Source: an uncultured virus (IMG/VR IMGVR_UViG_3300030104_003662) (taxonomy: Duplodnaviria > Heunggongvirae > Uroviricota > Caudoviricetes). From it: a stretch of 64,000 nucleotides of DNA. How positions within the stretch are numbered: position 1 is the stretch's first letter; every line of letters begins with the position of its first letter. Below the pieces are notes generated by a model that saw nothing but the letters and a program-made list of their open reading frames with translations, did not search any database and was not told the DNA's origin. The DNA is taken from the IMG/VR virus record IMGVR_UViG_3300030104_003662, positions 1 to 64,000 of that record; one strand, 5' to 3'. Position numbers and translations under genes: made by a program. This document shows positions 1 through 64,000 of this stretch, one piece after another.

Positions 1-18
1 TACGGACAGGACAGCACG

Positions 19-44
19 GCGGTTTACCCGCAGGGGTAAACCGC
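19..44. repeat. Perfect 11-bp inverted repeat (hairpin/cruciform)
   Basis: GCGGTTTACCC (19-29), 4-nt loop GCAG, GGGTAAACCGC (34-44). Confidence 0.9.
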
Positions 45-87
45 ACTATTGGCTAGCAGTACAGCGGTTTATAGAACGCAGCACCGC

Positions 88-150
88 AGTTTACAGGGGG
101 AGTTTACACGGGGCTTCGCCGGAGAGATGGAGTTTACACGGGAGTTTACG
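88..150 (+). repeat. Iteron-like direct repeats AGTTTAC(ACGGG)
   Basis: AGTTTAC at 88, 101, 131 and 143. GGAGTTTACACGGG is exact at 99-112 and 129-142. A T-rich tract follows at 171-201. Confidence 0.8.
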
Positions 151-197
151 CTCCTTTAACCACGCACGGCATTTTTTTAATTTTTTTTTCAGAAACT

Positions 198-213
198 TTT
201 TGGTGCACCAAAA
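198..213. repeat. Perfect 16-bp palindrome TTTTGGTGCACCAAAA
   Basis: Self-complementary, immediately upstream of the first promoter; possible operator or binding site. Confidence 0.7.
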
Positions 214-220
214 GAACAGG

Positions 221-254
221 TGGCTTTTTACCTTCATCCCTTTTGGGTTTACTC
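221..254 (+). promoter_or_regulatory. Archaeal-type promoter, leaderless transcript
   Basis: TGGCTTTTTACC...TTTACTCATG. The TTTTTA box (225-230) ends 25 nt before ATG 255, and the motif is near-duplicated at 548-584. Confidence 0.65.
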
Positions 255-542
255 ATGAGGTCATTTGAACAGGCTTGGCAACTCCTTAAAGAAGAGGCTG
301 AGAACTTTGATGTAGACAACCCGATGCAAGTCGGCAACTATGCGACTCAAGATTTGCCGCACATTACTTGGATGAGTCCTGAAAAAAGAACTGGCTGGGT
401 GGATGGTAACTTGATGTTGTTCGGCCTCCCTCAATGGGCAGCGAGAAACAAACATACAGCGAGTATATCAACGGATAAACAAGAAACTCCTCAAGAGCAT
501 TTTACGAGACAGATGTTTGATGCACAGGGTAAACTAAAATAG
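255..542 (+). CDS. Small protein with N-terminal tag (MRSFEQAWQLLK-E); putative head cargo protein
   Basis: ORF track 243..542. Start moved to ATG 255 on promoter spacing, which puts the tag at the N-terminus. Confidence 0.7.
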   Translation: MRSFEQAWQLLKEEAENFDVDNPMQVGNYATQDLPHITWMSPEKRTGWVDGNLMLFGLPQWAARNKHTASISTDKQETPQEHFTRQMFDAQGKLK

Positions 543-547
543 ACCGC

Positions 548-581
548 TGGCTTTTTACCCTGAGTCGCATTGGCTTTACGC
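548..581 (+). promoter_or_regulatory. Archaeal-type promoter, duplicate of 221-254
   Basis: TGGCTTTTTACC...TTTACGCATG. TTTTTA (552-557) ends 25 nt before ATG 582. Confidence 0.65.
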
Positions 582-1271
582 ATGGGAGCATTTGATAACG
601 CTTGGTCAGTATTGAAATTAGACCGTTCTCACTTTAACCGCCTTGAGATAGACGACGATGAAGAACTGTCACACGAACCTACCGAGGAATACCCCGGACA
701 GCATCGTGACGAGCCAGTGAAGAACCCAATGCATGAAGCAACAATGGATGAGAGGTTTGAAGAAGAAGAGGCAGAGGGTGTACCTGAAAAGTCTCGTTTG
801 CTTTCTGCTCGCCCGCCTCAAAGACTTGACTTAAGCACTCCTAAGAATCCTTTCCAAAAATCTTGGAACATACTCAAGGCTCGCACTGAGCGGGCTTACT
901 CACCGATGCATGGAGAGCGCGCTCCTACAGCAGAGCAGCGTGCCATCGACCGTAGTGTGAGAATGAAGCCTGACAATTTACAAACTATGACACAACTTGC
1001 GGGCATGCCGCAAGATATTAGTTCAGCGACTGGTGATATATCAAGGCAAACTGAGCGGGCTAATGTCATGCGTGATGAAAGTAGAAACCGTATGGCCGGG
1101 CAAGAAGAACTTGAAATGGGAATGACAGAAGAAGAAGAAGCGGATTATGTCAAATACTTATTAGACAGGAGCAAGGGTGAAGAAGATGCACGCTTTAGAG
1201 AAAGCGCAGGTAGTGAGGGCAGCCCAGCGGGTCGTAACATTGGTGGTCTTTCATCAAGAGTAGCACTATAA
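582..1271 (+). CDS. Acidic protein with two tags (AFDNAWSVLK-L; PFQKSWNILK-A); putative head cargo di-protein
   Basis: ORF 570..1271, start moved to ATG 582. Tag at the N-terminus and again at about 850-880. Confidence 0.75.
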   Translation: MGAFDNAWSVLKLDRSHFNRLEIDDDEELSHEPTEEYPGQHRDEPVKNPMHEATMDERFEEEEAEGVPEKSRLLSARPPQRLDLSTPKNPFQKSWNILKARTERAYSPMHGERAPTAEQRAIDRSVRMKPDNLQTMTQLAGMPQDISSATGDISRQTERANVMRDESRNRMAGQEELEMGMTEEEEADYVKYLLDRSKGEEDARFRESAGSEGSPAGRNIGGLSSRVAL

Positions 1272-1283
1272 GGGGAAATTGAA

Positions 1284-1721
1284 ATGCAACCAATCGACGC
1301 AGCATGGAACTTATTGAAAGCAATAAGAATGGATGACGAATATGCCGATGAGCCAATAGACTATGGTGATGCCAATTGGCCCGACGGCCCCGGTCATTTT
1401 ATGTTCACTGGTGGAAAAGGTAGTATGAATCCGTTTAGCGTATCATCAAGACAGAAAATTGGTGACGAGACTCCAGCGCATGCTCAGGTTACAGCGCAGC
1501 GCCCTGCTCATTTGGATAATGCAGAAGAAGCAAGACTGGCTGCATTGTCAGAAGCGCAGGGTACAGTAAGTCCTGAAATGCACATGACACAGTTGCTTGG
1601 TGAATTAACGGCACGATTAGATAACACTATTCCCGGTACTCTTGAAAGAATGCAATTAGAAGAGCGCATCCAAGAGTTGCAAAACCGAGTTAGCCGAATG
1701 GGTCCCGGCTCAAGCCCTTGA
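1284..1721 (+). CDS. Tagged protein (MQPIDAAWNLLK-A), function unknown
   Basis: ORF with purine-rich RBS (AAGGGG); N-terminal tag; C-terminal helical segment. Confidence 0.75.
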   Translation: MQPIDAAWNLLKAIRMDDEYADEPIDYGDANWPDGPGHFMFTGGKGSMNPFSVSSRQKIGDETPAHAQVTAQRPAHLDNAEEARLAALSEAQGTVSPEMHMTQLLGELTARLDNTIPGTLERMQLEERIQELQNRVSRMGPGSSP

Positions 1722-1727
1722 TAAGAA

Positions 1728-2426
1728 GTGAATAACATGAAACCAATTGACGCAGCATGGAACTTATTAAAAGCGATACCCTTAGACCCTGACACCCCAT
1801 GGGTGGATGGTAAAGGCATATCAGGTTTTAGAGGCGAAGTATCGGATGCCCACTTTAGAGAAAGTTTACCTAATTTTCCTTTAGGTGCTCATATGCAAAC
1901 TAACGAAATGCCTAATTACACAGATACAGACAGCCGTGGTCGAATTGCAGCGGTTTTAGGTGGAGAAAGGAACATGAGAACAGTGCCTATTAGTCCATAC
2001 GATAGCGACATTACAAGGCAAAGTGCCTATCAATTCGCCCCTCTTGAAAATCCTGACTTCCCACGAGGACATGGAGGCTACAATTACCCAACTGCTAATT
2101 ACCAAGGAGGATTTCCGAAAACTCACAGGCCGACACCCGGTAGCAATCAAGAACTGATTGATGCAATATCAAGGCTTAGTCCTGATGAACAGTATTTGGT
2201 AAATGCAATGAAGGAAAGCCATAGAACCACTCATCCTACTCAGAAAACTCTTGATGAAATGAACATGTCTCGTGACGAATACTTGCAGCATATGCAAGAA
2301 AATGCAACAGCAGCAGCAAGGGCAATGGGCCTAGACAATAATCTACCCGGAGGAAGGTTAGGTGCGGTTGCTAGGTATAGTCAAGACATGACTCCTCCTG
2401 AGTATCAGCAATCCGTATTTGAGTGA
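1728..2426 (+). CDS. Tagged protein (MKPIDAAWNLLK-A), function unknown
   Basis: Tag nearly identical at DNA level to that of 1284; the rest is unrelated. Start is GTG 1728 or ATG 1737. Confidence 0.75.
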   Translation: MNNMKPIDAAWNLLKAIPLDPDTPWVDGKGISGFRGEVSDAHFRESLPNFPLGAHMQTNEMPNYTDTDSRGRIAAVLGGERNMRTVPISPYDSDITRQSAYQFAPLENPDFPRGHGGYNYPTANYQGGFPKTHRPTPGSNQELIDAISRLSPDEQYLVNAMKESHRTTHPTQKTLDEMNMSRDEYLQHMQENATAAARAMGLDNNLPGGRLGAVARYSQDMTPPEYQQSVFE

Positions 2427-3214
2427 ATAACATGAAACCCCTTGAGCAAGCGTGGGATTTGCTCAAAGCAAAACAATATCATCACTCTCGTACTGACCGT
2501 TGGATTCCTGAAACACAAACTACACTAGGTCAGCATGGTTTCAAAGGGGCTGCTGATAACTTAACAGACGCTTTGTTAGATGACAATTATGCTTATAGTA
2601 CTGAAAGACCGGATAGTAGAAGAGGAGATTACTATGTCTCTTTACCAAAACAAGACTTAAGGTCAGACACAAGGCGTTATCAAATCCACTCTGCTGATAA
2701 TGATAAAGTGGCTGGTCAGGCTGATATGATGAGAGGTTTACTATCTACAGACAATATGGTACAAGAGGCTTACAAACCGACTTACGCTTTAGTAAATCCT
2801 ACGCATAGGGGTCAAGATTTGTATAACCGTGCTTTGTTAGGTATACTTTCTGCACAAGGACCCGCTGACATAGGTAGTTTGGTATCAAGTGATAGAACAA
2901 TGGCAAGTGCTACTTCTCATCAAAAGTTACAACAAGACTTAGCAAACTTAGGTGAGGGCTACTTTAGCAGAGAAGGCGGGTTGGGTTACGATGAGCCAAC
3001 CTTTAGCCCGCTACCACGCAGTCAAAATGACGAACATACTTATTTGTCACTAGGTAATTACTCTCCGCCAAGTCTATACGGAGACCTTCGTGCAAGAGAC
3101 CCCGGAGGTTTGCCGATGAGAATCATTGACGAACCTCAGTCTGTTGAGGACTTTTCTGAGTCTGACCCAAGCCAAACTATACAAGCAAAATTACCTCAAT
3201 GGGGTATTTACTAA
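2423..3214 (+). CDS. Tagged protein (MKPLEQAWDLLK-A) with a GNAT-like acetyltransferase motif
   Basis: YALVNPTHRGQDLYNRALLGIL resembles GNAT motif A (VxPxxRGxG), with G replaced by D. Confidence 0.6.
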   Translation: MNNMKPLEQAWDLLKAKQYHHSRTDRWIPETQTTLGQHGFKGAADNLTDALLDDNYAYSTERPDSRRGDYYVSLPKQDLRSDTRRYQIHSADNDKVAGQADMMRGLLSTDNMVQEAYKPTYALVNPTHRGQDLYNRALLGILSAQGPADIGSLVSSDRTMASATSHQKLQQDLANLGEGYFSREGGLGYDEPTFSPLPRSQNDEHTYLSLGNYSPPSLYGDLRARDPGGLPMRIIDEPQSVEDFSESDPSQTIQAKLPQWGIY

Positions 3215-3265
3215 TCACTTAGTAGTACCAAACATTTTATTTCATGCACTGCCTTCGGATTCAAT

Positions 3266-4120
3266 ATGGGCCGTTCTCGTGACATTCAAATCTACGAAGT
3301 TGGTCCTCGTGATGGCTTGCAAAATGTTTTATTTGAAACAAGTACTTCTGACAAAGTTGATTTAATAACCAGTCTTCATAAGGCTGGTTTTGAAAATATG
3401 GAAATAACTTCTTTTGTACATCCAAAGTTAGTACCTAATATGTCAGATGCTGAAAAAGTATTTGAGCAAACTAAACACTTAGGTGACTTTGGAGTACTAG
3501 TACCTAATCAAAGAGGCTTTGAAAGGGCCAAATCGGTGGGAGCAAAGAAGTTTAATATATTCTTTTCACCCTCAAGAGAGTTTAATTATCGTAATTTAGG
3601 TAATAGTAACTTGTCTGAGATTCATTGGAAACTACAAAACATGCTTAAAGATGTAGACAGAGAAAATGTAAGAGCGTATATTTCCTGTGCGTTTGGCTGT
3701 CCTTTTGAGGGCAAGCCTTCTGAGCATGATTTGAAAGCAACTGCTGAAATTGCTGACGAATTAGCCAGTGATATTGTTTTATGCGACACTATAGGTAGTT
3801 GTCATCCTTCTCTTATGCGTTGGACTTTAGACAAAGTGAAAAAAGTAGATGCTGATATTGGTCTACATATGCACCACAACTCTAAAAGGACTAATGATAT
3901 ATTTGCAAATATAAAATCTGCATTTGAGTTTGGCATAACAAAGTTAGACTCTAGTATAGGCGGACTTGGAGGTTGCCCATTTATCCCCGGCAGCGGTGGG
4001 AATCTATCAACGAATGCTTTGATAAATTGGGCAAATGACAATGGTTATGAAACAGGAATAGAACTTCGTGATTTGATACCAGCAACAGATTGGGTATCAA
4101 AGTTTGATGCAATAGTCTAA
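3266..4120 (+). CDS. hmgL: Hydroxymethylglutaryl-CoA lyase (DRE-TIM metallolyase), auxiliary metabolic gene
   Basis: IYEVGPRDGLQN, EITSFVHPKLVP, AYISCAFGCPFEG, LCDTIG, HMH metal ligands and GLGGCPF catalytic-Cys loop are all present. Confidence 0.93.
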   Translation: MGRSRDIQIYEVGPRDGLQNVLFETSTSDKVDLITSLHKAGFENMEITSFVHPKLVPNMSDAEKVFEQTKHLGDFGVLVPNQRGFERAKSVGAKKFNIFFSPSREFNYRNLGNSNLSEIHWKLQNMLKDVDRENVRAYISCAFGCPFEGKPSEHDLKATAEIADELASDIVLCDTIGSCHPSLMRWTLDKVKKVDADIGLHMHHNSKRTNDIFANIKSAFEFGITKLDSSIGGLGGCPFIPGSGGNLSTNALINWANDNGYETGIELRDLIPATDWVSKFDAIV

Positions 4121-4184
4121 TTAAGTGTAGCAAAACTCACCTACTAGTTTATTTTCTACACCGCCTTCGGCATCTATATCGGAG

Positions 4185-4460
4185 TTGGTCGGCATTTTTA
4201 TCAAGTTTATTATGCAGGTTATGGGCTATGTCTACTGCTGGCTTGAAAGGTTTGTATCTTATCCAAACGACCACACAATACTAGGAGTACCGATTAGTAA
4301 AGATTTTCAAAACATGTCTCGTAGAGAGTTATGTCAATACATAAATGAAAATACTCCGGGTGATGGGTCTTTTTGGAATCTCGACAGTACAAGCAAGATT
4401 AGGTTTGGCTGTGAAATGTTAAAATTACAGGAGGAAAATAAAAATGAACAGTTGGAGTAA
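4185..4460 (+). CDS. Hypothetical protein, hydrophobic N-terminus
   Basis: ORF track; fills the gap after hmgL; start uncertain. Confidence 0.55.
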   Translation: MVGIFIKFIMQVMGYVYCWLERFVSYPNDHTILGVPISKDFQNMSRRELCQYINENTPGDGSFWNLDSTSKIRFGCEMLKLQEENKNEQLE

Positions 4461-4617
4461 AGAGTGTACTATGTTAGATTCTTGGTTTGATGCTAAGTCG
4501 AAAGAACTAGATGCAGCAGAAAAGCAATTTGATAGAGATTTAATCACTGGCAAAAAGTTACATTCTGAAAAAGTAAAAAGATGGAAAGCGGTAATGGCAA
4601 GACTCTTACATTTGTGA
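4444..4617 (+). CDS. Small hypothetical protein (57 aa, below the ORF-track cutoff)
   Basis: GGAGG RBS, then ATG 4444: MNSWSKECTMLDSWFDAKSKELDAAEKQFDRDLITGKK...RLLHL*. Confidence 0.5.
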   Translation: MNSWSKECTMLDSWFDAKSKELDAAEKQFDRDLITGKKLHSEKVKRWKAVMARLLHL

Positions 4618-4654
4618 CACCAATCTTAAGTACAGATTCTTTTTGGAACTGTGC

Positions 4655-4828
4655 ATGGAGTGGGGCTATTTAGCAATAATCGCCTTCTTTGCGACTTGGT
4701 TGATGATTTATCATGTATCTAAGCAAGTTGATTATAATAGAGAGCAGTTTAATGATTTAACAAGCATTGTTAGAAGCATTAAGTACAACTATATGAGGGA
4801 AGAGAGTGAAAGGCAGAAGAAGAAGTAA
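4655..4828 (+). CDS. Small single-TM membrane protein
   Basis: MEWGYLAIIAFFATWLMIYHV hydrophobic helix; CTTAAG box ends 25 nt before ATG 4655. Confidence 0.6.
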   Translation: MEWGYLAIIAFFATWLMIYHVSKQVDYNREQFNDLTSIVRSIKYNYMREESERQKKK

Positions 4829-4961
4829 GATTTGTGAGCAGTGTAAGCACCATCCTACTCGCAGAGTGTACATAAAGTGCGATGGTGTTTTCAAAGGCAT
4901 TGCTTGGCTTTGTACTAAATGCAAAGGTATGACTTGGGAAAGCAAAGAAGGCTTAATCTAG
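4806..4961 (+). CDS. Small Zn-ribbon protein (51 aa, not in ORF track)
   Basis: GTG start: MKGRRRSKICEQCKHHPTRRVYIKCDGVFKGIAWLCTKCKGMTWESKEGLI*, with two CxxC pairs. Confidence 0.55.
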   Translation: MKGRRRSKICEQCKHHPTRRVYIKCDGVFKGIAWLCTKCKGMTWESKEGLI

Positions 4962-4997
4962 GGATAGGTTTTTGTCTACTCATTACTTCGCAACTTC

Positions 4998-7487
4998 ATG
5001 CCGACATGCCATGTTTGTGGTCAGGAGTTTCCTTATGGACCTCAAGGCATTGTCGCACATAGTAGGCATGTAGACGAACACTATGGTGTTAATAACCAAA
5101 GTGAAAAGGATGCTATGTTTCAAACAGGCGAACCAATGGACCTCGCTATGCGGTTGCTAAAAAATTACGATATTGAAGAAGTCAAAAGAAACCTTATGAA
5201 TGCTGGTGCATTTGAGGATTATATTGACCATCAAATTGATAATGCACAACCCGGTATGGATAGAAACCTACCACGGCCTTACGGTTTAATGAGCCATCAA
5301 GCGTTAAATCATTTAATGAATGGATTTTATGAAGGTGATATTAGAGAAATGCTTGATGACCCTAATTTTGCTTTTGATAGAAATAAAGAGGGAAAATTGA
5401 TTTGGAATGCTCGTAATTTAGGGGCGGGAGAGCCTGAACATGCTCATCCCGAACATTTAGGTTTTATGATTGAAAATCAATTGGAGGGAACTCCTATAGA
5501 TTTTCAAGGAATAGGAAAAGAGGTTATGTTAAGATGGTTAGAAAATACACCGTGGAAACTTAATGAACCACGAACAAGTAAGTTCTTAGGTTTGGAATTG
5601 AAACCTACATCAACGACTGACTTTTCAAGTACTTACGCATACGGCCCAACTGATACTTTAGAACAAGTTGAAGGAATAAAAGGGCGAGGCTTTCAAGACA
5701 TTATGACAGGCGAACCAATGGACCTCGCTTGGCGACTACTCAAGATGCCGGTTGTTGATACTGACATTCCTGAATTAAGGATGGCCTATGACTTCGATGA
5801 TGAAGTAAGCGAAGCGCGTCAATCTCACCCTCAAGGTATCATAGGTAACAGTCCTTTAATTTCTAATAGACAAGATGAAATCTCTGACATGACTCCCAAT
5901 CAATACTTCGACCTCTTAAACCAATTTTTTATACAAGAGCATGGTAAGAGGCTACCTGATAAAGACGCAGATTATCGCTGGGCCAATATGAGAATGGGGG
6001 CTGAAACACCTAAAGAGCACATAGGTAATATGGTACAAGGTATAGGTGAAGGTCAGGTTATGGGGATGCCTTCTTTGTATTTAGAAAACGACGGGAGAGG
6101 TAACTTTTTCCCAACAGGGCAGCAAGAAGGCGGCCATCGTATGGAGGCTCTAAGGCAAATGGGGCATGGTGATACTCCGGTCCCTGTCCTTCAACAAAAA
6201 CGAGGTTATAACCGTGAGCCTGATAATTCTATAGAAACATTAACCGAAGACCCTAATAGTATTTTTTACGGTGCTGACCACAAACATATGTCGGATTTAT
6301 TACAAACAGGCGAACCAATAGACCTCGCTATGCGGCTGCTTAAGATGCCTATTGTTTCCGATTTACCCGAAGTAAGGCAACTTGATACTGGCCCAGCAAA
6401 CATTCATCAATTTCAAGACCCAGTAACAGGTGAAGTGAAACCGTTGTACATTTCTCCCGCATCAAACCCTGACTCAGAAAATCTTTACGCCGGTATAGTT
6501 GGAGATAACGGCGATAGAGCATCAGCAAAGTTTAACACCGGAGATGGTGATTATGCAAGTTTGGATGGTGTAGAAACACAAGAGCCGTATCGAAGAAGAG
6601 GCTACATGAGTGCAATATATGATGCGATGGATGAATACCTTCAACAAAACAAAACAGGTCGCCGTTTAGTACCAAGCGATTTCCAAAGTGATGAAGGAAA
6701 AGCGTTTTGGGAAAGTAGGAAAAAAAGCGAACCAATGGACATCGCTATGCAGTTGCTTAAGATAAGTGCAGATGAGATAGATGATATAGAAAGGGAAATA
6801 GAAGGCTCTGTAAAAGATTCAAGAAGAACATTCCCTAAAGGTAGGAAAAAAACGAGAAGCATGGGTATGGGGTCAAGTGAAGAGGAATGGGAGCCTAGAG
6901 AACGACCTAATGCTAGACAAGGTAGAAAACCTCTTTCATTTGAACAGCAAGAATCTGAGTGGGATAAATTAGATATGCATCCGGGTAGCCGAGGTCATGA
7001 AATCAACGCACTACGGAGCGAACAGGCTAGAGGGTACCCCCCGGAGTTTGGGACCTTTGCAGATTTAGACGACGGAGATTACCTTTTACAAGAATATAAC
7101 CCTAATATAGAAGAAAACCCATACTGGGGTTCTTTCATTTATCCGGGTTCAGAGACTCGCTATAATGTGCCAAATAATGATTATTGGATAAAGGATGATA
7201 AAATACTGAACTTTCCTCAACGAACCGAATCACTAGAAGAAGTTCCAACATTTTCTCAAACTCCGTTTAACCCTATGACTGATTTTACCCGTAGCGAACC
7301 AATGGACCTTGCTTTCAGATTGCTCAAAGGTGACATACTAGTTGTATCTGAAACAGTAGCAAAAAAATTATGCCCTGCTGGTAAAGCAGCCGCTAAACGC
7401 AAGTTCAAAGTTTATCCGTCAGCCTATGCTAATGGATGGGCTGTGCAGTATTGTAAAGGTAAGTTTAGGGGGAAAAAGAAAAAATGA
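4998..7487 (+). CDS. Modular polyprotein: Zn finger / unknown / ParB-Srx-like / GNAT / unknown / basic module, separated by five EP[MI]D[LI]AxxLLK tags
   Basis: Five in-frame repeats. CHVC..H..H at the N-terminus; MPSLYL..QEGGHRMEALRQMG..PVPV (ParB/Srx-like); VETQEPYRRRGYMSAIYDAM..QSDEGKAFWE (GNAT); C-terminal LCPAGKAAAKRKFKVYPSAYANGWAVQYCKGK. Confidence 0.8.
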   Translation: MPTCHVCGQEFPYGPQGIVAHSRHVDEHYGVNNQSEKDAMFQTGEPMDLAMRLLKNYDIEEVKRNLMNAGAFEDYIDHQIDNAQPGMDRNLPRPYGLMSHQALNHLMNGFYEGDIREMLDDPNFAFDRNKEGKLIWNARNLGAGEPEHAHPEHLGFMIENQLEGTPIDFQGIGKEVMLRWLENTPWKLNEPRTSKFLGLELKPTSTTDFSSTYAYGPTDTLEQVEGIKGRGFQDIMTGEPMDLAWRLLKMPVVDTDIPELRMAYDFDDEVSEARQSHPQGIIGNSPLISNRQDEISDMTPNQYFDLLNQFFIQEHGKRLPDKDADYRWANMRMGAETPKEHIGNMVQGIGEGQVMGMPSLYLENDGRGNFFPTGQQEGGHRMEALRQMGHGDTPVPVLQQKRGYNREPDNSIETLTEDPNSIFYGADHKHMSDLLQTGEPIDLAMRLLKMPIVSDLPEVRQLDTGPANIHQFQDPVTGEVKPLYISPASNPDSENLYAGIVGDNGDRASAKFNTGDGDYASLDGVETQEPYRRRGYMSAIYDAMDEYLQQNKTGRRLVPSDFQSDEGKAFWESRKKSEPMDIAMQLLKISADEIDDIEREIEGSVKDSRRTFPKGRKKTRSMGMGSSEEEWEPRERPNARQGRKPLSFEQQESEWDKLDMHPGSRGHEINALRSEQARGYPPEFGTFADLDDGDYLLQEYNPNIEENPYWGSFIYPGSETRYNVPNNDYWIKDDKILNFPQRTESLEEVPTFSQTPFNPMTDFTRSEPMDLAFRLLKGDILVVSETVAKKLCPAGKAAAKRKFKVYPSAYANGWAVQYCKGKFRGKKKK
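5124..7328 (+). repeat. Five dispersed ~39-bp coding repeats (GCGAACCAATRGACMTYGCT core)
   Basis: Copies at 5124-5162, 5706-5744, 6306-6344, 6726-6761 and 7293-7328. Confidence 0.9.
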
Positions 7488-7792
7488 CCCGTTGCACTTG
7501 CCATGATGTACTTATTGTTAAAGACTTGAATCGTTGGTTCAAAGAGAAATGGGTAGATGTATCGCGCAAAGACAAAGATGGCAAGCACCCTCCTTGTGGC
7601 AGAAGCAAGGCTAAAAAGTCTAGCAAAGGCTATCCAAAGTGTAGACCAAGTGTAAAGGTTAGTAGTAAGACTCCAAAGACAAGCGGCTCTATGAGCGAAG
7701 GTCAAAAGCAAGCCGCTACTAAGCGCAAACGGTCTAAAAAGCAAGGTGTTGGTGGAAAACCTACTATAGTAAAAATGGTTAGGGTGGTCTAA
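7484..7792 (+). CDS. Small basic protein (LNRWFKEKWVDV..PCGR..YPKCRP type, common in marine viruses)
   Basis: Very Lys/Arg-rich; overlaps the previous stop (ATGA); LIVK-D site near the N-terminus. Confidence 0.75.
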   Translation: MTRCTCHDVLIVKDLNRWFKEKWVDVSRKDKDGKHPPCGRSKAKKSSKGYPKCRPSVKVSSKTPKTSGSMSEGQKQAATKRKRSKKQGVGGKPTIVKMVRVV

Positions 7793-8127
7793 TGGACTAC
7801 GACTTTTGCGACTGTTGTACTCCAGCAGAAATTAGTTTTGAGTTTCTAAAGGCTAAAAAGAAGTCAAAGCCATTTCACGGTTACAATCCAAACAAACATA
7901 GCAAAAAAGGCGGTCTAAATGCCAAAGGTCGTGCTGCGGCTAAGCGTAAAAGTGGAGCAAATCTAAAACCACCGGTTACTACAAAGCCATCTAAACTTAA
8001 GCCCGGCTCAAAAAAGGCTAAGCGTCGTAAATCATTTTGTGCTCGTATGAGTGGCGTAAAGGGTCCAACCAGTAAAAAGGGCAAACTTACTCCTAAAGGT
8101 GCATCACTAAAGAGGTGGAACTGTTGA
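7792..8127 (+). CDS. Small basic protein (GGLNAKGR..RRKSFCARM..WNC type)
   Basis: Acidic leader ending SFEFLK-A, followed by a highly basic domain seen in marine phage hypothetical proteins (recognised from memory). Confidence 0.75.
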   Translation: MDYDFCDCCTPAEISFEFLKAKKKSKPFHGYNPNKHSKKGGLNAKGRAAAKRKSGANLKPPVTTKPSKLKPGSKKAKRRKSFCARMSGVKGPTSKKGKLTPKGASLKRWNC

Positions 8128-8324
8128 ATAACGATGCTATGGCTTATGCTTGGCGCATTATGAAGGGTAAAGAAGACGCACCTAATTACCGATGCCCAGC
8201 CGATGACCCAAAGGAAAGTTGTGGAACTTGTCGTCACTGGGTAGGCAAAGGAAACGGAATGGGTCATTGTAAGTTGTTTGACTTTGATTGCAACGGTAAG
8301 TGTACTTGCGATGCTTGGGGTTGA
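8124..8324 (+). CDS. Tagged small Cys-rich protein with HiPIP-like Cys spacing
   Basis: GAGGTGG RBS and TTG 8124; tag AMAYAWRIMK-G; then NY..CGTCRHW..GHCKLF..CTCDAW. Confidence 0.6.
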   Translation: MNNDAMAYAWRIMKGKEDAPNYRCPADDPKESCGTCRHWVGKGNGMGHCKLFDFDCNGKCTCDAWG

Positions 8325-8328
8325 TAAT

Positions 8329-8778
8329 ATGAATCCGATGGACCTTGCTTGGATTGTTCTTAAAGCAAGTAGTGTCGAAAGTACTATTGTTAGAACTTTG
8401 AAAGACGAAGGCGGCGCTGCTGGCCTTGATGCTTTGATGAAACCGCTTAGTATTTCTGAGGCTGAACTTAAAGCCAAGTTAAAAGATATGGCAAATGTAA
8501 CACAGCATCGTAATGGTGATTATATTTTAACAGACGGTTTGCACAAGCATGCTTCTTCTCCCGAAGCACTGCGTCATAAAGTAGAGTATGATAAAAAATA
8601 TGAATCTAATCCTGAAAGAGTCAAATATCGTGAGTCTTTGAACCAAGAGCGTCGTAAGCGTGGTATTTATGGGCAAGGTGGCCCTGATATGAGCCATACC
8701 AAAGAAGGCACTATGGTCGCAGAAAACCCTCATGCAAACCGTGCTCGTCATTTCAAAGAGCGAGGCACGCTTAAGTAA
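8329..8778 (+). CDS. Tagged protein (MNPMDLAWIVLK-A): wHTH-like domain plus minimal HNH-like domain
   Basis: Start moved to ATG 8329. C-terminal YDKKY..KYRESLNQERRKRG..GPDMSHTKEG..ENPHANRARH resembles compact phage HNH endonucleases. Confidence 0.6.
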   Translation: MNPMDLAWIVLKASSVESTIVRTLKDEGGAAGLDALMKPLSISEAELKAKLKDMANVTQHRNGDYILTDGLHKHASSPEALRHKVEYDKKYESNPERVKYRESLNQERRKRGIYGQGGPDMSHTKEGTMVAENPHANRARHFKERGTLK

Positions 8779-8798
8779 TATCACACGGTAGGGTAAGC

Positions 8799-9011
8799 GT
8801 GGAAGATTGGTGGAGCATACTACTGACTGATATGTTAAAACAGTCAGAAAAAGATATTATGCATCTTGATGCTTTCGTAGACGAAAAAGACTCTTGGAAA
8901 GACATCTCATTATTGATGAATGCAGTAGACCATTATCGCTTTTTGCGACAGGCTTATGAAAACAGAGGCAGTGGGAATGTACATGTCGAAGTCAGATTTG
9001 TCACCGAGTGA
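8799..9011 (+). CDS. Hypothetical protein
   Basis: CTTAAG box ends 24 nt upstream of the GTG; possible tag variant WWSILLTDMLK-Q. Confidence 0.55.
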   Translation: MEDWWSILLTDMLKQSEKDIMHLDAFVDEKDSWKDISLLMNAVDHYRFLRQAYENRGSGNVHVEVRFVTE

Positions 9012-10200
9012 CGCTGCTTGGGCTGTCTTAAAACAGACAAATGACCCTGACAAGATTGAGAAAATCTTACCTCTTATTCCTTTAGCACTAGCAGGGTATG
9101 GTGCTTATCGTGGCTATCAAAATGTTACTGACCCAAGGGGTCCGGTAGTAACTGACCCTCTTACTGGCGGTTATCTTTACGAGCGTGAGGTAGACCCTAC
9201 GCTTGGAGGTTATGCTGCTGCTTTTGGCTCAGGTGCACTAGAAGGCGTTGGATTAGGAGGGGCTGCGAAACTTGGTGCTAAAGGAGTTTCAAGATTAGCA
9301 GGTAGTTCTGCATCAAAAAGAGCCGCAGCACGACAAGCAGCGTCAGACCATGCTCGTAAGGAAACTACCGAAAGGTTGGCTCGCCAAGAAGCAGATACAG
9401 CATTAGCCGCTCTTAACAGAAGCCCAATTACGCCCGGCGGTAATGTAACTTATGCACCGGCTAGACTTCCAAGTAACTTAGATGATATGGCAATGGCAAG
9501 AGCAAGAACGAGTCCTTATGTTACAGGTCAAGCGAGAGGTGCAGCAAGGGCCGCTTATGCACCCGGAGCACGAAGAGAAGCCGTTGCACGAGGTGTGCAA
9601 AGAGGTGCTGGCAAAGTAGACGATGCACTGTCCGCAAGAGCATTAGGTTATGGAGCGCTAGGAGCCGGGGCGCTAGGACTTGGTGGAGCATATTTAGCAA
9701 ATCGAGCACAAGAGGGATTAGAAAACGCATATCCTGACCCAAATACCTCCGGCTTTGGTGCTTATGGTGGTACTGGTAGCGGTGGTTTTGGTCAAAGTAA
9801 TACAGGCGGTGCTGCTAGTGGCTTTGGCGAAGGCACTGGTATTGGTGGCGTGAGTAATCAATCCAGTAAAAGGACTGGTCTTCAAGACATTTGGACTGGT
9901 AAAGAGAACACTATGCAATTTGGCGGAGGATTTGGCATGGGTGAAAAGGCAACAAAAGGTGAGAATATGAAAATAGGAGAAAGAATGTTAAAACAAGCAG
10001 AAGATATAATGTACAAAGCAGTTTGCCCAGCATGTGGTAAAAAGGACTGTAATTGTAAAGAGTACAAGAACAAAAAGGAAGATAGTAAGAAGCCCGCTCA
10101 TGGTATGGTTATTGTTATCGGTACTAAAGCGGGTCCCGGTCCATATAAAAATGGAAAGCGGGAAAAACTAGACTCTGAAAAAGACGAAAAAGAAGAGTGA
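8956..10200 (+). CDS. Tagged Gly/Ala-rich protein with hydrophobic segments; candidate ejection/pilot protein
   Basis: SPSDAAWAVLK-Q tag; ILPLIPLALAGYG and ALGYGALGAGALGLGGAYLA segments; C-terminal CPACGKKDCNC. True start is probably 8977 or 8983. Confidence 0.65.
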   Translation: MKTEAVGMYMSKSDLSPSDAAWAVLKQTNDPDKIEKILPLIPLALAGYGAYRGYQNVTDPRGPVVTDPLTGGYLYEREVDPTLGGYAAAFGSGALEGVGLGGAAKLGAKGVSRLAGSSASKRAAARQAASDHARKETTERLARQEADTALAALNRSPITPGGNVTYAPARLPSNLDDMAMARARTSPYVTGQARGAARAAYAPGARREAVARGVQRGAGKVDDALSARALGYGALGAGALGLGGAYLANRAQEGLENAYPDPNTSGFGAYGGTGSGGFGQSNTGGAASGFGEGTGIGGVSNQSSKRTGLQDIWTGKENTMQFGGGFGMGEKATKGENMKIGERMLKQAEDIMYKAVCPACGKKDCNCKEYKNKKEDSKKPAHGMVIVIGTKAGPGPYKNGKREKLDSEKDEKEE

Positions 10201-10232
10201 GTTTGAAGACCCCTTTCCTTCTCGGCTTACAT

Positions 10233-10269
10233 GGGTCGGAGGGGGCAACCCTCTCGCATTCTCCGACCC
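10233..10269. terminator. Intergenic GC-rich stem-loop (terminator or structured RNA element)
   Basis: GGGTCGGAG (10233-41) pairs with CTCCGACCC (10261-69); inner GGG-GCAA-CCC; lies between two transcription units. Confidence 0.45.
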
Positions 10270-10349
10270 GCCTTACTTTAGTGATACTTAAATCATTAGT
10301 AGAACACTTTATGTCATGTACCATCACCCGATAGGTGAGAGGGACTATT

Positions 10350-10928
10350 ATGGTGCCAGCACAAGACCAACAATATAGAGAACACGACCAAGCAGAAATA
10401 CGCTTGATGGGATTAATCTTAACACAAGCGGTATCTATCGGAATGGCAATTGGACTATTCGATGCTAATCTATGGATAGATTTAGAAGACCCGGTGGTAA
10501 ATGGAGTAACTTATTCTATGGCAGCATTTGCTGTACAAGGACTTGCTTACTATCTTTTCAAGATGTTTTTCCAACAGGGTATGGATGATAAAGCAAGAAT
10601 GGCTGCTCAAGAGCGAGAGCGCAGAAACCGATACAGAAGCATGGAGTTTACTTTTGACCGTCGCCGCCAAGATATGGAAATGCGTATGCAAGAAGCACAA
10701 CTTGAGACTGAGTTAAAGTGGATGGAGGAAAACCCCGGTAAGACTCCGCCTTGGGTAGAGGAAAGATTGTACAACAACAACGATTTTGATAGTTCTAACT
10801 TTGTACCTAACACTTCTATAACAGATTCTAAAGAGCCGCTTAGCCTAGGCTTAGACTTTGGTGACAAAGAGGCTGCCCGTCTTAAAAAAGACGGTACGCC
10901 CGATAAGCGTTATCAAAAGAAGGGGTGA
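10350..10928 (+). CDS. Two-TM membrane protein with cytoplasmic coiled coil
   Basis: LMGLILTQAVSIGMAIGLF and VTYSMAAFAVQGLAYYLF helices, then a charged heptad-like region; GGTGAGAGGG RBS. Confidence 0.75.
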   Translation: MVPAQDQQYREHDQAEIRLMGLILTQAVSIGMAIGLFDANLWIDLEDPVVNGVTYSMAAFAVQGLAYYLFKMFFQQGMDDKARMAAQERERRNRYRSMEFTFDRRRQDMEMRMQEAQLETELKWMEENPGKTPPWVEERLYNNNDFDSSNFVPNTSITDSKEPLSLGLDFGDKEAARLKKDGTPDKRYQKKG

Positions 10929-10934
10929 TTCTTT

Positions 10935-11183
10935 TTGGGCCGTATTTTCAAAACTCCTTCTGACGACACGGTAGAAGAGACTTTGAGAATGATGCATACC
11001 GCTAACATGGTTGATGTAGCCTATGAAAGAGGGATGGGTTGGTTAAAAGTAATTGCATTTTCCATATTAACTGCATTTGTAGTAAGTGCTTATGAGTATT
11101 ATACTGATTGGAATCTTTGGGAGGATACTGGTAATTGGTTAAAAAAGACTTTACAAGGCTGGTCCGATGCAATTTTTGATTAG
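10935..11183 (+). CDS. Single-TM membrane protein with C-terminal amphipathic helix
   Basis: WLKVIAFSILTAFVVSAY; GGGGTGA RBS with TTG start. Confidence 0.75.
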   Translation: MGRIFKTPSDDTVEETLRMMHTANMVDVAYERGMGWLKVIAFSILTAFVVSAYEYYTDWNLWEDTGNWLKKTLQGWSDAIFD

Positions 11184-11191
11184 GTGATATT

Positions 11192-11914
11192 ATGTCAGCA
11201 ATGGGGAGTTCAGCACTTGTTGGGGGAATGGTATTCGCTCGTGAACTCTATCATTACTTTATTCCTCGTAGAGTTGGAGTGTACGGTCCACCTATGACTG
11301 GTAAAACTACACTTGACAGATACATGACAACTCCCGGTGAAATGGAGGAAATACCTGAAAGTGAGCGCACTAAGCACTTTAGAATACCCGGAATGAATCG
11401 TTTTTTGCTCCCTCGCCCTACACGCAAGCGTATAAGTTGGAAAGGAGATAAGCGCGTGGTTTACTCTTCTGACATTGGTGGCGATGAGCGTTTTTGGAAT
11501 CTTTGGATAGATGATATGGTTAATCGTAATGTAGAAGCAGTGTTGTTTATGTTTGACGATAGAGCAACTAAAGGAGGCAGTGATGCAATCCAGTCAGTAG
11601 GTGGTTTCAAATATCTTGTAGATGCAATTCTTCATCGTCAGTATCGCTATCGTAAGTTTAGGTCTTGGCTTAGAGGTAAAAAATACTGCCCTAAAGTAAT
11701 CATGCTTGTTGCTAACAAAGCAGATAATTGGTGGGATGATAATGCAAATGTACTTTGGCAGCAACAGCGCCTTGGTGAACATAAGATGTTTGACCCTTTT
11801 AGAGAAGACTTAGTGCGTTTGCAAAAAGCAGGTATACCTACGCGTAGAGGCATGATGGCTACAAGAATTGGTTGGAATGTAGAAAACACATTAATTGATA
11901 TACTAACAATGTAA
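11192..11914 (+). CDS. Small Ras/Arf-like GTPase
   Basis: G1 GPPMTGKTT, G3 DIGG(D)ERFWNLW, VLFMFD strand, G4 LVANKAD, G5-like MATRIGWNVE; hydrophobic N-terminal helix. Confidence 0.85.
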   Translation: MSAMGSSALVGGMVFARELYHYFIPRRVGVYGPPMTGKTTLDRYMTTPGEMEEIPESERTKHFRIPGMNRFLLPRPTRKRISWKGDKRVVYSSDIGGDERFWNLWIDDMVNRNVEAVLFMFDDRATKGGSDAIQSVGGFKYLVDAILHRQYRYRKFRSWLRGKKYCPKVIMLVANKADNWWDDNANVLWQQQRLGEHKMFDPFREDLVRLQKAGIPTRRGMMATRIGWNVENTLIDILTM

Positions 11915-11921
11915 GGAGGAA

Positions 11922-12965
11922 ATGAATATGGTAATGAACTTTGGATTCGGCGGCTCAGGTAGAGTACCTAGAAACGATGCTAATTTGGCAAATATGAGTG
12001 ATGCACATTTGATGGCGTTAGGTCAGCAAGGTAGTGCTAGTCACGCTCAGTTATTAGAAATGCAAAGTGCACAACAAGGGATGGCAGCGGCTGCTAGTAA
12101 GCAAAATATAGAAGTGCCCAAGGTTAACTTTTACCCCAGTCGTCACGCTGACCCTAGAAAGGCAAGAAAGCAAGACATTAAACAAGCCAGTAGGCTTCTT
12201 ACACCAACTAAGCGCAGTCTACTTAACCCCTTTAGGTGGCTTTGGGGTAACAAGTATCGTTATAATCGCCAAACCAGTCATTGTGTAATTGACGGTTGTG
12301 ACTGTGAAGAGTTGATTAAATATGATAATCTTTATACTAAGATTTGTGATGAAGAGACTGGTAAAAGTCTTTGGGAATTATATTGGAAAAACCCGGTAAC
12401 AGGTGCTCCCGAAGCCTTTGTTGCAAGAGAACAAGTAACTAATGGTAGACTAATGAAGGGTACATATTGCCCTGAACATTTACATCTTTATCATTTACTT
12501 TGCAAATGGCAGAATGAATCTGACAAAGACCACAATAAGACTAAGACTGGTATGAAAGAGATGGTAAAGAAGGGCGTTAGTACAATCGCTGTACCTATTG
12601 CTATTATTAAGAAGAAGGATAATACCCCTGAGTTGCTCAAAAAGTATGAGCCATTCTTTGAGCAATTAGAAAAAGACAGTAAAGTTCAGAACGGTATCAA
12701 CATACTACATTATAAAAATCCTGAAACAGGTATAAATGATGTGACTATGATTGTATTTGACCTTAGATTATTTCAAAAGGAAATTGCAGAACAAGGTTCG
12801 ACTCTTAGTGATGCGATTAGTAATTTAGGCATAATGCAAATGCAGAATAATAACGGTGCTGTAGAAGCAACGACGGGCGTAGGTTTGGCTAATGCTCAGC
12901 CCAATGCTGTTATCAATAGCGGCGTAGTGGGGCAAGCAGAGCAGATGACATTACCGCAACAATAA
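11922..12965 (+). CDS. Hypothetical protein with Cys/His cluster (putative Zn binding)
   Basis: CVIDGCDC ... YCPEHLHLYH; Gln-rich termini; AAGGAGG RBS. Confidence 0.7.
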   Translation: MNMVMNFGFGGSGRVPRNDANLANMSDAHLMALGQQGSASHAQLLEMQSAQQGMAAAASKQNIEVPKVNFYPSRHADPRKARKQDIKQASRLLTPTKRSLLNPFRWLWGNKYRYNRQTSHCVIDGCDCEELIKYDNLYTKICDEETGKSLWELYWKNPVTGAPEAFVAREQVTNGRLMKGTYCPEHLHLYHLLCKWQNESDKDHNKTKTGMKEMVKKGVSTIAVPIAIIKKKDNTPELLKKYEPFFEQLEKDSKVQNGINILHYKNPETGINDVTMIVFDLRLFQKEIAEQGSTLSDAISNLGIMQMQNNNGAVEATTGVGLANAQPNAVINSGVVGQAEQMTLPQQ

Positions 12966-12976
12966 AGGTGAATAAA

Positions 12977-13618
12977 ATGGGACTATTTGGAAATAACAAC
13001 GCACAGCAACAAAACGGACAGGCACTCAATTTAGGTGCTAGTAGTATGGGTATGCAATCTACTAACCCTTTTGCTACTCAAAATGGAATGATGCAACAAG
13101 CAGGTCAAAATCCCTTCATGGCTGGTATGGCCGGAGGCATGGGTATGAATGCTCAGCAAATGGGCCAGCAATCTATGCAACCTCCTTCTGAGGCAGAAAT
13201 ACAAATGGCATTAATGAAAAGCCTAGCACCTGCTGACCGATTTATTATTAGTCAACAAATGGGTACTTTCCTTTCAATGCTCAATGACCTAGTATCATTT
13301 TCAGTTTTAGAGATTCTAAAAGGTGCTACCTTTGTTATCAATGAAGATGAAGGTACAATGAAACTTGACATTACATCACTCCCTTCTAACTTACAGACTA
13401 TGAGTGCGGAAAATGTAACAGGTCAATTTAGTAATTTGCAAATGACAAGTCAGCAAAACATTCAACAAGCAGAAATGCAACAACAACAAATTATGGCATT
13501 TGCACAACAGTCTATGATGGGCGGTGCACTAAGTGCTGCTTTGGCTAATGAAGGCTTTATGGATAAAGCCGGTGGTGCTGCTGGCTCCTTTATGGGCAGA
13601 ATGATGGGTATGCGGTGA
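12977..13618 (+). CDS. Gln/Met/Gly-rich low-complexity protein
   Basis: AGGTGA RBS, ATG 12977. QQ/MG-rich termini flank a small globular core. Confidence 0.75.
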   Translation: MGLFGNNNAQQQNGQALNLGASSMGMQSTNPFATQNGMMQQAGQNPFMAGMAGGMGMNAQQMGQQSMQPPSEAEIQMALMKSLAPADRFIISQQMGTFLSMLNDLVSFSVLEILKGATFVINEDEGTMKLDITSLPSNLQTMSAENVTGQFSNLQMTSQQNIQQAEMQQQQIMAFAQQSMMGGALSAALANEGFMDKAGGAAGSFMGRMMGMR

Positions 13619-13622
13619 TACT

Positions 13623-13868
13623 ATGATACCAAAAGAAGGACCAATTATTGGACTTGCAAGTAGTACTATGAGTATATTTGCACCAAAGAAGAGCGTAATA
13701 GTAGATATGGTGATGGTTCAACTAATAGCCATTATAGTTACATTGGGTATTGTAATGGTAACAGGCTCAGGAACATTAGGTAGCGACACTATGTCTTACT
13801 TAGTCGCTGGACTCTTTGGTGCCTTCTTTATGCTCGGTAGTATCTATAGCCGAATCTCTAGCGTTTGA
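13623..13868 (+). CDS. Small two-TM membrane protein (holin-like topology)
   Basis: MVMVQLIAIIVTLGIVMV and YLVAGLFGAFFMLGSIY; GCGGTGA RBS. Confidence 0.75.
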   Translation: MIPKEGPIIGLASSTMSIFAPKKSVIVDMVMVQLIAIIVTLGIVMVTGSGTLGSDTMSYLVAGLFGAFFMLGSIYSRISSV

Positions 13869-14138
13869 CGATTCAACATGCCTACCCCATTTTTTTAATG
13901 GGCACTCAGAAGAAGCAAGCGAGACTTTTACTCTCATTTGACAACCACATTCAGTGCATCGGTTACTAGTGTGCTCCCAACTTGGGCAGACCATGCAAAT
14001 ATCCATTCTTATTTGTTTTATATCATTACCTACAAACCTTCTCATAAACACATCTCTACTGGCTCTTGTTAGGCTTTTTGCAGTCTCTATAGAAACAGGA
14101 ACTCCCATAATTTTAGGTGGAGAACGAGGTAATCTCAT
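13800..14138 (-). CDS. Cys-rich small protein (RxxICxxC..CxxCGC..K..L....CPxxKW family)
   Basis: RMDICMVCPSW..RCTECGCQMRVKVSLASSECPLKKW. The only convincing minus-strand gene; likely start ATG 14138. Confidence 0.7.
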   Translation of the reverse strand: MRLPRSPPKIMGVPVSIETAKSLTRASRDVFMRRFVGNDIKQIRMDICMVCPSWEHTSNRCTECGCQMRVKVSLASSECPLKKWGRHVESSNARDSAIDTTEHKEGTKESSD

Positions 14139-14198
14139 TACTCTACGCAATCGGTCTTTGTTCAAAAGGGTTATTCGTGTGCATGCTCTCGGAGCGTT

Positions 14199-14900
14199 AT
14201 GGGCGGTGAGCGTCAAACTAAGCGGTCATGCCCCTTCTGCCAGCACGAAGAGCGGGACCAGTTAGAACAAAACATAATCAATGGCATTACTGACATCAAG
14301 ATGTTAGACAAAGATATGGGTTGGAGAACTAATACATCTGAGCGACATATGAATAACCACGCAGGGGATTATCATAATAGTGCAAATCATAGTTGTATAG
14401 TATGTACAAGTGATGACCGTAAGCAATACGAAGTTGCTTACTTTGAAGGAGATAGGACTAGTGAAGACATAGCAACAGAACTTGATTGCAGCGAACAGTT
14501 AGTCTATCGTCATATGAAAAATCATTTCCAGCCTTTGGTCAAAAGAAGTGCTACTGCAATTGTTTCAGTCAAAGTTGGAGAAGAAGTTAACATACTTCGT
14601 AAAAATGTAGAAGGATTAAATGGAAAACTTTCTCAATTTATGGAGGAGACCAATATACATGACGATGGTGTTATCTCTGACATGGTTAGATTGCACAAAG
14701 AAGTTCGTGAAACTCTCAAAGACCTAAGCCAATACCAAGAGAAATGGGCAGAACCTAGTACTAATGTTGCCAATAATACTATCAATGTCTTAAAGGTGGA
14801 ACTGGGTAAGGAAAGTCCTGAAACTTGGAAAAGAGTCAAGGCTAAACTTTTGTCACAGGCTGATGGTGAAGTTAGTAAAGACATTTTAGATATAATATGA
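14199..14900 (+). CDS. Tandem Zn-HTH DNA-binding protein with coiled coil; putative terminase small subunit
   Basis: Two CxxC-HTH-RHMxNH repeats followed by helical oligomerisation-like segments; first gene of the unit leading to TerL. Confidence 0.55.
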   Translation: MGGERQTKRSCPFCQHEERDQLEQNIINGITDIKMLDKDMGWRTNTSERHMNNHAGDYHNSANHSCIVCTSDDRKQYEVAYFEGDRTSEDIATELDCSEQLVYRHMKNHFQPLVKRSATAIVSVKVGEEVNILRKNVEGLNGKLSQFMEETNIHDDGVISDMVRLHKEVRETLKDLSQYQEKWAEPSTNVANNTINVLKVELGKESPETWKRVKAKLLSQADGEVSKDILDII

Positions 14901-14909
14901 GTTGATTAA

Positions 14910-16499
14910 ATGCCGGGTAATATGAGTACAGGTTCTGATACAAGGATGTATAGTCCTCGTTCTGAGTCTATGCTTGGTTATACCAAGGATGAAGACGATT
15001 ACACTTATGGTATAGGTGACCCCGAAGCGATGGAGGCAGCGAAGGATAAGCGCATTGCTGAAAAAGATGCAGAAACACAGGCTTCTGATTTACCACATCT
15101 TACTATTGAAGTCCCTAAACCTGAGCCTGAGATGCCACCTATGATGCCGGGCATAGAAGAAGAAGAAGAAGAAGACCCTATGGCTGACCAATATCAAGAA
15201 GGTAATCAACTCAGCGCAATGACCGGTATGCCTGATACTGGTAATCTCAGCATTGGCAACGCAACGGGTACAATGCCAGCACCGGGCGGCATGCTTGCTA
15301 CAGGTGAGCCGATGGAGGATGCTTGGTCTAGTCTTATGAAAGAAGACGATAATGAAGAAAAAGATGACGAAGTTCCTGACGAGAAGTTTAGTAGAAGACC
15401 TCCTCCTATTGACCCTCAAGCAGAAATTAACAGGCTCAGAAGATTAGCAGACAGTAATGTTGCTGAAACAAGGGAGACCGGGGGTAAGTTTACTGCTCCT
15501 TTTGGCAAGCCTGATTACTTTACAACAGGCGAGCCAATAGATGATGCTTGGAGTAGTTTGATGAAAAACAGAGTAGACCAGTCACCTACTATTTACCAAA
15601 GACCTTCTGTACAAACTGCTAACCCACTCCCTCCACAATGCCCTACTTGTCAAGGTAAGATTCTAAGCCAACCTTGCCCTGATTGTGGCGCACCTGCTTC
15701 TCCACTTGCTGGTACGGCTCATGACAATACGGTTTCTACAGGCGAGCCAATTGATGACGCTTGGAGTAGTTTGATAAAAAGTAGACTTGACAAAGTTGGT
15801 GGCAAGGAATTGAAACCTTGGACTCAACCGCAATTCCGTATTCAGCCCGGTGGTGCTAACATATCTACTGCTACTTCTCGTCGCTCTAAGTTACACTCAA
15901 GATATTTACAACCCAGTAAAAAGCATGGACTTATGCGTAGTCCTCTTTCTGTTCATATGAGCCACCTTGGTGTTTCTACAAAGCAACCTCTCAAGTTATT
16001 TCCTGAAAAGTATAGACACCAAATGGGTACTATGGCTCGTCGTAAATTAATGGGTAACATACCTCAACCGATGTCAGGTCACGGCTTAAGTTCTGAAAGA
16101 ACATATAATCCTAAACCTCCTAAGATAAGTACTGGAGAAGGGTTGAGTATTAGAGCACCAACTGCTCCTAAATTAATGGGCCAGTCTTTGGCTAAGTCAG
16201 ATGACTTGACTAAAGTTAAAAAGCAACTAGATGAAGTTTCTAAAAAAATGGATTACATGCACTTTGCCCAAATGCGTAGGTTACTTAGACGCATGAAAGA
16301 ATCTATGGAAAATAGAGATAGACATAACAAGGCTGCTGTTTCAGCAGGTCCCGGTCAAAATAGAGAGGCAGGGCATCGAGAAGGCCAAGATAGTACTACT
16401 AGAAACGAAGGTGCCACAGAAGATATGGAAAATGACCCTAAGAACTGGGGCGCACCTTCTACTATGTTTGCAGCAAGAGGTAGTGGGAGGGTCGGCTGA
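14910..16499 (+). CDS. Putative internal head protein with three TGEP[MI][ED]DAWSSL[MI]K tags
   Basis: Tags at 15300-15341, 15525-15566 and 15738-15779; acidic N-terminus, CPTC..CPDC module, basic C-terminal half. Confidence 0.75.
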   Translation: MPGNMSTGSDTRMYSPRSESMLGYTKDEDDYTYGIGDPEAMEAAKDKRIAEKDAETQASDLPHLTIEVPKPEPEMPPMMPGIEEEEEEDPMADQYQEGNQLSAMTGMPDTGNLSIGNATGTMPAPGGMLATGEPMEDAWSSLMKEDDNEEKDDEVPDEKFSRRPPPIDPQAEINRLRRLADSNVAETRETGGKFTAPFGKPDYFTTGEPIDDAWSSLMKNRVDQSPTIYQRPSVQTANPLPPQCPTCQGKILSQPCPDCGAPASPLAGTAHDNTVSTGEPIDDAWSSLIKSRLDKVGGKELKPWTQPQFRIQPGGANISTATSRRSKLHSRYLQPSKKHGLMRSPLSVHMSHLGVSTKQPLKLFPEKYRHQMGTMARRKLMGNIPQPMSGHGLSSERTYNPKPPKISTGEGLSIRAPTAPKLMGQSLAKSDDLTKVKKQLDEVSKKMDYMHFAQMRRLLRRMKESMENRDRHNKAAVSAGPGQNREAGHREGQDSTTRNEGATEDMENDPKNWGAPSTMFAARGSGRVG

Positions 16500-18616
16500 T
16501 GTTTAGAGTTCACCAACCTGCCCATAGTTATTTCAAAAAGCAAGCCAAGACTTACGGCTCAGGTATTTTTCTAAAGGCTTATCTTGAGTCAATGGATATT
16601 CGCAAGAGTGGTTTGTTACATTATCGAGTAGGTGGTGAAAATAACAGAGGGTTTGTTCACTCATGGGCACCCGAAGATGCAATTAATCCTGACCCAAATG
16701 AACCCGACCACCCTCCTTGGTCGCATAATCCTCAAACTGGGCAGTTGATAAATAATCAAGACGGTACTGCCTTTGGTCATCACCCGATTGATTATGTGCA
16801 CAAGGACTTGTCTGAAAAATACGGACCTGAATCTGCTACTCAACTTATCAACAATGCTATTGACAGATATAATATGAAACACCCTCGTGATACAAATCAT
16901 GGTTTGCCTCCATTTGAAAGTCCTGAATGGAGAAAAACATTTGCCGGTGATTACATCGACCCTAAGACTCCCGCCGAGGAAAGGCAAATTAGAGGCGACA
17001 CCCCTCTTTACGAAGGAGGACCTAGACCTTTAGTTACATATTCAATGAACATGGGAAATGTAGACCCTGAAACCGGCGCAGACCAAGGTTCTTGGATTGA
17101 TGGTGGGCACATTCATTTTCACAAAGAGATTGGAGAAGAATTAGCAGCAGCAGGTGTACCACCAAATGAGTACAAAAGGTTACCTTATGTTAAGTACTCT
17201 GTACTCAAGCCTAACTATTTAACAAATGATTTGGTGGTATCTTGGAACAAAACAGACGCAGCAAAGGCTGGACTGAGTGGTACTTCTCCTGATAATTATT
17301 TACATCCCGAAGTTAGAAGTCAGTTAGATGCTAAAAGAACTCACGGTGACATACATGCTCATCAAGTCGCTCATCTTTTACCTGATGTATTTTATCACGG
17401 TGCTACTGGTAGTGGTGGAGGTAGACCAAAGGGAGGTGAAGAGGACCCTGTTTCTGCTGGTGAACAACTAGCAAGTGTTATGCAACAAGCAGGTGTTAGT
17501 ACAGAAGGCTATTCTCCCGAAGAGTTAAACCAAATGGCTGGTACAATGGCTATGAAGTTATTTTTTAGTCGAACTCATAACCTAGAAGGTAGTGGCGGAG
17601 GTGCTGTTAAAACTGCTATTAATAACGCCTTTAGAGAATTAGGTAGTCATCATACTGATGAAGAATATAAATTACACCGCTCTAATGCTAAAGCCGCTGT
17701 TTCTACCGAAGGTCCTTCTTATCATAAAACTGCTAATATCAGAGCAGCCGATATTGTCGGTCATTTGAGTAACCTTGCAGGTAAGTATATGCAACAAGGT
17801 ATGAGTGAAGAACAGGCACTTGAGCAAGCGGCTACTAATTTAAGAGCGCACGAAAGTCAAAAGTCAAGATACGCTCCGGTAGAAGGACTGCGTGAAAAAA
17901 CAGAAGACCTAATTGGTAGAATTATGGGGGCACAAGGTCATGAAAAGTTTAATCTTGGCTCAGTTCCTACTGAGCATATTGCTGGTGGTTTGCCACACGG
18001 TTTTGGCGAAACCCATACAGAAGTACCTGAGCACTGGCAAAAAAGAATCGTAGGTACTAGTGACCTAGCACCTGCTTCTAATGCTCGTAGAGAAATGCCA
18101 GTTCCTCAAGGAGAAAAAGTAGCAGTCGGTCCTCTTGCACCTGCACCTGCACCTGCACCTGCTGCACCTATGCCTCAACAAGTAATGCCTACTCCTACAG
18201 CAGCAGCCCCTGCTGCTTATCCTACAAGACCTGCCGCTCCTTTTGAAGAACAATACTTCGGTAATAGGTTAGGAATGGACCCTAGGCAACAATTCTTTGA
18301 CATTGGCTCCGGTGCTTTGGTACAGCGCTCAGATGATATTTTGGTTAATTTAGACGAAATACGCAAAAAAATTGAGTTAGTTCAGATAATGGATGCTCGC
18401 CAAGATAAAGATATTACAAAGATGATACCTAACCGTGCGCTTTCAATTGATTCTTATTGGGATGTACAAGACATTGCTAAAAGCCTCGGCCTCACCGGAG
18501 TAGATGTGCACGGTCTTTATCAAAGCCAAGGTGATTGGTACAAAGTTGCTGACGAATGGAGTGTTAAACCTGAGATAGTAAAGGCTGTTAAAGTCGCATT
18601 TGGAGGTGTATTCTGA
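16499..18616 (+). CDS. Hypothetical virion-associated protein (705 aa)
   Basis: Long ORF coupled to its neighbours; Pro/Ala linker with (GCACCT)x4 at 18137-18160; IFLK-A and DIRK-S sites near the N-terminus. Confidence 0.7.
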   Translation: MFRVHQPAHSYFKKQAKTYGSGIFLKAYLESMDIRKSGLLHYRVGGENNRGFVHSWAPEDAINPDPNEPDHPPWSHNPQTGQLINNQDGTAFGHHPIDYVHKDLSEKYGPESATQLINNAIDRYNMKHPRDTNHGLPPFESPEWRKTFAGDYIDPKTPAEERQIRGDTPLYEGGPRPLVTYSMNMGNVDPETGADQGSWIDGGHIHFHKEIGEELAAAGVPPNEYKRLPYVKYSVLKPNYLTNDLVVSWNKTDAAKAGLSGTSPDNYLHPEVRSQLDAKRTHGDIHAHQVAHLLPDVFYHGATGSGGGRPKGGEEDPVSAGEQLASVMQQAGVSTEGYSPEELNQMAGTMAMKLFFSRTHNLEGSGGGAVKTAINNAFRELGSHHTDEEYKLHRSNAKAAVSTEGPSYHKTANIRAADIVGHLSNLAGKYMQQGMSEEQALEQAATNLRAHESQKSRYAPVEGLREKTEDLIGRIMGAQGHEKFNLGSVPTEHIAGGLPHGFGETHTEVPEHWQKRIVGTSDLAPASNARREMPVPQGEKVAVGPLAPAPAPAPAAPMPQQVMPTPTAAAPAAYPTRPAAPFEEQYFGNRLGMDPRQQFFDIGSGALVQRSDDILVNLDEIRKKIELVQIMDARQDKDITKMIPNRALSIDSYWDVQDIAKSLGLTGVDVHGLYQSQGDWYKVADEWSVKPEIVKAVKVAFGGVF

Positions 18617-19401
18617 TGGGTAAAGTACTCGTTAAAGGAATAGGTGCACAGTATCCAGCAAGTGGCGGGCCTCCGATTATGGTAGCCAGTGGTGGTGGAA
18701 ATGAAAAAGCAAGAGGTAAAACTTTTAGAGAAAAACTAGGCGGCATGGCAGGTGGTGTCCTCGGTGCCCTTGGTTCTTTAGCGGGTCAGCATCGTAGTTT
18801 GGGAGGCTTGGCTCAGTCAGCGATTTCAGGCGGAGTTCAAGGTAAACAACTTGGGCAAGGTCTAGGTCGCTCTACCGTAACTAGAGAAGGTCAAGCAAGA
18901 GCAAACATACGAGAGGATAATAGACAAAAAGTAGCAGTACGGAATGCTAAACTTGCAGAACAGGCCCGCTCAAGAGGGCAAGGTCCTATGAGTAGGTTTA
19001 ATCCAATAGACTGGGTGCGTCGTAAAAATACAGCCGTTAAAGATGCAGCAGACGCAAACTTGGTTGCAGTAAATCGTAGAAATAGAAATCCAGTGATTAC
19101 TCCTTACAAGCCACCTGAAAAGGCAACTATACCTTTACCTGATGTACCTAAGCCTCCTGTACCTTTACCGAATACAGTTGCAGTAGAACCTCTAAAAACT
19201 GCTCCGAGTGCTGGAGTAGAAATTGAAGATGCAGAAACTCCAGCAACTTATGGAATAGGCCCGCATAATAACTCTACTACCGAAGGTGAAGTTAGTGACA
19301 ATAATCCAAAACAATTTGATGAGTATTTTGAAGACCCTGACCCAAGTAAGAACTTACCTCAACCAAGTGAAGAACAAAAAAGAGCGATTGAAACTTATTA
19401 G
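18616..19401 (+). CDS. Glycine-zipper protein, putative internal/ejection protein
   Basis: LGGMAGGVLGALGSLAG; VLVK-G at the N-terminus; Pro-rich and acidic tail. Confidence 0.6.
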   Translation: MGKVLVKGIGAQYPASGGPPIMVASGGGNEKARGKTFREKLGGMAGGVLGALGSLAGQHRSLGGLAQSAISGGVQGKQLGQGLGRSTVTREGQARANIREDNRQKVAVRNAKLAEQARSRGQGPMSRFNPIDWVRRKNTAVKDAADANLVAVNRRNRNPVITPYKPPEKATIPLPDVPKPPVPLPNTVAVEPLKTAPSAGVEIEDAETPATYGIGPHNNSTTEGEVSDNNPKQFDEYFEDPDPSKNLPQPSEEQKRAIETY

Positions 19402-19413
19402 GAGTGATGAGAT

Positions 19414-20895
19414 GTGGGAAATGTGGATGAACTCGTCAACGACATTGACATACAAATGTGCAAAAAGTCATTCAAATACTTCTTTACTGAGATTTTACAA
19501 TTCGACTATTCGGACCACCACCAGTGCTGGGAAGAAGGATTAGTAGAAAGTAACAGATATTGTGTAAAGGCAAGTCGTGACCACGGCAAGTCTGTATTTT
19601 TTATGAGTTATGCTCTTTGGATTGCTGCCTTTAATCCTAAAACCCACATTATGATATTCAGTCACAGTTTAGAACAGACCCTTGAACACATGCGGTTTAT
19701 CCGTAATAACATAGAAAGTAGCGATGTTCTTAGGCATTTGAAACCCAGTGGTGGAAAACCTTGGGCTAAGTCTTACTTTGAGTTCACTAACGGTAGCCGT
19801 ATGATGGCTAAGTCCGTTGGTGGAGCAACTCGTGGGTTTCACCCTGATGTAGTTGTATGTGACGATATTCTTTGGGGTACCACTGCTTCTGAATTACAAA
19901 GAGCAGCAGATTGGTTCTATACTGTCTTACTTCCAGTTCTGCACCACACAGGTCGTCTTATGATGGTCGGTACTCCTTTTAGTTACAACGACTTGTATGC
20001 AGAACTGGAAGACAAAGATGCCTTTAGAGTTGAGACATACCCTGCAATAAATGCATTGGGAGAACCTCTTTGGCCTACTAGATGGCCTTTAGATGCACTG
20101 AAAGTTCGTGAACAATCTATGCCAGCGATTAGATTCGCTCGTGAATATCTTTGCGAGCCTATCCACGACATGTCTAGTATGTTTCCTATGTCACTTCTTG
20201 AAAAAGCAAGAGATAGTGAACTGATATTATTAGACAGAGCAGAAGAAGAGTTTGATGAAGAAGGAGAAGCGGCTGGTGTATTTGGTCAGCACTTTATCGG
20301 ATGGGACCCTGCAATTGCATCTGATGCTAATGCTGACTACACTGCTATGACTATACTTAGAACATTGCCGGATAGCGAAGATAAACAAGTCATTTATGCT
20401 TTGAATGAAAAAGGACTAGGCGGTGCTGCTCAAAAGCGACAAATAGTTTTACTGAATAATCGTTTTCAACCTGACTTAATTGAACTTGAAGGTAATAACT
20501 TTCAAAGAATGTTTGCCGCTGAGTTACAAGAGATGAGGGATGATATACCTATCAAGACCTTTATGACAACAAAGCAACGCAAGGAAAGTATGTTTATGTC
20601 ATTATTGATGGCATTTGAGCAAGGTAAGATTAAAACTCCTTGGGGCAATGAACAAAGTAAAGAATATACTCGTACTCTTGAGACTCAACTTAGTCGATTT
20701 GGAATGCAGAAAAACGGCAGACTTGAATCTGTAGGCTCCCATGATGACTTGGCTATGAGCCTAGCACTGGCTAATTGGGCTACCAAAGAGTTCCGAGGAA
20801 ATGTAGTTGCGCTAGATGACTACATGCCCGGATTTGATAGCCTGTTTGGTGAGTCTGAACAAAATAATGTAGCAGGGGCTTGGTTCGTCGCTTGA
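19414..20895 (+). CDS. terL: Terminase large subunit
   Basis: Walker A ASRDHGKS, Walker B VVVCDD, coupling motif GTP, RNase H-like IGWDPA and HDDLAMS. Confidence 0.95.
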   Translation: MGNVDELVNDIDIQMCKKSFKYFFTEILQFDYSDHHQCWEEGLVESNRYCVKASRDHGKSVFFMSYALWIAAFNPKTHIMIFSHSLEQTLEHMRFIRNNIESSDVLRHLKPSGGKPWAKSYFEFTNGSRMMAKSVGGATRGFHPDVVVCDDILWGTTASELQRAADWFYTVLLPVLHHTGRLMMVGTPFSYNDLYAELEDKDAFRVETYPAINALGEPLWPTRWPLDALKVREQSMPAIRFAREYLCEPIHDMSSMFPMSLLEKARDSELILLDRAEEEFDEEGEAAGVFGQHFIGWDPAIASDANADYTAMTILRTLPDSEDKQVIYALNEKGLGGAAQKRQIVLLNNRFQPDLIELEGNNFQRMFAAELQEMRDDIPIKTFMTTKQRKESMFMSLLMAFEQGKIKTPWGNEQSKEYTRTLETQLSRFGMQKNGRLESVGSHDDLAMSLALANWATKEFRGNVVALDDYMPGFDSLFGESEQNNVAGAWFVA

Positions 20896-20933
20896 TAGCA
20901 AGTGTTTTATGACACCAAAAAGGGGAGACAATC

Positions 20934-22241
20934 ATGTGGGCATCATTAGGGGTAGGAGAACCAGTCCAAAGTTTGGATATGGGCAATGATGTTTTGTCTA
21001 TAATTGCCTCTAGTTTAACCAGTCATCCTCTTGTAGATTCTAACATTGCTAAGTCTATTGCATCTCAGACTGTTATTATCAAAGAAGATGACATTCCACA
21101 AGTGACATATGCTCCATTCTGCCCTACCGGTGACAGTTGGTTCGACTCATCTCTTGGAAAAAGTGCAAGTGATGTTATCAAAGAACTTAGAAAAGCCCGT
21201 AGAGTTATGAAAGATTCTAAAAACGATATTGACAAAATGATTACTGCTGTTAGAAATCTAAAGGCACTAGAGACCGAGGCTACATTAGCCAAATTAGATT
21301 GGGCTTCTTCTTATGAAGATACTATTAGAAGCATAGGTCTTGACGACAAGTCACTTAAGTCGCTTAGATTATTCGGTAATAGTCGAGAAAATAGTCTAAT
21401 TAGAGCATGTAATACTTGGGAAAATGCAGAAAGCACACTTAAAACACTTGATGAGTTTCAAGATGTATGGGGCGATGAAGAGAGGCAGTCTTGGGTTAAT
21501 GCCATGCAAATGCGTAAAGATGCTCGTAAAATGTGGAAAAACACTCTCAATCAATTTGACAATCTAAGCAAAGAACAGCAAAAGTGGCTTAATATGGCTA
21601 AGGCTGAGATAGAAGAACATGGTTCAATAAACGCAAGAGGAATAACTGAAAACTTGATTCACAAAGGCGTACCTCGCTTGAATGTAAATAGAATAGCAAA
21701 GTTACTCAAAATGTATGGTGAAGAGATTAACATTATCAAAGCGCCTCGTAAAGGTGAATATATGACTCTAAACCGTACTGGGCTTATCATCAAAGACCCT
21801 TGGGCTTATGCAGCAGGGTTCCTTGATGCTGACGGTTACATTACTATTACAGAAAGAGGAGAGCCTCGTGCAGGTTTTATTGCTACAGGCGATAGAGGTC
21901 GTATGCACTGTGAACAACTTCACAAAAACATAGGTGCAGGTAAGTTACAGTTAGACCAAAAAGTGTACAAAGACGGGCAGCGTAGCCAGCACCGTGTTAG
22001 TTTTTATTCCAAAGATGACTTGACTAAGTTATTGAAAAAAATTACTCCACACCTAAGAATGAAAGATATGCAAGCCAAAGCGGTTGCTGCTTTCATAAAT
22101 GAAAAGGACCCTATGCGTAAAACAGAACTAAAGAGATTTGTTCAATTCTCTAACAGAGAAGGTACTAGAAAAGCAGAAGAGTCTTTGAAAGATTGGGGAG
22201 TGGATAAAGATACGGTCATGAGTTGGTCGGAGGGATTATGA
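20934..22241 (+). CDS. Helical/wHTH protein with C-terminal LAGLIDADG endonuclease domain
   Basis: WAYAAGFLDADGYITI ... LTKLLKKITPHLRMKDMQAKAV; own TTTTAT box ending 24 nt upstream. Confidence 0.8.
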   Translation: MWASLGVGEPVQSLDMGNDVLSIIASSLTSHPLVDSNIAKSIASQTVIIKEDDIPQVTYAPFCPTGDSWFDSSLGKSASDVIKELRKARRVMKDSKNDIDKMITAVRNLKALETEATLAKLDWASSYEDTIRSIGLDDKSLKSLRLFGNSRENSLIRACNTWENAESTLKTLDEFQDVWGDEERQSWVNAMQMRKDARKMWKNTLNQFDNLSKEQQKWLNMAKAEIEEHGSINARGITENLIHKGVPRLNVNRIAKLLKMYGEEINIIKAPRKGEYMTLNRTGLIIKDPWAYAAGFLDADGYITITERGEPRAGFIATGDRGRMHCEQLHKNIGAGKLQLDQKVYKDGQRSQHRVSFYSKDDLTKLLKKITPHLRMKDMQAKAVAAFINEKDPMRKTELKRFVQFSNREGTRKAEESLKDWGVDKDTVMSWSEGL

Positions 22242-22242
22242 T

Positions 22243-24009
22243 ATGGCAGAGCAAAAAAGCAGAGTAGGTCGAATACTAGAATCAATTACAAATCCATTCA
22301 GAAGAAGAAGAACTCCTGAGCCGCAAATGCCGCTTTGGACTACAGGTATTCAAGAGCCAGTTCTTGTACAAGGTATTACAATCCCTGCTTTGTATGCAGT
22401 TGCTAATGAAAATCTGATTCTCCGTACAGTTTTGACTACTCTTCAACAAGAGATATTCCGCAGAGGTTATTATTGGGAAAAGAAGTTTGTAAAAAAATGC
22501 ATTAATTGTGACGCTGAGTACCAACACGAAGTTGATGTTTGTAAAAAATGTGGTAATTCTGAGTTAGTAGAACCTGATGTTAATCAATTAGTATACCCTC
22601 GCTGGTTACTTGAGCAGAGAAACTCAATGGAACAGACCTTTATGGATGTTCTTAGAGAAATCGAATATGACTTGAACATTACTGATGACGCATTCCTTGT
22701 ACTTATCAAAGAATACTACATGGACCCTGATACTAACGAACTGATGTTTTACAGAGTCAAAGAGATACTTAGAGGAGACCCTATCTTTATGCGTATAATT
22801 GCTGATAAAAGAGGAGTTCGTGGTGGTAGATTTAGAGTATGTCCGGTTCATAGAGACCAAGTTAGGTCTTATAGTGAAGAGGAAAAGACTTGTCAAACAT
22901 GTGGTCATGACTTAGAAGATGTACATCATGTCAATACTGCTGGCTCAGGAAAAACTCAATACTACCTTAAGGGAGAAGTAATACATGTAAGTAAGTACCA
23001 ACCTTCTAAGTTATACGGTCGCTCGCCTGTTTCTACACTTTGGCGACAGGCTATGACTTTAACTGCTATGGATAATTACATGTATACTTCTTATAGCAAG
23101 CGCAGAACTCCTAAAGGTATGATTTCTGTAACGACTGATAACTTAGAATCAATGAAGTCGTTTTTCAAGAGCATGGATGAAAAGTTAGAGCGTGACCCTC
23201 ACTACATCCCTAAGATAGGAATAGAGTCTAATTCCGGTAGAGGCGGTGTCAACTGGGTTAAGTTTATGGATACACTAGAAGAGATGCAGTATATACCTGC
23301 AAGAGATGAAATGAGACAGCGTATCGCTGCATTCTATGGTGTATCAAATGTATTTATGATGGATACTGGAAAGTCCGGCGGCTTAAACAACGAAGGTATG
23401 CAGATTCTTGTTACTAACCGTGCGGTTGAGTTTGGGCACAAGGTATATGCCGAGCATCTATTCCCCCGATTAAATGAAGAGATGGATGTTACAGATTGGA
23501 AAATAACTCTTTATCCGAATGAAGAAGAAGACGAAGTTACCCGATTACGCCGTGATGAGATGGAGGTTAATATCGCGCAGCGTATGATGATGCTAGGTTA
23601 CAAGCCTGACTTAGTAGAAGATTCTGCTAACCGAGATATTCGTTTCATATACAAGCAACCTGACCCTGCCGAAGCCGGGATGCAGCAACCTCCTCCGGGT
23701 GGTATGCCTCCGGGCGGAATGATGCCGGGTATGCAAATGGGTGGAGGAATGGGCACTCCCGGCGCTTTGCCGGGCCGTAACATAAGTCCACAAGGTGCAG
23801 CGCAGATGGCAAGGCAAGCGCAGATGGGTCAACCGGGTGGCGAAGGTATGGGAATACGCACTCCGAGTAGCCCAGCAAGCCCTCAGAACAGAAGCACAAT
23901 GGGTTCAGGCTCTCCTGTTTCCAGTGTGCAACAAAGAGGCATGCCAATGGGCGGAGTTCAACAGGCTTCTCAGAATATATTAGACGCTCGTAATTTTAAG
24001 GGCGCATGA
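22243..24009 (+). CDS. Portal protein
   Basis: EVIHVSKYQPSKLYGRSPV and RQRIAAFYGVSNVFM portal motifs; position after TerL; two Zn-ribbon insertions; PGGM-rich tail. Confidence 0.9.
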   Translation: MAEQKSRVGRILESITNPFRRRRTPEPQMPLWTTGIQEPVLVQGITIPALYAVANENLILRTVLTTLQQEIFRRGYYWEKKFVKKCINCDAEYQHEVDVCKKCGNSELVEPDVNQLVYPRWLLEQRNSMEQTFMDVLREIEYDLNITDDAFLVLIKEYYMDPDTNELMFYRVKEILRGDPIFMRIIADKRGVRGGRFRVCPVHRDQVRSYSEEEKTCQTCGHDLEDVHHVNTAGSGKTQYYLKGEVIHVSKYQPSKLYGRSPVSTLWRQAMTLTAMDNYMYTSYSKRRTPKGMISVTTDNLESMKSFFKSMDEKLERDPHYIPKIGIESNSGRGGVNWVKFMDTLEEMQYIPARDEMRQRIAAFYGVSNVFMMDTGKSGGLNNEGMQILVTNRAVEFGHKVYAEHLFPRLNEEMDVTDWKITLYPNEEEDEVTRLRRDEMEVNIAQRMMMLGYKPDLVEDSANRDIRFIYKQPDPAEAGMQQPPPGGMPPGGMMPGMQMGGGMGTPGALPGRNISPQGAAQMARQAQMGQPGGEGMGIRTPSSPASPQNRSTMGSGSPVSSVQQRGMPMGGVQQASQNILDARNFKGA

Positions 24010-24044
24010 CAAGGTTAAAGTCAAGGGGAGTAGTGGACTGGCGC

Positions 24045-24383
24045 ATGGACTTGTTGAAACTTGACCCAATGGCTAGAAAAATGCGTACTCATATTGATGC
24101 TTTTTACAAAGCGCTAGAAGACAATGATGCTTCAAATGCTCGTCTTAATATCAATGAAATAACAAAGTATGCAGAATACTTATCCAACGATGTAGAAAAG
24201 GCAATCCTAAAGGGAGAATCTAACCCAACGGGAGTCAACGATGTTTATGCTGGCGGTGTACCAGTCATGCGTTACAATAACATTGAAAAGATTCACCCTT
24301 CTTCTAATGATGTCTTACCGGGCACCATTAGAACTAATCGCATCGGCTCAATAATGAGAAAGCAAAGTAACCGCACTCTTTGA
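24045..24383 (+). CDS. Hypothetical head-associated protein
   Basis: GTTAAA box ends 26 nt before ATG 24045 (MDLLK-L); internal AILK-G. Confidence 0.65.
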   Translation: MDLLKLDPMARKMRTHIDAFYKALEDNDASNARLNINEITKYAEYLSNDVEKAILKGESNPTGVNDVYAGGVPVMRYNNIEKIHPSSNDVLPGTIRTNRIGSIMRKQSNRTL

Positions 24384-24392
24384 GGTGATTAG

Positions 24393-24767
24393 ATGACAGA
24401 CGAGGGGGAAACTAACACCGCAGAAAAACTAATGGGCGCGCTCATTAGTAAAATGGAAAACATGGATAATAGTATTCAATTAATCAAAGCAGAGAATAAA
24501 CAATTAAAATCTATGCTCAATAACCCAATGACTTTGCTAAAAAAGGCAGGTTTTGTAAGAGCAAGTAACAGTGCACCCGAAGATTTGATGCCTGATGAGT
24601 TTAGAGGAAACTCTGATGAAATGATAATCAAGGGTGAAGACGGGCATGAAATATCAGTACCTACAAACAACGCCGATTTCCATACTATGGAATGGGCCGA
24701 TATTCATGCACTTGCTGATAAGGCTAAAAGTGTAGGTGCGATTGGAAATAACATTGGAATGGATTGA
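24393..24767 (+). CDS. Scaffold-like protein (coiled coil plus C-terminal motif shared with the protease-scaffold)
   Basis: ISVPTNNADFHTMEWADIHALA compared with VEIPSTEELGNMNWDEVHALA at the end of 30688..32064. Confidence 0.65.
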   Translation: MTDEGETNTAEKLMGALISKMENMDNSIQLIKAENKQLKSMLNNPMTLLKKAGFVRASNSAPEDLMPDEFRGNSDEMIIKGEDGHEISVPTNNADFHTMEWADIHALADKAKSVGAIGNNIGMD

Positions 24768-24771
24768 TAAT

Positions 24772-25188
24772 ATGAAACCAAGATACGAACCTCGTGATGA
24801 AGAATATGACAGTTTGCTAAAAGAAGCAAAAGAATTAGAGGAAAGGCTTACCAAGGCTGTACCTGATTATGCTAATCAAAAAGAAGGCTCTACACAAGGA
24901 GTTGAAAGATTTGAAACACAACCGGGTAAAGTTCCTAATGTATTTTACAATACAAACAATGTTATACCCGAAGTAGAAGATGTCAAAAACGCAGGTGCAA
25001 CCTCAGAAAAAAGTAACATACTTGACAAGCCTACTCAATATCCTGACGCAATGGATGATACAGGTTATCGTATTAACGAAAAAGGCGGTAGTACTCCAAT
25101 TCAGAAATCGCTAGGCGGCTCCGAGGAAAAACTAAACCTACAAGACATAAAGAAATCTGCACAGCGACTTGACCGCCATTTTAACTAA
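24772..25188 (+). CDS. Hypothetical head-associated protein
   Basis: ORF 24736..25188, start moved to ATG 24772; LTK-A and IQK-S sites. Confidence 0.65.
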   Translation: MKPRYEPRDEEYDSLLKEAKELEERLTKAVPDYANQKEGSTQGVERFETQPGKVPNVFYNTNNVIPEVEDVKNAGATSEKSNILDKPTQYPDAMDDTGYRINEKGGSTPIQKSLGGSEEKLNLQDIKKSAQRLDRHFN

Positions 25189-25203
25189 TCGGCGGGTGAT
25201 GGT

Positions 25204-28200
25204 GTGCGAGAAAGTCCCATTGACATTTTGAATAGGTCTCGTAAAACGCTATTAGAATCTATAGGCGACAATATAGGAAAGCACGACGCAAGTGCTGATT
25301 ATTTTTTCTCTGTACTAAGTGCTGAACGAGCCGGTTATATTATCAAATCAGAAGATGAAAGTTTGTTTAAGATGTCTTGTTTGATTATCAAAGAAGAGAT
25401 GCAAGAAGAATCACCCTACGGAACCTATCATCAAGAAGCCGGTCAAGAGTTAATGTCAGGTGGTGCTTATGATGACCAACGGGTAATCAATCCTAGACCT
25501 GACCAAAGTTTAACAGGTAGAAACTTAGAAATGGCACAAGGTGATGTAGACGATGCACATAAAAATCACAATTACTTTGACTACAGGTTTTTGCCATTAA
25601 TGCATGGCGCTCAATCAGAAGCAGGTCCTCAGATGCACCAAACTATTTCAGATTTTTATTTACATCCTTCTGATGCTTATGCAGAGTCAAGAAGTCAAAT
25701 TGATGGTAGAAAAGAGATGGCTTGGGAGGACCACCACACAGAAGGCCCTCATGATTTTTTGCGTAACCCTCATCATTATGGTAAGTTAACTGGAGAAATG
25801 ACAAATCATAGTCTTTACAAAAGTCATTATGATGATTGGATAAAGTCTAACGACGGGTTAAAAGAACAAATCAAAGAACAATTTCCAAACGCCACTGATG
25901 ATGAAATAGACTATGAATGTAAAAAAAGACACATGGAAGAAGCAAGGCAAGGTTGGTCTTCTGATGCGGTAGACGAAAATGGTATTCCACAAGGTCTAGG
26001 CTTGATGGATTATTTACTTGGACTTGAATGGTTAACTCCTTCTCAACGACACGAAGTATACGAACATATATCGCACAAAGGTACCAGTGACCCACATGAT
26101 TCGCTTAGATTAGATATAAGTCACTCTGCATTTACTGTTCCTAGATTAATTAGAAACTTTCACCAAAGATTTTCAGGCATGTATAACCATTGGATAAGAG
26201 ACCCTGATGAGCCGGGAGAACCTATACTTGCTAGGCCAAAAAATCTTAGTAAAAAGACAGTACCTAAACTTGAAGATAATTTTCATGCATTTGGTGCTGT
26301 ACCTAATGGTTACTCTAGGGCATTGAATCATATGAAAGAGCGAGCGCTAGTAGACGATTCTTTTTTACAAGAATCTATGGAAGGTTATGAAGACTTACCT
26401 GATGGCATGCCTTACATAGATAGCAAAACAGGTAAAATTAATTTTTCTAATAGCCAAGACAATGTAGGGAGAATGCGTAGGAATATGCTAATGCATTTGT
26501 TAAACTTAGATGTCAATACCGGTGAAATGTACAATGATAATGAACACCCTTATTATGACGATTGGAAAAAAAGTGAGTCTCCTTTTACAGATGAAGAAAT
26601 AAAGTCTATATTAGGTAACTCTCAAAAAAGAACTTTGCAAACTCAAGCAGGGAGAATAGCCCGTAATAATAGTATTTTTCATTATGGTACATTTTTAGAC
26701 CCTACCCATTGGCCCGAAGAATTAACCGAGGGTGAAAATAGAACTTTGGCTACTCATTGGCATGAGCCATTTTTTGGAAAAGGGGGAATGGGCAAACACC
26801 CTAATACTCTCTATAACTTATTACACGAACATAGTTTATTATACGGAGGAAAAGGCAAGTTAGAGCGTCATAGTAGTTTTGGCTCTGATGAAGGATTTAC
26901 TGACCCTTATGCGAACTTAGAAGAAGATGAAAAAGGTGGAATAAGCATAGATGACAGGGCTAATGAACTAAGTTTATTCTTTCAAAAAAACACAGGTACT
27001 GAGTTAGAAAACCAACCTGTTTCTATAGGTGGAGAGCAATTTACTGCAAAGACTCCTTTGCGAGTTTCACAAAATATAGGAATAAGGCATGGTAGTAATA
27101 GAAAAGGAGAAATCTATAACCACGGTGTACTAAATCTATTAGGACCATTTGGGCAAGCCGAGCCTGAGTTAACAGACACTAGGGTGAAGACTGGGAAAAA
27201 AGACGAAAGCGGTAGTCCTATTTATAGAGATGTAAAGCGCAGGGAGACAGGCGATATTAGAGATGCGGAATCTAACTTGCATCCCCATAATGTGTTTATG
27301 ACAGGGCAAGGGAATCGTGCTAGTTATGAAAGGCACGCTGCTTCTGCTAATGGTCCGTTTCATAATGAAGCAGCAAGAGGCCATTATGATGCGTTTATGA
27401 ATAACGATAATGAAACTATGAACGAGATGAAACTAAGAATAGCAGGTACTAGGAGTGGAACTTTACCTTGGTCTCATGCATTTGCTAGTAAAGGAGGAGC
27501 GCTGGCTTTTGAGCGACAAAGGAGAAAAAGAGCGTCTAAGTTCCATACAGTCGGTACCATGTTACATATGGGTGCTCCGCCACTTAGTCCGGGTAGAGGA
27601 GTTCATAATCTGACTTCACCTCGACCTGAAACTATTCCTACAGCCCATTCTGTAGATGTAGTAAACTCTCTTGCTAGAGATGCCACACCTTACGAAGGTG
27701 TAGATGAAATGCACCTTTCTGATTTATTCGATGAAGTTATGCATTTACAAACACAGATGCAAGAAGAACAAAGCCCTCAAAAAAGAGAACATATGCGTCA
27801 TATGTTAGAAAACTTACAACAAGAGTACAAAGACCTAGAAGCACAAAGTTATGCATTAGAAAGTCAAGAAGGCTCACTTATTGGCATGGAGGGTACTCAG
27901 CAAGATACCTTTGCAGATAAATTAAGAGGTGATGTAAAGGCAATTGGGCAAGCGGGTGGTATTTCAAGAGGAGTAGTTGAGGAGGCCATGCCCGATGCGT
28001 TTAATCCCGATGTTTTATCTTTAGAACAAATTGACGCTAATGTTAGGCAACTAGCCCGCATGGGTAATGACTTATTACAAATAGTACCACACGAAATGCA
28101 CGGTATCAGTACGATAGGTCCTAGTTCAGAACATACTCAAACCAAAGGTGTCACAAGTGGGAATATACCTTCTAAAGTAAAAGCGCACATACACAATAGT

Positions 28201-30657
28201 CCTAATACTATCAATGTGCAAGATTCGGCAGAAGAAGTTGCTGACATACTTGGCTTAGACTATGACCAACCGCATGCTAAGGAAACAGTGGATAGCCTAT
28301 TAGAAAAAATAAAAGGCAAAGTTCAAGAGAGTGGAGATGGGACTTTAGAGTTTCCAGTTATGACAGTTGCACAAATGTTAGGAACTAGTAATCACTATGG
28401 AGACTTTTCAGGTGATTTAAGAGACAAGGTTAGAGGCTTTGAAAGACTGCGTGCGAAAGACCGGAATGAAGCGCTAGTAAGAACTATACAAAGAGTTAAC
28501 CGCGACTTAAGTACTTATGACCCTCGACTCAAAGGTAAAGGTAGAACTGCAAAAGAAGGTGTAGGAGAACTCATGGCTGGACTTGGACTTGATTGGCATA
28601 CTGCTCATCATTCTGACCCAAGGTCAGAAACTGATATACGACCTCCTAACATTACTAATAACAAAACTGCAAAGTTACAATCTAAAATCTATAGAACATT
28701 GCAAAACTTAGATTCTGTTTTAATCAGTGACCCGCGAGTAGAGCCAAAAGAGATAACTTCGGTTGATGCTACCCGCATGGGTCTTGGGCCAGTTCCTGTT
28801 GATAGATTCGGACCTAATTCTTATTCAGTACAAAGTATCTATAATTCGACTGGTTTCAAACACGAGTTAGGAGACCAAGCAGATTTGTACCCTACATTTG
28901 ATTATAGAATACACAAGGATGGTAAAGTTGAGGTATTTCCTAATGATGCTCCATTTAACCTTGTACAACCTACTGAGGACTTTTATGATTTAGCAGTACC
29001 TCATTTGAAACCTATATTGCATACAGAGGAGACAAAAAAACTTCACGGATTACACAGAATGGCACCTAACTTTTGGTTAAACAGTCTTGGTTATCGAAGG
29101 TTACAAAACCCAGTAGACATTGCTAAGTCCAATATGGACCTTGCTGCATTGACTAACCCTGATGTAATTCGCAAGGAACTTGGTAAAGATATACCTTTGT
29201 TACAACCAATGCATCGCATTTTTGAAATCGAAGACCTTGAACACCTTCGTGGATTTACAGGAGACTGGATTGTTTCTGCAATGCCAAAGGGTGAAAGGGG
29301 CTTTGTTAAAAAAGAAGATGATGACATTACATCTCCTTCGTTCACGCTATCAGATGAAGATAAAACTAACTTTGGAAAAGTCACCGATAAAGATTTCCAA
29401 GTAGATGTAGTAAAGACAGAAGAAGGTTACTATATCTTTGATGTAATAGAATACGATGGTAAAGAAGTTCATGATACTTTACTTGACGACCGTATTAAGA
29501 TACTAAGAGGCGGAATGGAGGGTATTGAAAATATACATGTCCCTTCTGCAAGTGATACTCGTTTAACAGACGACGCTGGTTTAGAACTTACTGTTGAAAA
29601 CTTACAAGAAGATAACGAGCAATTATTGATGCGTGATGCTAAGTCTACCTACATGGTAGGTGAAATGCGACATCCTAAGTGGGTTTTGTTATCTCCGGGC
29701 AACGATGTCGTACTTGTAGTACTTGAGCGTAGAGGAAATGGACCTTACACATATAGACTAGGTACAGGTCCAATTACTCAAGAAGAAGAATTAGGCTCTC
29801 GTGGGGTTGAGTTGAACGGAGATACATACATGGATATGGGAGCGGCCTTTGACAGTTCTGAAAAGTACAAAGAAGGTGACCATGTAAGAGTCAATGTCAG
29901 TAATGTAGGTGTTACAGAAACTACTAGCGGTCAGAAGTTATACAATGTAAGCGGCTCTGAAATACAAGAAGAAGCAGAAGGAGAAGGATTAGTAAGCCAA
30001 GAGACGCTTGGAATACTCGCTAAGTCTGAAACAGAACAATGGTTATGTGAAGTTTCAAGGTCTCCTTCGGGTGTTAGAATAACTATGCCACAAGGTGATG
30101 TCATTTACAAGACTACTCAAACAGGTTCGATTTGGACTGTGCATAGCCCTTTGGCACCTAATCATTATCTCATTCGTTTGTCTGAAAGTCAAAGGCAATA
30201 CTGGTCACCTGTGGCTGGAGCAATGCTCAAGGCTAACTTGGAAATTGCAGAAAAAGAAGAAGTTCATGAAACAGAAGGAGACTCAAAGCCACTCATTCCG
30301 CCTAAAAAGGTTGAAGGTACTGATTTTTGGAATAAACAAAAGAAGCAGAAGATTCTAGTTAAAGGTGCAATGTTACTTGAAAGGATGATGAAAAGTGGAG
30401 CAGGTTTAGTCGGGCAATCTAGTACAGGTACTATGGGCCTAGGAATAGATTATGCTACTCCTATAGAATCACCTACTGGTCCGACAAATCTAAACGACTC
30501 TAAGACAATGCCGGACTATGATAACAAAAAGAGGCCGGGAGAAGATTATTCTATAGAACCGAAAACAGAGGACTCCGAAGATACAAAGCACTTGGTAGTA
30601 CCAGTAGAAGGTGGTACTTTAGAAGTAACAAGAGACACTGCTTCATTCCGTACTTGA
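25204..30657 (+). CDS. 1817-aa putative internal head protein with degenerate ATP-dependent DNA ligase (NTase+OB) domain
   Basis: WIVSAMPKGERG (motif I position), YYIFDVIEYDG..LDDRIKIL (IIIa), EQLLMRDAKSTYMVGEMRHPKWVLL (IV/V), then OB-like strands; located between portal and protease. Confidence 0.7.
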   Translation: MRESPIDILNRSRKTLLESIGDNIGKHDASADYFFSVLSAERAGYIIKSEDESLFKMSCLIIKEEMQEESPYGTYHQEAGQELMSGGAYDDQRVINPRPDQSLTGRNLEMAQGDVDDAHKNHNYFDYRFLPLMHGAQSEAGPQMHQTISDFYLHPSDAYAESRSQIDGRKEMAWEDHHTEGPHDFLRNPHHYGKLTGEMTNHSLYKSHYDDWIKSNDGLKEQIKEQFPNATDDEIDYECKKRHMEEARQGWSSDAVDENGIPQGLGLMDYLLGLEWLTPSQRHEVYEHISHKGTSDPHDSLRLDISHSAFTVPRLIRNFHQRFSGMYNHWIRDPDEPGEPILARPKNLSKKTVPKLEDNFHAFGAVPNGYSRALNHMKERALVDDSFLQESMEGYEDLPDGMPYIDSKTGKINFSNSQDNVGRMRRNMLMHLLNLDVNTGEMYNDNEHPYYDDWKKSESPFTDEEIKSILGNSQKRTLQTQAGRIARNNSIFHYGTFLDPTHWPEELTEGENRTLATHWHEPFFGKGGMGKHPNTLYNLLHEHSLLYGGKGKLERHSSFGSDEGFTDPYANLEEDEKGGISIDDRANELSLFFQKNTGTELENQPVSIGGEQFTAKTPLRVSQNIGIRHGSNRKGEIYNHGVLNLLGPFGQAEPELTDTRVKTGKKDESGSPIYRDVKRRETGDIRDAESNLHPHNVFMTGQGNRASYERHAASANGPFHNEAARGHYDAFMNNDNETMNEMKLRIAGTRSGTLPWSHAFASKGGALAFERQRRKRASKFHTVGTMLHMGAPPLSPGRGVHNLTSPRPETIPTAHSVDVVNSLARDATPYEGVDEMHLSDLFDEVMHLQTQMQEEQSPQKREHMRHMLENLQQEYKDLEAQSYALESQEGSLIGMEGTQQDTFADKLRGDVKAIGQAGGISRGVVEEAMPDAFNPDVLSLEQIDANVRQLARMGNDLLQIVPHEMHGISTIGPSSEHTQTKGVTSGNIPSKVKAHIHNSPNTINVQDSAEEVADILGLDYDQPHAKETVDSLLEKIKGKVQESGDGTLEFPVMTVAQMLGTSNHYGDFSGDLRDKVRGFERLRAKDRNEALVRTIQRVNRDLSTYDPRLKGKGRTAKEGVGELMAGLGLDWHTAHHSDPRSETDIRPPNITNNKTAKLQSKIYRTLQNLDSVLISDPRVEPKEITSVDATRMGLGPVPVDRFGPNSYSVQSIYNSTGFKHELGDQADLYPTFDYRIHKDGKVEVFPNDAPFNLVQPTEDFYDLAVPHLKPILHTEETKKLHGLHRMAPNFWLNSLGYRRLQNPVDIAKSNMDLAALTNPDVIRKELGKDIPLLQPMHRIFEIEDLEHLRGFTGDWIVSAMPKGERGFVKKEDDDITSPSFTLSDEDKTNFGKVTDKDFQVDVVKTEEGYYIFDVIEYDGKEVHDTLLDDRIKILRGGMEGIENIHVPSASDTRLTDDAGLELTVENLQEDNEQLLMRDAKSTYMVGEMRHPKWVLLSPGNDVVLVVLERRGNGPYTYRLGTGPITQEEELGSRGVELNGDTYMDMGAAFDSSEKYKEGDHVRVNVSNVGVTETTSGQKLYNVSGSEIQEEAEGEGLVSQETLGILAKSETEQWLCEVSRSPSGVRITMPQGDVIYKTTQTGSIWTVHSPLAPNHYLIRLSESQRQYWSPVAGAMLKANLEIAEKEEVHETEGDSKPLIPPKKVEGTDFWNKQKKQKILVKGAMLLERMMKSGAGLVGQSSTGTMGLGIDYATPIESPTGPTNLNDSKTMPDYDNKKRPGEDYSIEPKTEDSEDTKHLVVPVEGGTLEVTRDTASFRT

Positions 30658-30687
30658 TTATATAGTATGGTCATTCTCTATAGAAGC

Positions 30688-32064
30688 ATGGTCGCCTCAC
30701 TTTCACTGAGAACCTCTCCCGTTCATCACGAGGGGAATATCAGTATCATTAAGGCAGGTAACGACCTTGTAATCGCTGGTTATGCCAGTGTCGAAATGGT
30801 TGACAAGCAAGGAGACCTAATTACTCGTGGAGCACTAAAAGACGCTTTTGGTAACTTTATGAAAGCAGAAGATTTTAGAAATGTACAACTCGCACACTCT
30901 AACATACAAGTTGGTAGTGTAATACCACAATACACTGACTCTGACGGTCGTGTGTGGAAATCCGGTGTCGATGACGCCGGTATGTTCGTAGTCATCCAAC
31001 TAAGAGATGACATCGAAAAGGCTCGTGAAGTAGCCAATGATATTCGCAAAGGTAACCTAACTGGTTTCAGCATCGGAGGTCAAGCGTTTAAGAGAATGCG
31101 TAAGGCCGATGATAAACACGGAGACTATACAGAAATCTCCAAGTTGGAACTGCATGAAGTTACTATTTGTGAAAAAGGTATTAACCCGGAGGCGACATTC
31201 CGTATATTGAAGGAGGACACAGATATGACAAGTGAAACAGAAACATTAGCAGAACTTTCTAGTGTCTTAGACCGAATGAGCAAACATATGGATTCAATGG
31301 AGAAGGGCGACCTTCCTCCTTTTATGGAATCCAAAGATGATGCTAAAGACGAGTCTAAGGATGAGAAAGATGACGCACCTAAAGATGAGGCGAAAGATAT
31401 GAAAGACGAAGAGAAAAAGGCATACGATGATATGGAAAAGAGCGAATACTCTGATGTAATATCAAGTGAATACCTAAACTGGATGGAAAACACCTTGAAA
31501 TCACAAGGCGTTGACACCAGTGCGGCAAGAAGTCACTTTGACGATGTCGCTAAGGCTAACCTTGGTAGTACACCTGAGCAGATTGGAGATGGAGCAGACT
31601 ACTTTGCAGGTCAAGTTAAAGGCCGTGCACAAGAAGGTGGCAACCCATCTACTGGCGCTATAGGAAAAGTAAACAGTGGTAAAGTAGAGAAAGGTTACTT
31701 GCACCCAAGTAATGTTAGTTCAACTGACATCGAGGCTGCATACGAAGTCTACAAGGCCGCTGCTCTTGAAGAACAATTCAAGGGTTCCTTGAACAATGTA
31801 TTTTCAGACCGCCTTGCAAAGGAAATGAATGCAGATGCAGAGGCTCGCGCAGCAGCACAATTTGACGCTCGTGCACCACTAAGTAACATCGAGAAAGCAA
31901 TTGCTGACCTTGGTGCTAGAATTGACGACCTTGCTACAAAACCAGCAGGTATAGAAATCCGTAAAGCAACAGACAACTCCACCGTAGAGATTCCTTCAAC
32001 AGAGGAACTCGGTAACATGAACTGGGATGAGGTACACGCTCTAGCAGGGAGTGTATGGAATTAA
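30688..32064 (+). CDS. Prohead (maturation) protease fused to scaffold
   Basis: IAGYASVEMVDKQGDLI, QLAHSN (His), GFSIGG (Ser), LHEVTICEKGINPEA: HK97-type protease with an acidic coiled-coil C-terminus. TTATATA box ends 24 nt before ATG 30688. Confidence 0.92.
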   Translation: MVASLSLRTSPVHHEGNISIIKAGNDLVIAGYASVEMVDKQGDLITRGALKDAFGNFMKAEDFRNVQLAHSNIQVGSVIPQYTDSDGRVWKSGVDDAGMFVVIQLRDDIEKAREVANDIRKGNLTGFSIGGQAFKRMRKADDKHGDYTEISKLELHEVTICEKGINPEATFRILKEDTDMTSETETLAELSSVLDRMSKHMDSMEKGDLPPFMESKDDAKDESKDEKDDAPKDEAKDMKDEEKKAYDDMEKSEYSDVISSEYLNWMENTLKSQGVDTSAARSHFDDVAKANLGSTPEQIGDGADYFAGQVKGRAQEGGNPSTGAIGKVNSGKVEKGYLHPSNVSSTDIEAAYEVYKAAALEEQFKGSLNNVFSDRLAKEMNADAEARAAAQFDARAPLSNIEKAIADLGARIDDLATKPAGIEIRKATDNSTVEIPSTEELGNMNWDEVHALAGSVWN

Positions 32065-32079
32065 TTGGGGGAATGAAAT

Positions 32080-33252
32080 ATGGCAAGAAATTATATGAGA
32101 ACAGTAAACGATATGGAGCGCTATTATTATGGCGCGGGACAGAGCATGGGATATTCCTACAGTGGTTCAGAACTACTAAAGGCAGATGCACCAATGCTGA
32201 GCACAACCGCAGGTACATACCAAGCAATTTATGGCCGCAAAGTTTGGAGTCAATTGAACCAAGAGTTCAACGCATTCTCCATTCTGCCTAAGAAGCCTTG
32301 GGACAGAAGTGGTTGGAGAGTAGTTACCGCTAAGCCGTCAACATCTGTTGGTGGCGGAGTTGCAGAAAATGCAACCCTACCGGACACAACCAAGCCTACA
32401 TTCCAGCATGTTGCAGCAAAGCCTAAGACTATTGCACACACATTCGATATGTCCGAAACCGCTATTTTCCTTAATGACAAGGATGACGGTCTAGGTGACA
32501 TTCGCTCAGTCCTTAAAGAGGAAATGGGTAAGCACCACGCAGAGCACATCAACCAAATGCTAACACAAGACAGCGAAACACCAGCAGGTAATGACATCGA
32601 GTCTATTGACAGAGTTACTGGAAACGACGGTGGCTCATCCGGTGGATTAACATCTATGGAAACTGGTGCATCAGCAGGTACAGACCACTGTGGCGCTAGT
32701 GATTTAGACATCTACAGCATTGACCGAAGTGCAAACTCTTGGTCTAACGCAGAAGTTGACTGTGGTAGTGACAGAGCAGCAGGTAACCGCCGTACTCTAA
32801 GTCTTGACCACTTGGATACCATCTTCCAAAAGGTTTGGATTCGTGGTGGTAACCCGAAGGTTATGCTAACAGGATATGACACTCTAATGCGTATTCAGCA
32901 ACTTCTACAATCTCAACAGAGATTCATGGAGGAAAAGCGTGTTGTACCAACTTACAACGGTGTAAAAGGTGTACCGGGTGTTGAGGCTGGATTTATAGTC
33001 GCAACTTACAACGGTGTCCCAATCATTCCATCTAAGGATGTACAAGCAGACGGCATTAGCAGAATCTACATGCTTGACACTGACTACCTATACTACAGTA
33101 CTGCGAAACCAACTCAATACTTTGAGTCCGGTATCGAAACTGGAGACCCATTCGCTGTTAACAGACTAGGGCAAGAAGGACTTTACCGCACAATGGGTGA
33201 AGTTTGGACTACTTTCTTTGGAGGTCAAGGTTCAATTCGTGACCTACAGTGA
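32080..33252 (+). CDS. Major capsid protein (HK97 fold)
   Basis: Directly follows the protease; 390 aa; AFSILPKKPW, GGVAENATLP, ATYNGVPIIPS..IYMLD patterns typical of HK97-like MCPs. Confidence 0.9.
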   Translation: MARNYMRTVNDMERYYYGAGQSMGYSYSGSELLKADAPMLSTTAGTYQAIYGRKVWSQLNQEFNAFSILPKKPWDRSGWRVVTAKPSTSVGGGVAENATLPDTTKPTFQHVAAKPKTIAHTFDMSETAIFLNDKDDGLGDIRSVLKEEMGKHHAEHINQMLTQDSETPAGNDIESIDRVTGNDGGSSGGLTSMETGASAGTDHCGASDLDIYSIDRSANSWSNAEVDCGSDRAAGNRRTLSLDHLDTIFQKVWIRGGNPKVMLTGYDTLMRIQQLLQSQQRFMEEKRVVPTYNGVKGVPGVEAGFIVATYNGVPIIPSKDVQADGISRIYMLDTDYLYYSTAKPTQYFESGIETGDPFAVNRLGQEGLYRTMGEVWTTFFGGQGSIRDLQ

Positions 33253-33287
33253 GGATTAATGGTGGAAAATAAAGGAGATGAATAAAT

Positions 33288-33737
33288 ATGGCACATAGTA
33301 ATTTAACAGTAACGACAACATACCTAGACATACCGATGGGTGGAAACACCCCCGGAGCACAGCAAAATGTTCCTGATGCAGACGGAACAGTAGGGGCTAA
33401 CACAGCATGGTTATCCGGTACAGCAGCAGCAGGGACATACCCCGGCGCATTAACTGGATTCCAAGCGGCTAACACAAGTAGTAACAAACCAGTGACTGGA
33501 CTAAGAATGATTTCAGTTATGGTAACAGGTGATACAGGAACAACACAGGTATTTGATGTCAATGCATATGATAGCGGATTAAGTAAGATTTATGCGCTTA
33601 TCAACTTGACAAACAACACTGACACTGACGAGTCTTTAGCAGCAGCAGCAACAACTGTCGCTCACGAAACCGGACTTCTAACCTTCACTGTTGGCGGAGC
33701 AACTGACACAACTTTGATTACATTAATCGCAGGTTGA
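33288..33737 (+). CDS. Virion structural protein (possible capsid decoration)
   Basis: Thr/Ala/Gly-rich beta protein right after MCP; strong AAGGAG RBS. Confidence 0.55.
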   Translation: MAHSNLTVTTTYLDIPMGGNTPGAQQNVPDADGTVGANTAWLSGTAAAGTYPGALTGFQAANTSSNKPVTGLRMISVMVTGDTGTTQVFDVNAYDSGLSKIYALINLTNNTDTDESLAAAATTVAHETGLLTFTVGGATDTTLITLIAG

Positions 33738-33748
33738 GGTGATTCGAC

Positions 33749-34147
33749 TTGCCTACAGTAACCTTTCTAGGACCAATGATGTATCGTCGTAAGAGCGATG
33801 TATCAGGTCAATGGGTAAGGGGAGAGCCTGTTGAAGTTAGTCAGGAATGGCTAAATAAACACAGAGTCAGAATGTCACCTGAAACCTTCAAGATAGAAGG
33901 AGACGAAGGTGTAACAGTAGACGCTGGTAACGACGGACTCCCTGATAGTGGCTGGACTAAAAAAGACATAGGCGCATGGCTTAAAGGAAAAGGTGAAGTT
34001 GTAAGTGGATATACTACCAAGAGCAAGTTGCTCGACATGGTAAAGACCACTCTCAACCCACCTGCTCCTGAGCCGGAACCAGTAGTCGAAGAAGTCCCAG
34101 TCGAAGAGGCAGTTGAAGAACAAGATATAATAGGAGATGAAGAATAA
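33749..34147 (+). CDS. Protein with small helix-extension-helix (Rho-N/HeH-like) domain
   Basis: WTKKDIGAWLKGKG..TTKSKLLDMV; acidic tail; GAGGTGA RBS. Confidence 0.6.
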   Translation: MPTVTFLGPMMYRRKSDVSGQWVRGEPVEVSQEWLNKHRVRMSPETFKIEGDEGVTVDAGNDGLPDSGWTKKDIGAWLKGKGEVVSGYTTKSKLLDMVKTTLNPPAPEPEPVVEEVPVEEAVEEQDIIGDEE

Positions 34148-34470
34148 TGGCAGTAACAATAGACGCAAGACCAAGTTATTTTGGTGACAGAATGATAGTA
34201 ACAGGCTCATATGAAGCAACGGACACATCAATAGATTTGGGTAGTTTGCTTGCAAGTATTGACGCAGTAATAGTTAATCCGATAGCAGCAGGTAACCTTG
34301 CAAAAGTTCAGCATATAGACATCGCTGGTGGCACATCATATGCAGCAGTAGATTTGACTTTGCCCGGAGATATGGCTACTTTCGCTGGCACTACAATTAC
34401 TATAAGTGTCGGTGCAGTAGGGCACAATACCACTGGTGGAACATTCTTAGCAATAGGTCGCCGCTCTTGA
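34147..34470 (+). CDS. Small virion structural protein
   Basis: Beta-rich, located in the head-neck region. Confidence 0.6.
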   Translation: MAVTIDARPSYFGDRMIVTGSYEATDTSIDLGSLLASIDAVIVNPIAAGNLAKVQHIDIAGGTSYAAVDLTLPGDMATFAGTTITISVGAVGHNTTGGTFLAIGRRS

Positions 34471-34481
34471 GGTGACGACTG

Positions 34482-34688
34482 ATGGGTAGTGCAAACTTAG
34501 CAGCATTAAAGTCTAAAGTGGTAGGACCTCTATCACCGGCTGACTTTTCAGGCGCTACAGCAATCCAAACTGCACTTGATGCAGGTTTTGACGCAGTGAC
34601 AGATGCTGATACAGCAGATACGATAGTTGGTATTGAAATGCTCAATGTCTTGGGAAATGCTTATTTGGTAATCATTTACAAGGCTTGA
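34482..34688 (+). CDS. Small hypothetical structural protein
   Basis: GAGGTGA RBS; 68 aa. Confidence 0.6.
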   Translation: MGSANLAALKSKVVGPLSPADFSGATAIQTALDAGFDAVTDADTADTIVGIEMLNVLGNAYLVIIYKA

Positions 34689-34698
34689 GTGGGATAAT

Positions 34699-34983
34699 AT
34701 GGAGTCTAACGACAACCTTGACTTGAATGACATTGAGCGCTTGCAGAAGCGTGGTATTAGGCTTAACGAGTCTTATGGAGCATCGGTAAGAACTGATGAA
34801 GATAATCCACTTGCAGGTTTGACATTAAAGCAACGCAACCGTAATAAGAACGCTGGTGATGTGTTAAACATTGGTAGTGGGACTAGATGCAAGCACTGTG
34901 GTATGCTTTATTTCTGCTGGGTAGATACCTGTAGAACATGTGGTAAGCAAGTAGATTTTAATTTAGGGAGTAGAGAACAATGA
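34699..34983 (+). CDS. Zn-ribbon protein
   Basis: CKHCG..CRTCG near the C-terminus. Confidence 0.7.
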   Translation: MESNDNLDLNDIERLQKRGIRLNESYGASVRTDEDNPLAGLTLKQRNRNKNAGDVLNIGSGTRCKHCGMLYFCWVDTCRTCGKQVDFNLGSREQ

Positions 34984-35423
34984 CAGTTTATATTTTGAAA
35001 CAACCCAATCCACACCGTCAAAAGATATTAGTCGACGGTAAGCCAACTAGATTAGGAAGGTGGGCTAATAGAAAAGCAGCAAAGGCTGTTGGAGAACTTG
35101 GAGGAGACCGTGCAGGTCCTGACTGGCAAATGGCTCGTGATAATTTAATCCAAGAAGCGATGGCTAATCCACAAGCACACGGTATTGAGTTCTTAGATGG
35201 AGTGCCCGAAGGTGCCCAAGAACCACAAATGAATCAACCTAATGTCACAAGTGAAGAACAAACCGCAATAGAGCAAGGCTATCCACCCGAAGCAGCGGCA
35301 CCTGCTCCAAGCGAGCCTCCTCACGGAGGTCACCCTGACTTTATGTATCGCAAGTCGTTTGATGACGCTTGGTCTATTTTGAAACAACAGGGTTATTCAA
35401 GTGGTAACGCTTGGCTAAGGTGA
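34980..35423 (+). CDS. Hypothetical protein with a C-terminal copy of the tag (KSFDDAWSILK-Q)
   Basis: YILK-Q at the N-terminus; tag at 35355-35384. Confidence 0.65.
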   Translation: MTVYILKQPNPHRQKILVDGKPTRLGRWANRKAAKAVGELGGDRAGPDWQMARDNLIQEAMANPQAHGIEFLDGVPEGAQEPQMNQPNVTSEEQTAIEQGYPPEAAAPAPSEPPHGGHPDFMYRKSFDDAWSILKQQGYSSGNAWLR

Positions 35424-35435
35424 GGGGAATGAGAT

Positions 35436-37115
35436 ATGCCAGCAGTATTTTCACCCGGCGAGCCTGAGACTCGGCCTCTTGACCCTGCTGGAATTGTATA
35501 TACTAGTGCTCAGAAAGTAGCAGACTTACTTGGTATTGGACCGAGTGAAGCAGTGTTGGCTAGTGCTGACACTGTCGCTAACGCTGTGTTTGTGACTGGT
35601 GCGGATTACCGAGCACATGGCTTTTCAGTAGGAGACACTATCCTAGTTTACAGTGACGCATACCCTATTGGTTTTACGGGGGAAATCACTACTATTGTTA
35701 GTGGAGGTAACAATGGCGTAAAACTTAATCTAATTGACATAAATGGTACCGGTAGTCCTACGATTGCTTCGCATGTTGACTTGATAGATGTAGCGGTAGC
35801 AGACAATACCTATGTTCAAAACCAAGCATCATTTACCAACGGCAAGACTCGTGGAATGAAGAAGTCTATAGTCGAACAGCGTATTCTTGAAGTACAAGAC
35901 CGCATTGATAATATCACTCACAATGCTTGGAGACCTTATCTCGTAAGCGCAGAGTATGTCAACTTTGATACTTACAAGCCTTATAGAAGACGATACTATA
36001 CTGATTATGTAGGTACTACCCCCCTATTGTTTAGGAATGTTCAGCAAATCTTGAGGCTTGAAGTATGGCAAGGTGATGATTATAGAGAACTGGCTGGTGC
36101 AGAGGCAAGGCTGGAGATTGTAGACTATACTGCACTAGCCAGTGATGCAATTTACTTATCTCCCGGCGGTGGAGGGTTTGCTAAATTAGCAGTTGGAACT
36201 GGCACTCAGCAATGGGAATCTAATTACAATAGCGTAACAACTGCTCAAAACCTTGCAGACTTAATCAATAAAGAGGACAGAACTAACAGAGGCGCTGTGA
36301 GTTTTACTACCGCTACTGCTGCTTCGGGCAATGCTAGTCCGGGTGGAACAACTTACACGCAGCCCGGAGCATCGGGAAATGTAAATATAAATGTCAATGA
36401 TGAGTTTTTGGCTACGGCCAATGCAGATTACGGTAATGGTACATTGAAAATAACTAGTCTTCAACAAACAAAAGGAGGGGAAACATCAACTATCGCCCTT
36501 AGCGATGAAACTAATTTAACTATTTCTCAGACTAACATTGCTACTGCAAGTGGCGTGATAAATGCTACGCCCGGTGATGGTAGTTACACTATTACATTTT
36601 CAGATTCTTCTTCTTTCAAAGAGTTTGGGATTGTTAGGGCTGTAGATACAGAGGGTGGAGTAACTATCATAGGTTATACTGCTAACAGCGGCACTGTGCT
36701 GAGCGGAGGGTACCTGCTCCACGGTACTTTCACTGATGACGAAACACTTACTTGGACTCAACATTGCTTCAAGACTGACATAGGGCAGTACTCTGACGCT
36801 GGTGGTGACCAAGCCCGTCTTAGGGACTGGTGGTTAGATTCAGAGATGGGTATCATTTACTTCAACAACTCATACCCGTTCTTTGAGTGGAATGCAGTTA
36901 AGGTCTCTTATATCTATGGCGAACGCTATCTTGAGAAAGCAATTGAAGAGGCCGCTACTAAGTTAGTGGCTGCTGACTTACTTATGTCCGATGACCGTTC
37001 TGTACTTATTCCCGAAGGCTCTCAGAATGTAGACCTCGGCTCTAAGATTCAACTTTACCGCAAGGAGGCAGAGACTATTTTGCAAAGATATAAGGAAATA
37101 GTGGTGTTTGCATGA
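35436..37115 (+). CDS. Head-tail adaptor/connector (gp6/gp15-like) with large beta-domain insertions
   Basis: N-terminal YTSAQKVADLLGI and C-terminal VSYIYG..AIEEAATKLVAADLL..EAETILQRYK adaptor-type helices. Confidence 0.65.
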   Translation: MPAVFSPGEPETRPLDPAGIVYTSAQKVADLLGIGPSEAVLASADTVANAVFVTGADYRAHGFSVGDTILVYSDAYPIGFTGEITTIVSGGNNGVKLNLIDINGTGSPTIASHVDLIDVAVADNTYVQNQASFTNGKTRGMKKSIVEQRILEVQDRIDNITHNAWRPYLVSAEYVNFDTYKPYRRRYYTDYVGTTPLLFRNVQQILRLEVWQGDDYRELAGAEARLEIVDYTALASDAIYLSPGGGGFAKLAVGTGTQQWESNYNSVTTAQNLADLINKEDRTNRGAVSFTTATAASGNASPGGTTYTQPGASGNVNINVNDEFLATANADYGNGTLKITSLQQTKGGETSTIALSDETNLTISQTNIATASGVINATPGDGSYTITFSDSSSFKEFGIVRAVDTEGGVTIIGYTANSGTVLSGGYLLHGTFTDDETLTWTQHCFKTDIGQYSDAGGDQARLRDWWLDSEMGIIYFNNSYPFFEWNAVKVSYIYGERYLEKAIEEAATKLVAADLLMSDDRSVLIPEGSQNVDLGSKIQLYRKEAETILQRYKEIVVFA

Positions 37116-37585
37116 CGGCGACATGGAAAGAAGCACTCGATGTCGTTATTGATGTACTCAAAGATAACTACTCTTCTAGCAACACTGGTTCTTGGAACAG
37201 AGCAAATACTGATAACATTCGACCAGTAGTAATTGATGTAGCAGACGAAGGGCCTGAGCGTGGTAAGCGTTTAGACTTGCAGCGTAGCGATTACATAGTA
37301 TGTTATGAAACAGCCCTTAATGAAGAAGTACCTGACTTATTCTATAACTTCACAACAACTCGTACTAATATCACAGTAGATATTCGTACATCCAAAGGCC
37401 GTTCTCGTTTGCGTAAAATGGAAAATGAAATGAGAAGAGTAATCCATAACAGTCGAAAAGGAGATGGTGTTAATTTTGACCGCATGGTTATGAAAACACG
37501 CACTGATTTAAGCGACAGGACTAAAAAATTATTCCGTCACACATTCCAAGTAGAAGTCGTAGTACTTGCGGAGTTGATACCATGA
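37112..37585 (+). CDS. Putative tail terminator/completion protein
   Basis: 157 aa immediately before the tail tube; ITVDIRT..RLRKMENEMRRVI..FRHTFQVEV topology. Confidence 0.6.
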   Translation: MTATWKEALDVVIDVLKDNYSSSNTGSWNRANTDNIRPVVIDVADEGPERGKRLDLQRSDYIVCYETALNEEVPDLFYNFTTTRTNITVDIRTSKGRSRLRKMENEMRRVIHNSRKGDGVNFDRMVMKTRTDLSDRTKKLFRHTFQVEVVVLAELIP

Positions 37586-39651
37586 GTGGGTTTGGAGCGC
37601 ATTACAAAGGAGATGTCTCAGAAGTTACTATGGGACATGAGACAGGCTTGCACTTAGAGCATGGTCAACCTTTGACATTCAATGCCACTAACTACACAGA
37701 CTATACAGAAATTGTATTCGCAACTGCAATCGGTAGTGTAAATGGTACGGTGGGTCGCCACAGTACTACAGGTATTTTGTCTGTACCAGTCGGTATGTTG
37801 ATTGGAGCAAAGTTAACTTTCCATGGTAGTAATACATCAGGAGGCTTTTCTCCTTATTACTACGAAGCACTTAATGGTAGAATACACAGTATAGTAGACC
37901 ATACGCTTGACACTGTTACTAAAATAAAAATTGTACCTGCACTTGGTGCGGCTGTTACTGGTGCAACTAATGACATAATTTCCATTCACTCTTTGGGCAT
38001 GCCTACTATCACAGCAAGTACTGATTTTTCTATAAATGCTCAGGCTAAATTATCCAAAGAGTTTAGTCTAATAGACCAATTCGTAGGATTGGCTTCGTTT
38101 ATGACACTACCTGATACCACAGTTGATATTCACAAATACCATGTCGTAGGGCTTGGTAGACAGGCAGCAGTACAGCAAACAGGCAAGGTGCATCATATGG
38201 GCGGTGCGCTTGAAATGCCATTACATAGCCCTCGTTGGTTATATTACAGTCTCGGTAGAGAAGTCGTAGACGCTTACAACTGCGGTAGGCTTCAAGGTAC
38301 AGACCAAACAGATTTCACTTACACAGTGTCTCCGGGTCAAACCTACATTGACATTCCTGACTTAGGGTTTGGTAGCCTCCCTTCCGGCGCAAGCGCTTTC
38401 AATCTTACAGCAGGTGACCCGGATTACATAATCGGTAAATACATTCTAATCAAAGACACTACGAGAAGCCCTACTACGACATACAAGGCTCCTGAATTAG
38501 ATACTAACAAGTATTGGCCCCCTGCCAGTGGTGGTAGTTTAGCCTCCGATGCTCATCACTTTGAGTGGGCAGAAACAAGCGAGTGCAGACGCATAGTTGC
38601 AGTTGAGGCTTTAGCCAGTGGCTTTAGAGTATTCGTAGATGACCCTTGGCAATTTGCTCACTCAAACGACCCTGTTGGAATTAGAGTATACGACGCAACG
38701 GGAGACCAAGGCCCTCACATATTATCTTCTAAATTAATCAAATGGCCTGTGAGAAAATTGTTCTTTTCAGCAGACACCATTCCTTCTTTCTGCGTAGAGC
38801 ATAGTATTAGAAACAGAGATGTAGGTTCTTATTCTGCTGAAACAGGCGCTGGCGTAAATGCACCGGGCGGCTCGACAGATAGTAAACAATTGACTCGTAT
38901 CTTTAGAGGCTGCAAAGTAGTAGAATGGGAATTATCATCTACCGTTGATGCTGAATTAAAGTATAGGTGTATCTTTGATGCGCTTTCCTGTTATACAGAT
39001 ACAGGTCGTTTAGAATCTGCAAATCAAGGTGACCGTTATAATTCTCACCGCATGTTCCAAAACACGGCTACTGATGAAACTTCAAGGAAAGCATCAGGTA
39101 TTGCTACTGGAACTGAAAAACCATTTATGTTTTACAATGGTAGTGTAGAAGCATTTGGCTCTAGTTTAGGATTTATCAGTGCTTTTGAATTAAGAGGCAA
39201 AACTGGTGTAGAAGTATTTCATACAATCCAAAGCAACCCAGTTGCAGAGAGCACAGATACCGGTACAGGACTAAGTCTCAAGCAAGTACCTTATGGTGGT
39301 ACTAGAAACGCTTCTATTATTCGTGAAGGTCGTGAAGAGTTTGAGATGGAAATAGATGTAGTCTTAACTGATGCTACACTATTCCACCAATTAAGAACTC
39401 ACATTGAACAGAGCGGCACAGTAGGTTCCACTGGAAACTTAATCCACCTTTACTTCACTAAACCGGCGACAGCAACTGCTGACATTTCTGCTAACACCGC
39501 CGCTCAGTCTATGAGGATATTATTAGATGATTATATTATTACCGCAGCACCTATACCTGTCCCTGATGACAAGGGATTGTTGCATTCTAAAATTAGGCTA
39601 GAGCCTAGGAACCTAAAAGTCATAAGCGAAGATACGCTTTACCACTGTTGA
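37582..39651 (+). CDS. Major tail (tube) protein with insertions
   Basis: Position; tube-like motifs GALEMPLHSPRWLYYSLG, FRGCKVVEWELS, PFMFYNG, EFEMEIDV, APIPVPDDKG. Confidence 0.65.
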   Translation: MSGFGAHYKGDVSEVTMGHETGLHLEHGQPLTFNATNYTDYTEIVFATAIGSVNGTVGRHSTTGILSVPVGMLIGAKLTFHGSNTSGGFSPYYYEALNGRIHSIVDHTLDTVTKIKIVPALGAAVTGATNDIISIHSLGMPTITASTDFSINAQAKLSKEFSLIDQFVGLASFMTLPDTTVDIHKYHVVGLGRQAAVQQTGKVHHMGGALEMPLHSPRWLYYSLGREVVDAYNCGRLQGTDQTDFTYTVSPGQTYIDIPDLGFGSLPSGASAFNLTAGDPDYIIGKYILIKDTTRSPTTTYKAPELDTNKYWPPASGGSLASDAHHFEWAETSECRRIVAVEALASGFRVFVDDPWQFAHSNDPVGIRVYDATGDQGPHILSSKLIKWPVRKLFFSADTIPSFCVEHSIRNRDVGSYSAETGAGVNAPGGSTDSKQLTRIFRGCKVVEWELSSTVDAELKYRCIFDALSCYTDTGRLESANQGDRYNSHRMFQNTATDETSRKASGIATGTEKPFMFYNGSVEAFGSSLGFISAFELRGKTGVEVFHTIQSNPVAESTDTGTGLSLKQVPYGGTRNASIIREGREEFEMEIDVVLTDATLFHQLRTHIEQSGTVGSTGNLIHLYFTKPATATADISANTAAQSMRILLDDYIITAAPIPVPDDKGLLHSKIRLEPRNLKVISEDTLYHC

Positions 39652-39660
39652 GATGATACT

Positions 39661-39864
39661 ATGCCGTTGAAGATTTGGAAAAACCTTCACTCGCCTGTAG
39701 TAGATTTGGCAGAAGAAGAAGAAGAAGGAGGAGAATACCTCTTTGACCCCGAAGCAGGGAAAGCCAGCGACGACCCGTTCGCCCACCTTGCTAATGATGC
39801 CCCCTCAGAAGAGGCTGCATCAAATGATAAAGAAGTGAGTAAGTATGTCACCGAAGAAGAATAA
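39661..39864 (+). CDS. Small acidic hypothetical protein
   Basis: 67-aa ORF between the tube and the chaperone. Confidence 0.5.
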   Translation: MPLKIWKNLHSPVVDLAEEEEEGGEYLFDPEAGKASDDPFAHLANDAPSEEAASNDKEVSKYVTEEE

Positions 39865-40159
39865 AATAAAAATAAATGGCCGACCTTTAGAAATTACAGC
39901 AAAACGCTTGACATTCTTTGATGTACAAGCAGTTGCGCCGTTACTTATGGATGGTACAATGGATTTCTCACAATACTGGAGACATGCTTTTGAAAAGTGG
40001 TTAGTCTGCGACGACTACATAGACATTGAAGGATTAACGCCTAGTGAAGGCCAAAGCCTTACTGCGCTGCTACCTGAACCTAGCGAAGTTATGGGTTGGC
40101 TAGTTTTTCGGGAAGCGAAGTTGGCAACATCAAACGGTTCGTCTACGGGAGAACAGTAA
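39845..40159 (+). CDS. Putative tail assembly chaperone (gpG-like)
   Basis: KIKINGRPLEITAKRLTFFDVQ; located between tube and TMP candidate; overlapped by a -1-frame ORF. Confidence 0.6.
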   Translation: MSPKKNKIKINGRPLEITAKRLTFFDVQAVAPLLMDGTMDFSQYWRHAFEKWLVCDDYIDIEGLTPSEGQSLTALLPEPSEVMGWLVFREAKLATSNGSSTGEQ

Positions 40160-40371
40160 CTGACCGGCTTCGCTTTCAAAAAGAAGGAATGGAATATCTA
40201 CTAATGACACACTACGGAATGGGAATAAAGGAGGTTAGAGATTTGGAGATAGATGATGCTAAGCAACTTTTGTATTGGGCACAGGCTATGCAGGGAGAAG
40301 AACAAGTCTCAGAAAACAAAGTCTACTTGGGGTATGACACTGTCCCACCACTGGAGGGGAGCCAATGGTAG
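40096..40371 (+). CDS. Putative gpT-like chaperone extension reached by -1 frameshift
   Basis: In the -1 frame relative to 39845. Slippery GTTTTTC at 40103-40109; LMTHYGMGIKEVRDLEIDDAKQLL resembles gpT-type tails. Confidence 0.55.
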   Translation: MASFSGSEVGNIKRFVYGRTVTDRLRFQKEGMEYLLMTHYGMGIKEVRDLEIDDAKQLLYWAQAMQGEEQVSENKVYLGYDTVPPLEGSQW

Positions 40372-40847
40372 ATGGAGAAATTGACCCAAGGTCCGTCGAT
40401 GCGATGGAGAACTTTAAGAGATATAGTGAAGAAGCGCAGAAAAATATGAAAGCACTTCAAACCCAAATGGATAAGTTCACTAACAGTATGTCTATGACAA
40501 AGTCACACAGCACTGACCTTAGAGAATCACTTAGACAGATGGGCGGTATAGAGCCTTTCAAGCAAATGGAGGAATCTATTAAAGGAGTCCAAGAAGGTCT
40601 TGAAAAAACTATGACTGCTCGACAAGCGCCACAAGCACCTAGTGCAGAAAGACGATTACCAACTAAGGCGGGCGCACAAGAAGAGCAAAATAATGTTACA
40701 GTTAATCTAAAGATAGATGTCAGCGGAATAACTGACAGAACAGATAAGCGAGCATTAGCCAAGGAAATTAGCGCTATGGTAACTAAAGAACTTCGTTCTA
40801 AAATCGGTGGACCGCTTAGCAGTAGCGGATTTAGTAGGAGTGGTTAA
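40365..40847 (+). CDS. Miniature tape-measure-like protein (160 aa)
   Basis: TMP position; helical N-terminus; C-terminal NNVTVNLKIDVSG..ALAKEISAMVTKELR typical of TMP ends. Confidence 0.55.
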   Translation: MVDGEIDPRSVDAMENFKRYSEEAQKNMKALQTQMDKFTNSMSMTKSHSTDLRESLRQMGGIEPFKQMEESIKGVQEGLEKTMTARQAPQAPSAERRLPTKAGAQEEQNNVTVNLKIDVSGITDRTDKRALAKEISAMVTKELRSKIGGPLSSSGFSRSG

Positions 40848-40849
40848 GT

Positions 40850-43324
40850 TTGGCAGAAGCAGGGGAAAGAGTACCAATCCGTCTCGTACAAGAGAACGGA
40901 GATACACTTTCCTTAGATGCGACTAGCATAGACATGGTTGTTGAGCGTATACAATCTAACTTTGCTATCCCTTTACTACAGGCTAAAAAGATGGGGATTG
41001 ACCTAAACCAAGCCGCAGTTGCTTTTGAAATACAAGGGGTATTTACTGACGATGAAGGTCAAGAGACTTCTTCACAAGCACAGGCCGTAATAGACTTTTA
41101 TCAACCACAAGACCTTACTTTGCCCGATGACGAAGGTGGACCTACTGATGGTGACGGGTTGACTCAACCCGGTTTTGGTTTGTTCAACACAGTTGGCTTT
41201 GGCACTAATACAGGTACTAACTTTGGAGGCATGGTTTCTGTCGCCCCTTCTATATTGAATTATGGAAATTGGAAAGACAAGTACATTGACTTACCAGTAG
41301 GATATTGGACTGAAAAAACTGCTACAACTGATAATAACCCAGTTACTTCGGGAATTAGTGCTTGGTTCAAGGCAGATGCTATCACTGCTACTAATGTCGA
41401 TACTAGTACTCTTTCATTCAATTCAGTTGTAAATACTTGGGTCGACTCTAGTGGAAATGGGATAACAGGCACGAAGTCCGGCTCTCCTCGATATAGAACA
41501 GGGGGTGCTAACGGGCAGCCCTTTGTCTACTTCGACGGCTCTGCTAAGTTCGATGTACCTTATCATGCAGGTATCAATCCAGCAGAATTGACTGTATTTA
41601 TTGTAGCAAACAGTACTAATTTTTCTGCCGATACTGACCAGCATGTTATTAGTACAAGAGAAGGTAGTGACAAAGGATGGACTGTTCGTTATAGACTTGG
41701 TAGTATTAATAAAATTAGATTTTCTGTCTTTAATGACGGTGCTGATGATGTATCAGATACTGATGCTACATTGATACAATACGAGCCTCAGTTACATTGT
41801 CATACCGCCGATGAAGTGGGCGGTAGTCATACCACTCACAGTTACAATAAAGGATTTGAAGAAGATACTGACACTGGTGACGATTATGATGTAGTCGATG
41901 ACGATGCTACGGTTATAGGAGCAGGTTCAAGTGGAGACTACATTACTGGTAATATATACGAGATTTTGATTTACAGCCGAGTATTAACTAAAGTAGAAAG
42001 GCAACAAGTAGAAGGCTATCTTTCTAAAAAATATAACATCCCCATAACAGGTGAAACTGGAGGAGCGCATCCTTACGCTCACTTTAGTTATACAGACGAC
42101 AGTAATAGAATTAGATTAGGGTTTGATACTACGAAGTTAGGGTCTATTAAGGAACCTTATGGCTATGTGAATAGAAACAGAGAAACAGACATGACGATTA
42201 CAAATCGCAGCGGCGATGTGTTAACAGTTTCAGGTGCAAATCCACAACATTACTTTGAACTTAGTAGTTCTTCTACATATAAAATTATATTTAGAAATAG
42301 CAACGGCTTTGTTGGCAGTAACGGCACTAATACAATAGCAACAGTAATCGCAGTTAATAGCAGTACAATAACTTGCACATTTAGTGGGGCTTATCCCGCC
42401 ACTGATGATAAGGTTTGGATAGCAGCCAGTGATAATTTATCAGGTGACCTTCAAAGTTCTAGTTACGCAGGTCCATGTCTAATGGCTACGATAAAGAACA
42501 TAGGTGCTGGTACAGACGCTGGTGCTAGTTATGGTGGTCCTGAGTTCACTACTCACCAAGACGGCTCTACTGCAAGAGCGGGGTCAACTGTATACGAAAG
42601 AAGCGACGAGTACATTGCTTTTTTAGTAAAGAACTTGTTAACATCTACGCTCAAATTAGGAGACAGACCTGTAGATGCGTTGGGTAGTTTTACTTTAGAT
42701 AAAGTTTTCAGCATAGACATTGGAGAATCTAGCCACGGTCACCAAACAAGATTAACTATAACTCAACTATATGCTACTTCTCTTGGTCGTGTTAACGAGA
42801 CAATAAATTATACTTTGAGTCCCGGTAACATGCCCTTAGTACAAGGCTTTACTGGCGGCAAGTCCGGTAAAAAGGTAAAATCTGCTGGTGACAAGGTACA
42901 AGATATATTAGGTATACTTGCCAATAGTAATAACTTTAGAACAGCAAACACAAGTGGATTGGGTAGTTTTGTTGGAAACTTTGTAGACTATATACAAGAG
43001 AGCCTTTACAGTGAAGTAGAATCAGGTGATTATATCCGTGGCATACAAATACCTTACAATAGCAAAGTTACCAAAGGTGAAAGTGGTCTTGATTCTCAAG
43101 TAGCGCAGCGTAACCACTTTTTGACAACAGGTACCACTTTAACTGCTAGTAAATTAGCAATGTCTAACAATACCCATGCGTCTAATTTATTCGCACCTTG
43201 GGCTACAGGTAGCCGTATGAATGGAATAAGCGGTATAGTGACTGACTTCAATGTGCATAGAGATGCGGAGATGAAAGCGTATGAGTTTTCTCTAAAGTTT
43301 GTAGCGGCTGATATAACAATATGA
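40850..43324 (+). CDS. Distal-tail/baseplate (Dit-like) protein with LamG-like insertion
   Basis: SAWFKADAIT..WVDSSGNG..NGQPFVYFDG..GNIYEILIYSRVLTKVERQQVEGYLSKKY; termini paralogous to the next gene. Confidence 0.65.
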   Translation: MAEAGERVPIRLVQENGDTLSLDATSIDMVVERIQSNFAIPLLQAKKMGIDLNQAAVAFEIQGVFTDDEGQETSSQAQAVIDFYQPQDLTLPDDEGGPTDGDGLTQPGFGLFNTVGFGTNTGTNFGGMVSVAPSILNYGNWKDKYIDLPVGYWTEKTATTDNNPVTSGISAWFKADAITATNVDTSTLSFNSVVNTWVDSSGNGITGTKSGSPRYRTGGANGQPFVYFDGSAKFDVPYHAGINPAELTVFIVANSTNFSADTDQHVISTREGSDKGWTVRYRLGSINKIRFSVFNDGADDVSDTDATLIQYEPQLHCHTADEVGGSHTTHSYNKGFEEDTDTGDDYDVVDDDATVIGAGSSGDYITGNIYEILIYSRVLTKVERQQVEGYLSKKYNIPITGETGGAHPYAHFSYTDDSNRIRLGFDTTKLGSIKEPYGYVNRNRETDMTITNRSGDVLTVSGANPQHYFELSSSSTYKIIFRNSNGFVGSNGTNTIATVIAVNSSTITCTFSGAYPATDDKVWIAASDNLSGDLQSSSYAGPCLMATIKNIGAGTDAGASYGGPEFTTHQDGSTARAGSTVYERSDEYIAFLVKNLLTSTLKLGDRPVDALGSFTLDKVFSIDIGESSHGHQTRLTITQLYATSLGRVNETINYTLSPGNMPLVQGFTGGKSGKKVKSAGDKVQDILGILANSNNFRTANTSGLGSFVGNFVDYIQESLYSEVESGDYIRGIQIPYNSKVTKGESGLDSQVAQRNHFLTTGTTLTASKLAMSNNTHASNLFAPWATGSRMNGISGIVTDFNVHRDAEMKAYEFSLKFVAADITI

Positions 43325-43333
43325 GGTGAAAAA

Positions 43334-45349
43334 GTGGCGTTACCAATTAGATTACTAGCAGGTCCCAAAGGGGAGATAGAAATACCATTGGAGGCGCAAT
43401 CTATTGACATCGCGGTTGATAGAAAGGCAAGTACTATTCCTACTCCTAATATGGAAAGATTCGCAATTGATACAAATACACCTTCGATTGAGATTGAAAT
43501 TGCAGGTATTTTACAAGACGACGAGCCTTCTTTTGAATCGGAATCTACTACTTCTTCTAATTTAAGCGGCTCAGTTATGATTAACTTTGCTTCTAATTTT
43601 CCAACAACTGTTTCTAAGTTTGGTGACAACCTTAGTCGTACATCTACCGACATTCACGGGAATAATACTATTGTTGGTTTTTTTGATAACATCAAGTTAA
43701 GAAGTTCAGTAAATGCACAATTTGGAACAACTAGTTCTAGCACAGTGGTGGATATAATAGACATTGATGATGTAAGTATCTTTACCTTAGAACAGGCGAT
43801 TAAAAATAATATATCTAGCATAAGTAACAAACAAGAACATGGCCCTTTTACTGGTGCAGAAGTTAACAACGGTTCAGGTATCTCGGTAGGAGCGACGGCG
43901 ATTGCATATGATGGTTTATCTTCTCATTCTATATCTAATGGTAATTTACTAAACAGCAACGGTGATACAGTAATTAGAATAGGTGATAGAATACACAAAA
44001 GTTCAGGTGCGTTGATTGGGACAGTAACTAACTTAACTACAACTGTCATTACAGTAGATAGTGCTAGAGTTACACTTGCAGATGATGAAGATATATTGTG
44101 TTTCAAAGCAGCACTTTTTACTAGACAAGGTCAGTTAGTAGGTCACTTAACTGACATCACTCTGAATAGCGATGCAAGTAAAGTTACGACTATTACTTTA
44201 GATACAATGAATGTGCCTATAAATGACTCAGAAAAATACTTCATTGATGTACTCGGTATGAGTATCTTTGAAGCAACATTGCACGATAAAGAATTGCACT
44301 TTTTCCCTAACTTTTGCCGTGCGTATACAGGCGGTTATCTTAGTACCATAACTCGCACTCCTCTTAATGTAATACTTCGATTTAATGCTAACGAAGTAGC
44401 ACACAATACCTATACTACAGCAAGTACCGATGGAGAAGAGCCAAGGATTATACAAAGCGGTATCTTTAACCTAGGTATGGCGGTTAATAAACAAGATATA
44501 ATTGTAGAATTACCCATCAAGGACCTTAGTACCAAAGCGGCTGGTGGTAACCCTGCTGCACAATTAGCACTTATGGTACAGGATGCTTTGGAAATCTCCG
44601 ATAATGCAATGGTAAATAGTAACGATTACATAACTTCTACAAACGGTAATAGTATTTTATCTGCATTTGATACAACCGTAAGTGGACCTTTGATTTCAGT
44701 CACTCAAAAAGACAAAGCGCTAGATGGTTATACTCAGACTAAGCGACCTTGTAATCCTTTTAATTCTAATTTAAGTTCAAACAAGGCTAGGTTTGAATAC
44801 TTTGGAGCAGATGCTGAAAACCTGTCAATTAGTAACAAAAGTAAATCTGCTGGTGACAAAGTACAAGACTTACTAGGGCTTGTTTCTAATGCCAAAAAGA
44901 ATGAAGATTTGATAAGAGGTATACAGATACCTTACGACAGCCTCATTCAGAGTTCAGGTGTGACCGGAGTTGCGAGAAACTTTTTCCTTACATTTGGAGC
45001 GCAGTCAATTGACGACAAAGGTTCGTTGGCTAATACTATCAGCGCATCTAAAAAGATGGTTCCTTCTTTGCTACCCCATGACCTTGGTGGTGACCCTGTT
45101 GACGAAACAGACGAAGATTGGTCAGAAAAGTTCTTTTTAGGAGAATTAGCAAGCGCTGTTGGCACTTTGACTAACTTTGTAGGCAATCTTATCGGTGATA
45201 CATTAGTAACTTTACAAACAGTAGGTCATGGTAATGACGGTGGTATTAGGATTATACCTGAAAAACTACATGTACGGTATGATGCTGGCAACAACTACTA
45301 CGCCTTTAATCTTAAATTAATGGCTTCTGACTTTGTGATTGGGGTATAG
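43334..45349 (+). CDS. Second Dit-like paralog with different insertions
   Basis: Shares PIRL..L[DE]AxSID, EIxG..DDE, KSAGDKVQD, IRGIQIPY, RNxFLT and YxFxLK..AxD with 40850..43324. Confidence 0.65.
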   Translation: MALPIRLLAGPKGEIEIPLEAQSIDIAVDRKASTIPTPNMERFAIDTNTPSIEIEIAGILQDDEPSFESESTTSSNLSGSVMINFASNFPTTVSKFGDNLSRTSTDIHGNNTIVGFFDNIKLRSSVNAQFGTTSSSTVVDIIDIDDVSIFTLEQAIKNNISSISNKQEHGPFTGAEVNNGSGISVGATAIAYDGLSSHSISNGNLLNSNGDTVIRIGDRIHKSSGALIGTVTNLTTTVITVDSARVTLADDEDILCFKAALFTRQGQLVGHLTDITLNSDASKVTTITLDTMNVPINDSEKYFIDVLGMSIFEATLHDKELHFFPNFCRAYTGGYLSTITRTPLNVILRFNANEVAHNTYTTASTDGEEPRIIQSGIFNLGMAVNKQDIIVELPIKDLSTKAAGGNPAAQLALMVQDALEISDNAMVNSNDYITSTNGNSILSAFDTTVSGPLISVTQKDKALDGYTQTKRPCNPFNSNLSSNKARFEYFGADAENLSISNKSKSAGDKVQDLLGLVSNAKKNEDLIRGIQIPYDSLIQSSGVTGVARNFFLTFGAQSIDDKGSLANTISASKKMVPSLLPHDLGGDPVDETDEDWSEKFFLGELASAVGTLTNFVGNLIGDTLVTLQTVGHGNDGGIRIIPEKLHVRYDAGNNYYAFNLKLMASDFVIGV

Positions 45350-45351
45350 AT

Positions 45352-48300
45352 ATGAGTATAGTAATTGACCCCGGATACGCCCTTTCCTTCAATGGGGTAA
45401 CTGACGGTGTCTTGGTACCTAGTAATCAAAATGTGATACATGGTAAAAGTGACGAAGGTAGAAAGTCTTTACCTGCCGCCTTACATTCATTTACACTTGA
45501 AACATGGATTATGCCTGACTGTGGTGGTATTGTCTATGAGTATGAAAATATGATGCGACTAACGGTAGGTAGTCCTTCTAGTCCCGCCCCTGCTACTTTT
45601 GAGATTAATTTAGAAAATGTAGCGGCTGGAACAAAAAGCGTACATACAATCAGTAGTGCAAAGCCTGTTAACAAGATTAACGGAGATTTTGCTTACTGGG
45701 ATGGTATACTATTCCCACAACCTGCGCTCAATATGCACAATTCTTACATTGCGACAGACGCCGCTGTAAATGACTCTACTGCACTAAACGACGGGCATAG
45801 AGAGTTACTCAATGTAACTGTTACATTTAATCGCCGCTATCTATCAATGCACATCAATGGTGACTTGGTCGTTGCTAAGGAGTTTGAAGAGAATCAGCAG
45901 ATAGTTTTGTCTCCTTCAAATATGTACTTAGGAGGTAAAGGTGGAGAGTACAGAGGTACTATTGAGGCTATCCATCTGTCAAGAGGTGAAAAGAAGTCAG
46001 GTAGGAGTGAGTTCGCTCCTGTCAAAAGCGATGACACAATCGGACTTTGGAGATTTGAAGAGCCTATTGAGCCTATTTCTCTGATAACTACTACGCCTTC
46101 TATATCTGCTTCTACTAGTGCTAGTTCAAGTATTAACATAGGCGTAGCAGCCGCTACTGCTTTGGTTAATCAGTTTAAGAACGGAGTCTCAGTTGTAGTC
46201 GGTAATGCTATTAATTTTACAACTCAAAGTCCTTGGAGTTCTCAAGGCTCTTACAAAATAAAAGTGCACGGTGCTACATCTTCTAGTGATGCGACTATAC
46301 CAAAAGTTCCTTACAATATAATCGTTAACCCGCTAGGCTATGTCTCTACTACTGGTAAGCCTACCAACAAAGCCCCTGAGCGACTAAGACTCATGGCAGT
46401 TGATGGTGATGCTGGCACTATCACAGTTGAGTCAATTCACCTTGACTTTGCATCGAATGCTTCTACTGGTCGTAGAGGTGCATTACAGGCACATGATGCT
46501 GGTCGCTTCGTAGTAGTAACGGGCGATTGCCTAGTTGACGGGGGTAACGGTAATGTGTATCAGCCACAAGGTAGCGGTACTCAATTTTCACACAGACAGG
46601 GCCAAGTGTGTATAGATGAAAGTAATTTTGAAAATCATGGGATTATGTTTTCAATGAGTATGGCCGTTGACAACACGGTTCACAACAAGTTCGCTGCATT
46701 TACTACTAACCCCGGTGCTGGTTTTTACTTAGGACATAGCGGTAGACACATTCTCAATCATGTAAAGAGCCATCCTTTCATGGGCTATTTGCCTCCCGCA
46801 TCTGACTTAGTAGTTGATAAGAAGTTAGATGCTTCGGCTGATGTAATATCCGCATCTTTTTCATCGCAGTATTCTGATATAAGAGGAACTGTGCCTCTAA
46901 ACTCTAAAATATCTGCATTTGATTCTCACGAACCTGTCAAGTTAGAAAATACTTTTTATTCAACCAAAGTTAACACGGTCGTAGAAAATGGAATGAGTGA
47001 CATTTCTGATACTCAGAGAGGTCTACTTGCGATAGGTGGGACTTCATTTGACCCTAGTGCATTTGCATTGAAAGCATTGGGTGCCGATACTGTTGCTGAA
47101 AACTCAAAGGCACAACTGGTACCTTCTGACGAGTCTAGGATTGCTATACTGAGCGTACCTTCTTTGGCTAGTTACGACTATGCTCCCTTTGTACAGATTC
47201 ACTACAATGCAATTTGTCACAACTCTGTAGATTTCCCTACTGCGGCTGTATCTAGGATAGACTCTTCATTTACCAGTACCGCTACTATTATTAAATTACA
47301 AAGTATCAAGTCTTTTGGCAAAACCGGAGCAGTTTTGCCAGCAACCTCTATCTCAATAGGAGGAGTAGTTGCGACCACTAACCCTGACATTACTGCTACT
47401 CTAAACCATAGTGACAATAAGATTACATTCAGTGCGAATACAGACTCCGGTTTTCAAGCAGTCGATACTACAGGAGCGATTGTTAAACTAGCGATGGATG
47501 GACCTTGTCTAATGGTTAGTAAGACATTACCTGATGTCAGTACAATAGTGACTGGTAGTACATCTATACTCGATTTGATACACACTGATATGGCTAGTGC
47601 AGACTTGGATATACTTTCTCCCGGTGGTATAGTAGAGTTCAAAGCACCCGGTATGTTTCCTTTCAAAAGCGGAGACTTAGAAGGAGATACAGAAGAAGGC
47701 ACTGTTGCAGAGACAACTTTAGACACAACGCTGTGCCCTGATAATTACTTACCTTTGGCATCTACTGACCCGCCGCAAACTACACCCCAAGGTATAGCGG
47801 TATCTGATTCTAACTTATCTACTAAGAGTTCACAGTTTAGTAAAATAATAATTAAAACCGCTACTTATGAAGACACTTTAGAAGAGACAGCAGATATAAT
47901 TAGACAAAGTTCTCAGTATGACCGGCAAAAAACTGGTGTGTTGGTAAATAATGGCAGTGGTTATTCAGCAACTGCTACCAGTATCACCGTTGATGCAGTA
48001 GACGCTCGTACTAAGTTCTCAACAGGTCAGAGTTTGTATAAGATTGATGGGACCGTATTAGGTACAATTACTTCTGTTGCAGAAACAGCCATCGGAGTGT
48101 CTGCTGGAATTACTGCGTCTTTGGTAGACAATGAAGAACTCTACAACCAGTCTATTAACATAGGTACAGGTACTACTAACCAATCTACTTCTGTTCATGA
48201 GATATTTGACATCATTGAGCATCAGATGAGTGGAGATATAGTAACTTTAACTGTTCAACCAAGCGACCGTAGAAGATTTACACAACTGGCTAGACTAAAG

Positions 48301-51300
48301 ATAGATGAAGATTCATCTAACCATTTGTCAGTAGAATACTTGATGTCAAGGGGCCGTGTACTTTCATTCAATGAAGATGATAACGGTAACTCAAACCTAC
48401 TCGCTTATGGTATTATATCCGATATAGCGGGTGCTAGTGTCAGTGCAAAAGGTGACGGTGCTCCTGATTCTCACATTGTTAAGGAAATAATGCCCGGTGC
48501 ACCTGTCGTAACAATGATGCTAGGTGGTCCGGGTCAAGGTGCAATCAACACGAAAGAGACTTGGGAGCCTAGCCCTACCGCTCGCCTTGCTTGGAATACA
48601 AGGCGTGATTGTGTTACCGAAGTAAGCGCAGTCGACACAAGTGGTCGCACTGTAACGACTTTACCTCTTAACAACCGCTCTACTGATTTACAATCTTGGG
48701 GTACATACTGTTTCCCTAAAGTCGGTAGAATATATCTTGAATTGCCAAGAACTGATGTAAACGAGCCGATTAGATTTGCTTCGGCAGAGTATTCTTCAAA
48801 GACAGGGGTTTTGTTTAACTTTGCATCAGGCACTACTCACTTAGGTTCAGGTAAGTTTGTATTGGCCGACGGTAGTGAAGCAGTAGGCTTTGCTGCTTGG
48901 GTCAGTGCTACTGGAATAAGCACAGGTCATAAATTACATGTTGATGATAAGTTCCTTGAGGAATCCATGTGTAACGACGGTACTACTGTCAATGATAGAC
49001 TATTCCAAACATTAGACAGCGTACAGCACGATTACCAATTGGGTACACAGTACGCCAGTACTCGTGCTTTAGTAGAGATACCTTTGTTTGAAGAGTTCTT
49101 CTTTGACAACCCTGACAAGGGTATATTCCCCGGCCCTGATAACAGTATGAAAATACATGTCGACGCTACACATACTGCAAGTAACTGGGCACCAAACCCA
49201 GTAGGTAGAAGACATGACGAAATTGCAACGCAAGACCCTGAAATCTTTGGTGCATTTTCCTACAGCATATCTAGTGACAGTCACAGGTCAGGGACTAAGA
49301 TTACTGCTCCGTTTACTGATACAAGCGCTCCGATTTTAATTCATGTAGAAGATGCAAGCATATTCCCTATACCTGATGCTGCCCCTGTCACCGTTGCTGG
49401 TGTTGACGGTAGTGCAAGGTATCGTAGGGCATTCTTGCCGAGCGGAGAATGGGTGCTCTACACTGCTAGAGACACAAGTGCTAACACAATTACAGCGGCC
49501 TCTGCGTCTACTGCTGGTGGCAACTGGGCAATGAGTAAGAACTTCGTCAAGGAGTTTGCAGTTGGTGCACAACTTACTCCGGCTCCGGGCTACCAAGATA
49601 TGAATTACACTCCTATTGCTGACAACCCTCTGCTTAAGAGTGCTGGATATGAAGGTAGGCGCTCTTTCTACTATGACCGCTCCAATGTAATGACACAAGG
49701 TGGTAATGTAGACTATGGTATGAGGCAATATGTCAGTGCAGTAGAGTTTAGAGCAGGGCCTCGTGTTAACCCTCATCTCGATAGAATACAGAGCGGTAGA
49801 GCCAAAGGGGTAGTACAGGCTTGGGCTAGTGGTGCTCCGACCCTTTTGTATATGAAAGATGCCAGTTTATTTCCTGATAACATAGCCGGAGTAGATGACT
49901 ATAGCGGTTATCGCTACCGCCTTGCTTGGGCACCAAGTGACTTTAGTTTGACTGGTTGTTCCTATAACAATGCTAAACTCATAACACATTCGTCGTCTAC
50001 CTTGGTCGCAGTCGGTATGGCTGTGAGTGGAGATGGTATACCTGTTGGAGCAACAGTTGAAGCAGTTATCAGTAATACTACTTTTGATTTATCGGTCGCT
50101 ACAACCGGCGGCTCTTTGAGTAGTAAGACTTTGACAATTACTTCAAACGGAGTTATAACTCATGCTCATTATAATATAAAATCTGACAATTTGCTAACTT
50201 TGACTCAGCGAGATGACGCTTTTCAACCAGCATCCGGTGACGAAGTTACACTAGTAGATATGCATGCAAGTCCTACTACGATATATCCCGAAGTCAAAGA
50301 AGGTGTATTCTTAAACAAATCTTGGGCTTATCCGTATGCTCCGGGTGGATTGCGTGACGGTGACACCGTTTGGATGAACATGCATTACACCAACCCTCAT
50401 GCGATTGAGGGACTGTTTGCTAAGAGCAGAGGCACACTCAACGAAGGCGAAGTATGGACTGGGTTCAACGGAGGGGGCGGAGCGTTTGCTGCTAATCCAA
50501 GGAACAGTATACCTATGGAGAACTTCTTGATAGGTAATAGTTGTACAGAAACGGCTCAGAACTTTGTTCAACATGTTAACAAAACGATTGAGTTAAATTA
50601 CGAAGCACTTGGATTATACGCCGAGTTCACAGTAGGTGGCGCTTCGTATAATAACGACCCGACAATTACTCACACTTCTTCTACTGCAATTGTGGTAGGT
50701 ATGGGAGTAAGTGGTAGTGGTATACCTGACGGCGCTACTGTGGCTACAGTAACCGACGCTACTCACTTTGAGTTATCTGAGGCTACCACTGGCGGCTCTA
50801 AGTCTAGTCAAACTTTGACATTTACATCTAATACACCTGCACCGACTGTCGCTTACCTAGACCCTTATCAATCTACAGAAGAGCATGCCCGTGTATTGCT
50901 GTATGATGTAGCGCATGACCGTGAGTTCATTGCCTTCCAAGACCTATGGATGCAGGTACAGAGTAGCGCTGATGCCACCAAGATAGGGGCTGCACCAGCC
51001 CACACTGCCGGTGCAATTGTGCACGATGATGGCAATTCAGGTTCTTGGATAGATGTAGCCGCCGGTTTCCCAAGCGAAAGTAAATACCTTGCTCCGACTA
51101 ATGGCTCCGATTTTATGGAGGCTGCTTATTCTCATAAGAGTACATGGAATGCTAGTACAGGTACTATACTTTCACCACATGCACCCGATGTAGGTACAAA
51201 GTATGCAACAAATGGCGCTATGCCAAGGACTAATGATGCTGTTATCAATTCTGACGACGCTATTCTAAAGCATAAGCAGATTGACAAAGACTCAAGAGAA

Positions 51301-54300
51301 GCCTCGACATTCTTTGATACTCCCGATGGTACAAGAGCGATACCAGCATTCCTTGCACTGAAAGGGATTAGAAGCAGTACCTCTGACCTAAGCGGGCATG
51401 AAGAGGCAAGATTGAATGAACTAGACCATTGGACTCAGATGGACTTCGTGCGCCGGTTAACAGTAGACTTTGGAGAGGTAGCACTTAGAGACGGTGTAAC
51501 AGACATAGAAGCAGCAGCAAGAGAAGTTGTTCGCTTAGTTAACCAAGCGGGTGCAAAGAATGGTCGTACTCACGCTAGAAGACCTGCTGACCAGTATTTA
51601 GGCGAAAGTGAAAAGTTTGATTTATCTTCACCCGGCGTAAAGGCTGGCGGATTCAGTATGGGCTTTGACCCAAGTGCTGCTCATATCAATGCTGACTTTG
51701 CAGCAACTGGTTCTACACACGACCCGGCTCCGTTTTGGGATATTAAAAGAGGATTCTCAAGTCACGACAGAGGTACGCATATGGGGTATGTTCGTGCCCA
51801 TCTTGGTAGAGTAGTTCTCGATTCTGACGGTAACAAAGGTTACTCTATCGTTATACATTCTACGATACCGGGCGCAGAAGGTAGAAACTTCTGTACTTGG
51901 TTAGATAACAGCCGTGCTCAAACACCTTATCGCCCTCAGTACCTCATTGGGCACGGTGGTAGATTCCGTAATTATTGGTGCCAACCTGATGAAATGACTG
52001 GTGAAAACATGCACCCTGCACCTATGCCTATCAATAGATTCGGTAGACCGTTCGCACCAATTACAACTTTGAAAGAATACTTACCTCCCGAAGAAACTCT
52101 TGCTTCTTTTAGCAATAATCTGAGTATAGGTCCTGAAATAGTGATTGGTTCAACACAGTCTGCTGATACCTTTAGAGAAAACGCTTCGGGTAGGAATAGT
52201 AATACAGTTATAGATGAATCGTTTGAAACCAAAAGCCCTTCATCTACACTTGTCGATGGATTGAGAACAGGTACTTCTGCTAAGTCTCGTATTAACTTCG
52301 GCGGTATGACTCAAGCAGGTATACCCGGCTGGTCTCCTGATGCTGGTAAATGGGGGATGGGCAGAGACGGAGAAGACTCTCGTTACCAATCAGTATACGG
52401 TAACGCTTCTAACGCCGCTACTGCTATGCTAAATAGTACAATATACGATACCGATAACAAAGTTGGTTATATTCCTAAAGATGATATGAAGCCCCGTAAC
52501 ATAGGTGACGGTAACATTTACGGTATTCGTTTAGTAGACCACCGAGGCGATAATCATACTGTTAGGATGATATACAAGCAGTATGGTAAGTCTTTTGCAA
52601 ATGATTTGACAATAGTACCTCCTACGATTGACGAAGAGATTGTTATTCACTTTGACGATAGAGATGTAGCACAAGGTGGATTCACAATTGGTAAGCACAT
52701 GGTAGGTACAGGAGAAGTCTGCGGTGAAAAAAGTGGAGGCACTGCTAAGCCATACAAAGGTAATCTTTGGAACAATTACCCTTCACCTGCTGTAGGAATA
52801 CATGTGACTGGTAACAAGGCTACTGATACCGGAGTAACTATGGATGTAACTTTCACTGCACCTTACAGTACAGGAGACACGCTAACTCACCCCGATGTAT
52901 TAGGTTATCTCGGATTCCCTGAGTCGGGAGTATTACAATTGACAGATGACGCAGGTACTAGTGGTGACCAAGGGATTACTATTCATTATACCAGTCGTTC
53001 TCATTACGACCACGACGGTGACACTGGTGCATCTAACAAGCATTACTTCTATGGCTGCACAGGTGGTCGTGCACTAACTACTAACGAAGGTATGCTAATT
53101 AGCCCAAGAATCAACTTCACAAGCGTACTCACTGACGAAGTGATTGCAGCAGCAGTTGAGTTTGCGATGGCTATGCCTGACCCGACAGACGATAGTATAG
53201 CAGCGACTAGTTTTGATTGCACAGGTATGTTTGCACCTGATGGTAAAACATTGGGAGAATGGGGAGTTAGCCCTACTGCGATACGAGTTAAAGCCAGTAG
53301 TAAGAGCAAAACGCCTCTAAGTAAATTATTCCAAGTATCAAGGAACAAAGATTGGGGGTTGGTCGAGGGTGCGAGTAGTGACGCCGTTGTATCTTCTAAA
53401 CACACTGGTGGGTTAAGCGATGTTGAAAGAGATGCAGGTACAAGGTTAGATGTAGGTTATATTCCTGAAACAGTGTTGCACATTACTACCCGTTACAAGG
53501 GTACTAATGCTAACACCGCTACTCCTATTCTAGTTGATAATCAGAATAACCCTGTTGACATATCCACATGGCAGAGGAACCTTCGTGGTGACAATTACAC
53601 AAGTGTAGCGGGCGACCACATTATACCAAAGGTAGACAGCCCTATGATTTTGAAAACCACCGATGATGGTACTCTAATAACAACCGCAAGTAGCACTTAC
53701 TTGTATTCAATATGCGTACCGGGTTCAGACCACGCACAGGCTTGGGGTGAGCGATTTACAATTTGGTGGGGTTCAGAAGAATACGCAGAGGTTGCTAGTA
53801 CGCCCGGAGCAGCAGTTGAAACTAAACTTACTTACGGGGCAGGTACAGGTGTTAGTGCCAACTTTGCTTCTTTCTGTCATGACAGCGACGATGAAGTTCT
53901 TATGCGAAACGGTGATGTCAAGAATGGCATGAAAACAGATGGTATTCGTAGGGCTGGGAGCAAAATGTCTAGTCCGTTCCTCTACTTTAGAGGAGGTAGA
54001 GATAGTCCCGACCATTGGGTACCACTTTACTTCGGTGGTGGTTTCAGTGGCGTTGTTATGGATATTAACGACGGTACTCAAAACGACTATGGTGATTTTT
54101 ACACGCACCCATACGCAGGTGGCCCTACAGGTTCTGCTGGTCTTCAAAATGTAGGAGAAATCGCCGGTTCCTACGCGTTACTCGATACTAACGCTATGCT
54201 GGCTATGTTTCCCGGTACACCTTACTTAGACGACCATAAAGGTAAAAATAATCCTCCTTTGTTTAATCAAGATAGCCTATTACCATTTGACATGGCGAAG

Positions 54301-57300
54301 GGTGCTAATACTAAGTTCACTGGACTTACTTATACAGATGGTAGCAACGCAGTCCACGCTAATTTACCTAGTCCAATTGTACTTAGATTTGCTCACCCTC
54401 ACGCTAGATATAGTGCTACGGGTAATACTGCTGACCAAACTATCTACATGGTATTTGGTCCCGGCCAAGCATTCCCGCACAATTCTGCTGCTTTTGAGCC
54501 ACAGGGTGCCAATATAGTTACGAGCGGTAATGGTTACAGTGCAGTGCCAATTTATACTGATGGTAGCACTGTCAGTCTTGAAACATTTTTACCTAACTCG
54601 TTGACTAATGGAGATAGCACCGTTGCCGGTTTGATAAACCATGCTAGTGGTGCCGTTATCGGACATTTACCTAGAACTACATTTTTCCAAATCAATAAAC
54701 TTTCAGCCTTTAATTACGATATGAACTGGGAGCCTACTAAAGGATTTCCAAGCGTTGCTGTAAGTGGTAGTACTACATTTGCACAAACTTACGATAGGGC
54801 ATTTTATTACGAAGGCTCTCCCTTTACATTTGGAGTAGCGTTACCACCAAGCGCTCATCCATTTAGCCATATATTTACTGACTCAAATGGTAACGCTCTT
54901 GAAACAAGTTATCACCCTGCTACAAAGAAGTCTTCTGTAATTTGGCACATGGATGGAGGCTATCATCCCGGCGGACATTTCCTTGATAACCATGTTAACA
55001 TAAATCCTAAACACGCTGTAGAAGGTGGTAGACTTGCTACAGGTAGTACTAATAAGCATAATGTATCTGCTTTCAGACCTTGTGGACTTTTGGCTAAAGC
55101 ATATTTAACTCAGTATGGAGGTTCACCTGATAATCAAGCGAATGATGACAATGTAGTATTGATAGACGCTACTCGTGTACAAAACGCAGAAGAATTAGGA
55201 GCAGTCATCAGTGCGTCTATCAACACATTCCCCGGTAAAGACCCACTCAAGGCAATAGGTGGTACCTTTTTGCCTTCAATGCAGAATGCTCACAAACAAG
55301 ATAGGTACGGCTGGGTACAGTTGGATATTGCTTCTTTTGAGCCAGCGAATAAACTGGTTGTCACTAACAATGCATCCCTTGAAACTTTACCTAAATACGG
55401 TTGGGTTCGCATTAGTGACGGTAATACCGCTGGATATGCACCTTATACTGACATAACTACTACTGCTACACTTACGGTTGCGGCTCAAGGTGACCCACAC
55501 GGTATGACTGAGAAACAAAAAGTGACTATTACCGCAGCAGATGGTACGGTAAGAATATATGTTTTGACAGATACTAACGCTGGAGGAGTTGCTACTGGGA
55601 CAGTATTGGTTTCTAATTCAGACACAGGTGCAGGTACAGCCGGAGATAGTCTAACAGGAGGCATAGCGGTTGGTATTAACTTTACAAGTGCTATCCAGCA
55701 TGATTATTTAGAACAAATCAAGACTGCAATAGAGCATGCTAACGGGCATGCTGGTAAAATTACAGTAACTGAAACAAGTACGAGTATTTTTACTTTAACC
55801 AACGCAGTTGCTGGTATTTCAGGCAATACTACGATTACAGAAGATGTCGCAAACCTTACGATTGCCGGGTTTAATGGAAATACTGGTTCAATCTTTTTAG
55901 GAAGAAGTGTTAACTCAACCGTACCGTCAGTGATTAATATCGTAGTGCCCGGTGCTGGTTATAGTGCAGCAACTGTTTCTACAAGCGGCGGTAGTGGTAC
56001 TGGGCTAACGCTGGCCCTCACAGTCGGAGGCTCCGGTGAAATTACTGGAGTTAGTATTGCTACTGCTGGTTCAGGTTATCAAGCAGGGGATTTAATAACG
56101 GCGGTAGGAGGCGACGGTGCTGGGAGAATTGATGTAGCAGGTTGTGCAAAAAGTACTTCTTTCATCAATCCTACCAATGATAGAGAAGTTACCGCTACTA
56201 GTGGGTTCAAGGCGTATGTTTGGGCGAAATCCGGTACACACCGATTGAATAATGATAACACGGTTACAACAAGAGACCATATTACCCAAGTTCACTACAA
56301 TGGGCTAATTGATGCAATAGACCGTACCAAGCCTGTAGGAGCAGTAGGCTGGGCTGGAGAAGCCTACTCTTACATGAACTCCTATACAGGTACACAAGTC
56401 GGCTCAGGTGTTTACCCTGCTGGATTAGGTGCTTGGCACCCATCCCTTGGTTTCAATCCATACGGTGCTGCTGAAACTTGTTTAGCGGCATCATCTCCAG
56501 TCGGAACAGGTGATACTGCTACTGCTACATTTTCAGATTATTGCGTCAACGGCTTGTCTTCTCGACACTTGATTGCGATTACTCACGAAAGTGAATTGCC
56601 TCTTATCGCTAAGGCTGACAGAGACGGAGTAACTTGTGCAGGTGACTGGTTGATGACGAAGGAGACTAGTAACATTATCAACGCAGGTACAATACAATGG
56701 GACACTTCTAAAGTTCACAACAAATCTCGTTACTTAGGCCCTGCGACTGGTGGTCCTCGTGTAGAAGCACAAGTGCATTCGGACTTTGTGAGGCCAACTG
56801 TTGCAGGGGATTATCCCGCCACTAGTGCAGCCGTAGCAGCCAATAAGTGGCACGATACAATAGCGTCGGGCAAAATGGTACAAGCCAACGCCTGTCTAAA
56901 TCCTACTGGTGATTTATTTTGGGATGAGAGCGTTGTTAAAGGCTCTAATTTCCATGAAGACTTTGGTACTTATGGCAAGGAATGTATAGGGGTAAGTGGT
57001 AGTGACGATTACTTGAACCCCGGTGCGTCGAGCACTGCTATGCCGCATAATGGATTATTCGGCTATTACAATACTCGCTCTGCTGCTCGTAATTTCTCAG
57101 CAGAACATGTGGTTTGGAAACGAATGGATGGCGGTAGTCTAACTATGCCAGCCGCTAATGCAAGAGGACTCGGTGCTATACCTTGGGTTAGGAGAAAAGC
57201 CTCTACTGGGCAATACTTACTTGAAGGTGAAAAAGTACTTGGTAATGTTAGGTTTAGTTTTGAATCAACTAATGCAGCAATGTTTCCAATCATACAGGCC

Positions 57301-60300
57301 CAAGAACTATCCCACCCTCAATTAGCAGAGCAGCACCCTATGGAAATCCGCAACGCACTAATGTTACCAAATGAGGAAAAGCAATTCCAAAGCATGATGG
57401 TGATAGACGATACTGGTCAAGAGCACCGACTTGAAGGTGGCTCTCCTCTAGGTACCGTTATCATGGATTTCAGACATGTAAGTGACAGAGAAATAGAGGG
57501 GTTGGCACCTGCACTTGCTGGTACAGGTGTTTCACCTAATATGAAAATCAGATTACCTAACCCTGATGAAATACCGGGTAACATTATCGTTAGGCCCGGA
57601 TTCGACCGTATACAAGCGTATCAAAGTGAAACTATAGGCTCAGGAGGTCTACAGCACCCGTCACAGCCTGTGCAGCATATTACTGACATGTTCGATAACA
57701 AGTATTCAGGTCCTAGGCTATGGCCTACTTGGGAAAATAACGGCTGGGAGCATTTAAGTCAAGACGGAGTAGATGTATCTTTGACCAAGAGCGATAATCG
57801 CTTGAAGTTCCCGGCTTCAACTGTAGAAGGGTGGCAAGACCATACTAGCAATTCTCCTCTCAAGACAGCATATGAGCCTCATGATAGAAACTTGTATTTC
57901 CATGTCACTCGTATGGGTGTATCTATGACTAACCGCGAGACATCTCAGTTGTTAACTTTCCAAAGTTATAGTGGTACAGAGATAAATGTAAACGCTACTC
58001 CCGAAGCAAGTGTATGGACCGACAGTAGTGAATTAAGCGGTGGTAGATATTTCCTAAGAGTGTACAATGAGACCACTAACGAAGGAGTATTGGCTTCTTA
58101 TACAGGCGTAGGTAGTGGTAAGTTCACAGGCGTAGTGTATAGCCCTGACTTTGCAAACTTCATAGCAGATACAGAGGCAGAAGGTCATATTCTAAAAGTT
58201 GTACCTTCTTACTATATGCCAGCGGGTAGCACTAGGTTCTTTGGCGCAAGACGACTAAGGGACCATAGTGAGTACAGCGGTGCTAGTCCTGATATGAAGA
58301 TAATTGATTGGTACACGCTATATGCTGCTTTACCTGCGAATACAGGTGCGACTACTAATCCTTCTATACCTTATAATCACATAATGACTCCTAAGATGAC
58401 ACCTATGCCTATACCTCGTATGGGTCACCATTACATTAGCCCGACAATGGCACTCATGCCCGGACATTATGCTCACCCGGCCTACCAACGCTTGTACGAG
58501 TTAAACCAAAGTTGTAGGACTTCTAATAATGCACCTTTGATTGACAGTCTCATTGGTACCAACGAAGGTACTAGAACCAGTACAACTGCTACATCCACCA
58601 CTCATGAATCGGGCCGTGACCCTTACATTTACTTCTCCGGTCCAACCGCTGCATTCTCACCATCTGATATACACGGCGGGGCATTCACTCTATTGACTGA
58701 GACTAAAATCAAATACGAAGGTTACGGAGTTGCTGCATCTCTAGGTGCTGCTGGTACTACTAACGCAGCAGGTGGGCACGAACTTGTATTAGAAGCAGGT
58801 GGGACTTATACTCTCAACAACCATTTCCCTGACCCTATGGAGGTCGGAGCCTATCAGATTGTGATACAGCCGAATGTATTTGCTCAACAAATCAAAGGTT
58901 TCCACTTAAACCATAGTACTGAGAACAAAGCGCCTTCTGAAAGCGGCACTAAAGTTGTAGAATTAACAGGGCAGCAAGTGAATACTGTAATTGCCATTGA
59001 GCAAGATGTTGACACAAACGGCGCATACAGTCTGATTTTAGCAGATGCAATAATGGCAGATGTCAGAGGTTGTGAAGTAATAATAAACGAAGTTATACTT
59101 GACATTGAACCTGATTCGGGTAGCCATTTCACTAATTTACCTACTTTGGCACTTTACAACCCACTTGGAGTTCAAGAGACTAGTTCACCTTCGCTTACTC
59201 GTAGAAGCCTACCTTACAGACCGGGTATGTTTAGCAGTGCTACGCCCGGATATACACTTACCGTACCTTGGTGGGGTATATTGCACAAAGATGGAGCAGG
59301 TGCAAGTGGTGCTGACAAGTTTAGACACCTAGAATGGCATAAGCCTGATAATTACTACGAACTTTGCAGAGCATCATACGGTTGCGTAGGCGCACAGTTA
59401 ACCCTAGGTGGTTATCCAACTTCTTTCCTAGACATTTACGAAGTCCATAAGCGCAACAGAAGTCTAAATCCTACTTGTGTAGTAATATCTAACAACGGCT
59501 CCTCTACAATAACAGTCGATGATAACTCTTTATTCCCAGTAGTACCTTATTATGGTGAAAAGTTAGAATACACCAAAGATGGTGTACGGTACACTGCTAC
59601 TTATGGAAACAGAACGGGTACTCTTGCTTATGCAACATTAGGTGCATCTGTTACATTCTCAACTGTCAGCGGTAGTGGTGAGTTTTGGGCTAACATTGCA
59701 ACAGGCACTATCATAAAACTGACTAGACCTTATGACAACCATTCCTCTGACAAAGTATTCACTGATTCGTTATCTAGTATAATTACAAGGGCTTTGCCTC
59801 AAATATCTAACGGCAGTAGAGATACAAACAGCCTACATGTACCTGATGCATATTTATGCATGTGGCATCCGAATCTCGGCAGACCATTCACTTGGTATAG
59901 TGACACTGCTGACGGTGGTACTCGTAATTTCTATACCAAGGCTGGAGCAGCAGATACACCTTTGGATAAGAAGCCTTACAATATGCTACCTGAGCACTTT
60001 GAGACAATTCATTATCAAGATTTCAATTATGTAGCGAGCAAAGGTCCATTTGGATTCGCTATGAGTTGGATAGCGCCACCCGGAGGGGGCACCAGTCCTA
60101 CAAACGCTGCTGACGGCATAGTTCATACAGCCGCAGTCATTGACCTCGATACTAATCTGAAACACCAAGGTGGAGTAGAAAGTAGTACAGAAAGTAGTGG
60201 TGTTTTGATTAATCACCCGTCAGGTGCCAGTAATACCTACAGCGTTAACACTACTAGTGCTATTCCTGTAGACGCAGTTGACCCTACTACTAAGTTCCAA

Positions 60301-62535
60301 GTAGGTGATAGCGTATACAATTCCGCTGGAATCTTAGTCGGTGTACTTACGGCTGTTGACGGCAGTGCTCCATACGGAGTCACATTTGGTGGCGGAACAT
60401 TAGTGGTTTTGACAAACAACGAAGCACTCTATCTTAGTGAAAAATATAACTTCGCTGGCTTTTGGCCGGGCGGCTCTCATGGAGGAGGAGCAGTCAGTCG
60501 ATTAGAGGCATATGGAGATTCTTTGATTGGTTGGGGCGGGGAGACATACGGTATGGACTGTGGTACATTTGATGACAATACAGGTATCAGAACCCGCACA
60601 TACAATGAGGCTACTGTGGCTTCGCCTTATGCTCGTAACCATTGCTTTGGTTATAGATTCGGAGTTAGACAGGCGTATAATAGACCACGATGGGGGCAAT
60701 ATGTCCGAGGCTGGCTAGAAGTCGCTAATTCTAACGCTCTACTAGGCTATTATCACGGCCCGCTTATACAGCAAGATAACAAGACTAACGGCTGGGACTA
60801 TGTAGGTAGCGATACTGCTTTGGGCGATGTCAGTTTTACCGCTTCTTATGTCGGCATCTTGGAAAGGTTAACACAAGTTAGTGCATTACTCAACCAAGAC
60901 CAAATTGGTCGCCAAGTAAGGTACAGCGATGGTCGCAGAATGACTCAACCGTTTGGCTGTGCTGTTAGAACTATCAGAAATGCATCTACTGTCAGAAGAG
61001 AATATCCGGGTGACAATGCCGGTAAAGATATATCCGAATTGGCTAATGCTCATCGCTACTATATGGTCGACTGGTGGGGCAATACTCGTGGAGAAGATGT
61101 CAGGCGCTTCCCTGTAAGAGGGTTTGGTATACGCCCTGCTTGGGACCCCGAAGACGCTTATACAGATACTAATATCGCTCACCGACCTGCTGCTAATGCG
61201 TTGTTTGGAGGGGATGGTAACGACCGTCAAAGTGGAAATGCTAACACCGCTAATAATGACGCTAGTAACATGGGAGTAGCGGATTGGTTCAACCCAGCCA
61301 GCGCCCTCAGAGTAGGTGACAGAGGAGATGGCAGAGGAGTCCGTTGGCCTACAGTATTCAACGAAAGCATGCTAATGGATGTCAGCGAAACACATGAGGC
61401 TACCGGACTAGTGTTGTCTCATAGCACAGCAGAGCCAGCCTTCGGCCAAGGTTTGGTGAGGCCAAGTAACTTGGCTTTGCAGTCAGGTGAGATTGAAAGA
61501 GGAATCAGTGCTAGATTAGATGTCGCTAGTGAAGATGGGTTGCTCAAGCCAAGCGCTTCTGTTGCAGAAGGTACTGAAACTATCACTGCTGATACTCGTT
61601 TGGCCGAGCCTGTTGGCAGAGACGATGTTAGAATAGGACTTGATGTAGATACAATAGGAGAACTGAACGAAGGCGTTAGTAGAGAGTATGTAATTATGTC
61701 AACTGAGGCTGTGAGTTTACACACTGACAGGGAAATAGGTCAGAGAACTACCGTAAGAGGGGCTATGGATGGTGCAAGTAGAACTTTGACTGACTTTGAC
61801 TTAACTGCCCTTAACTTTTCATCTAATCCAAAGGCAGGTATAACTAGGATTTCCAACGCGCATGCCTATTGGCCTTTGGGCGGTACATATGCTATGGAAT
61901 GGAGCAGATATGCAGGTGTACTTGATGTCAAGGGCTGGGGGCAAGCAGGGGCCTCTTCATCATCTAATCCTTATCAAAACGCCGCCCACGACTCTACTCT
62001 CCAAAATACAAATGCTACTGATTCTACAATTGATTTCCTTTATCGCCCTGCTCAAGTGCTGGATAACAAGCATGTACAACTATTCAGACCAGCGCCTGTG
62101 ATAAGTGCTGACGATACTGACGGGGATGACACTATACAGGGCGGCTCTAACTTTTACAGAGCGACAGCCGGAGGTAAATACGGGCTATTCACAAGTGATG
62201 CTCCGGGCGCTTTGACTGGCACTCCAAGTAGCCCACCGTATGCACCTGTTTACTCAATTACCCCTACTTCTAGTACAACTGTGCCTACAAGCCAAGGTCC
62301 TAAGATTCAGGGTGTAGATGTGACAGGATATAACAAGGCTGACATACGCTCACCTGTGGCGAGAGTAGTTATGACTGAAAATACACTTGAACACTTTAGA
62401 GCAGATGCAAGTCGTAAATCACCTGATGATGAAGAAGGCGATTTTAATGTACAGCCAAGATATAGCCAAACATTGCATCCAAAGGGTAGTGACGGTGATG
62501 CATCTTATAATACAGGAGACCATAGCGGGGAGTGA
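45352..62535 (+). CDS. Giant tail/adhesion protein (5727 aa) with N-terminal LamG/concanavalin domain
   Basis: Uninterrupted 17.2-kb ORF; YALSFNGVTDGV..FTLETWI..MHINGDLV..TIGLWRFEE; Thr/Ser/Gly-rich repeated beta modules. Confidence 0.8.
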   Translation: MSIVIDPGYALSFNGVTDGVLVPSNQNVIHGKSDEGRKSLPAALHSFTLETWIMPDCGGIVYEYENMMRLTVGSPSSPAPATFEINLENVAAGTKSVHTISSAKPVNKINGDFAYWDGILFPQPALNMHNSYIATDAAVNDSTALNDGHRELLNVTVTFNRRYLSMHINGDLVVAKEFEENQQIVLSPSNMYLGGKGGEYRGTIEAIHLSRGEKKSGRSEFAPVKSDDTIGLWRFEEPIEPISLITTTPSISASTSASSSINIGVAAATALVNQFKNGVSVVVGNAINFTTQSPWSSQGSYKIKVHGATSSSDATIPKVPYNIIVNPLGYVSTTGKPTNKAPERLRLMAVDGDAGTITVESIHLDFASNASTGRRGALQAHDAGRFVVVTGDCLVDGGNGNVYQPQGSGTQFSHRQGQVCIDESNFENHGIMFSMSMAVDNTVHNKFAAFTTNPGAGFYLGHSGRHILNHVKSHPFMGYLPPASDLVVDKKLDASADVISASFSSQYSDIRGTVPLNSKISAFDSHEPVKLENTFYSTKVNTVVENGMSDISDTQRGLLAIGGTSFDPSAFALKALGADTVAENSKAQLVPSDESRIAILSVPSLASYDYAPFVQIHYNAICHNSVDFPTAAVSRIDSSFTSTATIIKLQSIKSFGKTGAVLPATSISIGGVVATTNPDITATLNHSDNKITFSANTDSGFQAVDTTGAIVKLAMDGPCLMVSKTLPDVSTIVTGSTSILDLIHTDMASADLDILSPGGIVEFKAPGMFPFKSGDLEGDTEEGTVAETTLDTTLCPDNYLPLASTDPPQTTPQGIAVSDSNLSTKSSQFSKIIIKTATYEDTLEETADIIRQSSQYDRQKTGVLVNNGSGYSATATSITVDAVDARTKFSTGQSLYKIDGTVLGTITSVAETAIGVSAGITASLVDNEELYNQSINIGTGTTNQSTSVHEIFDIIEHQMSGDIVTLTVQPSDRRRFTQLARLKIDEDSSNHLSVEYLMSRGRVLSFNEDDNGNSNLLAYGIISDIAGASVSAKGDGAPDSHIVKEIMPGAPVVTMMLGGPGQGAINTKETWEPSPTARLAWNTRRDCVTEVSAVDTSGRTVTTLPLNNRSTDLQSWGTYCFPKVGRIYLELPRTDVNEPIRFASAEYSSKTGVLFNFASGTTHLGSGKFVLADGSEAVGFAAWVSATGISTGHKLHVDDKFLEESMCNDGTTVNDRLFQTLDSVQHDYQLGTQYASTRALVEIPLFEEFFFDNPDKGIFPGPDNSMKIHVDATHTASNWAPNPVGRRHDEIATQDPEIFGAFSYSISSDSHRSGTKITAPFTDTSAPILIHVEDASIFPIPDAAPVTVAGVDGSARYRRAFLPSGEWVLYTARDTSANTITAASASTAGGNWAMSKNFVKEFAVGAQLTPAPGYQDMNYTPIADNPLLKSAGYEGRRSFYYDRSNVMTQGGNVDYGMRQYVSAVEFRAGPRVNPHLDRIQSGRAKGVVQAWASGAPTLLYMKDASLFPDNIAGVDDYSGYRYRLAWAPSDFSLTGCSYNNAKLITHSSSTLVAVGMAVSGDGIPVGATVEAVISNTTFDLSVATTGGSLSSKTLTITSNGVITHAHYNIKSDNLLTLTQRDDAFQPASGDEVTLVDMHASPTTIYPEVKEGVFLNKSWAYPYAPGGLRDGDTVWMNMHYTNPHAIEGLFAKSRGTLNEGEVWTGFNGGGGAFAANPRNSIPMENFLIGNSCTETAQNFVQHVNKTIELNYEALGLYAEFTVGGASYNNDPTITHTSSTAIVVGMGVSGSGIPDGATVATVTDATHFELSEATTGGSKSSQTLTFTSNTPAPTVAYLDPYQSTEEHARVLLYDVAHDREFIAFQDLWMQVQSSADATKIGAAPAHTAGAIVHDDGNSGSWIDVAAGFPSESKYLAPTNGSDFMEAAYSHKSTWNASTGTILSPHAPDVGTKYATNGAMPRTNDAVINSDDAILKHKQIDKDSREASTFFDTPDGTRAIPAFLALKGIRSSTSDLSGHEEARLNELDHWTQMDFVRRLTVDFGEVALRDGVTDIEAAAREVVRLVNQAGAKNGRTHARRPADQYLGESEKFDLSSPGVKAGGFSMGFDPSAAHINADFAATGSTHDPAPFWDIKRGFSSHDRGTHMGYVRAHLGRVVLDSDGNKGYSIVIHSTIPGAEGRNFCTWLDNSRAQTPYRPQYLIGHGGRFRNYWCQPDEMTGENMHPAPMPINRFGRPFAPITTLKEYLPPEETLASFSNNLSIGPEIVIGSTQSADTFRENASGRNSNTVIDESFETKSPSSTLVDGLRTGTSAKSRINFGGMTQAGIPGWSPDAGKWGMGRDGEDSRYQSVYGNASNAATAMLNSTIYDTDNKVGYIPKDDMKPRNIGDGNIYGIRLVDHRGDNHTVRMIYKQYGKSFANDLTIVPPTIDEEIVIHFDDRDVAQGGFTIGKHMVGTGEVCGEKSGGTAKPYKGNLWNNYPSPAVGIHVTGNKATDTGVTMDVTFTAPYSTGDTLTHPDVLGYLGFPESGVLQLTDDAGTSGDQGITIHYTSRSHYDHDGDTGASNKHYFYGCTGGRALTTNEGMLISPRINFTSVLTDEVIAAAVEFAMAMPDPTDDSIAATSFDCTGMFAPDGKTLGEWGVSPTAIRVKASSKSKTPLSKLFQVSRNKDWGLVEGASSDAVVSSKHTGGLSDVERDAGTRLDVGYIPETVLHITTRYKGTNANTATPILVDNQNNPVDISTWQRNLRGDNYTSVAGDHIIPKVDSPMILKTTDDGTLITTASSTYLYSICVPGSDHAQAWGERFTIWWGSEEYAEVASTPGAAVETKLTYGAGTGVSANFASFCHDSDDEVLMRNGDVKNGMKTDGIRRAGSKMSSPFLYFRGGRDSPDHWVPLYFGGGFSGVVMDINDGTQNDYGDFYTHPYAGGPTGSAGLQNVGEIAGSYALLDTNAMLAMFPGTPYLDDHKGKNNPPLFNQDSLLPFDMAKGANTKFTGLTYTDGSNAVHANLPSPIVLRFAHPHARYSATGNTADQTIYMVFGPGQAFPHNSAAFEPQGANIVTSGNGYSAVPIYTDGSTVSLETFLPNSLTNGDSTVAGLINHASGAVIGHLPRTTFFQINKLSAFNYDMNWEPTKGFPSVAVSGSTTFAQTYDRAFYYEGSPFTFGVALPPSAHPFSHIFTDSNGNALETSYHPATKKSSVIWHMDGGYHPGGHFLDNHVNINPKHAVEGGRLATGSTNKHNVSAFRPCGLLAKAYLTQYGGSPDNQANDDNVVLIDATRVQNAEELGAVISASINTFPGKDPLKAIGGTFLPSMQNAHKQDRYGWVQLDIASFEPANKLVVTNNASLETLPKYGWVRISDGNTAGYAPYTDITTTATLTVAAQGDPHGMTEKQKVTITAADGTVRIYVLTDTNAGGVATGTVLVSNSDTGAGTAGDSLTGGIAVGINFTSAIQHDYLEQIKTAIEHANGHAGKITVTETSTSIFTLTNAVAGISGNTTITEDVANLTIAGFNGNTGSIFLGRSVNSTVPSVINIVVPGAGYSAATVSTSGGSGTGLTLALTVGGSGEITGVSIATAGSGYQAGDLITAVGGDGAGRIDVAGCAKSTSFINPTNDREVTATSGFKAYVWAKSGTHRLNNDNTVTTRDHITQVHYNGLIDAIDRTKPVGAVGWAGEAYSYMNSYTGTQVGSGVYPAGLGAWHPSLGFNPYGAAETCLAASSPVGTGDTATATFSDYCVNGLSSRHLIAITHESELPLIAKADRDGVTCAGDWLMTKETSNIINAGTIQWDTSKVHNKSRYLGPATGGPRVEAQVHSDFVRPTVAGDYPATSAAVAANKWHDTIASGKMVQANACLNPTGDLFWDESVVKGSNFHEDFGTYGKECIGVSGSDDYLNPGASSTAMPHNGLFGYYNTRSAARNFSAEHVVWKRMDGGSLTMPAANARGLGAIPWVRRKASTGQYLLEGEKVLGNVRFSFESTNAAMFPIIQAQELSHPQLAEQHPMEIRNALMLPNEEKQFQSMMVIDDTGQEHRLEGGSPLGTVIMDFRHVSDREIEGLAPALAGTGVSPNMKIRLPNPDEIPGNIIVRPGFDRIQAYQSETIGSGGLQHPSQPVQHITDMFDNKYSGPRLWPTWENNGWEHLSQDGVDVSLTKSDNRLKFPASTVEGWQDHTSNSPLKTAYEPHDRNLYFHVTRMGVSMTNRETSQLLTFQSYSGTEINVNATPEASVWTDSSELSGGRYFLRVYNETTNEGVLASYTGVGSGKFTGVVYSPDFANFIADTEAEGHILKVVPSYYMPAGSTRFFGARRLRDHSEYSGASPDMKIIDWYTLYAALPANTGATTNPSIPYNHIMTPKMTPMPIPRMGHHYISPTMALMPGHYAHPAYQRLYELNQSCRTSNNAPLIDSLIGTNEGTRTSTTATSTTHESGRDPYIYFSGPTAAFSPSDIHGGAFTLLTETKIKYEGYGVAASLGAAGTTNAAGGHELVLEAGGTYTLNNHFPDPMEVGAYQIVIQPNVFAQQIKGFHLNHSTENKAPSESGTKVVELTGQQVNTVIAIEQDVDTNGAYSLILADAIMADVRGCEVIINEVILDIEPDSGSHFTNLPTLALYNPLGVQETSSPSLTRRSLPYRPGMFSSATPGYTLTVPWWGILHKDGAGASGADKFRHLEWHKPDNYYELCRASYGCVGAQLTLGGYPTSFLDIYEVHKRNRSLNPTCVVISNNGSSTITVDDNSLFPVVPYYGEKLEYTKDGVRYTATYGNRTGTLAYATLGASVTFSTVSGSGEFWANIATGTIIKLTRPYDNHSSDKVFTDSLSSIITRALPQISNGSRDTNSLHVPDAYLCMWHPNLGRPFTWYSDTADGGTRNFYTKAGAADTPLDKKPYNMLPEHFETIHYQDFNYVASKGPFGFAMSWIAPPGGGTSPTNAADGIVHTAAVIDLDTNLKHQGGVESSTESSGVLINHPSGASNTYSVNTTSAIPVDAVDPTTKFQVGDSVYNSAGILVGVLTAVDGSAPYGVTFGGGTLVVLTNNEALYLSEKYNFAGFWPGGSHGGGAVSRLEAYGDSLIGWGGETYGMDCGTFDDNTGIRTRTYNEATVASPYARNHCFGYRFGVRQAYNRPRWGQYVRGWLEVANSNALLGYYHGPLIQQDNKTNGWDYVGSDTALGDVSFTASYVGILERLTQVSALLNQDQIGRQVRYSDGRRMTQPFGCAVRTIRNASTVRREYPGDNAGKDISELANAHRYYMVDWWGNTRGEDVRRFPVRGFGIRPAWDPEDAYTDTNIAHRPAANALFGGDGNDRQSGNANTANNDASNMGVADWFNPASALRVGDRGDGRGVRWPTVFNESMLMDVSETHEATGLVLSHSTAEPAFGQGLVRPSNLALQSGEIERGISARLDVASEDGLLKPSASVAEGTETITADTRLAEPVGRDDVRIGLDVDTIGELNEGVSREYVIMSTEAVSLHTDREIGQRTTVRGAMDGASRTLTDFDLTALNFSSNPKAGITRISNAHAYWPLGGTYAMEWSRYAGVLDVKGWGQAGASSSSNPYQNAAHDSTLQNTNATDSTIDFLYRPAQVLDNKHVQLFRPAPVISADDTDGDDTIQGGSNFYRATAGGKYGLFTSDAPGALTGTPSSPPYAPVYSITPTSSTTVPTSQGPKIQGVDVTGYNKADIRSPVARVVMTENTLEHFRADASRKSPDDEEGDFNVQPRYSQTLHPKGSDGDASYNTGDHSGE

Positions 62536-62537
62536 GT

Positions 62538-64000
62538 ATGGCACTAGGTAAGAACACAATCACTGGTCGTTCCAATGCGAGTCAAAATACTATCATGAAG
62601 CGTATCCGCAAGCCTAAGTTTGTGGATAACGGTATGCGCCATGCTGAGTATAACAAGGTACAAAGTGGGTTTTCTGCAAAAGCACCCACTGCAACGGACT
62701 TTGTACCGACGCATGACCGTAAGTACACACTTGTAGAAGAAGAAGATACTATCCGTTTGACTCATAAGATGAGCGACGGTCATAAGTATACGGGTAGTAT
62801 ATTCTTTGATAGTGACGAAGTTTCACTCAATCGTTACACCTTGCCTCCTTTGTTAATCGGCGGAGATGACCCTTCACAGTCACTTGTTGTCTCGGCATTA
62901 GTTTCACCTCAAACCGAGTTAGACGATGTGTTGAGTGCCACCGACGGTACTCGTTATCGAATTGGTAATATGAAAGGTAAAGAATTGAAACAGGTTGGAT
63001 TTACTAGCAAAACGGTTCACATAGGTCAGAAAGTCAATGTCGGATTGCGTACAACTGACCTCGTTGCTAGGCTTGCCAAGGGTACTACCAACTCGCTCAA
63101 CGGATTGAGCATAAATAACCCAAGTGGCACATTCGTAGCACAGGATTTCTACGGCGTAGATGGCATAACTGCCATGAGGTTCTTATCTAAGCACGATGGA
63201 TATAACACTACTACCGACCAGTTTGGAAACTTGCATTATTCTCACCAAAAGAAGCACAACAGGGAGCACTATGTTACCCAATCTATGGTGACAGAAGGCT
63301 CTGTTGAAAATGCCAGTAAAAGCACACCTAATCGTGTCATAGTAAGGGGCAAATCAAGGGCTAATAACGATGACAATACGGTACAAATAGATGATTTAGG
63401 CCCTCAAGTAGATGGTGTCAATGAAATACCGGGCGGTATATACGCACCTACTGCTGTTACCAAAGCAAGTGCTAGAAATATCGGTCGTAGGATGCTTTCT
63501 ATGTCTAAAAGAGCGACTGGTGGTGAAAAATTGATGGGAGTAGTTCACGCTTCTAATGTTCAGCCCGGAGATGTGATTTCATACGACACATTGACCGATT
63601 CACAAAGACAAGTAGTACTTTCTACTAAACACGACCTGATAAACGCTAAGTCTGAAATCAATATCAACTCAGTAGATGGCTCTTTAGAGGATATTTTACA
63701 AAGATTCCAAGAAGTAGACATTAGTTCTAGTACAAAGGATAACGAAGAGCGTAACCGACAATTTGGCAAAGAAGACTTCTTTACATCGTTTGGTTTCAAT
63801 ATCAAGGTGTCTTGGCAAGTAGAAGAACGCAGTATCAGGAATCCGACAAAAGGTATGGCAATAGGTATACCTAGTAAATCTACCATACACGGCGGTAGGC
63901 ATTTGAAAAGTACAGGTATTTTGATTAACAACGGAGGAGGTTATGCAGTTAATACTACTACATTTACCACTGATGGTACAAATGCTAATTCTGTATTCAC
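62538..64000 (+). CDS. Baseplate hub/Tal-like tail protein (3' truncated; absent from ORF track)
   Basis: ATG 62538 (MALGKNTITGRSNASQ..) reads open to the window end; TDQFGNLHY, TPNRVIVRG, ARNIGRRML and VQPGDVI are hub-type motifs. Confidence 0.65.
   Translation, partial: MALGKNTITGRSNASQNTIMKRIRKPKFVDNGMRHAEYNKVQSGFSAKAPTATDFVPTHDRKYTLVEEEDTIRLTHKMSDGHKYTGSIFFDSDEVSLNRYTLPPLLIGGDDPSQSLVVSALVSPQTELDDVLSATDGTRYRIGNMKGKELKQVGFTSKTVHIGQKVNVGLRTTDLVARLAKGTTNSLNGLSINNPSGTFVAQDFYGVDGITAMRFLSKHDGYNTTTDQFGNLHYSHQKKHNREHYVTQSMVTEGSVENASKSTPNRVIVRGKSRANNDDNTVQIDDLGPQVDGVNEIPGGIYAPTAVTKASARNIGRRMLSMSKRATGGEKLMGVVHASNVQPGDVISYDTLTDSQRQVVLSTKHDLINAKSEININSVDGSLEDILQRFQEVDISSSTKDNEERNRQFGKEDFFTSFGFNIKVSWQVEERSIRNPTKGMAIGIPSKSTIHGGRHLKSTGILINNGGGYAVNTTTFTTDGTNANSVF

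What the first reader, a model, noticed from the sequence alone, without database searches (positions are those of the whole stretch)
255..35423. Candidate capsid-loading and protease-release tag shared by about a dozen unrelated proteins
Seen: a ~13-aa amphipathic motif, consensus (TG)EP[MIF][DE]xA[WMF]xx[LI][LM]K, occurs about 18 times. It is N-terminal in ORFs 255, 582, 1284, 1728, 2423, 8124, 8329 and 8956; internal in 582 (1x), 4998 (5x) and 14910 (3x); and near the C-terminus in 34980. The sequence after each tag is unrelated. The tag ends in hydrophobic-x-Lys, like the MCP N-terminus (ELLK-ADAP) and many scaffold sites. Established: T4 internal proteins use a ~10-residue capsid-targeting sequence removed by the gp21 protease, and the HK97 protease cuts its capsid protein after Lys103. 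Inference: the tag docks cargo into the prohead, the viral protease cuts after Lys, and an exchangeable set of effectors is injected with the DNA. I do not know of this being described for an archaeal virus.
Basis: partly seen in the sequence, partly recalled or inferred. Interest (0 to 1): 0.92.

Follow-up and report, generated by a model that had tools for sequence, protein, structure and literature searches.

The report
Shared helical tag, archaeal virus proteins
A widespread group of ocean archaeal viruses puts the same ten-residue helical peptide on dozens of unrelated accessory proteins, most likely as an address label that loads them into the virus head, though no experiment has yet shown where the label leads.

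Summary
The motif P-Φ-[DE]-x-A-W-x-Φ-L-K occurs 19 times in 12 window ORFs, plus once at 87.4 kb of the 96.8-kb genome. Shuffles give 0.23 strict matches against 14 observed. The genome is a thermosome-encoding magrovirus, a tailed virus of Marine Group II archaea.

- **Spread:** a DNA pattern for the tag hit at least 131 IMG/VR stretches. 81 of the 82 long ones share genes with this virus. In 596 Gb of cellular genomes the same pattern found only chance-level hits.
- **Position:** tags sit at N-termini (101), internally (75) or at C-termini (14).
- **Cargo:** 150 complete tagged ORFs fall into 63 sequence clusters, mostly orphans.
- **Location:** tags lie on the structural-gene strand and never in replication genes.
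- **Structure:** AlphaFold2 models the tag as a helix.

Best reading (about 0.5): a position-independent docking peptide that loads variable cargo into the prohead, like the T4 capsid-targeting sequence or encapsulin and microcompartment loading peptides. Cleavage after the Lys is plausible but untested. The capsid protein has a conserved Φ-x-K|ADAP junction, but C-terminal tags argue against obligatory release. The main rival is a binding motif for some other hub. I found no description of it in print.

The parts
261..290 (+). tag SFEQAWQLLK, N-terminal in ORF255-542 (95 aa, orphan)
   Evidence: no homologue in 5 related genomes
588..617 (+). tag AFDNAWSVLK, N-terminal in ORF582-1271
849..878 (+). 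tag PFQKSWNILK, internal in ORF582-1271
1290..1319 (+). tag PIDAAWNLLK, N-terminal in ORF1284-1721
   Evidence: AlphaFold2 helix at residues 3-13, first ten residues mean pLDDT 90
1743..1772 (+). tag PIDAAWNLLK, N-terminal in ORF1737-2426 (paralogue of ORF1284)
2438..2467 (+). tag PLEQAWDLLK, N-terminal in ORF2432-3214
4998..7487 (+). 829-aa chain of six modules separated by five internal tags at 5133-5162, 5715-5744, 6315-6344, 6732-6761 and 7299-7328. Module 3 has a ParB/Srx-like fold, module 4 is weakly GNAT-like, module 6 is a very basic 47-aa tail (pI 10.3).
   Evidence: Modules occur as separate N-terminally tagged genes in relatives. ParB/Srx. GNAT E 0.0013, below cutoff. Charge.
7822..7851 (+). 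degenerate tag PAEISFEFLK in ORF7792-8127, placed before a DUF6321 basic domain
   Evidence: Pfam DUF6321 E 4e-17; orthologues with clearer tags
8136..8165 (+). tag AMAYAWRIMK, N-terminal in the Cys-rich ORF8115/8139-8324
   Evidence: orthologues with MERAWALLK or EAAWAVIK before GKEDAPNYR
8335..8364 (+). tag PMDLAWIVLK, N-terminal in ORF8329-8778 (C-terminal phrog_6437 basic domain)
9004..9033 (+). tag PSDAAWAVLK near the N-terminus of ORF8956-10200
14910..16499 (+). Core 529-aa protein with three variant tags that carry one extra residue (PMEDAWSSLMK 15309-15341, PIDDAWSSLMK 15534-15566, PIDDAWSSLIK 15747-15779) and a basic C-terminal half. It lies three genes upstream of the large terminase.
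   Evidence: homologues in 5 of 5 related genomes; tagged gene (1-3 tags) at the syntenic place in four of them (G001-G004), and also in L002-L004
35355..35384 (+). tag SFDDAWSILK, 13 residues from the C-terminus of ORF34980-35423, inside the head/neck gene cluster
30667..32064 (+). Prohead serine protease (S78) fused to a scaffold. It is a candidate receptor and candidate processing enzyme. The protease domain ends in invariant FRILK (31198-31212). The C-terminal docking-like motif MNWDEVHALA lies at 32017-32046.
   Evidence: Pfam S78 E 1.4e-10; PHROGs head maturation protease; alignments; motif
32080..33252 (+). Major capsid protein (SU10/HK97-like), a candidate receptor. It has a conserved junction ELLK|ADAP at 32170-32193.

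Best explanation
The tag is a lineage-specific, position-independent docking peptide. It is one short amphipathic alpha-helix, P-Φ-[DE]-x-A-W-x-Φ-L-K, with its hydrophobic side chains at positions i, i+4 and i+7 on one face.

The tag is joined by flexible linkers to the N-terminus, the C-terminus or the inter-module joints of a fast-changing set of accessory proteins. All copies bind one common receptor. The most likely receptor is the inside of the assembling prohead (scaffold, capsid protein or protease), so that the cargo is enclosed with the DNA and delivered into the next Marine Group II host cell.

The known cargo includes very basic small proteins and enzyme-like domains (ParB/Srx-like, GNAT-like, HD). 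Chains with several tags would dock multivalently. They may also be cut into modules by the S78 prohead protease at the Φ-L-K end of the tag, but release by cleavage is optional in this model, not required.

Shown here: the motif, its helix prediction, its spread, its restriction to the virus and to the structural strand, its modularity, and the turnover of its cargo. Inferred: the receptor, packaging, cleavage and injection.
For: 1. **Non-chance, protein-level motif.**
2. **Free helix.** AlphaFold2 models the tag as a helix (residues 3-13, pLDDT about 90) followed by low-confidence linker. In a full cargo model the tag helix has low confidence, which fits a helix not packed on the domain.
3. 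**Portable tag-plus-cargo unit.** Modules that are internal in ORF4998 are separate N-terminally tagged genes in relatives. All 10 database homologues of one cargo family carry the tag.
4. **Many unrelated cargos.** 150 complete tagged ORFs fall into 63 single-linkage clusters, 47 of them singletons. 74 of 83 representatives have no Pfam hit.
5. **Genomic place.** Tags lie in the arm upstream of the terminase, inside the head/neck cluster, and at the end of the tail operon. 0 of 82 long loci touch homologues of the replication block. None of the Pfam-identified replication genes of this genome carries a tag.
6. **Virus-only.** Hits in 596 Gb of cellular genomes are at chance level.
7. **Cargo context elsewhere.** Two cargo families occur untagged in marine bacteriophages as small, very basic proteins in late or head gene blocks. 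DUF6321 sits between the scaffold and capsid genes in HTVC119P, P-SCSP2 and Jormungand. phrog_6437 is Syn5 gp50.
[quoted passage not shown] P1 DarA-Hdf bind the inner capsid surface (PMC12810830, passages read).
9. **A protease is present and the capsid protein has a conserved junction.** 70 of 120 diverse capsid proteins have K.D.[PAVN] near the N-terminus, and P3 is L/I/V/F in 61 of those 70.
Against: - No direct evidence that any tagged protein is in virions. No virion proteome of these uncultured viruses was available to me.
- Late expression is inferred from strand and synteny only.
- Most cargo modules of this genome are acidic (pI 4.4-5.5), unlike classical DNA-binding internal proteins.
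- One tagged gene sits on the + strand inside the replication block (87,371 here, and 86,576 in a relative).
- The tagged genes flank a conserved Arf-like GTPase and membrane-protein operon (earlier findings), which offers a different hub.
- Known capsid-targeting sequences of T4 are N-terminal only (recalled). Here 89 of 190 classed tags are not N-terminal.
- The halovirus relative HVTV-1 (the 50 kb examined) and two viruses whose capsid proteins are 48-49% identical have no such tag. The system is therefore not a general feature of this capsid lineage.
Confidence: 0.5

Rival explanations
1. The tag is a short linear motif for a hub that is not the capsid. All tagged accessory proteins would act in the cytoplasm and use the helix to bind one common partner. 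Candidates are the virus's own thermosome, its Arf-like GTPase and membrane operon, or an abundant host protein.
For: - The tagged genes are strain-specific orphans of the kind usually taken for host-takeover or anti-defence genes.
- All six tag-bearing genomes encode the thermosome and the GTPase operon.
- The GTPase operon lies in the middle of the tagged cluster.
- The i/i+4/i+7 hydrophobic helix resembles classical groove-binding motifs such as p53-MDM2 (recalled, not tested).
Against: - The tag is never found on replication-block genes.
- Some tagged genes are embedded in the head/neck operon.
- Two cargo families are head-module genes in bacteriophages.
- No partner has been identified.
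Confidence: 0.22
2. The tag is only a protease-recognition and processing site. It marks where the S78 protease, or a host protease, cuts multi-module precursors and pro-peptides, and it has no targeting role.
For: - Chains of up to six tags occur (ORF4998; L042).
- Φ-L-K resembles the conserved Φ-x-K|A junction of the capsid protein and several invariant Φ-x-K-A sites in the scaffold.
Against: - 101 of 190 classed tags start at the initiator Met, where cutting would remove only about 12 residues.
- 14 of 190 are at C-termini.
- Ten conserved residues and a helix are far more than the P3-P1 information seen at the capsid junction.
- The residue after the Lys is variable.
Confidence: 0.08
3. 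The tag is a self-associating 'sticker'. Tag helices would bundle with each other, so that tagged and multi-tagged proteins co-condense into one body, either an inner body in the head or a cytoplasmic compartment.
For: - Multivalent chains exist: 22 of 153 complete tagged ORFs carry more than one tag.
- No receptor has been identified.
Against: - A three-turn helix with an invariant small Ala, a Trp, and conserved acidic and Lys residues looks like a ligand for a defined groove.
- Nothing was tested here.
Confidence: 0.07
4. The tag is a membrane-binding amphipathic helix. It would bring the proteins to the host membrane, or to structures made by the neighbouring Arf-like GTPase and membrane operon.
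For: - The helix is amphipathic.
- It lies next to the GTPase and membrane operon.
- ORF8956 has a hydrophobic stretch after its tag.
Against: - A conserved acidic residue, net charge near zero, and strict A-W and L-K conservation are unusual for lipid-binding helices.
- The cargos (ParB/Srx-like, HD, DNA-binding-like basic proteins) have no evident membrane role.
Confidence: 0.06

Closest known systems
Capsid-targeting sequence (CTS) of bacteriophage T4 internal proteins (IPI-III, Alt)
   Same: A short conserved peptide is the only thing shared by a diverse, fast-evolving set of accessory proteins of one virus. In T4 it brings them into the scaffolding core of the prohead (PMC3012670, passages read). 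Both viruses have a prohead protease.
   Different: - No sequence similarity that I could see (the T4 consensus is recalled, not compared by tool).
- The T4 CTS is N-terminal only and ends in a Glu site for a gp21-type protease (recalled).
- Here the tag is a helix found at N-termini, C-termini and between modules. It ends in Lys, the protease is of the S78/HK97 type, and targeting is unproven.
Encapsulin cargo-loading peptides
   Same: Short terminal peptides on unrelated cargo that dock on the inner face of an HK97-fold shell (recalled). They are portable and sit on flexible linkers.
   Different: Encapsulin operons have no portal, terminase or tail, and their peptides have a different consensus (recalled). 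Here the shell belongs to a true tailed virus. A 2026 paper links encapsulins and small HK97 viruses via procapsids (PMC13669383; I saw only the search listing).
Bacterial microcompartment encapsulation peptides
   Same: Amphipathic helices of about 10-18 residues at either terminus of unrelated enzymes, separated from the enzyme by a poorly conserved linker (recalled). The architecture of helix, linker and cargo is the same.
   Different: The shell proteins are unrelated (BMC-H/P). No such genes are present here (Pfam).
Packaged ejection or anti-restriction proteins of large phages (P1 DarA/Hdf/DarB; phiKZ/SPN3US inner-body and ejection proteins)
   Same: Many accessory proteins are enclosed in the head, some are processed by the prohead protease, and they are delivered with the DNA (PMC12810830, passages read; PMC7411985 and PMC10052503, search-listing abstract starts only).
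   Different: Those systems have no reported common ten-residue helix shared by all cargo. Incorporation there depends on specific proteins or on pro-peptides defined by cleavage sites.
N-terminal packing signals of contractile injection system (PVC/eCIS) payloads, and secretion-system effector signals
   Same: One machine loads many unrelated payloads through a shared short signal (recalled).
   Different: Those signals are disordered N-terminal regions that load a tube lumen or a secretion channel. Here the signal is a defined helix at any position in a capsid-forming virus.

Membership tests
T4-type capsid-targeting sequence | Short conserved peptide shared by otherwise unrelated proteins of one virus, encoded in variable loci | tested here: met
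   63 clusters among 150 complete tagged ORFs. The five N-terminally tagged ORFs at 255-3214 have homologues in 0 of 5 related genomes.
T4-type capsid-targeting sequence | Strictly N-terminal position | tested here: not met
   101 N-terminal, 75 internal and 14 C-terminal among 190 classed tags; 50 further tags lie in ORFs cut by a locus edge and were not classed.
T4-type capsid-targeting sequence | Removed by the prohead protease at a consensus site shared with head proteins | not testable with these tools
   Only suggestive. The tag ends in Φ-L-K, the capsid protein has a conserved Φ-x-K|ADAP junction, and the scaffold has invariant Φ-x-K-A sites. No cleavage data exist.
T4-type capsid-targeting sequence | Sufficient to bring a foreign protein into the capsid | not testable with these tools
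   Needs tag-GFP co-expression or virion proteomics.
Encapsulin cargo-loading peptide | Cargo encoded with an HK97-fold shell gene that lacks portal, terminase and tail | tested here: not met
   Terminase, portal, protease, capsid protein and tail tube are all present.
Microcompartment-type encapsulation peptide (works-like comparison) | Amphipathic helix joined to the cargo by a non-conserved linker, at either terminus | tested here: met
   AlphaFold2 helix at residues 3-13 followed by low-confidence sequence. Flanks are not conserved. N- and C-terminal copies both occur.
Microcompartment-type encapsulation peptide (membership) | BMC shell genes in the same locus | tested here: not met
   No BMC domain among 43 window ORFs scanned against Pfam.
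Magrovirus group A (thermosome-encoding viruses of Marine Group II archaea) | Capsid protein about 33% identical to haloarchaeal siphovirus capsid proteins; archaeal-type replication module; thermosome; SNF2 helicase | tested here: met
   Capsid protein 33% identical to HCTV-5/HVTV-1. Thermosome, split PolB, primase, RFC-like and SNF2 genes present. Group traits as described in PMC5434244 (passages read).
ParB/Srx fold (one cargo family, module 3 of ORF4998) | ParB/sulfiredoxin fold with a DGxHR-type motif | tested here: inconclusive
   - Model pLDDT 82, pTM 0.77.
- Best structural match is Osa (4ovb): Z 6.5, rmsd 3.6, 109 residues aligned. All of the top 30 rows are ParB/Srx-type entries, but every Z is below 8.
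- Foldseek E values are 0.1 or worse.
- G-H-R is invariant in 16 of 16 sequences.
- Atlas ParB_N lead scores 0.89-0.91.
- Pfam finds nothing.

The most novel reading that the evidence does not exclude
Magroviruses have a universal, position-independent capsid-loading helix. Any protein that carries it, once or as a chain of up to six tagged modules, is loaded into the T=13-size head. It is then trimmed by a Lys-directed HK97-type prohead protease at the same Φ-x-K rule that matures the capsid protein, and injected with the genome into Marine Group II archaea. This would be the first protein-delivery code known for an archaeal virus, and it would carry a swappable arsenal of at least 60 cargo families.
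Probability: 0.3. Interest if true: 0.88.

Novelty: new variant of a known kind. Interest (0 to 1): 0.72.

Why it matters
- **Ecological reach.** Magroviruses are among the most abundant archaeal viruses of the surface ocean, and neither they nor their hosts are cultured. This capsid protein family alone has 1,511 relatives at E<=1e-10 in the protein collection and at least 559 IMG/VR stretches.
- **A direct handle on unknown genes.** A ten-residue label shared by dozens of orphan proteins marks, in every new metagenome, the genes that belong to one functional class. It also reduces the question 'what do these orphans do' to finding one receptor.
- **If the receptor is the prohead.** This would be the first capsid-targeting code outside bacteriophages. 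It would work at either terminus and in tandem, which T4's does not. It would define the injected effector set of an archaeal virus and give a ready-made tag for loading foreign proteins into HK97-type shells.
- **If the receptor is something else.** The tag still points to a central hub of the infection.

Tried and rejected
- **Complex prediction.** Capsid protein, protease-scaffold and a 40-residue tagged N-terminus, each given as an alignment, returned 'no answer' (scores 0.02 and 0.00 against a mark of 0.32). It says nothing either way. The single job is spent, so portal, GTPase, thermosome and self-association could not be tried.
- **RNA runs.** None was listed for window 8001-18000, so expression and timing could not be examined.
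- **First regex.** My first regex had the wrong spacing and found only the ORF14910 variant. I corrected it.
- **Earlier findings.** Look-ups by place and by sequence were empty.
- **ORF4998 in other resources.** PDB sequence search found nothing, NCBIfam found nothing for 16 of 17 proteins, and the capsid profile found nothing in the PDB.
- **Halovirus virion paper.** J Virol 2013, PMC3592136, might give the mature N-terminus of a related capsid protein. It is not held.
- **An analogous tag in more distant relatives.**
  - HVTV-1 52-102 kb has no match.
  - Two 84-kb viruses with 48-49% capsid identity (estimated 68-78% complete) have 0 AWxLLK and no enriched motif in a crude 4-of-7 scan that does recover the tag in this genome. 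An earlier reduced-alphabet scan failed its positive control and was dropped.
  - Those viruses share only portal, protease, capsid protein and part of the giant protein with this genome. Presence/absence therefore cannot point to a receptor.
- **Nucleotide-level element.** Rejected because of synonymous variation.
- **FRILK at the end of the protease domain as a tag-like site.** It lies inside the Pfam S78 profile match (residues 34-187 on profile positions 14-161 of 165), so its likeness may simply be part of the fold.
- **Terminal repeats.** None found in this genome. G001 and G005 carry the tagged cluster across their contig ends, so 'first-injected end' arguments are not usable.

Full report
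**What the window is.** The window is the first 64 kb of a single 96,799-bp viral contig.

Genes from 0.2 to 65.8 kb all run on the + strand. Pfam and PHROGs identify:
- a T4-type large terminase (19414)
- a portal (22243)
- a 1,817-aa giant protein
- an S78 prohead protease fused to a scaffold (30667)
- an SU10/HK97-type major capsid protein (32080)
- a tail tube protein (37582)
- a 5,727-aa fibre

The remaining 31 kb runs mostly on the - strand. It encodes a thermosome, ERCC4 and PD-(D/E)XK nucleases, a primase subunit, a split family-B polymerase, an RFC-like ATPase and an SNF2 helicase.

The capsid protein is 33% identical to those of the haloarchaeal siphoviruses HCTV-5, HVTV-1 and HCTV-1. 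This combination is what Philosof et al. describe for thermosome-encoding group A magroviruses (PMC5434244, passages read).

- The strict regex [DEQN].[AS][WMF].[LIVM][LIM]K hits 14 times in the window. All hits are on the + strand and inside ORFs. Thirty shuffles give a mean of 0.23 and a maximum of 2.
- ORF14910 carries three copies with one extra residue (AWSSLMK).
- ORF8115/8139 has AMAYAWRIMK.
- ORF7792 has a degenerate PAEISFEFLK. Its orthologues carry clearer copies before the same DUF6321 cargo.
- One further copy lies at 87,371, outside the window.

The total is 20 copies in 13 proteins of this genome. I checked all coordinates by translation.

Across 57 tags of six genomes, the conserved Leu positions use all six Leu codons and the Ala position uses four codons. 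Selection is therefore on the peptide, not on an RNA or DNA element.

**How far it spreads.** 81 of the 82 loci of 2.5 kb or more share at least one other gene with this genome.

The same pattern in 596 Gb of bacterial and archaeal genomes found 64 stretches:
- about 25 are one Acidobacteriaceae protein (PIDEAWLFLK)
- most of the rest lie in short or wrong frames
- one is a viral contig binned into a bacterial MAG
- none is in an archaeal genome

Five further near-complete relatives (98-100% complete, capsid protein 73-82% identical) gave 22 AWxLLK matches. All matches in each genome are on one strand, and a reversed-pattern control gave 0.

A six-frame scan of the six genomes gave 76 regex hits against 5.5 in shuffles, 71 of them on the capsid-gene strand.
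- By context I judge about 64 of those 71 to be real, plus 2 on the other strand inside the same cluster.
- Four hits are a conserved portal segment that lacks the rest of the tag.

The tag seems limited to this clade.
- The 50 kb of HVTV-1 that holds its structural genes has none.
- Two 84-kb viruses with 48-49% capsid identity have none, and show no other enriched motif in a crude scan.

**Anatomy.** The consensus is P-Φ-[DE]-x-A-W-x-Φ-L-K.
- N-terminal copies start M-x-P.
- Internal and C-terminal copies are preceded by [GS]-E-P, which reads like a helix N-cap (inference).
- Residues after the Lys are variable and rich in Asp, Glu and Pro.

AlphaFold2 on 53 aligned tagged N-termini gives a helix at residues 3-13, with mean pLDDT 90 over the first ten residues and low confidence after that. 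The hydrophobic residues fall at i, i+4 and i+7.

Among 153 complete tagged ORFs from 73 sources, 101 tags are N-terminal, 75 are internal and 14 lie within 15 residues of the C-terminus. Fifty more sit in ORFs cut by a locus edge. 22 ORFs carry more than one tag, up to six in a 1,191-aa protein.

**The tag is a portable module.** ORF4998 (829 aa) is six modules separated by five tags. In relatives the same modules are separate genes, each with an N-terminal tag.
- The first tagged module starts at Met in L001.
- The basic C-terminal module is a 66-68-aa gene in L001 and L004.
- Module 3 is a 146-aa gene family in which all 10 database homologues and all 5 locus copies carry the tag.

**The cargo is diverse and turns over fast.**
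- 150 complete tagged ORFs of at least 60 aa fall into 63 single-linkage clusters, 47 of them singletons. One cluster is the portal false positive.
- Of 83 representatives, 74 have no Pfam match at E<=0.001. Six reach a curated cutoff: DUF5872 four times, DUF6321 once, HD_4 once.
- Module 3 folds with pLDDT 82 and pTM 0.77. Its best structural matches are all of the ParB/Srx type. The top match is Osa (4ovb) at Z 6.5, rmsd 3.6 and 109 aligned residues, with Srx, Noc, ParB, KorB and SbnI below it. All Z values are under 8, so this is a lead. An invariant G-H-R motif and an Atlas lead strengthen it.
- Module 4 is weakly GNAT-like (E 0.0013, below cutoff).
- Charge is mixed. DUF5872, DUF6321, module 6 and the C-terminal half of ORF14910 have pI 10.3-10.6. 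Most other cargos have pI 4.4-5.5.
- The five N-terminally tagged ORFs at 255-3214 have homologues in 0 of 5 related genomes. The core genes between them and the terminase are found in 5 of 5.

**Where tagged genes sit.** Classing the 82 long loci by the homologues they contain (categories overlap) gives the following:
- 48 touch the arm upstream of the terminase
- 22 touch the packaging/head/neck block
- 39 touch the tail/fibre block
- 20 touch the thermosome-side genes next to the end of the tail operon
- 0 touch the replication block (70.6-96.8 kb)

In this genome ORF34980 lies between neck genes. In G005 two tagged 83-85-aa genes lie 2-3 kb after the capsid gene. The exception is one + strand tagged gene inside the replication block, present here and in G002.

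**Cargo families elsewhere.**
- DUF6321 occurs without the tag as a 78-aa, very basic protein placed between the scaffold and capsid genes of the T7-like marine phages HTVC119P, P-SCSP2 and Jormungand.
- DUF6321 also forms the C-terminus of a 427-aa protein next to the terminase of P-TIM68.
- The phrog_6437 domain of ORF8329 is Syn5 gp50, a 92-aa very basic protein in the late region.

This places at least two cargo families among head or late genes in unrelated viruses.

**Cleavage.** The capsid protein reads ...SELLK|ADAPML. In nine close relatives [DE][IL]LK-ADAP is invariant.

Among 120 diverse representatives (30-100% identity), 70 have K.D.[PAVN] within the first 130 residues. P3 is L/I/V/F in 61 of those 70, and the segment before the Lys varies in length and sequence. 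HVTV-1 has GMSK-ADNLL.

That is what a maturation junction would look like. It matches the Φ-L-K end of the tag, and the scaffold has invariant V-Y-K-A, I-E-K-A and I-R-K-A sites.

I could not find cleavage data. The halovirus paper that might hold them is not available. That HK97 cuts after Lys103 and that gp21 removes the T4 CTS are recalled, not checked here.

Against obligatory release: C-terminal tags exist, and P1' is not conserved.

**Mechanism.** A strictly conserved helix on flexible linkers, at any position, on dozens of unrelated proteins of one virus, is the signature of a loading or docking signal for one receptor.

The capsid interior is the best candidate for three reasons: where the genes sit, the head-module context of the cargo families, and the T4 precedent. 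[quoted passage not shown]

The virus also uses a second shared peptide, M-x-W-x-[DE]-[VI]-H-x-L-A. It lies at the C-terminus of the protease-scaffold in 6 of 6 genomes, and of the small ORF24393 family in 3 of 6. This looks like the usual scaffold-to-capsid docking motif (inference).

The main alternative is a non-capsid hub. Two earlier agents of this scan described the conserved Arf-like GTPase and membrane-protein operon (ORFs 10335-13868 here) that lies in the middle of the tagged cluster. I cannot exclude that operon, or the thermosome, as the partner.

**Novelty.**
- The word 'motif' does not occur in PMC5434244.
- It occurs twice in PMC11706807, in one passage on a helix-turn-helix motif.
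- A search for 'capsid targeting' plus 'archaeal' returned three papers, none on an archaeal virus tag.
- The 'magrovirus' search listed 22 papers. I read passages of only two of them.

Within that reach the tag is undescribed.

Noticed in passing
window 24687-24716 and 32017-32046: A second shared peptide, M-x-W-x-[DE]-[VI]-H-x-L-A, ends the protease-scaffold in 6 of 6 genomes and the small ORF24393 family in 3 of 6. It is probably the scaffold-to-capsid docking motif, shared by two head-assembly proteins.
   Followed up: partly
window 10335-13868: ORF11192 has P-loop (GPPMTGKT), DIGG and NKAD motifs of a small GTPase (read by eye; Pfam and NCBIfam find nothing). It sits with small hydrophobic ORFs in a block conserved in 5 of 5 relatives. 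Earlier agents called it an Arf-like GTPase membrane operon.
   Followed up: partly
window 32170-32193: The junction Φ-x-K|A-D-A-P of the capsid protein is conserved down to about 30% identity, while the 15-120 residues before it vary freely. It looks like a family-wide maturation site or the start of the N-arm.
   Followed up: partly
window 25204-30657: An 1,817-aa protein lies between the portal-side genes and the protease. It has a weak ATP-dependent ligase / nucleotidyltransferase match at residues 1390-1494. HVTV-1 has a 1,313-aa protein in the same place. It could be a packaged enzyme.
   Followed up: no
window 20934-22241: A 435-aa ORF between terminase and portal has a GFLDADG (LAGLIDADG-like, by eye) segment. 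It is conserved in 5 of 5 relatives at 46-67% identity, which is unusual for a mobile homing endonuclease.
   Followed up: no
window 3266-4120: An HMGL-like (pyruvate carboxyltransferase / HMG-CoA lyase family) gene, E 7e-24, lies within the tagged cluster. It carries no tag and is conserved in 5 of 5 relatives, though at different places.
   Followed up: no
window 12968-13618: A 216-aa protein has an N-terminal half made almost only of Q, M, G, N and A (prion-like low complexity). It is conserved in 5 of 5 relatives.
   Followed up: no
L236 9711-11800 (genome 73711-75800, - strand): The family-B DNA polymerase is split into two adjacent ORFs of 349 and 347 aa.
   Followed up: no
L201 5920-6156; L202 3408-3665; L204 3420-3659: In three T7-like marine phages a small, very basic DUF6321 protein is encoded between the scaffold and capsid genes. 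It is a candidate internal DNA-binding head protein that has not been annotated.
   Followed up: partly
G001 5806-7251 (- strand) and G005 107613-107957 (- strand), my orientation: Two genes with good tags lie on the strand opposite to the capsid gene, inside the left-arm cluster. They are local inversions within an otherwise one-strand system.
   Followed up: no

Follow-up and report, generated by a model that had tools for sequence, protein, structure and literature searches.

The window, a stretch of 64,000 nucleotides, derives from a magrovirus-type archaeal tailed virus of roughly 97 kb and carries a block of six ORFs (A-F, 10350-13868, all on the + strand). We read this block as a self-contained GTP-switched membrane machine with egress in the leading role, and give this reading a probability of about 0.45. 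That the block is a membrane-associated module is rather likely; egress, the release of finished virions late in infection, is the likeliest of its roles and is proposed tentatively. The presumed host is Marine Group II, abundant archaea of the ocean, and both the host assignment and the lytic lifestyle are based on published magrovirus work and chaperonin similarity, not on culture. The block is a candidate for how Marine Group II tailed viruses act on, or exit through, the host membrane. We found no published description of such a GTPase-membrane-protein block in the literature, and the accessible part of a review describes the egress players of archaeal tailed viruses as uncharacterised (PMC10791045). 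The genes, and the gap that closes the block, are the following.

10350-10928, + strand: gene A, ATG start, 192 aa (the mechanical ORF start is GTG 10335)
10935-11183, + strand: gene B, TTG start, 82 aa
11192-11914, + strand: gene C, 240 aa, probable divergent Arf-like small GTPase
11922-12965, + strand: gene D, 347 aa, soluble Cys/His protein
12977-13618, + strand: gene E, ATG start, 213 aa, begins MGLFG (the mechanical ORF start is GTG 12968)
13623-13868, + strand: gene F, 81 aa, two TM segments
13869..14198, no strand: non-coding gap of 330 nt, after which the HTH/zinc-ribbon gene dn233 is next

An earlier note on this DNA had described six tightly RBS-coupled genes, and the ORFs bear this out. 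The intergenic gaps from A to F are 6, 8, 7, 11 and 4 nt and, with the starts chosen by the support of a Shine-Dalgarno-like motif, a 5-mer of this kind (GGTGA, AGGTG or GGAGG) lies at most 25 nt 5' of the start in 6/6 block genes (AGGTG for A and E, GGTGA for B and F, GGAGG for D). The flanking genes up414 and dn529 have no such 5-mer, and dn233 has GGAG only. The gap between F and dn233 has a median of 280.5 nt over 80 loci. The cargo tag is, as had been claimed, absent from the six products; its regular expression matched only a 529-aa downstream protein, in 3 copies.

The + arm of the genome holds the terminase, portal, protease and capsid genes and the six-gene block, and the - arm the chaperonin, PolB, RFC, nucleases and SNF2 helicase. 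On this structural-gene arm, the block of the window lineage lies directly 5' of the packaging genes and a small-terminase-like gene. Synteny across related viruses, one of the refutation tests set in the earlier note, held: C-F were present in 80/80 related viral loci and A and B in 79/80, the single miss being cut off by the locus end, and the gene order was the same. Over these loci the GTPase was 63-99% identical, with its neighbors going down to about 25-35%. Genes A-E form a core that was met again, elsewhere in the genome, in two distant lineages with GTPases only 30-39% identical. This core consists of a membrane protein with two segments, a second one with a single TM, the GTPase, and the Cys/His and Gln/Met/Gly-rich proteins. 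By position plus features, B was recognized in 83 of the 84 distant loci, A in 81, D in 78 and E in 77. The positional analogue of A had 2-3 hydrophobic segments in 76/84 distant loci and the family HMM of A matched loci L082-L085; the motif G[TS]YC..H was found in 77 of the 78 D analogues, and 66 of the 77 E analogues start with MG[LV]FG. In the P0148 lineage the block comes after the capsid genes and in the P0128 lineage after the chaperonin, the position just 5' of the terminase being particular to the window lineage. Between distant virus lineages, A-E thus changes its place in the genome as one piece. Purifying selection is strong on each of the six genes, with dN/dS of 0.02-0.14 across the block (A, 0.076; B, 0.051; C, 0.020; D, 0.020; E, 0.057; F, 0.144).

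Location and conservation bear on two alternative roles. The first is that of a morphogenesis helper, a membrane-tethered factor that would position procapsids or control head/tail assembly without remodeling the membrane. The block does lie among virion genes in all three lineages, yet three of its six products (A, B and F) are integral membrane proteins, no PHROG head, tail or packaging family was matched, and we know of no need for membranes or small GTPases in tailed-virus assembly; we regard this role as improbable. The second is superinfection exclusion or takeover of the host surface, whereby the membrane proteins and the switch would change the envelope, or shut off receptors or the entry of DNA, and keep further viruses out. 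Phage exclusion systems typically include small membrane proteins, and the viruses that conserve the block are very abundant and presumably meet co-infection often. Exclusion genes are, however, usually early and variable, whereas the block sits on the structural arm among the most conserved genes in the region. A search of the 6 proteins for PADLOC families (E ≤ 0.1) gave 0, and a GTP-switched apparatus of five parts looks overly complex for this purpose. We give exclusion a slim chance.

Gene C had been read in the earlier note as a Ras/Arf-like small GTPase, and its motifs, its modeled fold and its profile and structural affinity to Arf support this. The motifs named there (GPPMTGKTT, DIGG, NKAD and DIGGDERFWNLW) were all located in gene C, where G1, G3, G4 and G5 are present in order. 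Its features are as follows.

11195..11260, + strand: predicted N-terminal helix, aa 2-23, moderately hydrophobic
11285..11311, + strand: G1/P-loop GPPMTGKTT, aa 32-40; G32, G37 and K38 invariant in 23 sequences from all lineages
11471..11506, + strand: G3/switch II DIGGDERFWNLW, aa 94-105; D94 and G97 invariant in 23 sequences, W105 conserved in at least 90% of them
11624..11695, + strand: polybasic stretch before strand beta5, aa 145-168; 9 K/R, 0 D/E
11714..11725, + strand: G4 NKAD, aa 175-178; N175 and K176 invariant in 23 sequences, D178 conserved in at least 90% of them

DIGG occupies aa 94-97, and the LW pair of switch II is retained in the GTPase family (W105 in at least 90%). The NKAD motif implies a putative specificity for guanine, and G5 reads MAT in the window and SA[KLRQ] in distant members. 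Asp98, directly after DxxG, occupies the position of the catalytic Gln of Arf, as previously remarked. Among 81 window-lineage sequences this residue is E in 32, Q in 28, D in 10 and H in 1, with 10 unmatched by the pattern. Some members of the family have His after DxxG, as do Sar1 and SR-beta. The variability of the catalytic position (D, E, Q, H) hints that hydrolysis is intrinsically slow or that a partner contributes the catalytic residue; the GTPase may hydrolyse poorly or be a static nucleotide-bound scaffold. The N-terminal helix, earlier called hydrophobic, is indeed predicted, but its hydrophobicity is moderate, staying under 1.0 in every 19-aa window (Kyte-Doolittle), which places it below TM grade. 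Its <H> is 0.33 and its muH 0.31, a value reached by 17% of shuffles, so that the helix is not significantly amphipathic. In a profile match it pairs with the corresponding helix at the N-terminus of GerdArfR1. The polybasic stretch has 5-10 K/R (median 8) per matching 24 aa in 165/165 homologues from three lineages, the overall K+R fraction of the gene C protein being 0.163.

The AF2 model of the gene C protein is of medium confidence (pLDDT 64.8, pTM 0.67), with the G-domain elements in the expected order. Foldseek against the PDB returned at least 500 matches at E ≤ 0.001, all of those listed being small GTPases, and on VIA re-ranking 1000/1000 re-aligned chains had Z of at least 8. Nine of the ten top VIA matches were Arf-family proteins (Z 15.4-16.4). 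The best was GerdArfR1 (Z 16.4, rmsd 2.9, 161 aligned), identified as an Asgard archaeal ArfR (PDB 8OUN/8OUM) in the accessible part of its source (bioRxiv 10.1101/2024.02.28.582541); Arl2 (16.2), Arf1 (15.9), Arl6 (15.9) and Arl8b (15.7) were also matched. A RagA-like chain scored 15.3 and Rab/Ras approximately 13, an Arf margin of 2-3 Z units on a medium-confidence model. Profile A3, built without Arf-positive bridge sequences, matched 8oun_A at 4.3e-6, Arl8A at 1e-4, Rab33B at 1.2e-3 and KRas at 0.014 or weaker; the close-family profile A1 alone matched no solved GTPase. The protein itself falls below the gathering score of Pfam Arf (PF00025) and gave no match in Pfam (E ≤ 1), PHROG, NCBIfam or PADLOC. 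Of 15 distant relatives scanned, two exceed the Pfam Arf cut-off of 22.3, namely the bridge members P0203 (36.2 bits) and P0204 (36.5 bits), and five others have a sub-threshold match; P0203 passes Pfam SRPRB as well (26.2 bits vs 25) and is named SR-beta by its source. The modeled fold is very probably that of a small GTPase, and affinity to the Arf family is probable by profile and modeled structure. Gene C has 472 metagenomic homologues, and there was no match to its protein among 50,697 phage records, which, with the missing PHROG family, is consistent with the earlier statement that small GTPases are unusual in tailed viruses. The viral GTPase profile matched 0/201 genomes of the presumed host order (positive control G000, 1.2e-119). 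Pfam Arf and OapB/ArvB likewise matched 0/201 of these sampled genomes, the OapB/ArvB controls being positive in Haloferax and Methanosarcina.

Three membrane proteins accompany the GTPase. Gene B has the single TM that had been claimed (aa 34-52, 1.82) and gene F the two (2.57 and 1.64). Of the two claimed for gene A, one is clear (Kyte-Doolittle 19-aa mean 1.94), and the second is a weaker aromatic hydrophobic segment (1.20); the 60-aa stretch that follows them contains 13 K/R and 13 D/E. Gene B starts with a conserved segment (MGRIF...) and has a Trp/aromatic-rich acidic tail after the TM, the aromatic tail being visible in cross-lineage rows. Genes A, B and F are of holin-like size and TM content; neither PHROGs nor Pfam matched them to a holin family, an endolysin was likewise not found, and holin diversity makes the missing match indecisive. 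Gene F, with two TM in 78/81 family members, is, judging by its sequence, a lineage-specific accessory of holin-like size, and it gave no HMM match and no positional analogue in the two distant lineages. That this most holin-like of the products is missing there counts against egress.

The other two products show the features noticed earlier, D as a Cys/His protein and E as a Q/M/G low-complexity protein. In 30 cross-lineage sequences of D, the residues P78, P95, C121, G125, G175, T181, Y182, C183 and P225 are invariant and H186 is conserved in approximately 90%, not universally; C121, C126/C128, C183 and H186 form a candidate zinc site. The AF2 model of D has a pLDDT of 71.2 overall and of about 90 or more in its core blocks, and matched no fold in the PDB by Foldseek (best E 1.1) or across VIA (best Z 4.7); one match in BFVD is an unnamed viral protein. 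There are 997 homologues of D, none of the 120 matches listed having a Pfam domain. In gene E (Q 14%, M 13%, G 11%), low-complexity flanks enclose a conserved central domain, and there is a hydrophobic segment at the C-terminus; an Atlas search with gene E gave no lead.

With such partners, an Arf/Sar1- or ArvA-like GTPase might bud or tubulate the host membrane instead of lysing the cell, D and E being regulator and coat-like parts; this could yield a platform for assembly or replication, or else extracellular vesicles (e.g., decoys, or spread of viral material). The nearest relatives of the GTPase are vesicle-forming Arf-family switches, and the low-complexity Gln/Met/Gly flanks of E could self-associate. 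The order of GTPase then Cys/His protein parallels the ArvA operon, one partner in which is a zinc-ribbon protein according to the accessible part of the report (PMC10927574). As neither ArvB nor Arf was matched in the sampled genomes of the presumed host order, the virus would have to supply its own system. Nevertheless, D and E match neither DUF2072/OapC nor OapB, no coat-like fold was found for D (Foldseek PDB, VIA), and tailed capsids do not bud. We consider vesicle or compartment formation unlikely.

Egress remains our preferred reading. The block lies on the structural-gene arm, 5' of the packaging genes in the window lineage, and no lysis gene was recognized in the proteins scanned. Here the earlier note's remark that no lysis genes are evident stands: neither the Pfam scan (28 window proteins) nor the PHROGs scan (19), which covered part of the window ORFs, gave a lysis-annotated family. 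We propose that the GTPase, once loaded with GTP, would use its N-terminal hydrophobic helix and its conserved polybasic loop to settle on the inner face of the cytoplasmic membrane of the host. The membrane-bound GTPase would then meet A and B and recruit D and E, and the assembled complex would deform or permeabilise the membrane. With slow or partner-dependent hydrolysis, the switch could act as a timer. The block proteins match no lysis, holin, coat or defense family (Pfam, PHROGs, NCBIfam, PADLOC), and it is only gene position and the lack of a defense-family match that here separate egress from a membrane-bound assembly site and from exclusion.

Compared with known systems, gene C is closest to the Arf family (Arf1, Arl2, Arl3, Arl6, Arl8, Sar1, Asgard ArfR), with which it shares the G-domain fold, an ATxxG-type G5, the DxGG...LW switch II with Trp 11 residues after Asp, and a helix before strand beta1. 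It differs in length (240 aa vs about 180 aa), having extra residues inserted around switch I, ahead of beta5 (polybasic) and following G4. It also lacks Gly2, has Asp for the catalytic Gln (variable in the family), and is virus-encoded with partners that fall in no recognized family. In SR-beta and Sar1, too, an Arf-like G domain bears a hydrophobic anchor at its N-terminus; the block, in contrast, comes without an SRX/longin or COPII-like partner, and the gene C protein has no match to SRPRB (Pfam). The Rab of mimivirus (PDB 5xc5; structural match Z 13.7) is also a virus-borne Ras-superfamily switch, but a recognizable Rab captured from a eukaryotic host, whereas gene C is Arf-like, belongs to a virus of archaea and has no host counterpart found (0/201).

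In the accessible part of its description, ArvA, a small GTPase annotated as PF01926 and similar to Arf, has a helix at its N-terminus and acts with two partners from its operon to drive the formation of vesicles in Haloferax (PMC10927574). As described there, ArvA-ArvB-ArvC (OapABC; Haloferax volcanii and other Euryarchaeota) resembles the block in being a conserved operon of a small GTPase with an N-terminal hydrophobic helix, and of small partners, one Cys-rich/zinc; the GTPase acts at the cell membrane, as proposed for the block. This likeness is drawn from descriptions and Pfam. Integral membrane proteins and a Gln/Met-rich protein are additional in the block; OapB (PF09846, DUF2073) and DUF2072/OapC are absent from all six products (Pfam, E ≤ 1), and the gene C protein does not match PF01926 (Pfam).

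Holin lysis cassettes differ from the block, which has no endolysin and no holin-family match (PHROGs), and to our knowledge no phage lysis cassette contains a GTPase. An endolysin would not be needed for a wall-less host with an S-layer. The block resembles these cassettes in its tightly packed small membrane proteins of 1-2 TM with charged tails and, in the window lineage, in its location on the late/structural arm beside the packaging genes; the S-R-Rz lysis cassette of lambda lies just 5' of the terminase genes.

The virus record has 96,799 bases and an estimated completeness of 91%. Its bases 1-64000 form the window, in which every sizeable ORF lies on the + strand. The block of six + strand genes (A-F, 10350-13868) stands on this structural arm, with the following features downstream of it.

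Features downstream of the block in the window
Directly after gene F, 330 nt: non-coding gap (ORF map)
19414-20895, + strand: large terminase (Pfam and PHROGs)
22243-24009, + strand: portal (Pfam and PHROGs)
30667-32064, + strand: prohead protease (Pfam and PHROGs)
32080-33252, + strand: HK97-type capsid protein (Pfam and PHROGs)

A tail-tube-like protein was also identified in the window by Pfam and PHROGs. The capsid protein is nearest to its counterparts in HCTV-5, HVTV-1 and HCTV-1, tailed viruses of haloarchaea of ~102 kb (33%, E to 4e-51). The remainder of the record, mainly on the opposite strand, carries genes for a thermosome-type chaperonin, for nucleases of the ERCC4 and PD-(D/E)XK types, for a DNA polymerase of family B, for a clamp loader resembling RFC and for a SNF2 helicase. 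This is the architecture published for the magroviruses, which are linked to Marine Group II (Poseidoniales) archaea (PMC5434244). Leaving aside a contig from a MAG labelled Parvibaculum, the viral chaperonin has its best cellular matches in MAGs of Poseidoniales and Thalassarchaeaceae (41-42%). That contig (L168, NZQM01000180.1; 9.6 kb), whose MAG bears the name of a bacterium, encodes a chaperonin with 79% identity to the viral protein and is probably a mis-binned magrovirus fragment. The polymerase occupies two adjacent, slightly overlapping minus-strand ORFs of 439 and 347 aa (L166:9711-12070; positions 73711-76070 of the virus record, G000); a frameshift, a gene split in two or an error in assembly could account for this. 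Within the structural module, an ORF of 1817 aa (25204-30657) matches an ATP-dependent DNA ligase domain below threshold (22 bits vs 26.2). A single ORF of 5727 aa (45352-62535) accounts for some 18% of the genome. On the + arm, a protein with an HMGL-like domain (pyruvate carboxyltransferase type; 3266-4120; Pfam 7e-24) is a possible auxiliary metabolic gene. A search of sequencing runs for expression listed 10 runs from 4 studies, all of marine DNA, with no RNA run among them.

The six ORFs that the earlier note had proposed as a coupled operon are real and tightly packed, with gaps of 4-11 nt. All of the GTPase motifs it quoted are present in C, and its start for A (ATG 10350) is backed by an upstream Shine-Dalgarno-like motif. 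One of GGTGA, AGGTG or GGAGG is found within 25 nt upstream of every one of the six starts; on the strength of this motif the start of E was moved to ATG 12977, which gives the N-terminus MGLFG. Three of the products are membrane proteins. In A (192 aa) a strong hydrophobic segment and a weaker one precede 60 residues that include 13 K/R and 13 D/E, B (82 aa) has one TM and then an acidic Trp-rich tail, and F (81 aa) has two TM segments. In E (213 aa) Gln makes up 14% of residues, Met 13% and Gly 11%.

Several neighbours of the block are of note in their own right. Beyond the non-coding gap, there is a 233-aa protein (14199-14900) with CxxC pairs and a helix-turn-helix (HTH_11 0.005, GerE 0.007), which weak PHROG matches link with a DNA-binding domain and with the small terminase (0.007). 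All 80 related loci retain this protein, and it may act as a small terminase or as a late regulator. The 529-aa protein that follows (14910-16499) holds three near-identical copies of TGEP[IM][DE]DAWSSL[MI]K at residues of about 136, 211 and 282, presumably what the earlier note called a cargo tag; a small ORF at 8799-9011 starts MEDWWSILL. A 66-aa ORF of AbrB/MazE (SpoVT-AbrB) type (PF04014, score 25.1 bits, cut-off 24.7; L067:6740-6940) occurs in 43/80 related loci, namely L067 and 42 others (L030, L037-L046, L048-L079), and in 30 of these 43 it lies between C and D, within 400 nt past the GTPase stop. It is absent from the window, from its closest relatives and from 84 distant loci, sits in a sister subgroup, and may be a cassette-specific regulator.

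The GTPase C (240 aa, 11192-11914) alone had no match in Pfam, PHROGs, NCBIfam, PADLOC or the PDB sequences, and against the last of these neither the single sequence nor its close-family profile (A1) gave anything meaningful. Homologues number 472 in marine metagenomes (2 of the 120 listed bear the source name 'GTPase SAR1 family protein'), and relatives were found on 171 viral contigs. A profile search over 1.84 billion representative proteins returned only 87 clusters at E<=0.001, and a Pfam scan of 15 of them found no standard cellular small GTPase; thus the family is narrow and far from the mainstream. Longer or fused forms were absent among the 7,996 candidates scored, which is weak evidence against them. 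Across 23 sequences from all lineages the nucleotide-binding residues G32, G37, K38, D94, G97, N175 and K176 are invariant, as are L41 and D122. The AF2 model, of medium confidence (pLDDT 64.8, pTM 0.67), has the canonical order of strands and helices after a helix at aa 2-23. Foldseek with this model gave at least 500 PDB matches at E<=0.001, small GTPases in every row listed, and upon re-alignment with VIA-align nine of the top ten rows were of the Arf family. The Z scores were 16.4 for GerdArfR1, 16.2 for Arl2, 15.9 for Arf1 and for Arl6, 15.8 for Arl3 and 15.7 for Arl8b; a RagA-like protein (15.3) fell below these Arf rows, and Rab and Ras were near 13. A family profile built without the members that match Pfam Arf matched 8oun_A at 4.3e-6, in an alignment that covers the N-terminal helix of C, and Arl8A at 1e-4. 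The 8OUN entry is the Asgard Arf-related GTPase GerdArfR1 (bioRxiv 10.1101/2024.02.28.582541).

From the fold model, the profiles and the invariant motifs we conclude that C is a small GTPase with affinity to the Arf family, lacking some of the features that define Arf proteins. The Pfam Arf threshold is passed by two distant family members, P0203 and P0204, while C of the window falls short of it. P0203 was not found in viral contigs, and both of these, like the distant members P0199, P0162 and P0158, sit on short single contigs. The position of the Arf catalytic Gln is Asp98 in C of the window and E, Q, D or H elsewhere in the lineage, and amphipathicity of the N-terminal helix was not demonstrable. 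A polybasic stretch before strand beta5, with 5-10 K/R per 24 residues, is present in 165/165 homologues and is a candidate lipid-binding patch.

The Cys/His protein D (347 aa) has as invariant residues C121, G125, T181-Y182-C183 and three prolines, and H186 is kept in about 90%. A further Cys is found 3-7 residues past C121 at a position that depends on the lineage, and this shifting second Cys suggests a candidate C...C / C..H zinc site. The core of the D model is confident, with blocks around 90 or above. Its fold matched no solved structure in the PDB by Foldseek (best E 1.1), and the best VIA-wide Z score, 4.7, was confined to a 46-residue helical stretch; the sole match in BFVD was an unnamed viral protein of 213 aa (3.4e-5, low TM-score). 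None of the 120 listed homologues of D, out of 997, has a Pfam domain or a functional name. By tblastn against 50,697 phage records neither C nor D found a match, and the ESM Atlas held no usable match for D or E. A roadblock/longin fold was considered for E and dropped on reading its sequence, which is mostly helix-type segments with one hairpin. Complex prediction for the GTPase, with its family profile (A3), and the D core (A4, residues 60-300) scored 0.02 against a mark of 0.32, which is not evidence either way. D and E are without recognisable fold or family, and what they do would be new, regardless of the role of the cassette.

Gene order and orientation are the same in the 80 best viral loci, whose GTPases are 63-99% identical. 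All 80 contain C, D, E, F and the HTH gene that follows them, and 79 contain A and B, the single miss being truncated by a locus end. These loci were picked via the GTPase, and the count is therefore one of linkage, not of prevalence among all magroviruses. Divergent GTPases led to two distant virus lineages, one P0128-like (39% identical to C; 4 contigs) and one P0148-like (30%; 140 contigs, 80 kept). Of the two, only the P0128-like lineage is matched by the window-lineage HMMs for A and D. ORF reading in both gave, in order, a membrane protein that has a basic helix besides its two hydrophobic segments, a 1-TM protein of ~73 aa whose tail is aromatic, the GTPase, a Cys/His protein, and a protein rich in Gln, Met and Gly that starts MG[LV]FG. 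By position and simple features, the 84 distant loci (some of them end-cut) have B in 83, A in 81, D in 78 and E in 77; G[TS]YC..H is present in 77/78 of the D analogues and the MG[LV]FG start in 66/77 of the E analogues. Neither lineage has a counterpart of F. The block lies past the capsid genes in the P0148 lineage and past the chaperonin in the P0128 lineage, and these different positions indicate that the five-gene core A-E moves as a unit. Median dN/dS was 0.076 for A, 0.051 for B, 0.020 for C and D, 0.057 for E and 0.144 for F, computed from the 7-34 pairs per gene that were usable at 0.05<dS<1.5; many of the 120 sampled per gene were saturated.

On the host side we searched 201 genomes (MAGs) of the GTDB order that holds a Candidatus Poseidoniales archaeon. 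The viral GTPase profile was found in 0/201 (positive control on the virus record, 1.2e-119), as were Pfam Arf (11/14 control genomes positive) and OapB/ArvB (controls positive only in Haloferax volcanii and Methanosarcina acetivorans). For the genomes searched, all MAG samples, these zeros argue against the cassette being copied from a host operon or supplementing a host ArvABC system. The Arf contrast, with E. coli and B. subtilis among the 11 controls above the cut-off, is larger than expected and could stem from MAG incompleteness or from a real loss of cross-matching GTPases.

The best-supported reading of these sequences is that the block encodes a putative GTP-switched complex on the cytoplasmic membrane. 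The data show the fold and motifs of a GTPase, partners with membrane segments, strict linkage, selection and mobility of the module. As to its role, we favour the release of virions, with a probability of about 0.4. In this lineage the block, which stands on the structural arm, adjoins packaging genes, the partners include membrane proteins of holin size, and none of the window proteins scanned was recognised as the product of a lysis gene. The egress genes of tailed archaeal viruses are unknown to the field: a 2024 review states that these viruses disrupt the whole envelope and calls the players of the route 'completely uncharacterized' (PMC10791045). Against release we count that it is without domain support, that F is missing elsewhere and that block positions differ among lineages. 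Vesiculation or compartment formation in the manner of ArvA or Arf (compare PMC10927574) is an unlikely role for the cassette. Superinfection exclusion is less likely still and has the lack of a PADLOC match against it; a helper function in assembly is as improbable as exclusion. For release, a fuller scheme, which we hold only tentatively, would see in the block the system by which tailed viruses of archaea leave the cell, a lysis machine complete in itself whose timing is set by the viral Arf-like GTPase. The switch would dock in a GTP-dependent manner onto the two or three small membrane proteins, and would then recruit the zinc protein and a self-associating Gln/Met-rich protein, which together would rupture or scission the host membrane.

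The finding is best classed as a small-GTPase membrane switch in a new, viral form of five to six genes with orphan partners. GTPase or GTP is not mentioned in the main texts of PMC5434244, PMC11706807 and PMC10160649. The supplement text searched for the magrovirus papers, gene tables S13 and S14 of PMC11706807 aside, has no GTPase, GTP-binding, Arf or Ras-like term, and matches to 'Sar1' in it were to SAR11 and SAR116 only. Our search of the literature on magroviruses and on small GTPases of archaeal viruses found no paper about the block. An Arf-like switch that is deeply divergent and has membrane partners of its own, in a virus and outside eukaryotes and Asgard archaea, bears on the origin and spread of Arf-type switches, and the cassette offers a minimal five-part system for the study of GTPase-driven membrane work. 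The hosts are uncultured, so that gene-level leads are all there is, and the cassette is a concrete, cloneable candidate for the question of how tailed archaeal viruses exit. If the release scheme is true, prokaryotic viruses would have in it their first release mechanism under the control of a small GTPase. It would be at work in viruses that count among the most abundant of the surface ocean, and would be brought into hosts in whose sampled genomes no Arf/ArvA-type system was found. Lambda-like phages place their lysis cassettes near packaging genes, an arrangement that the position of the present block beside its packaging genes recalls.
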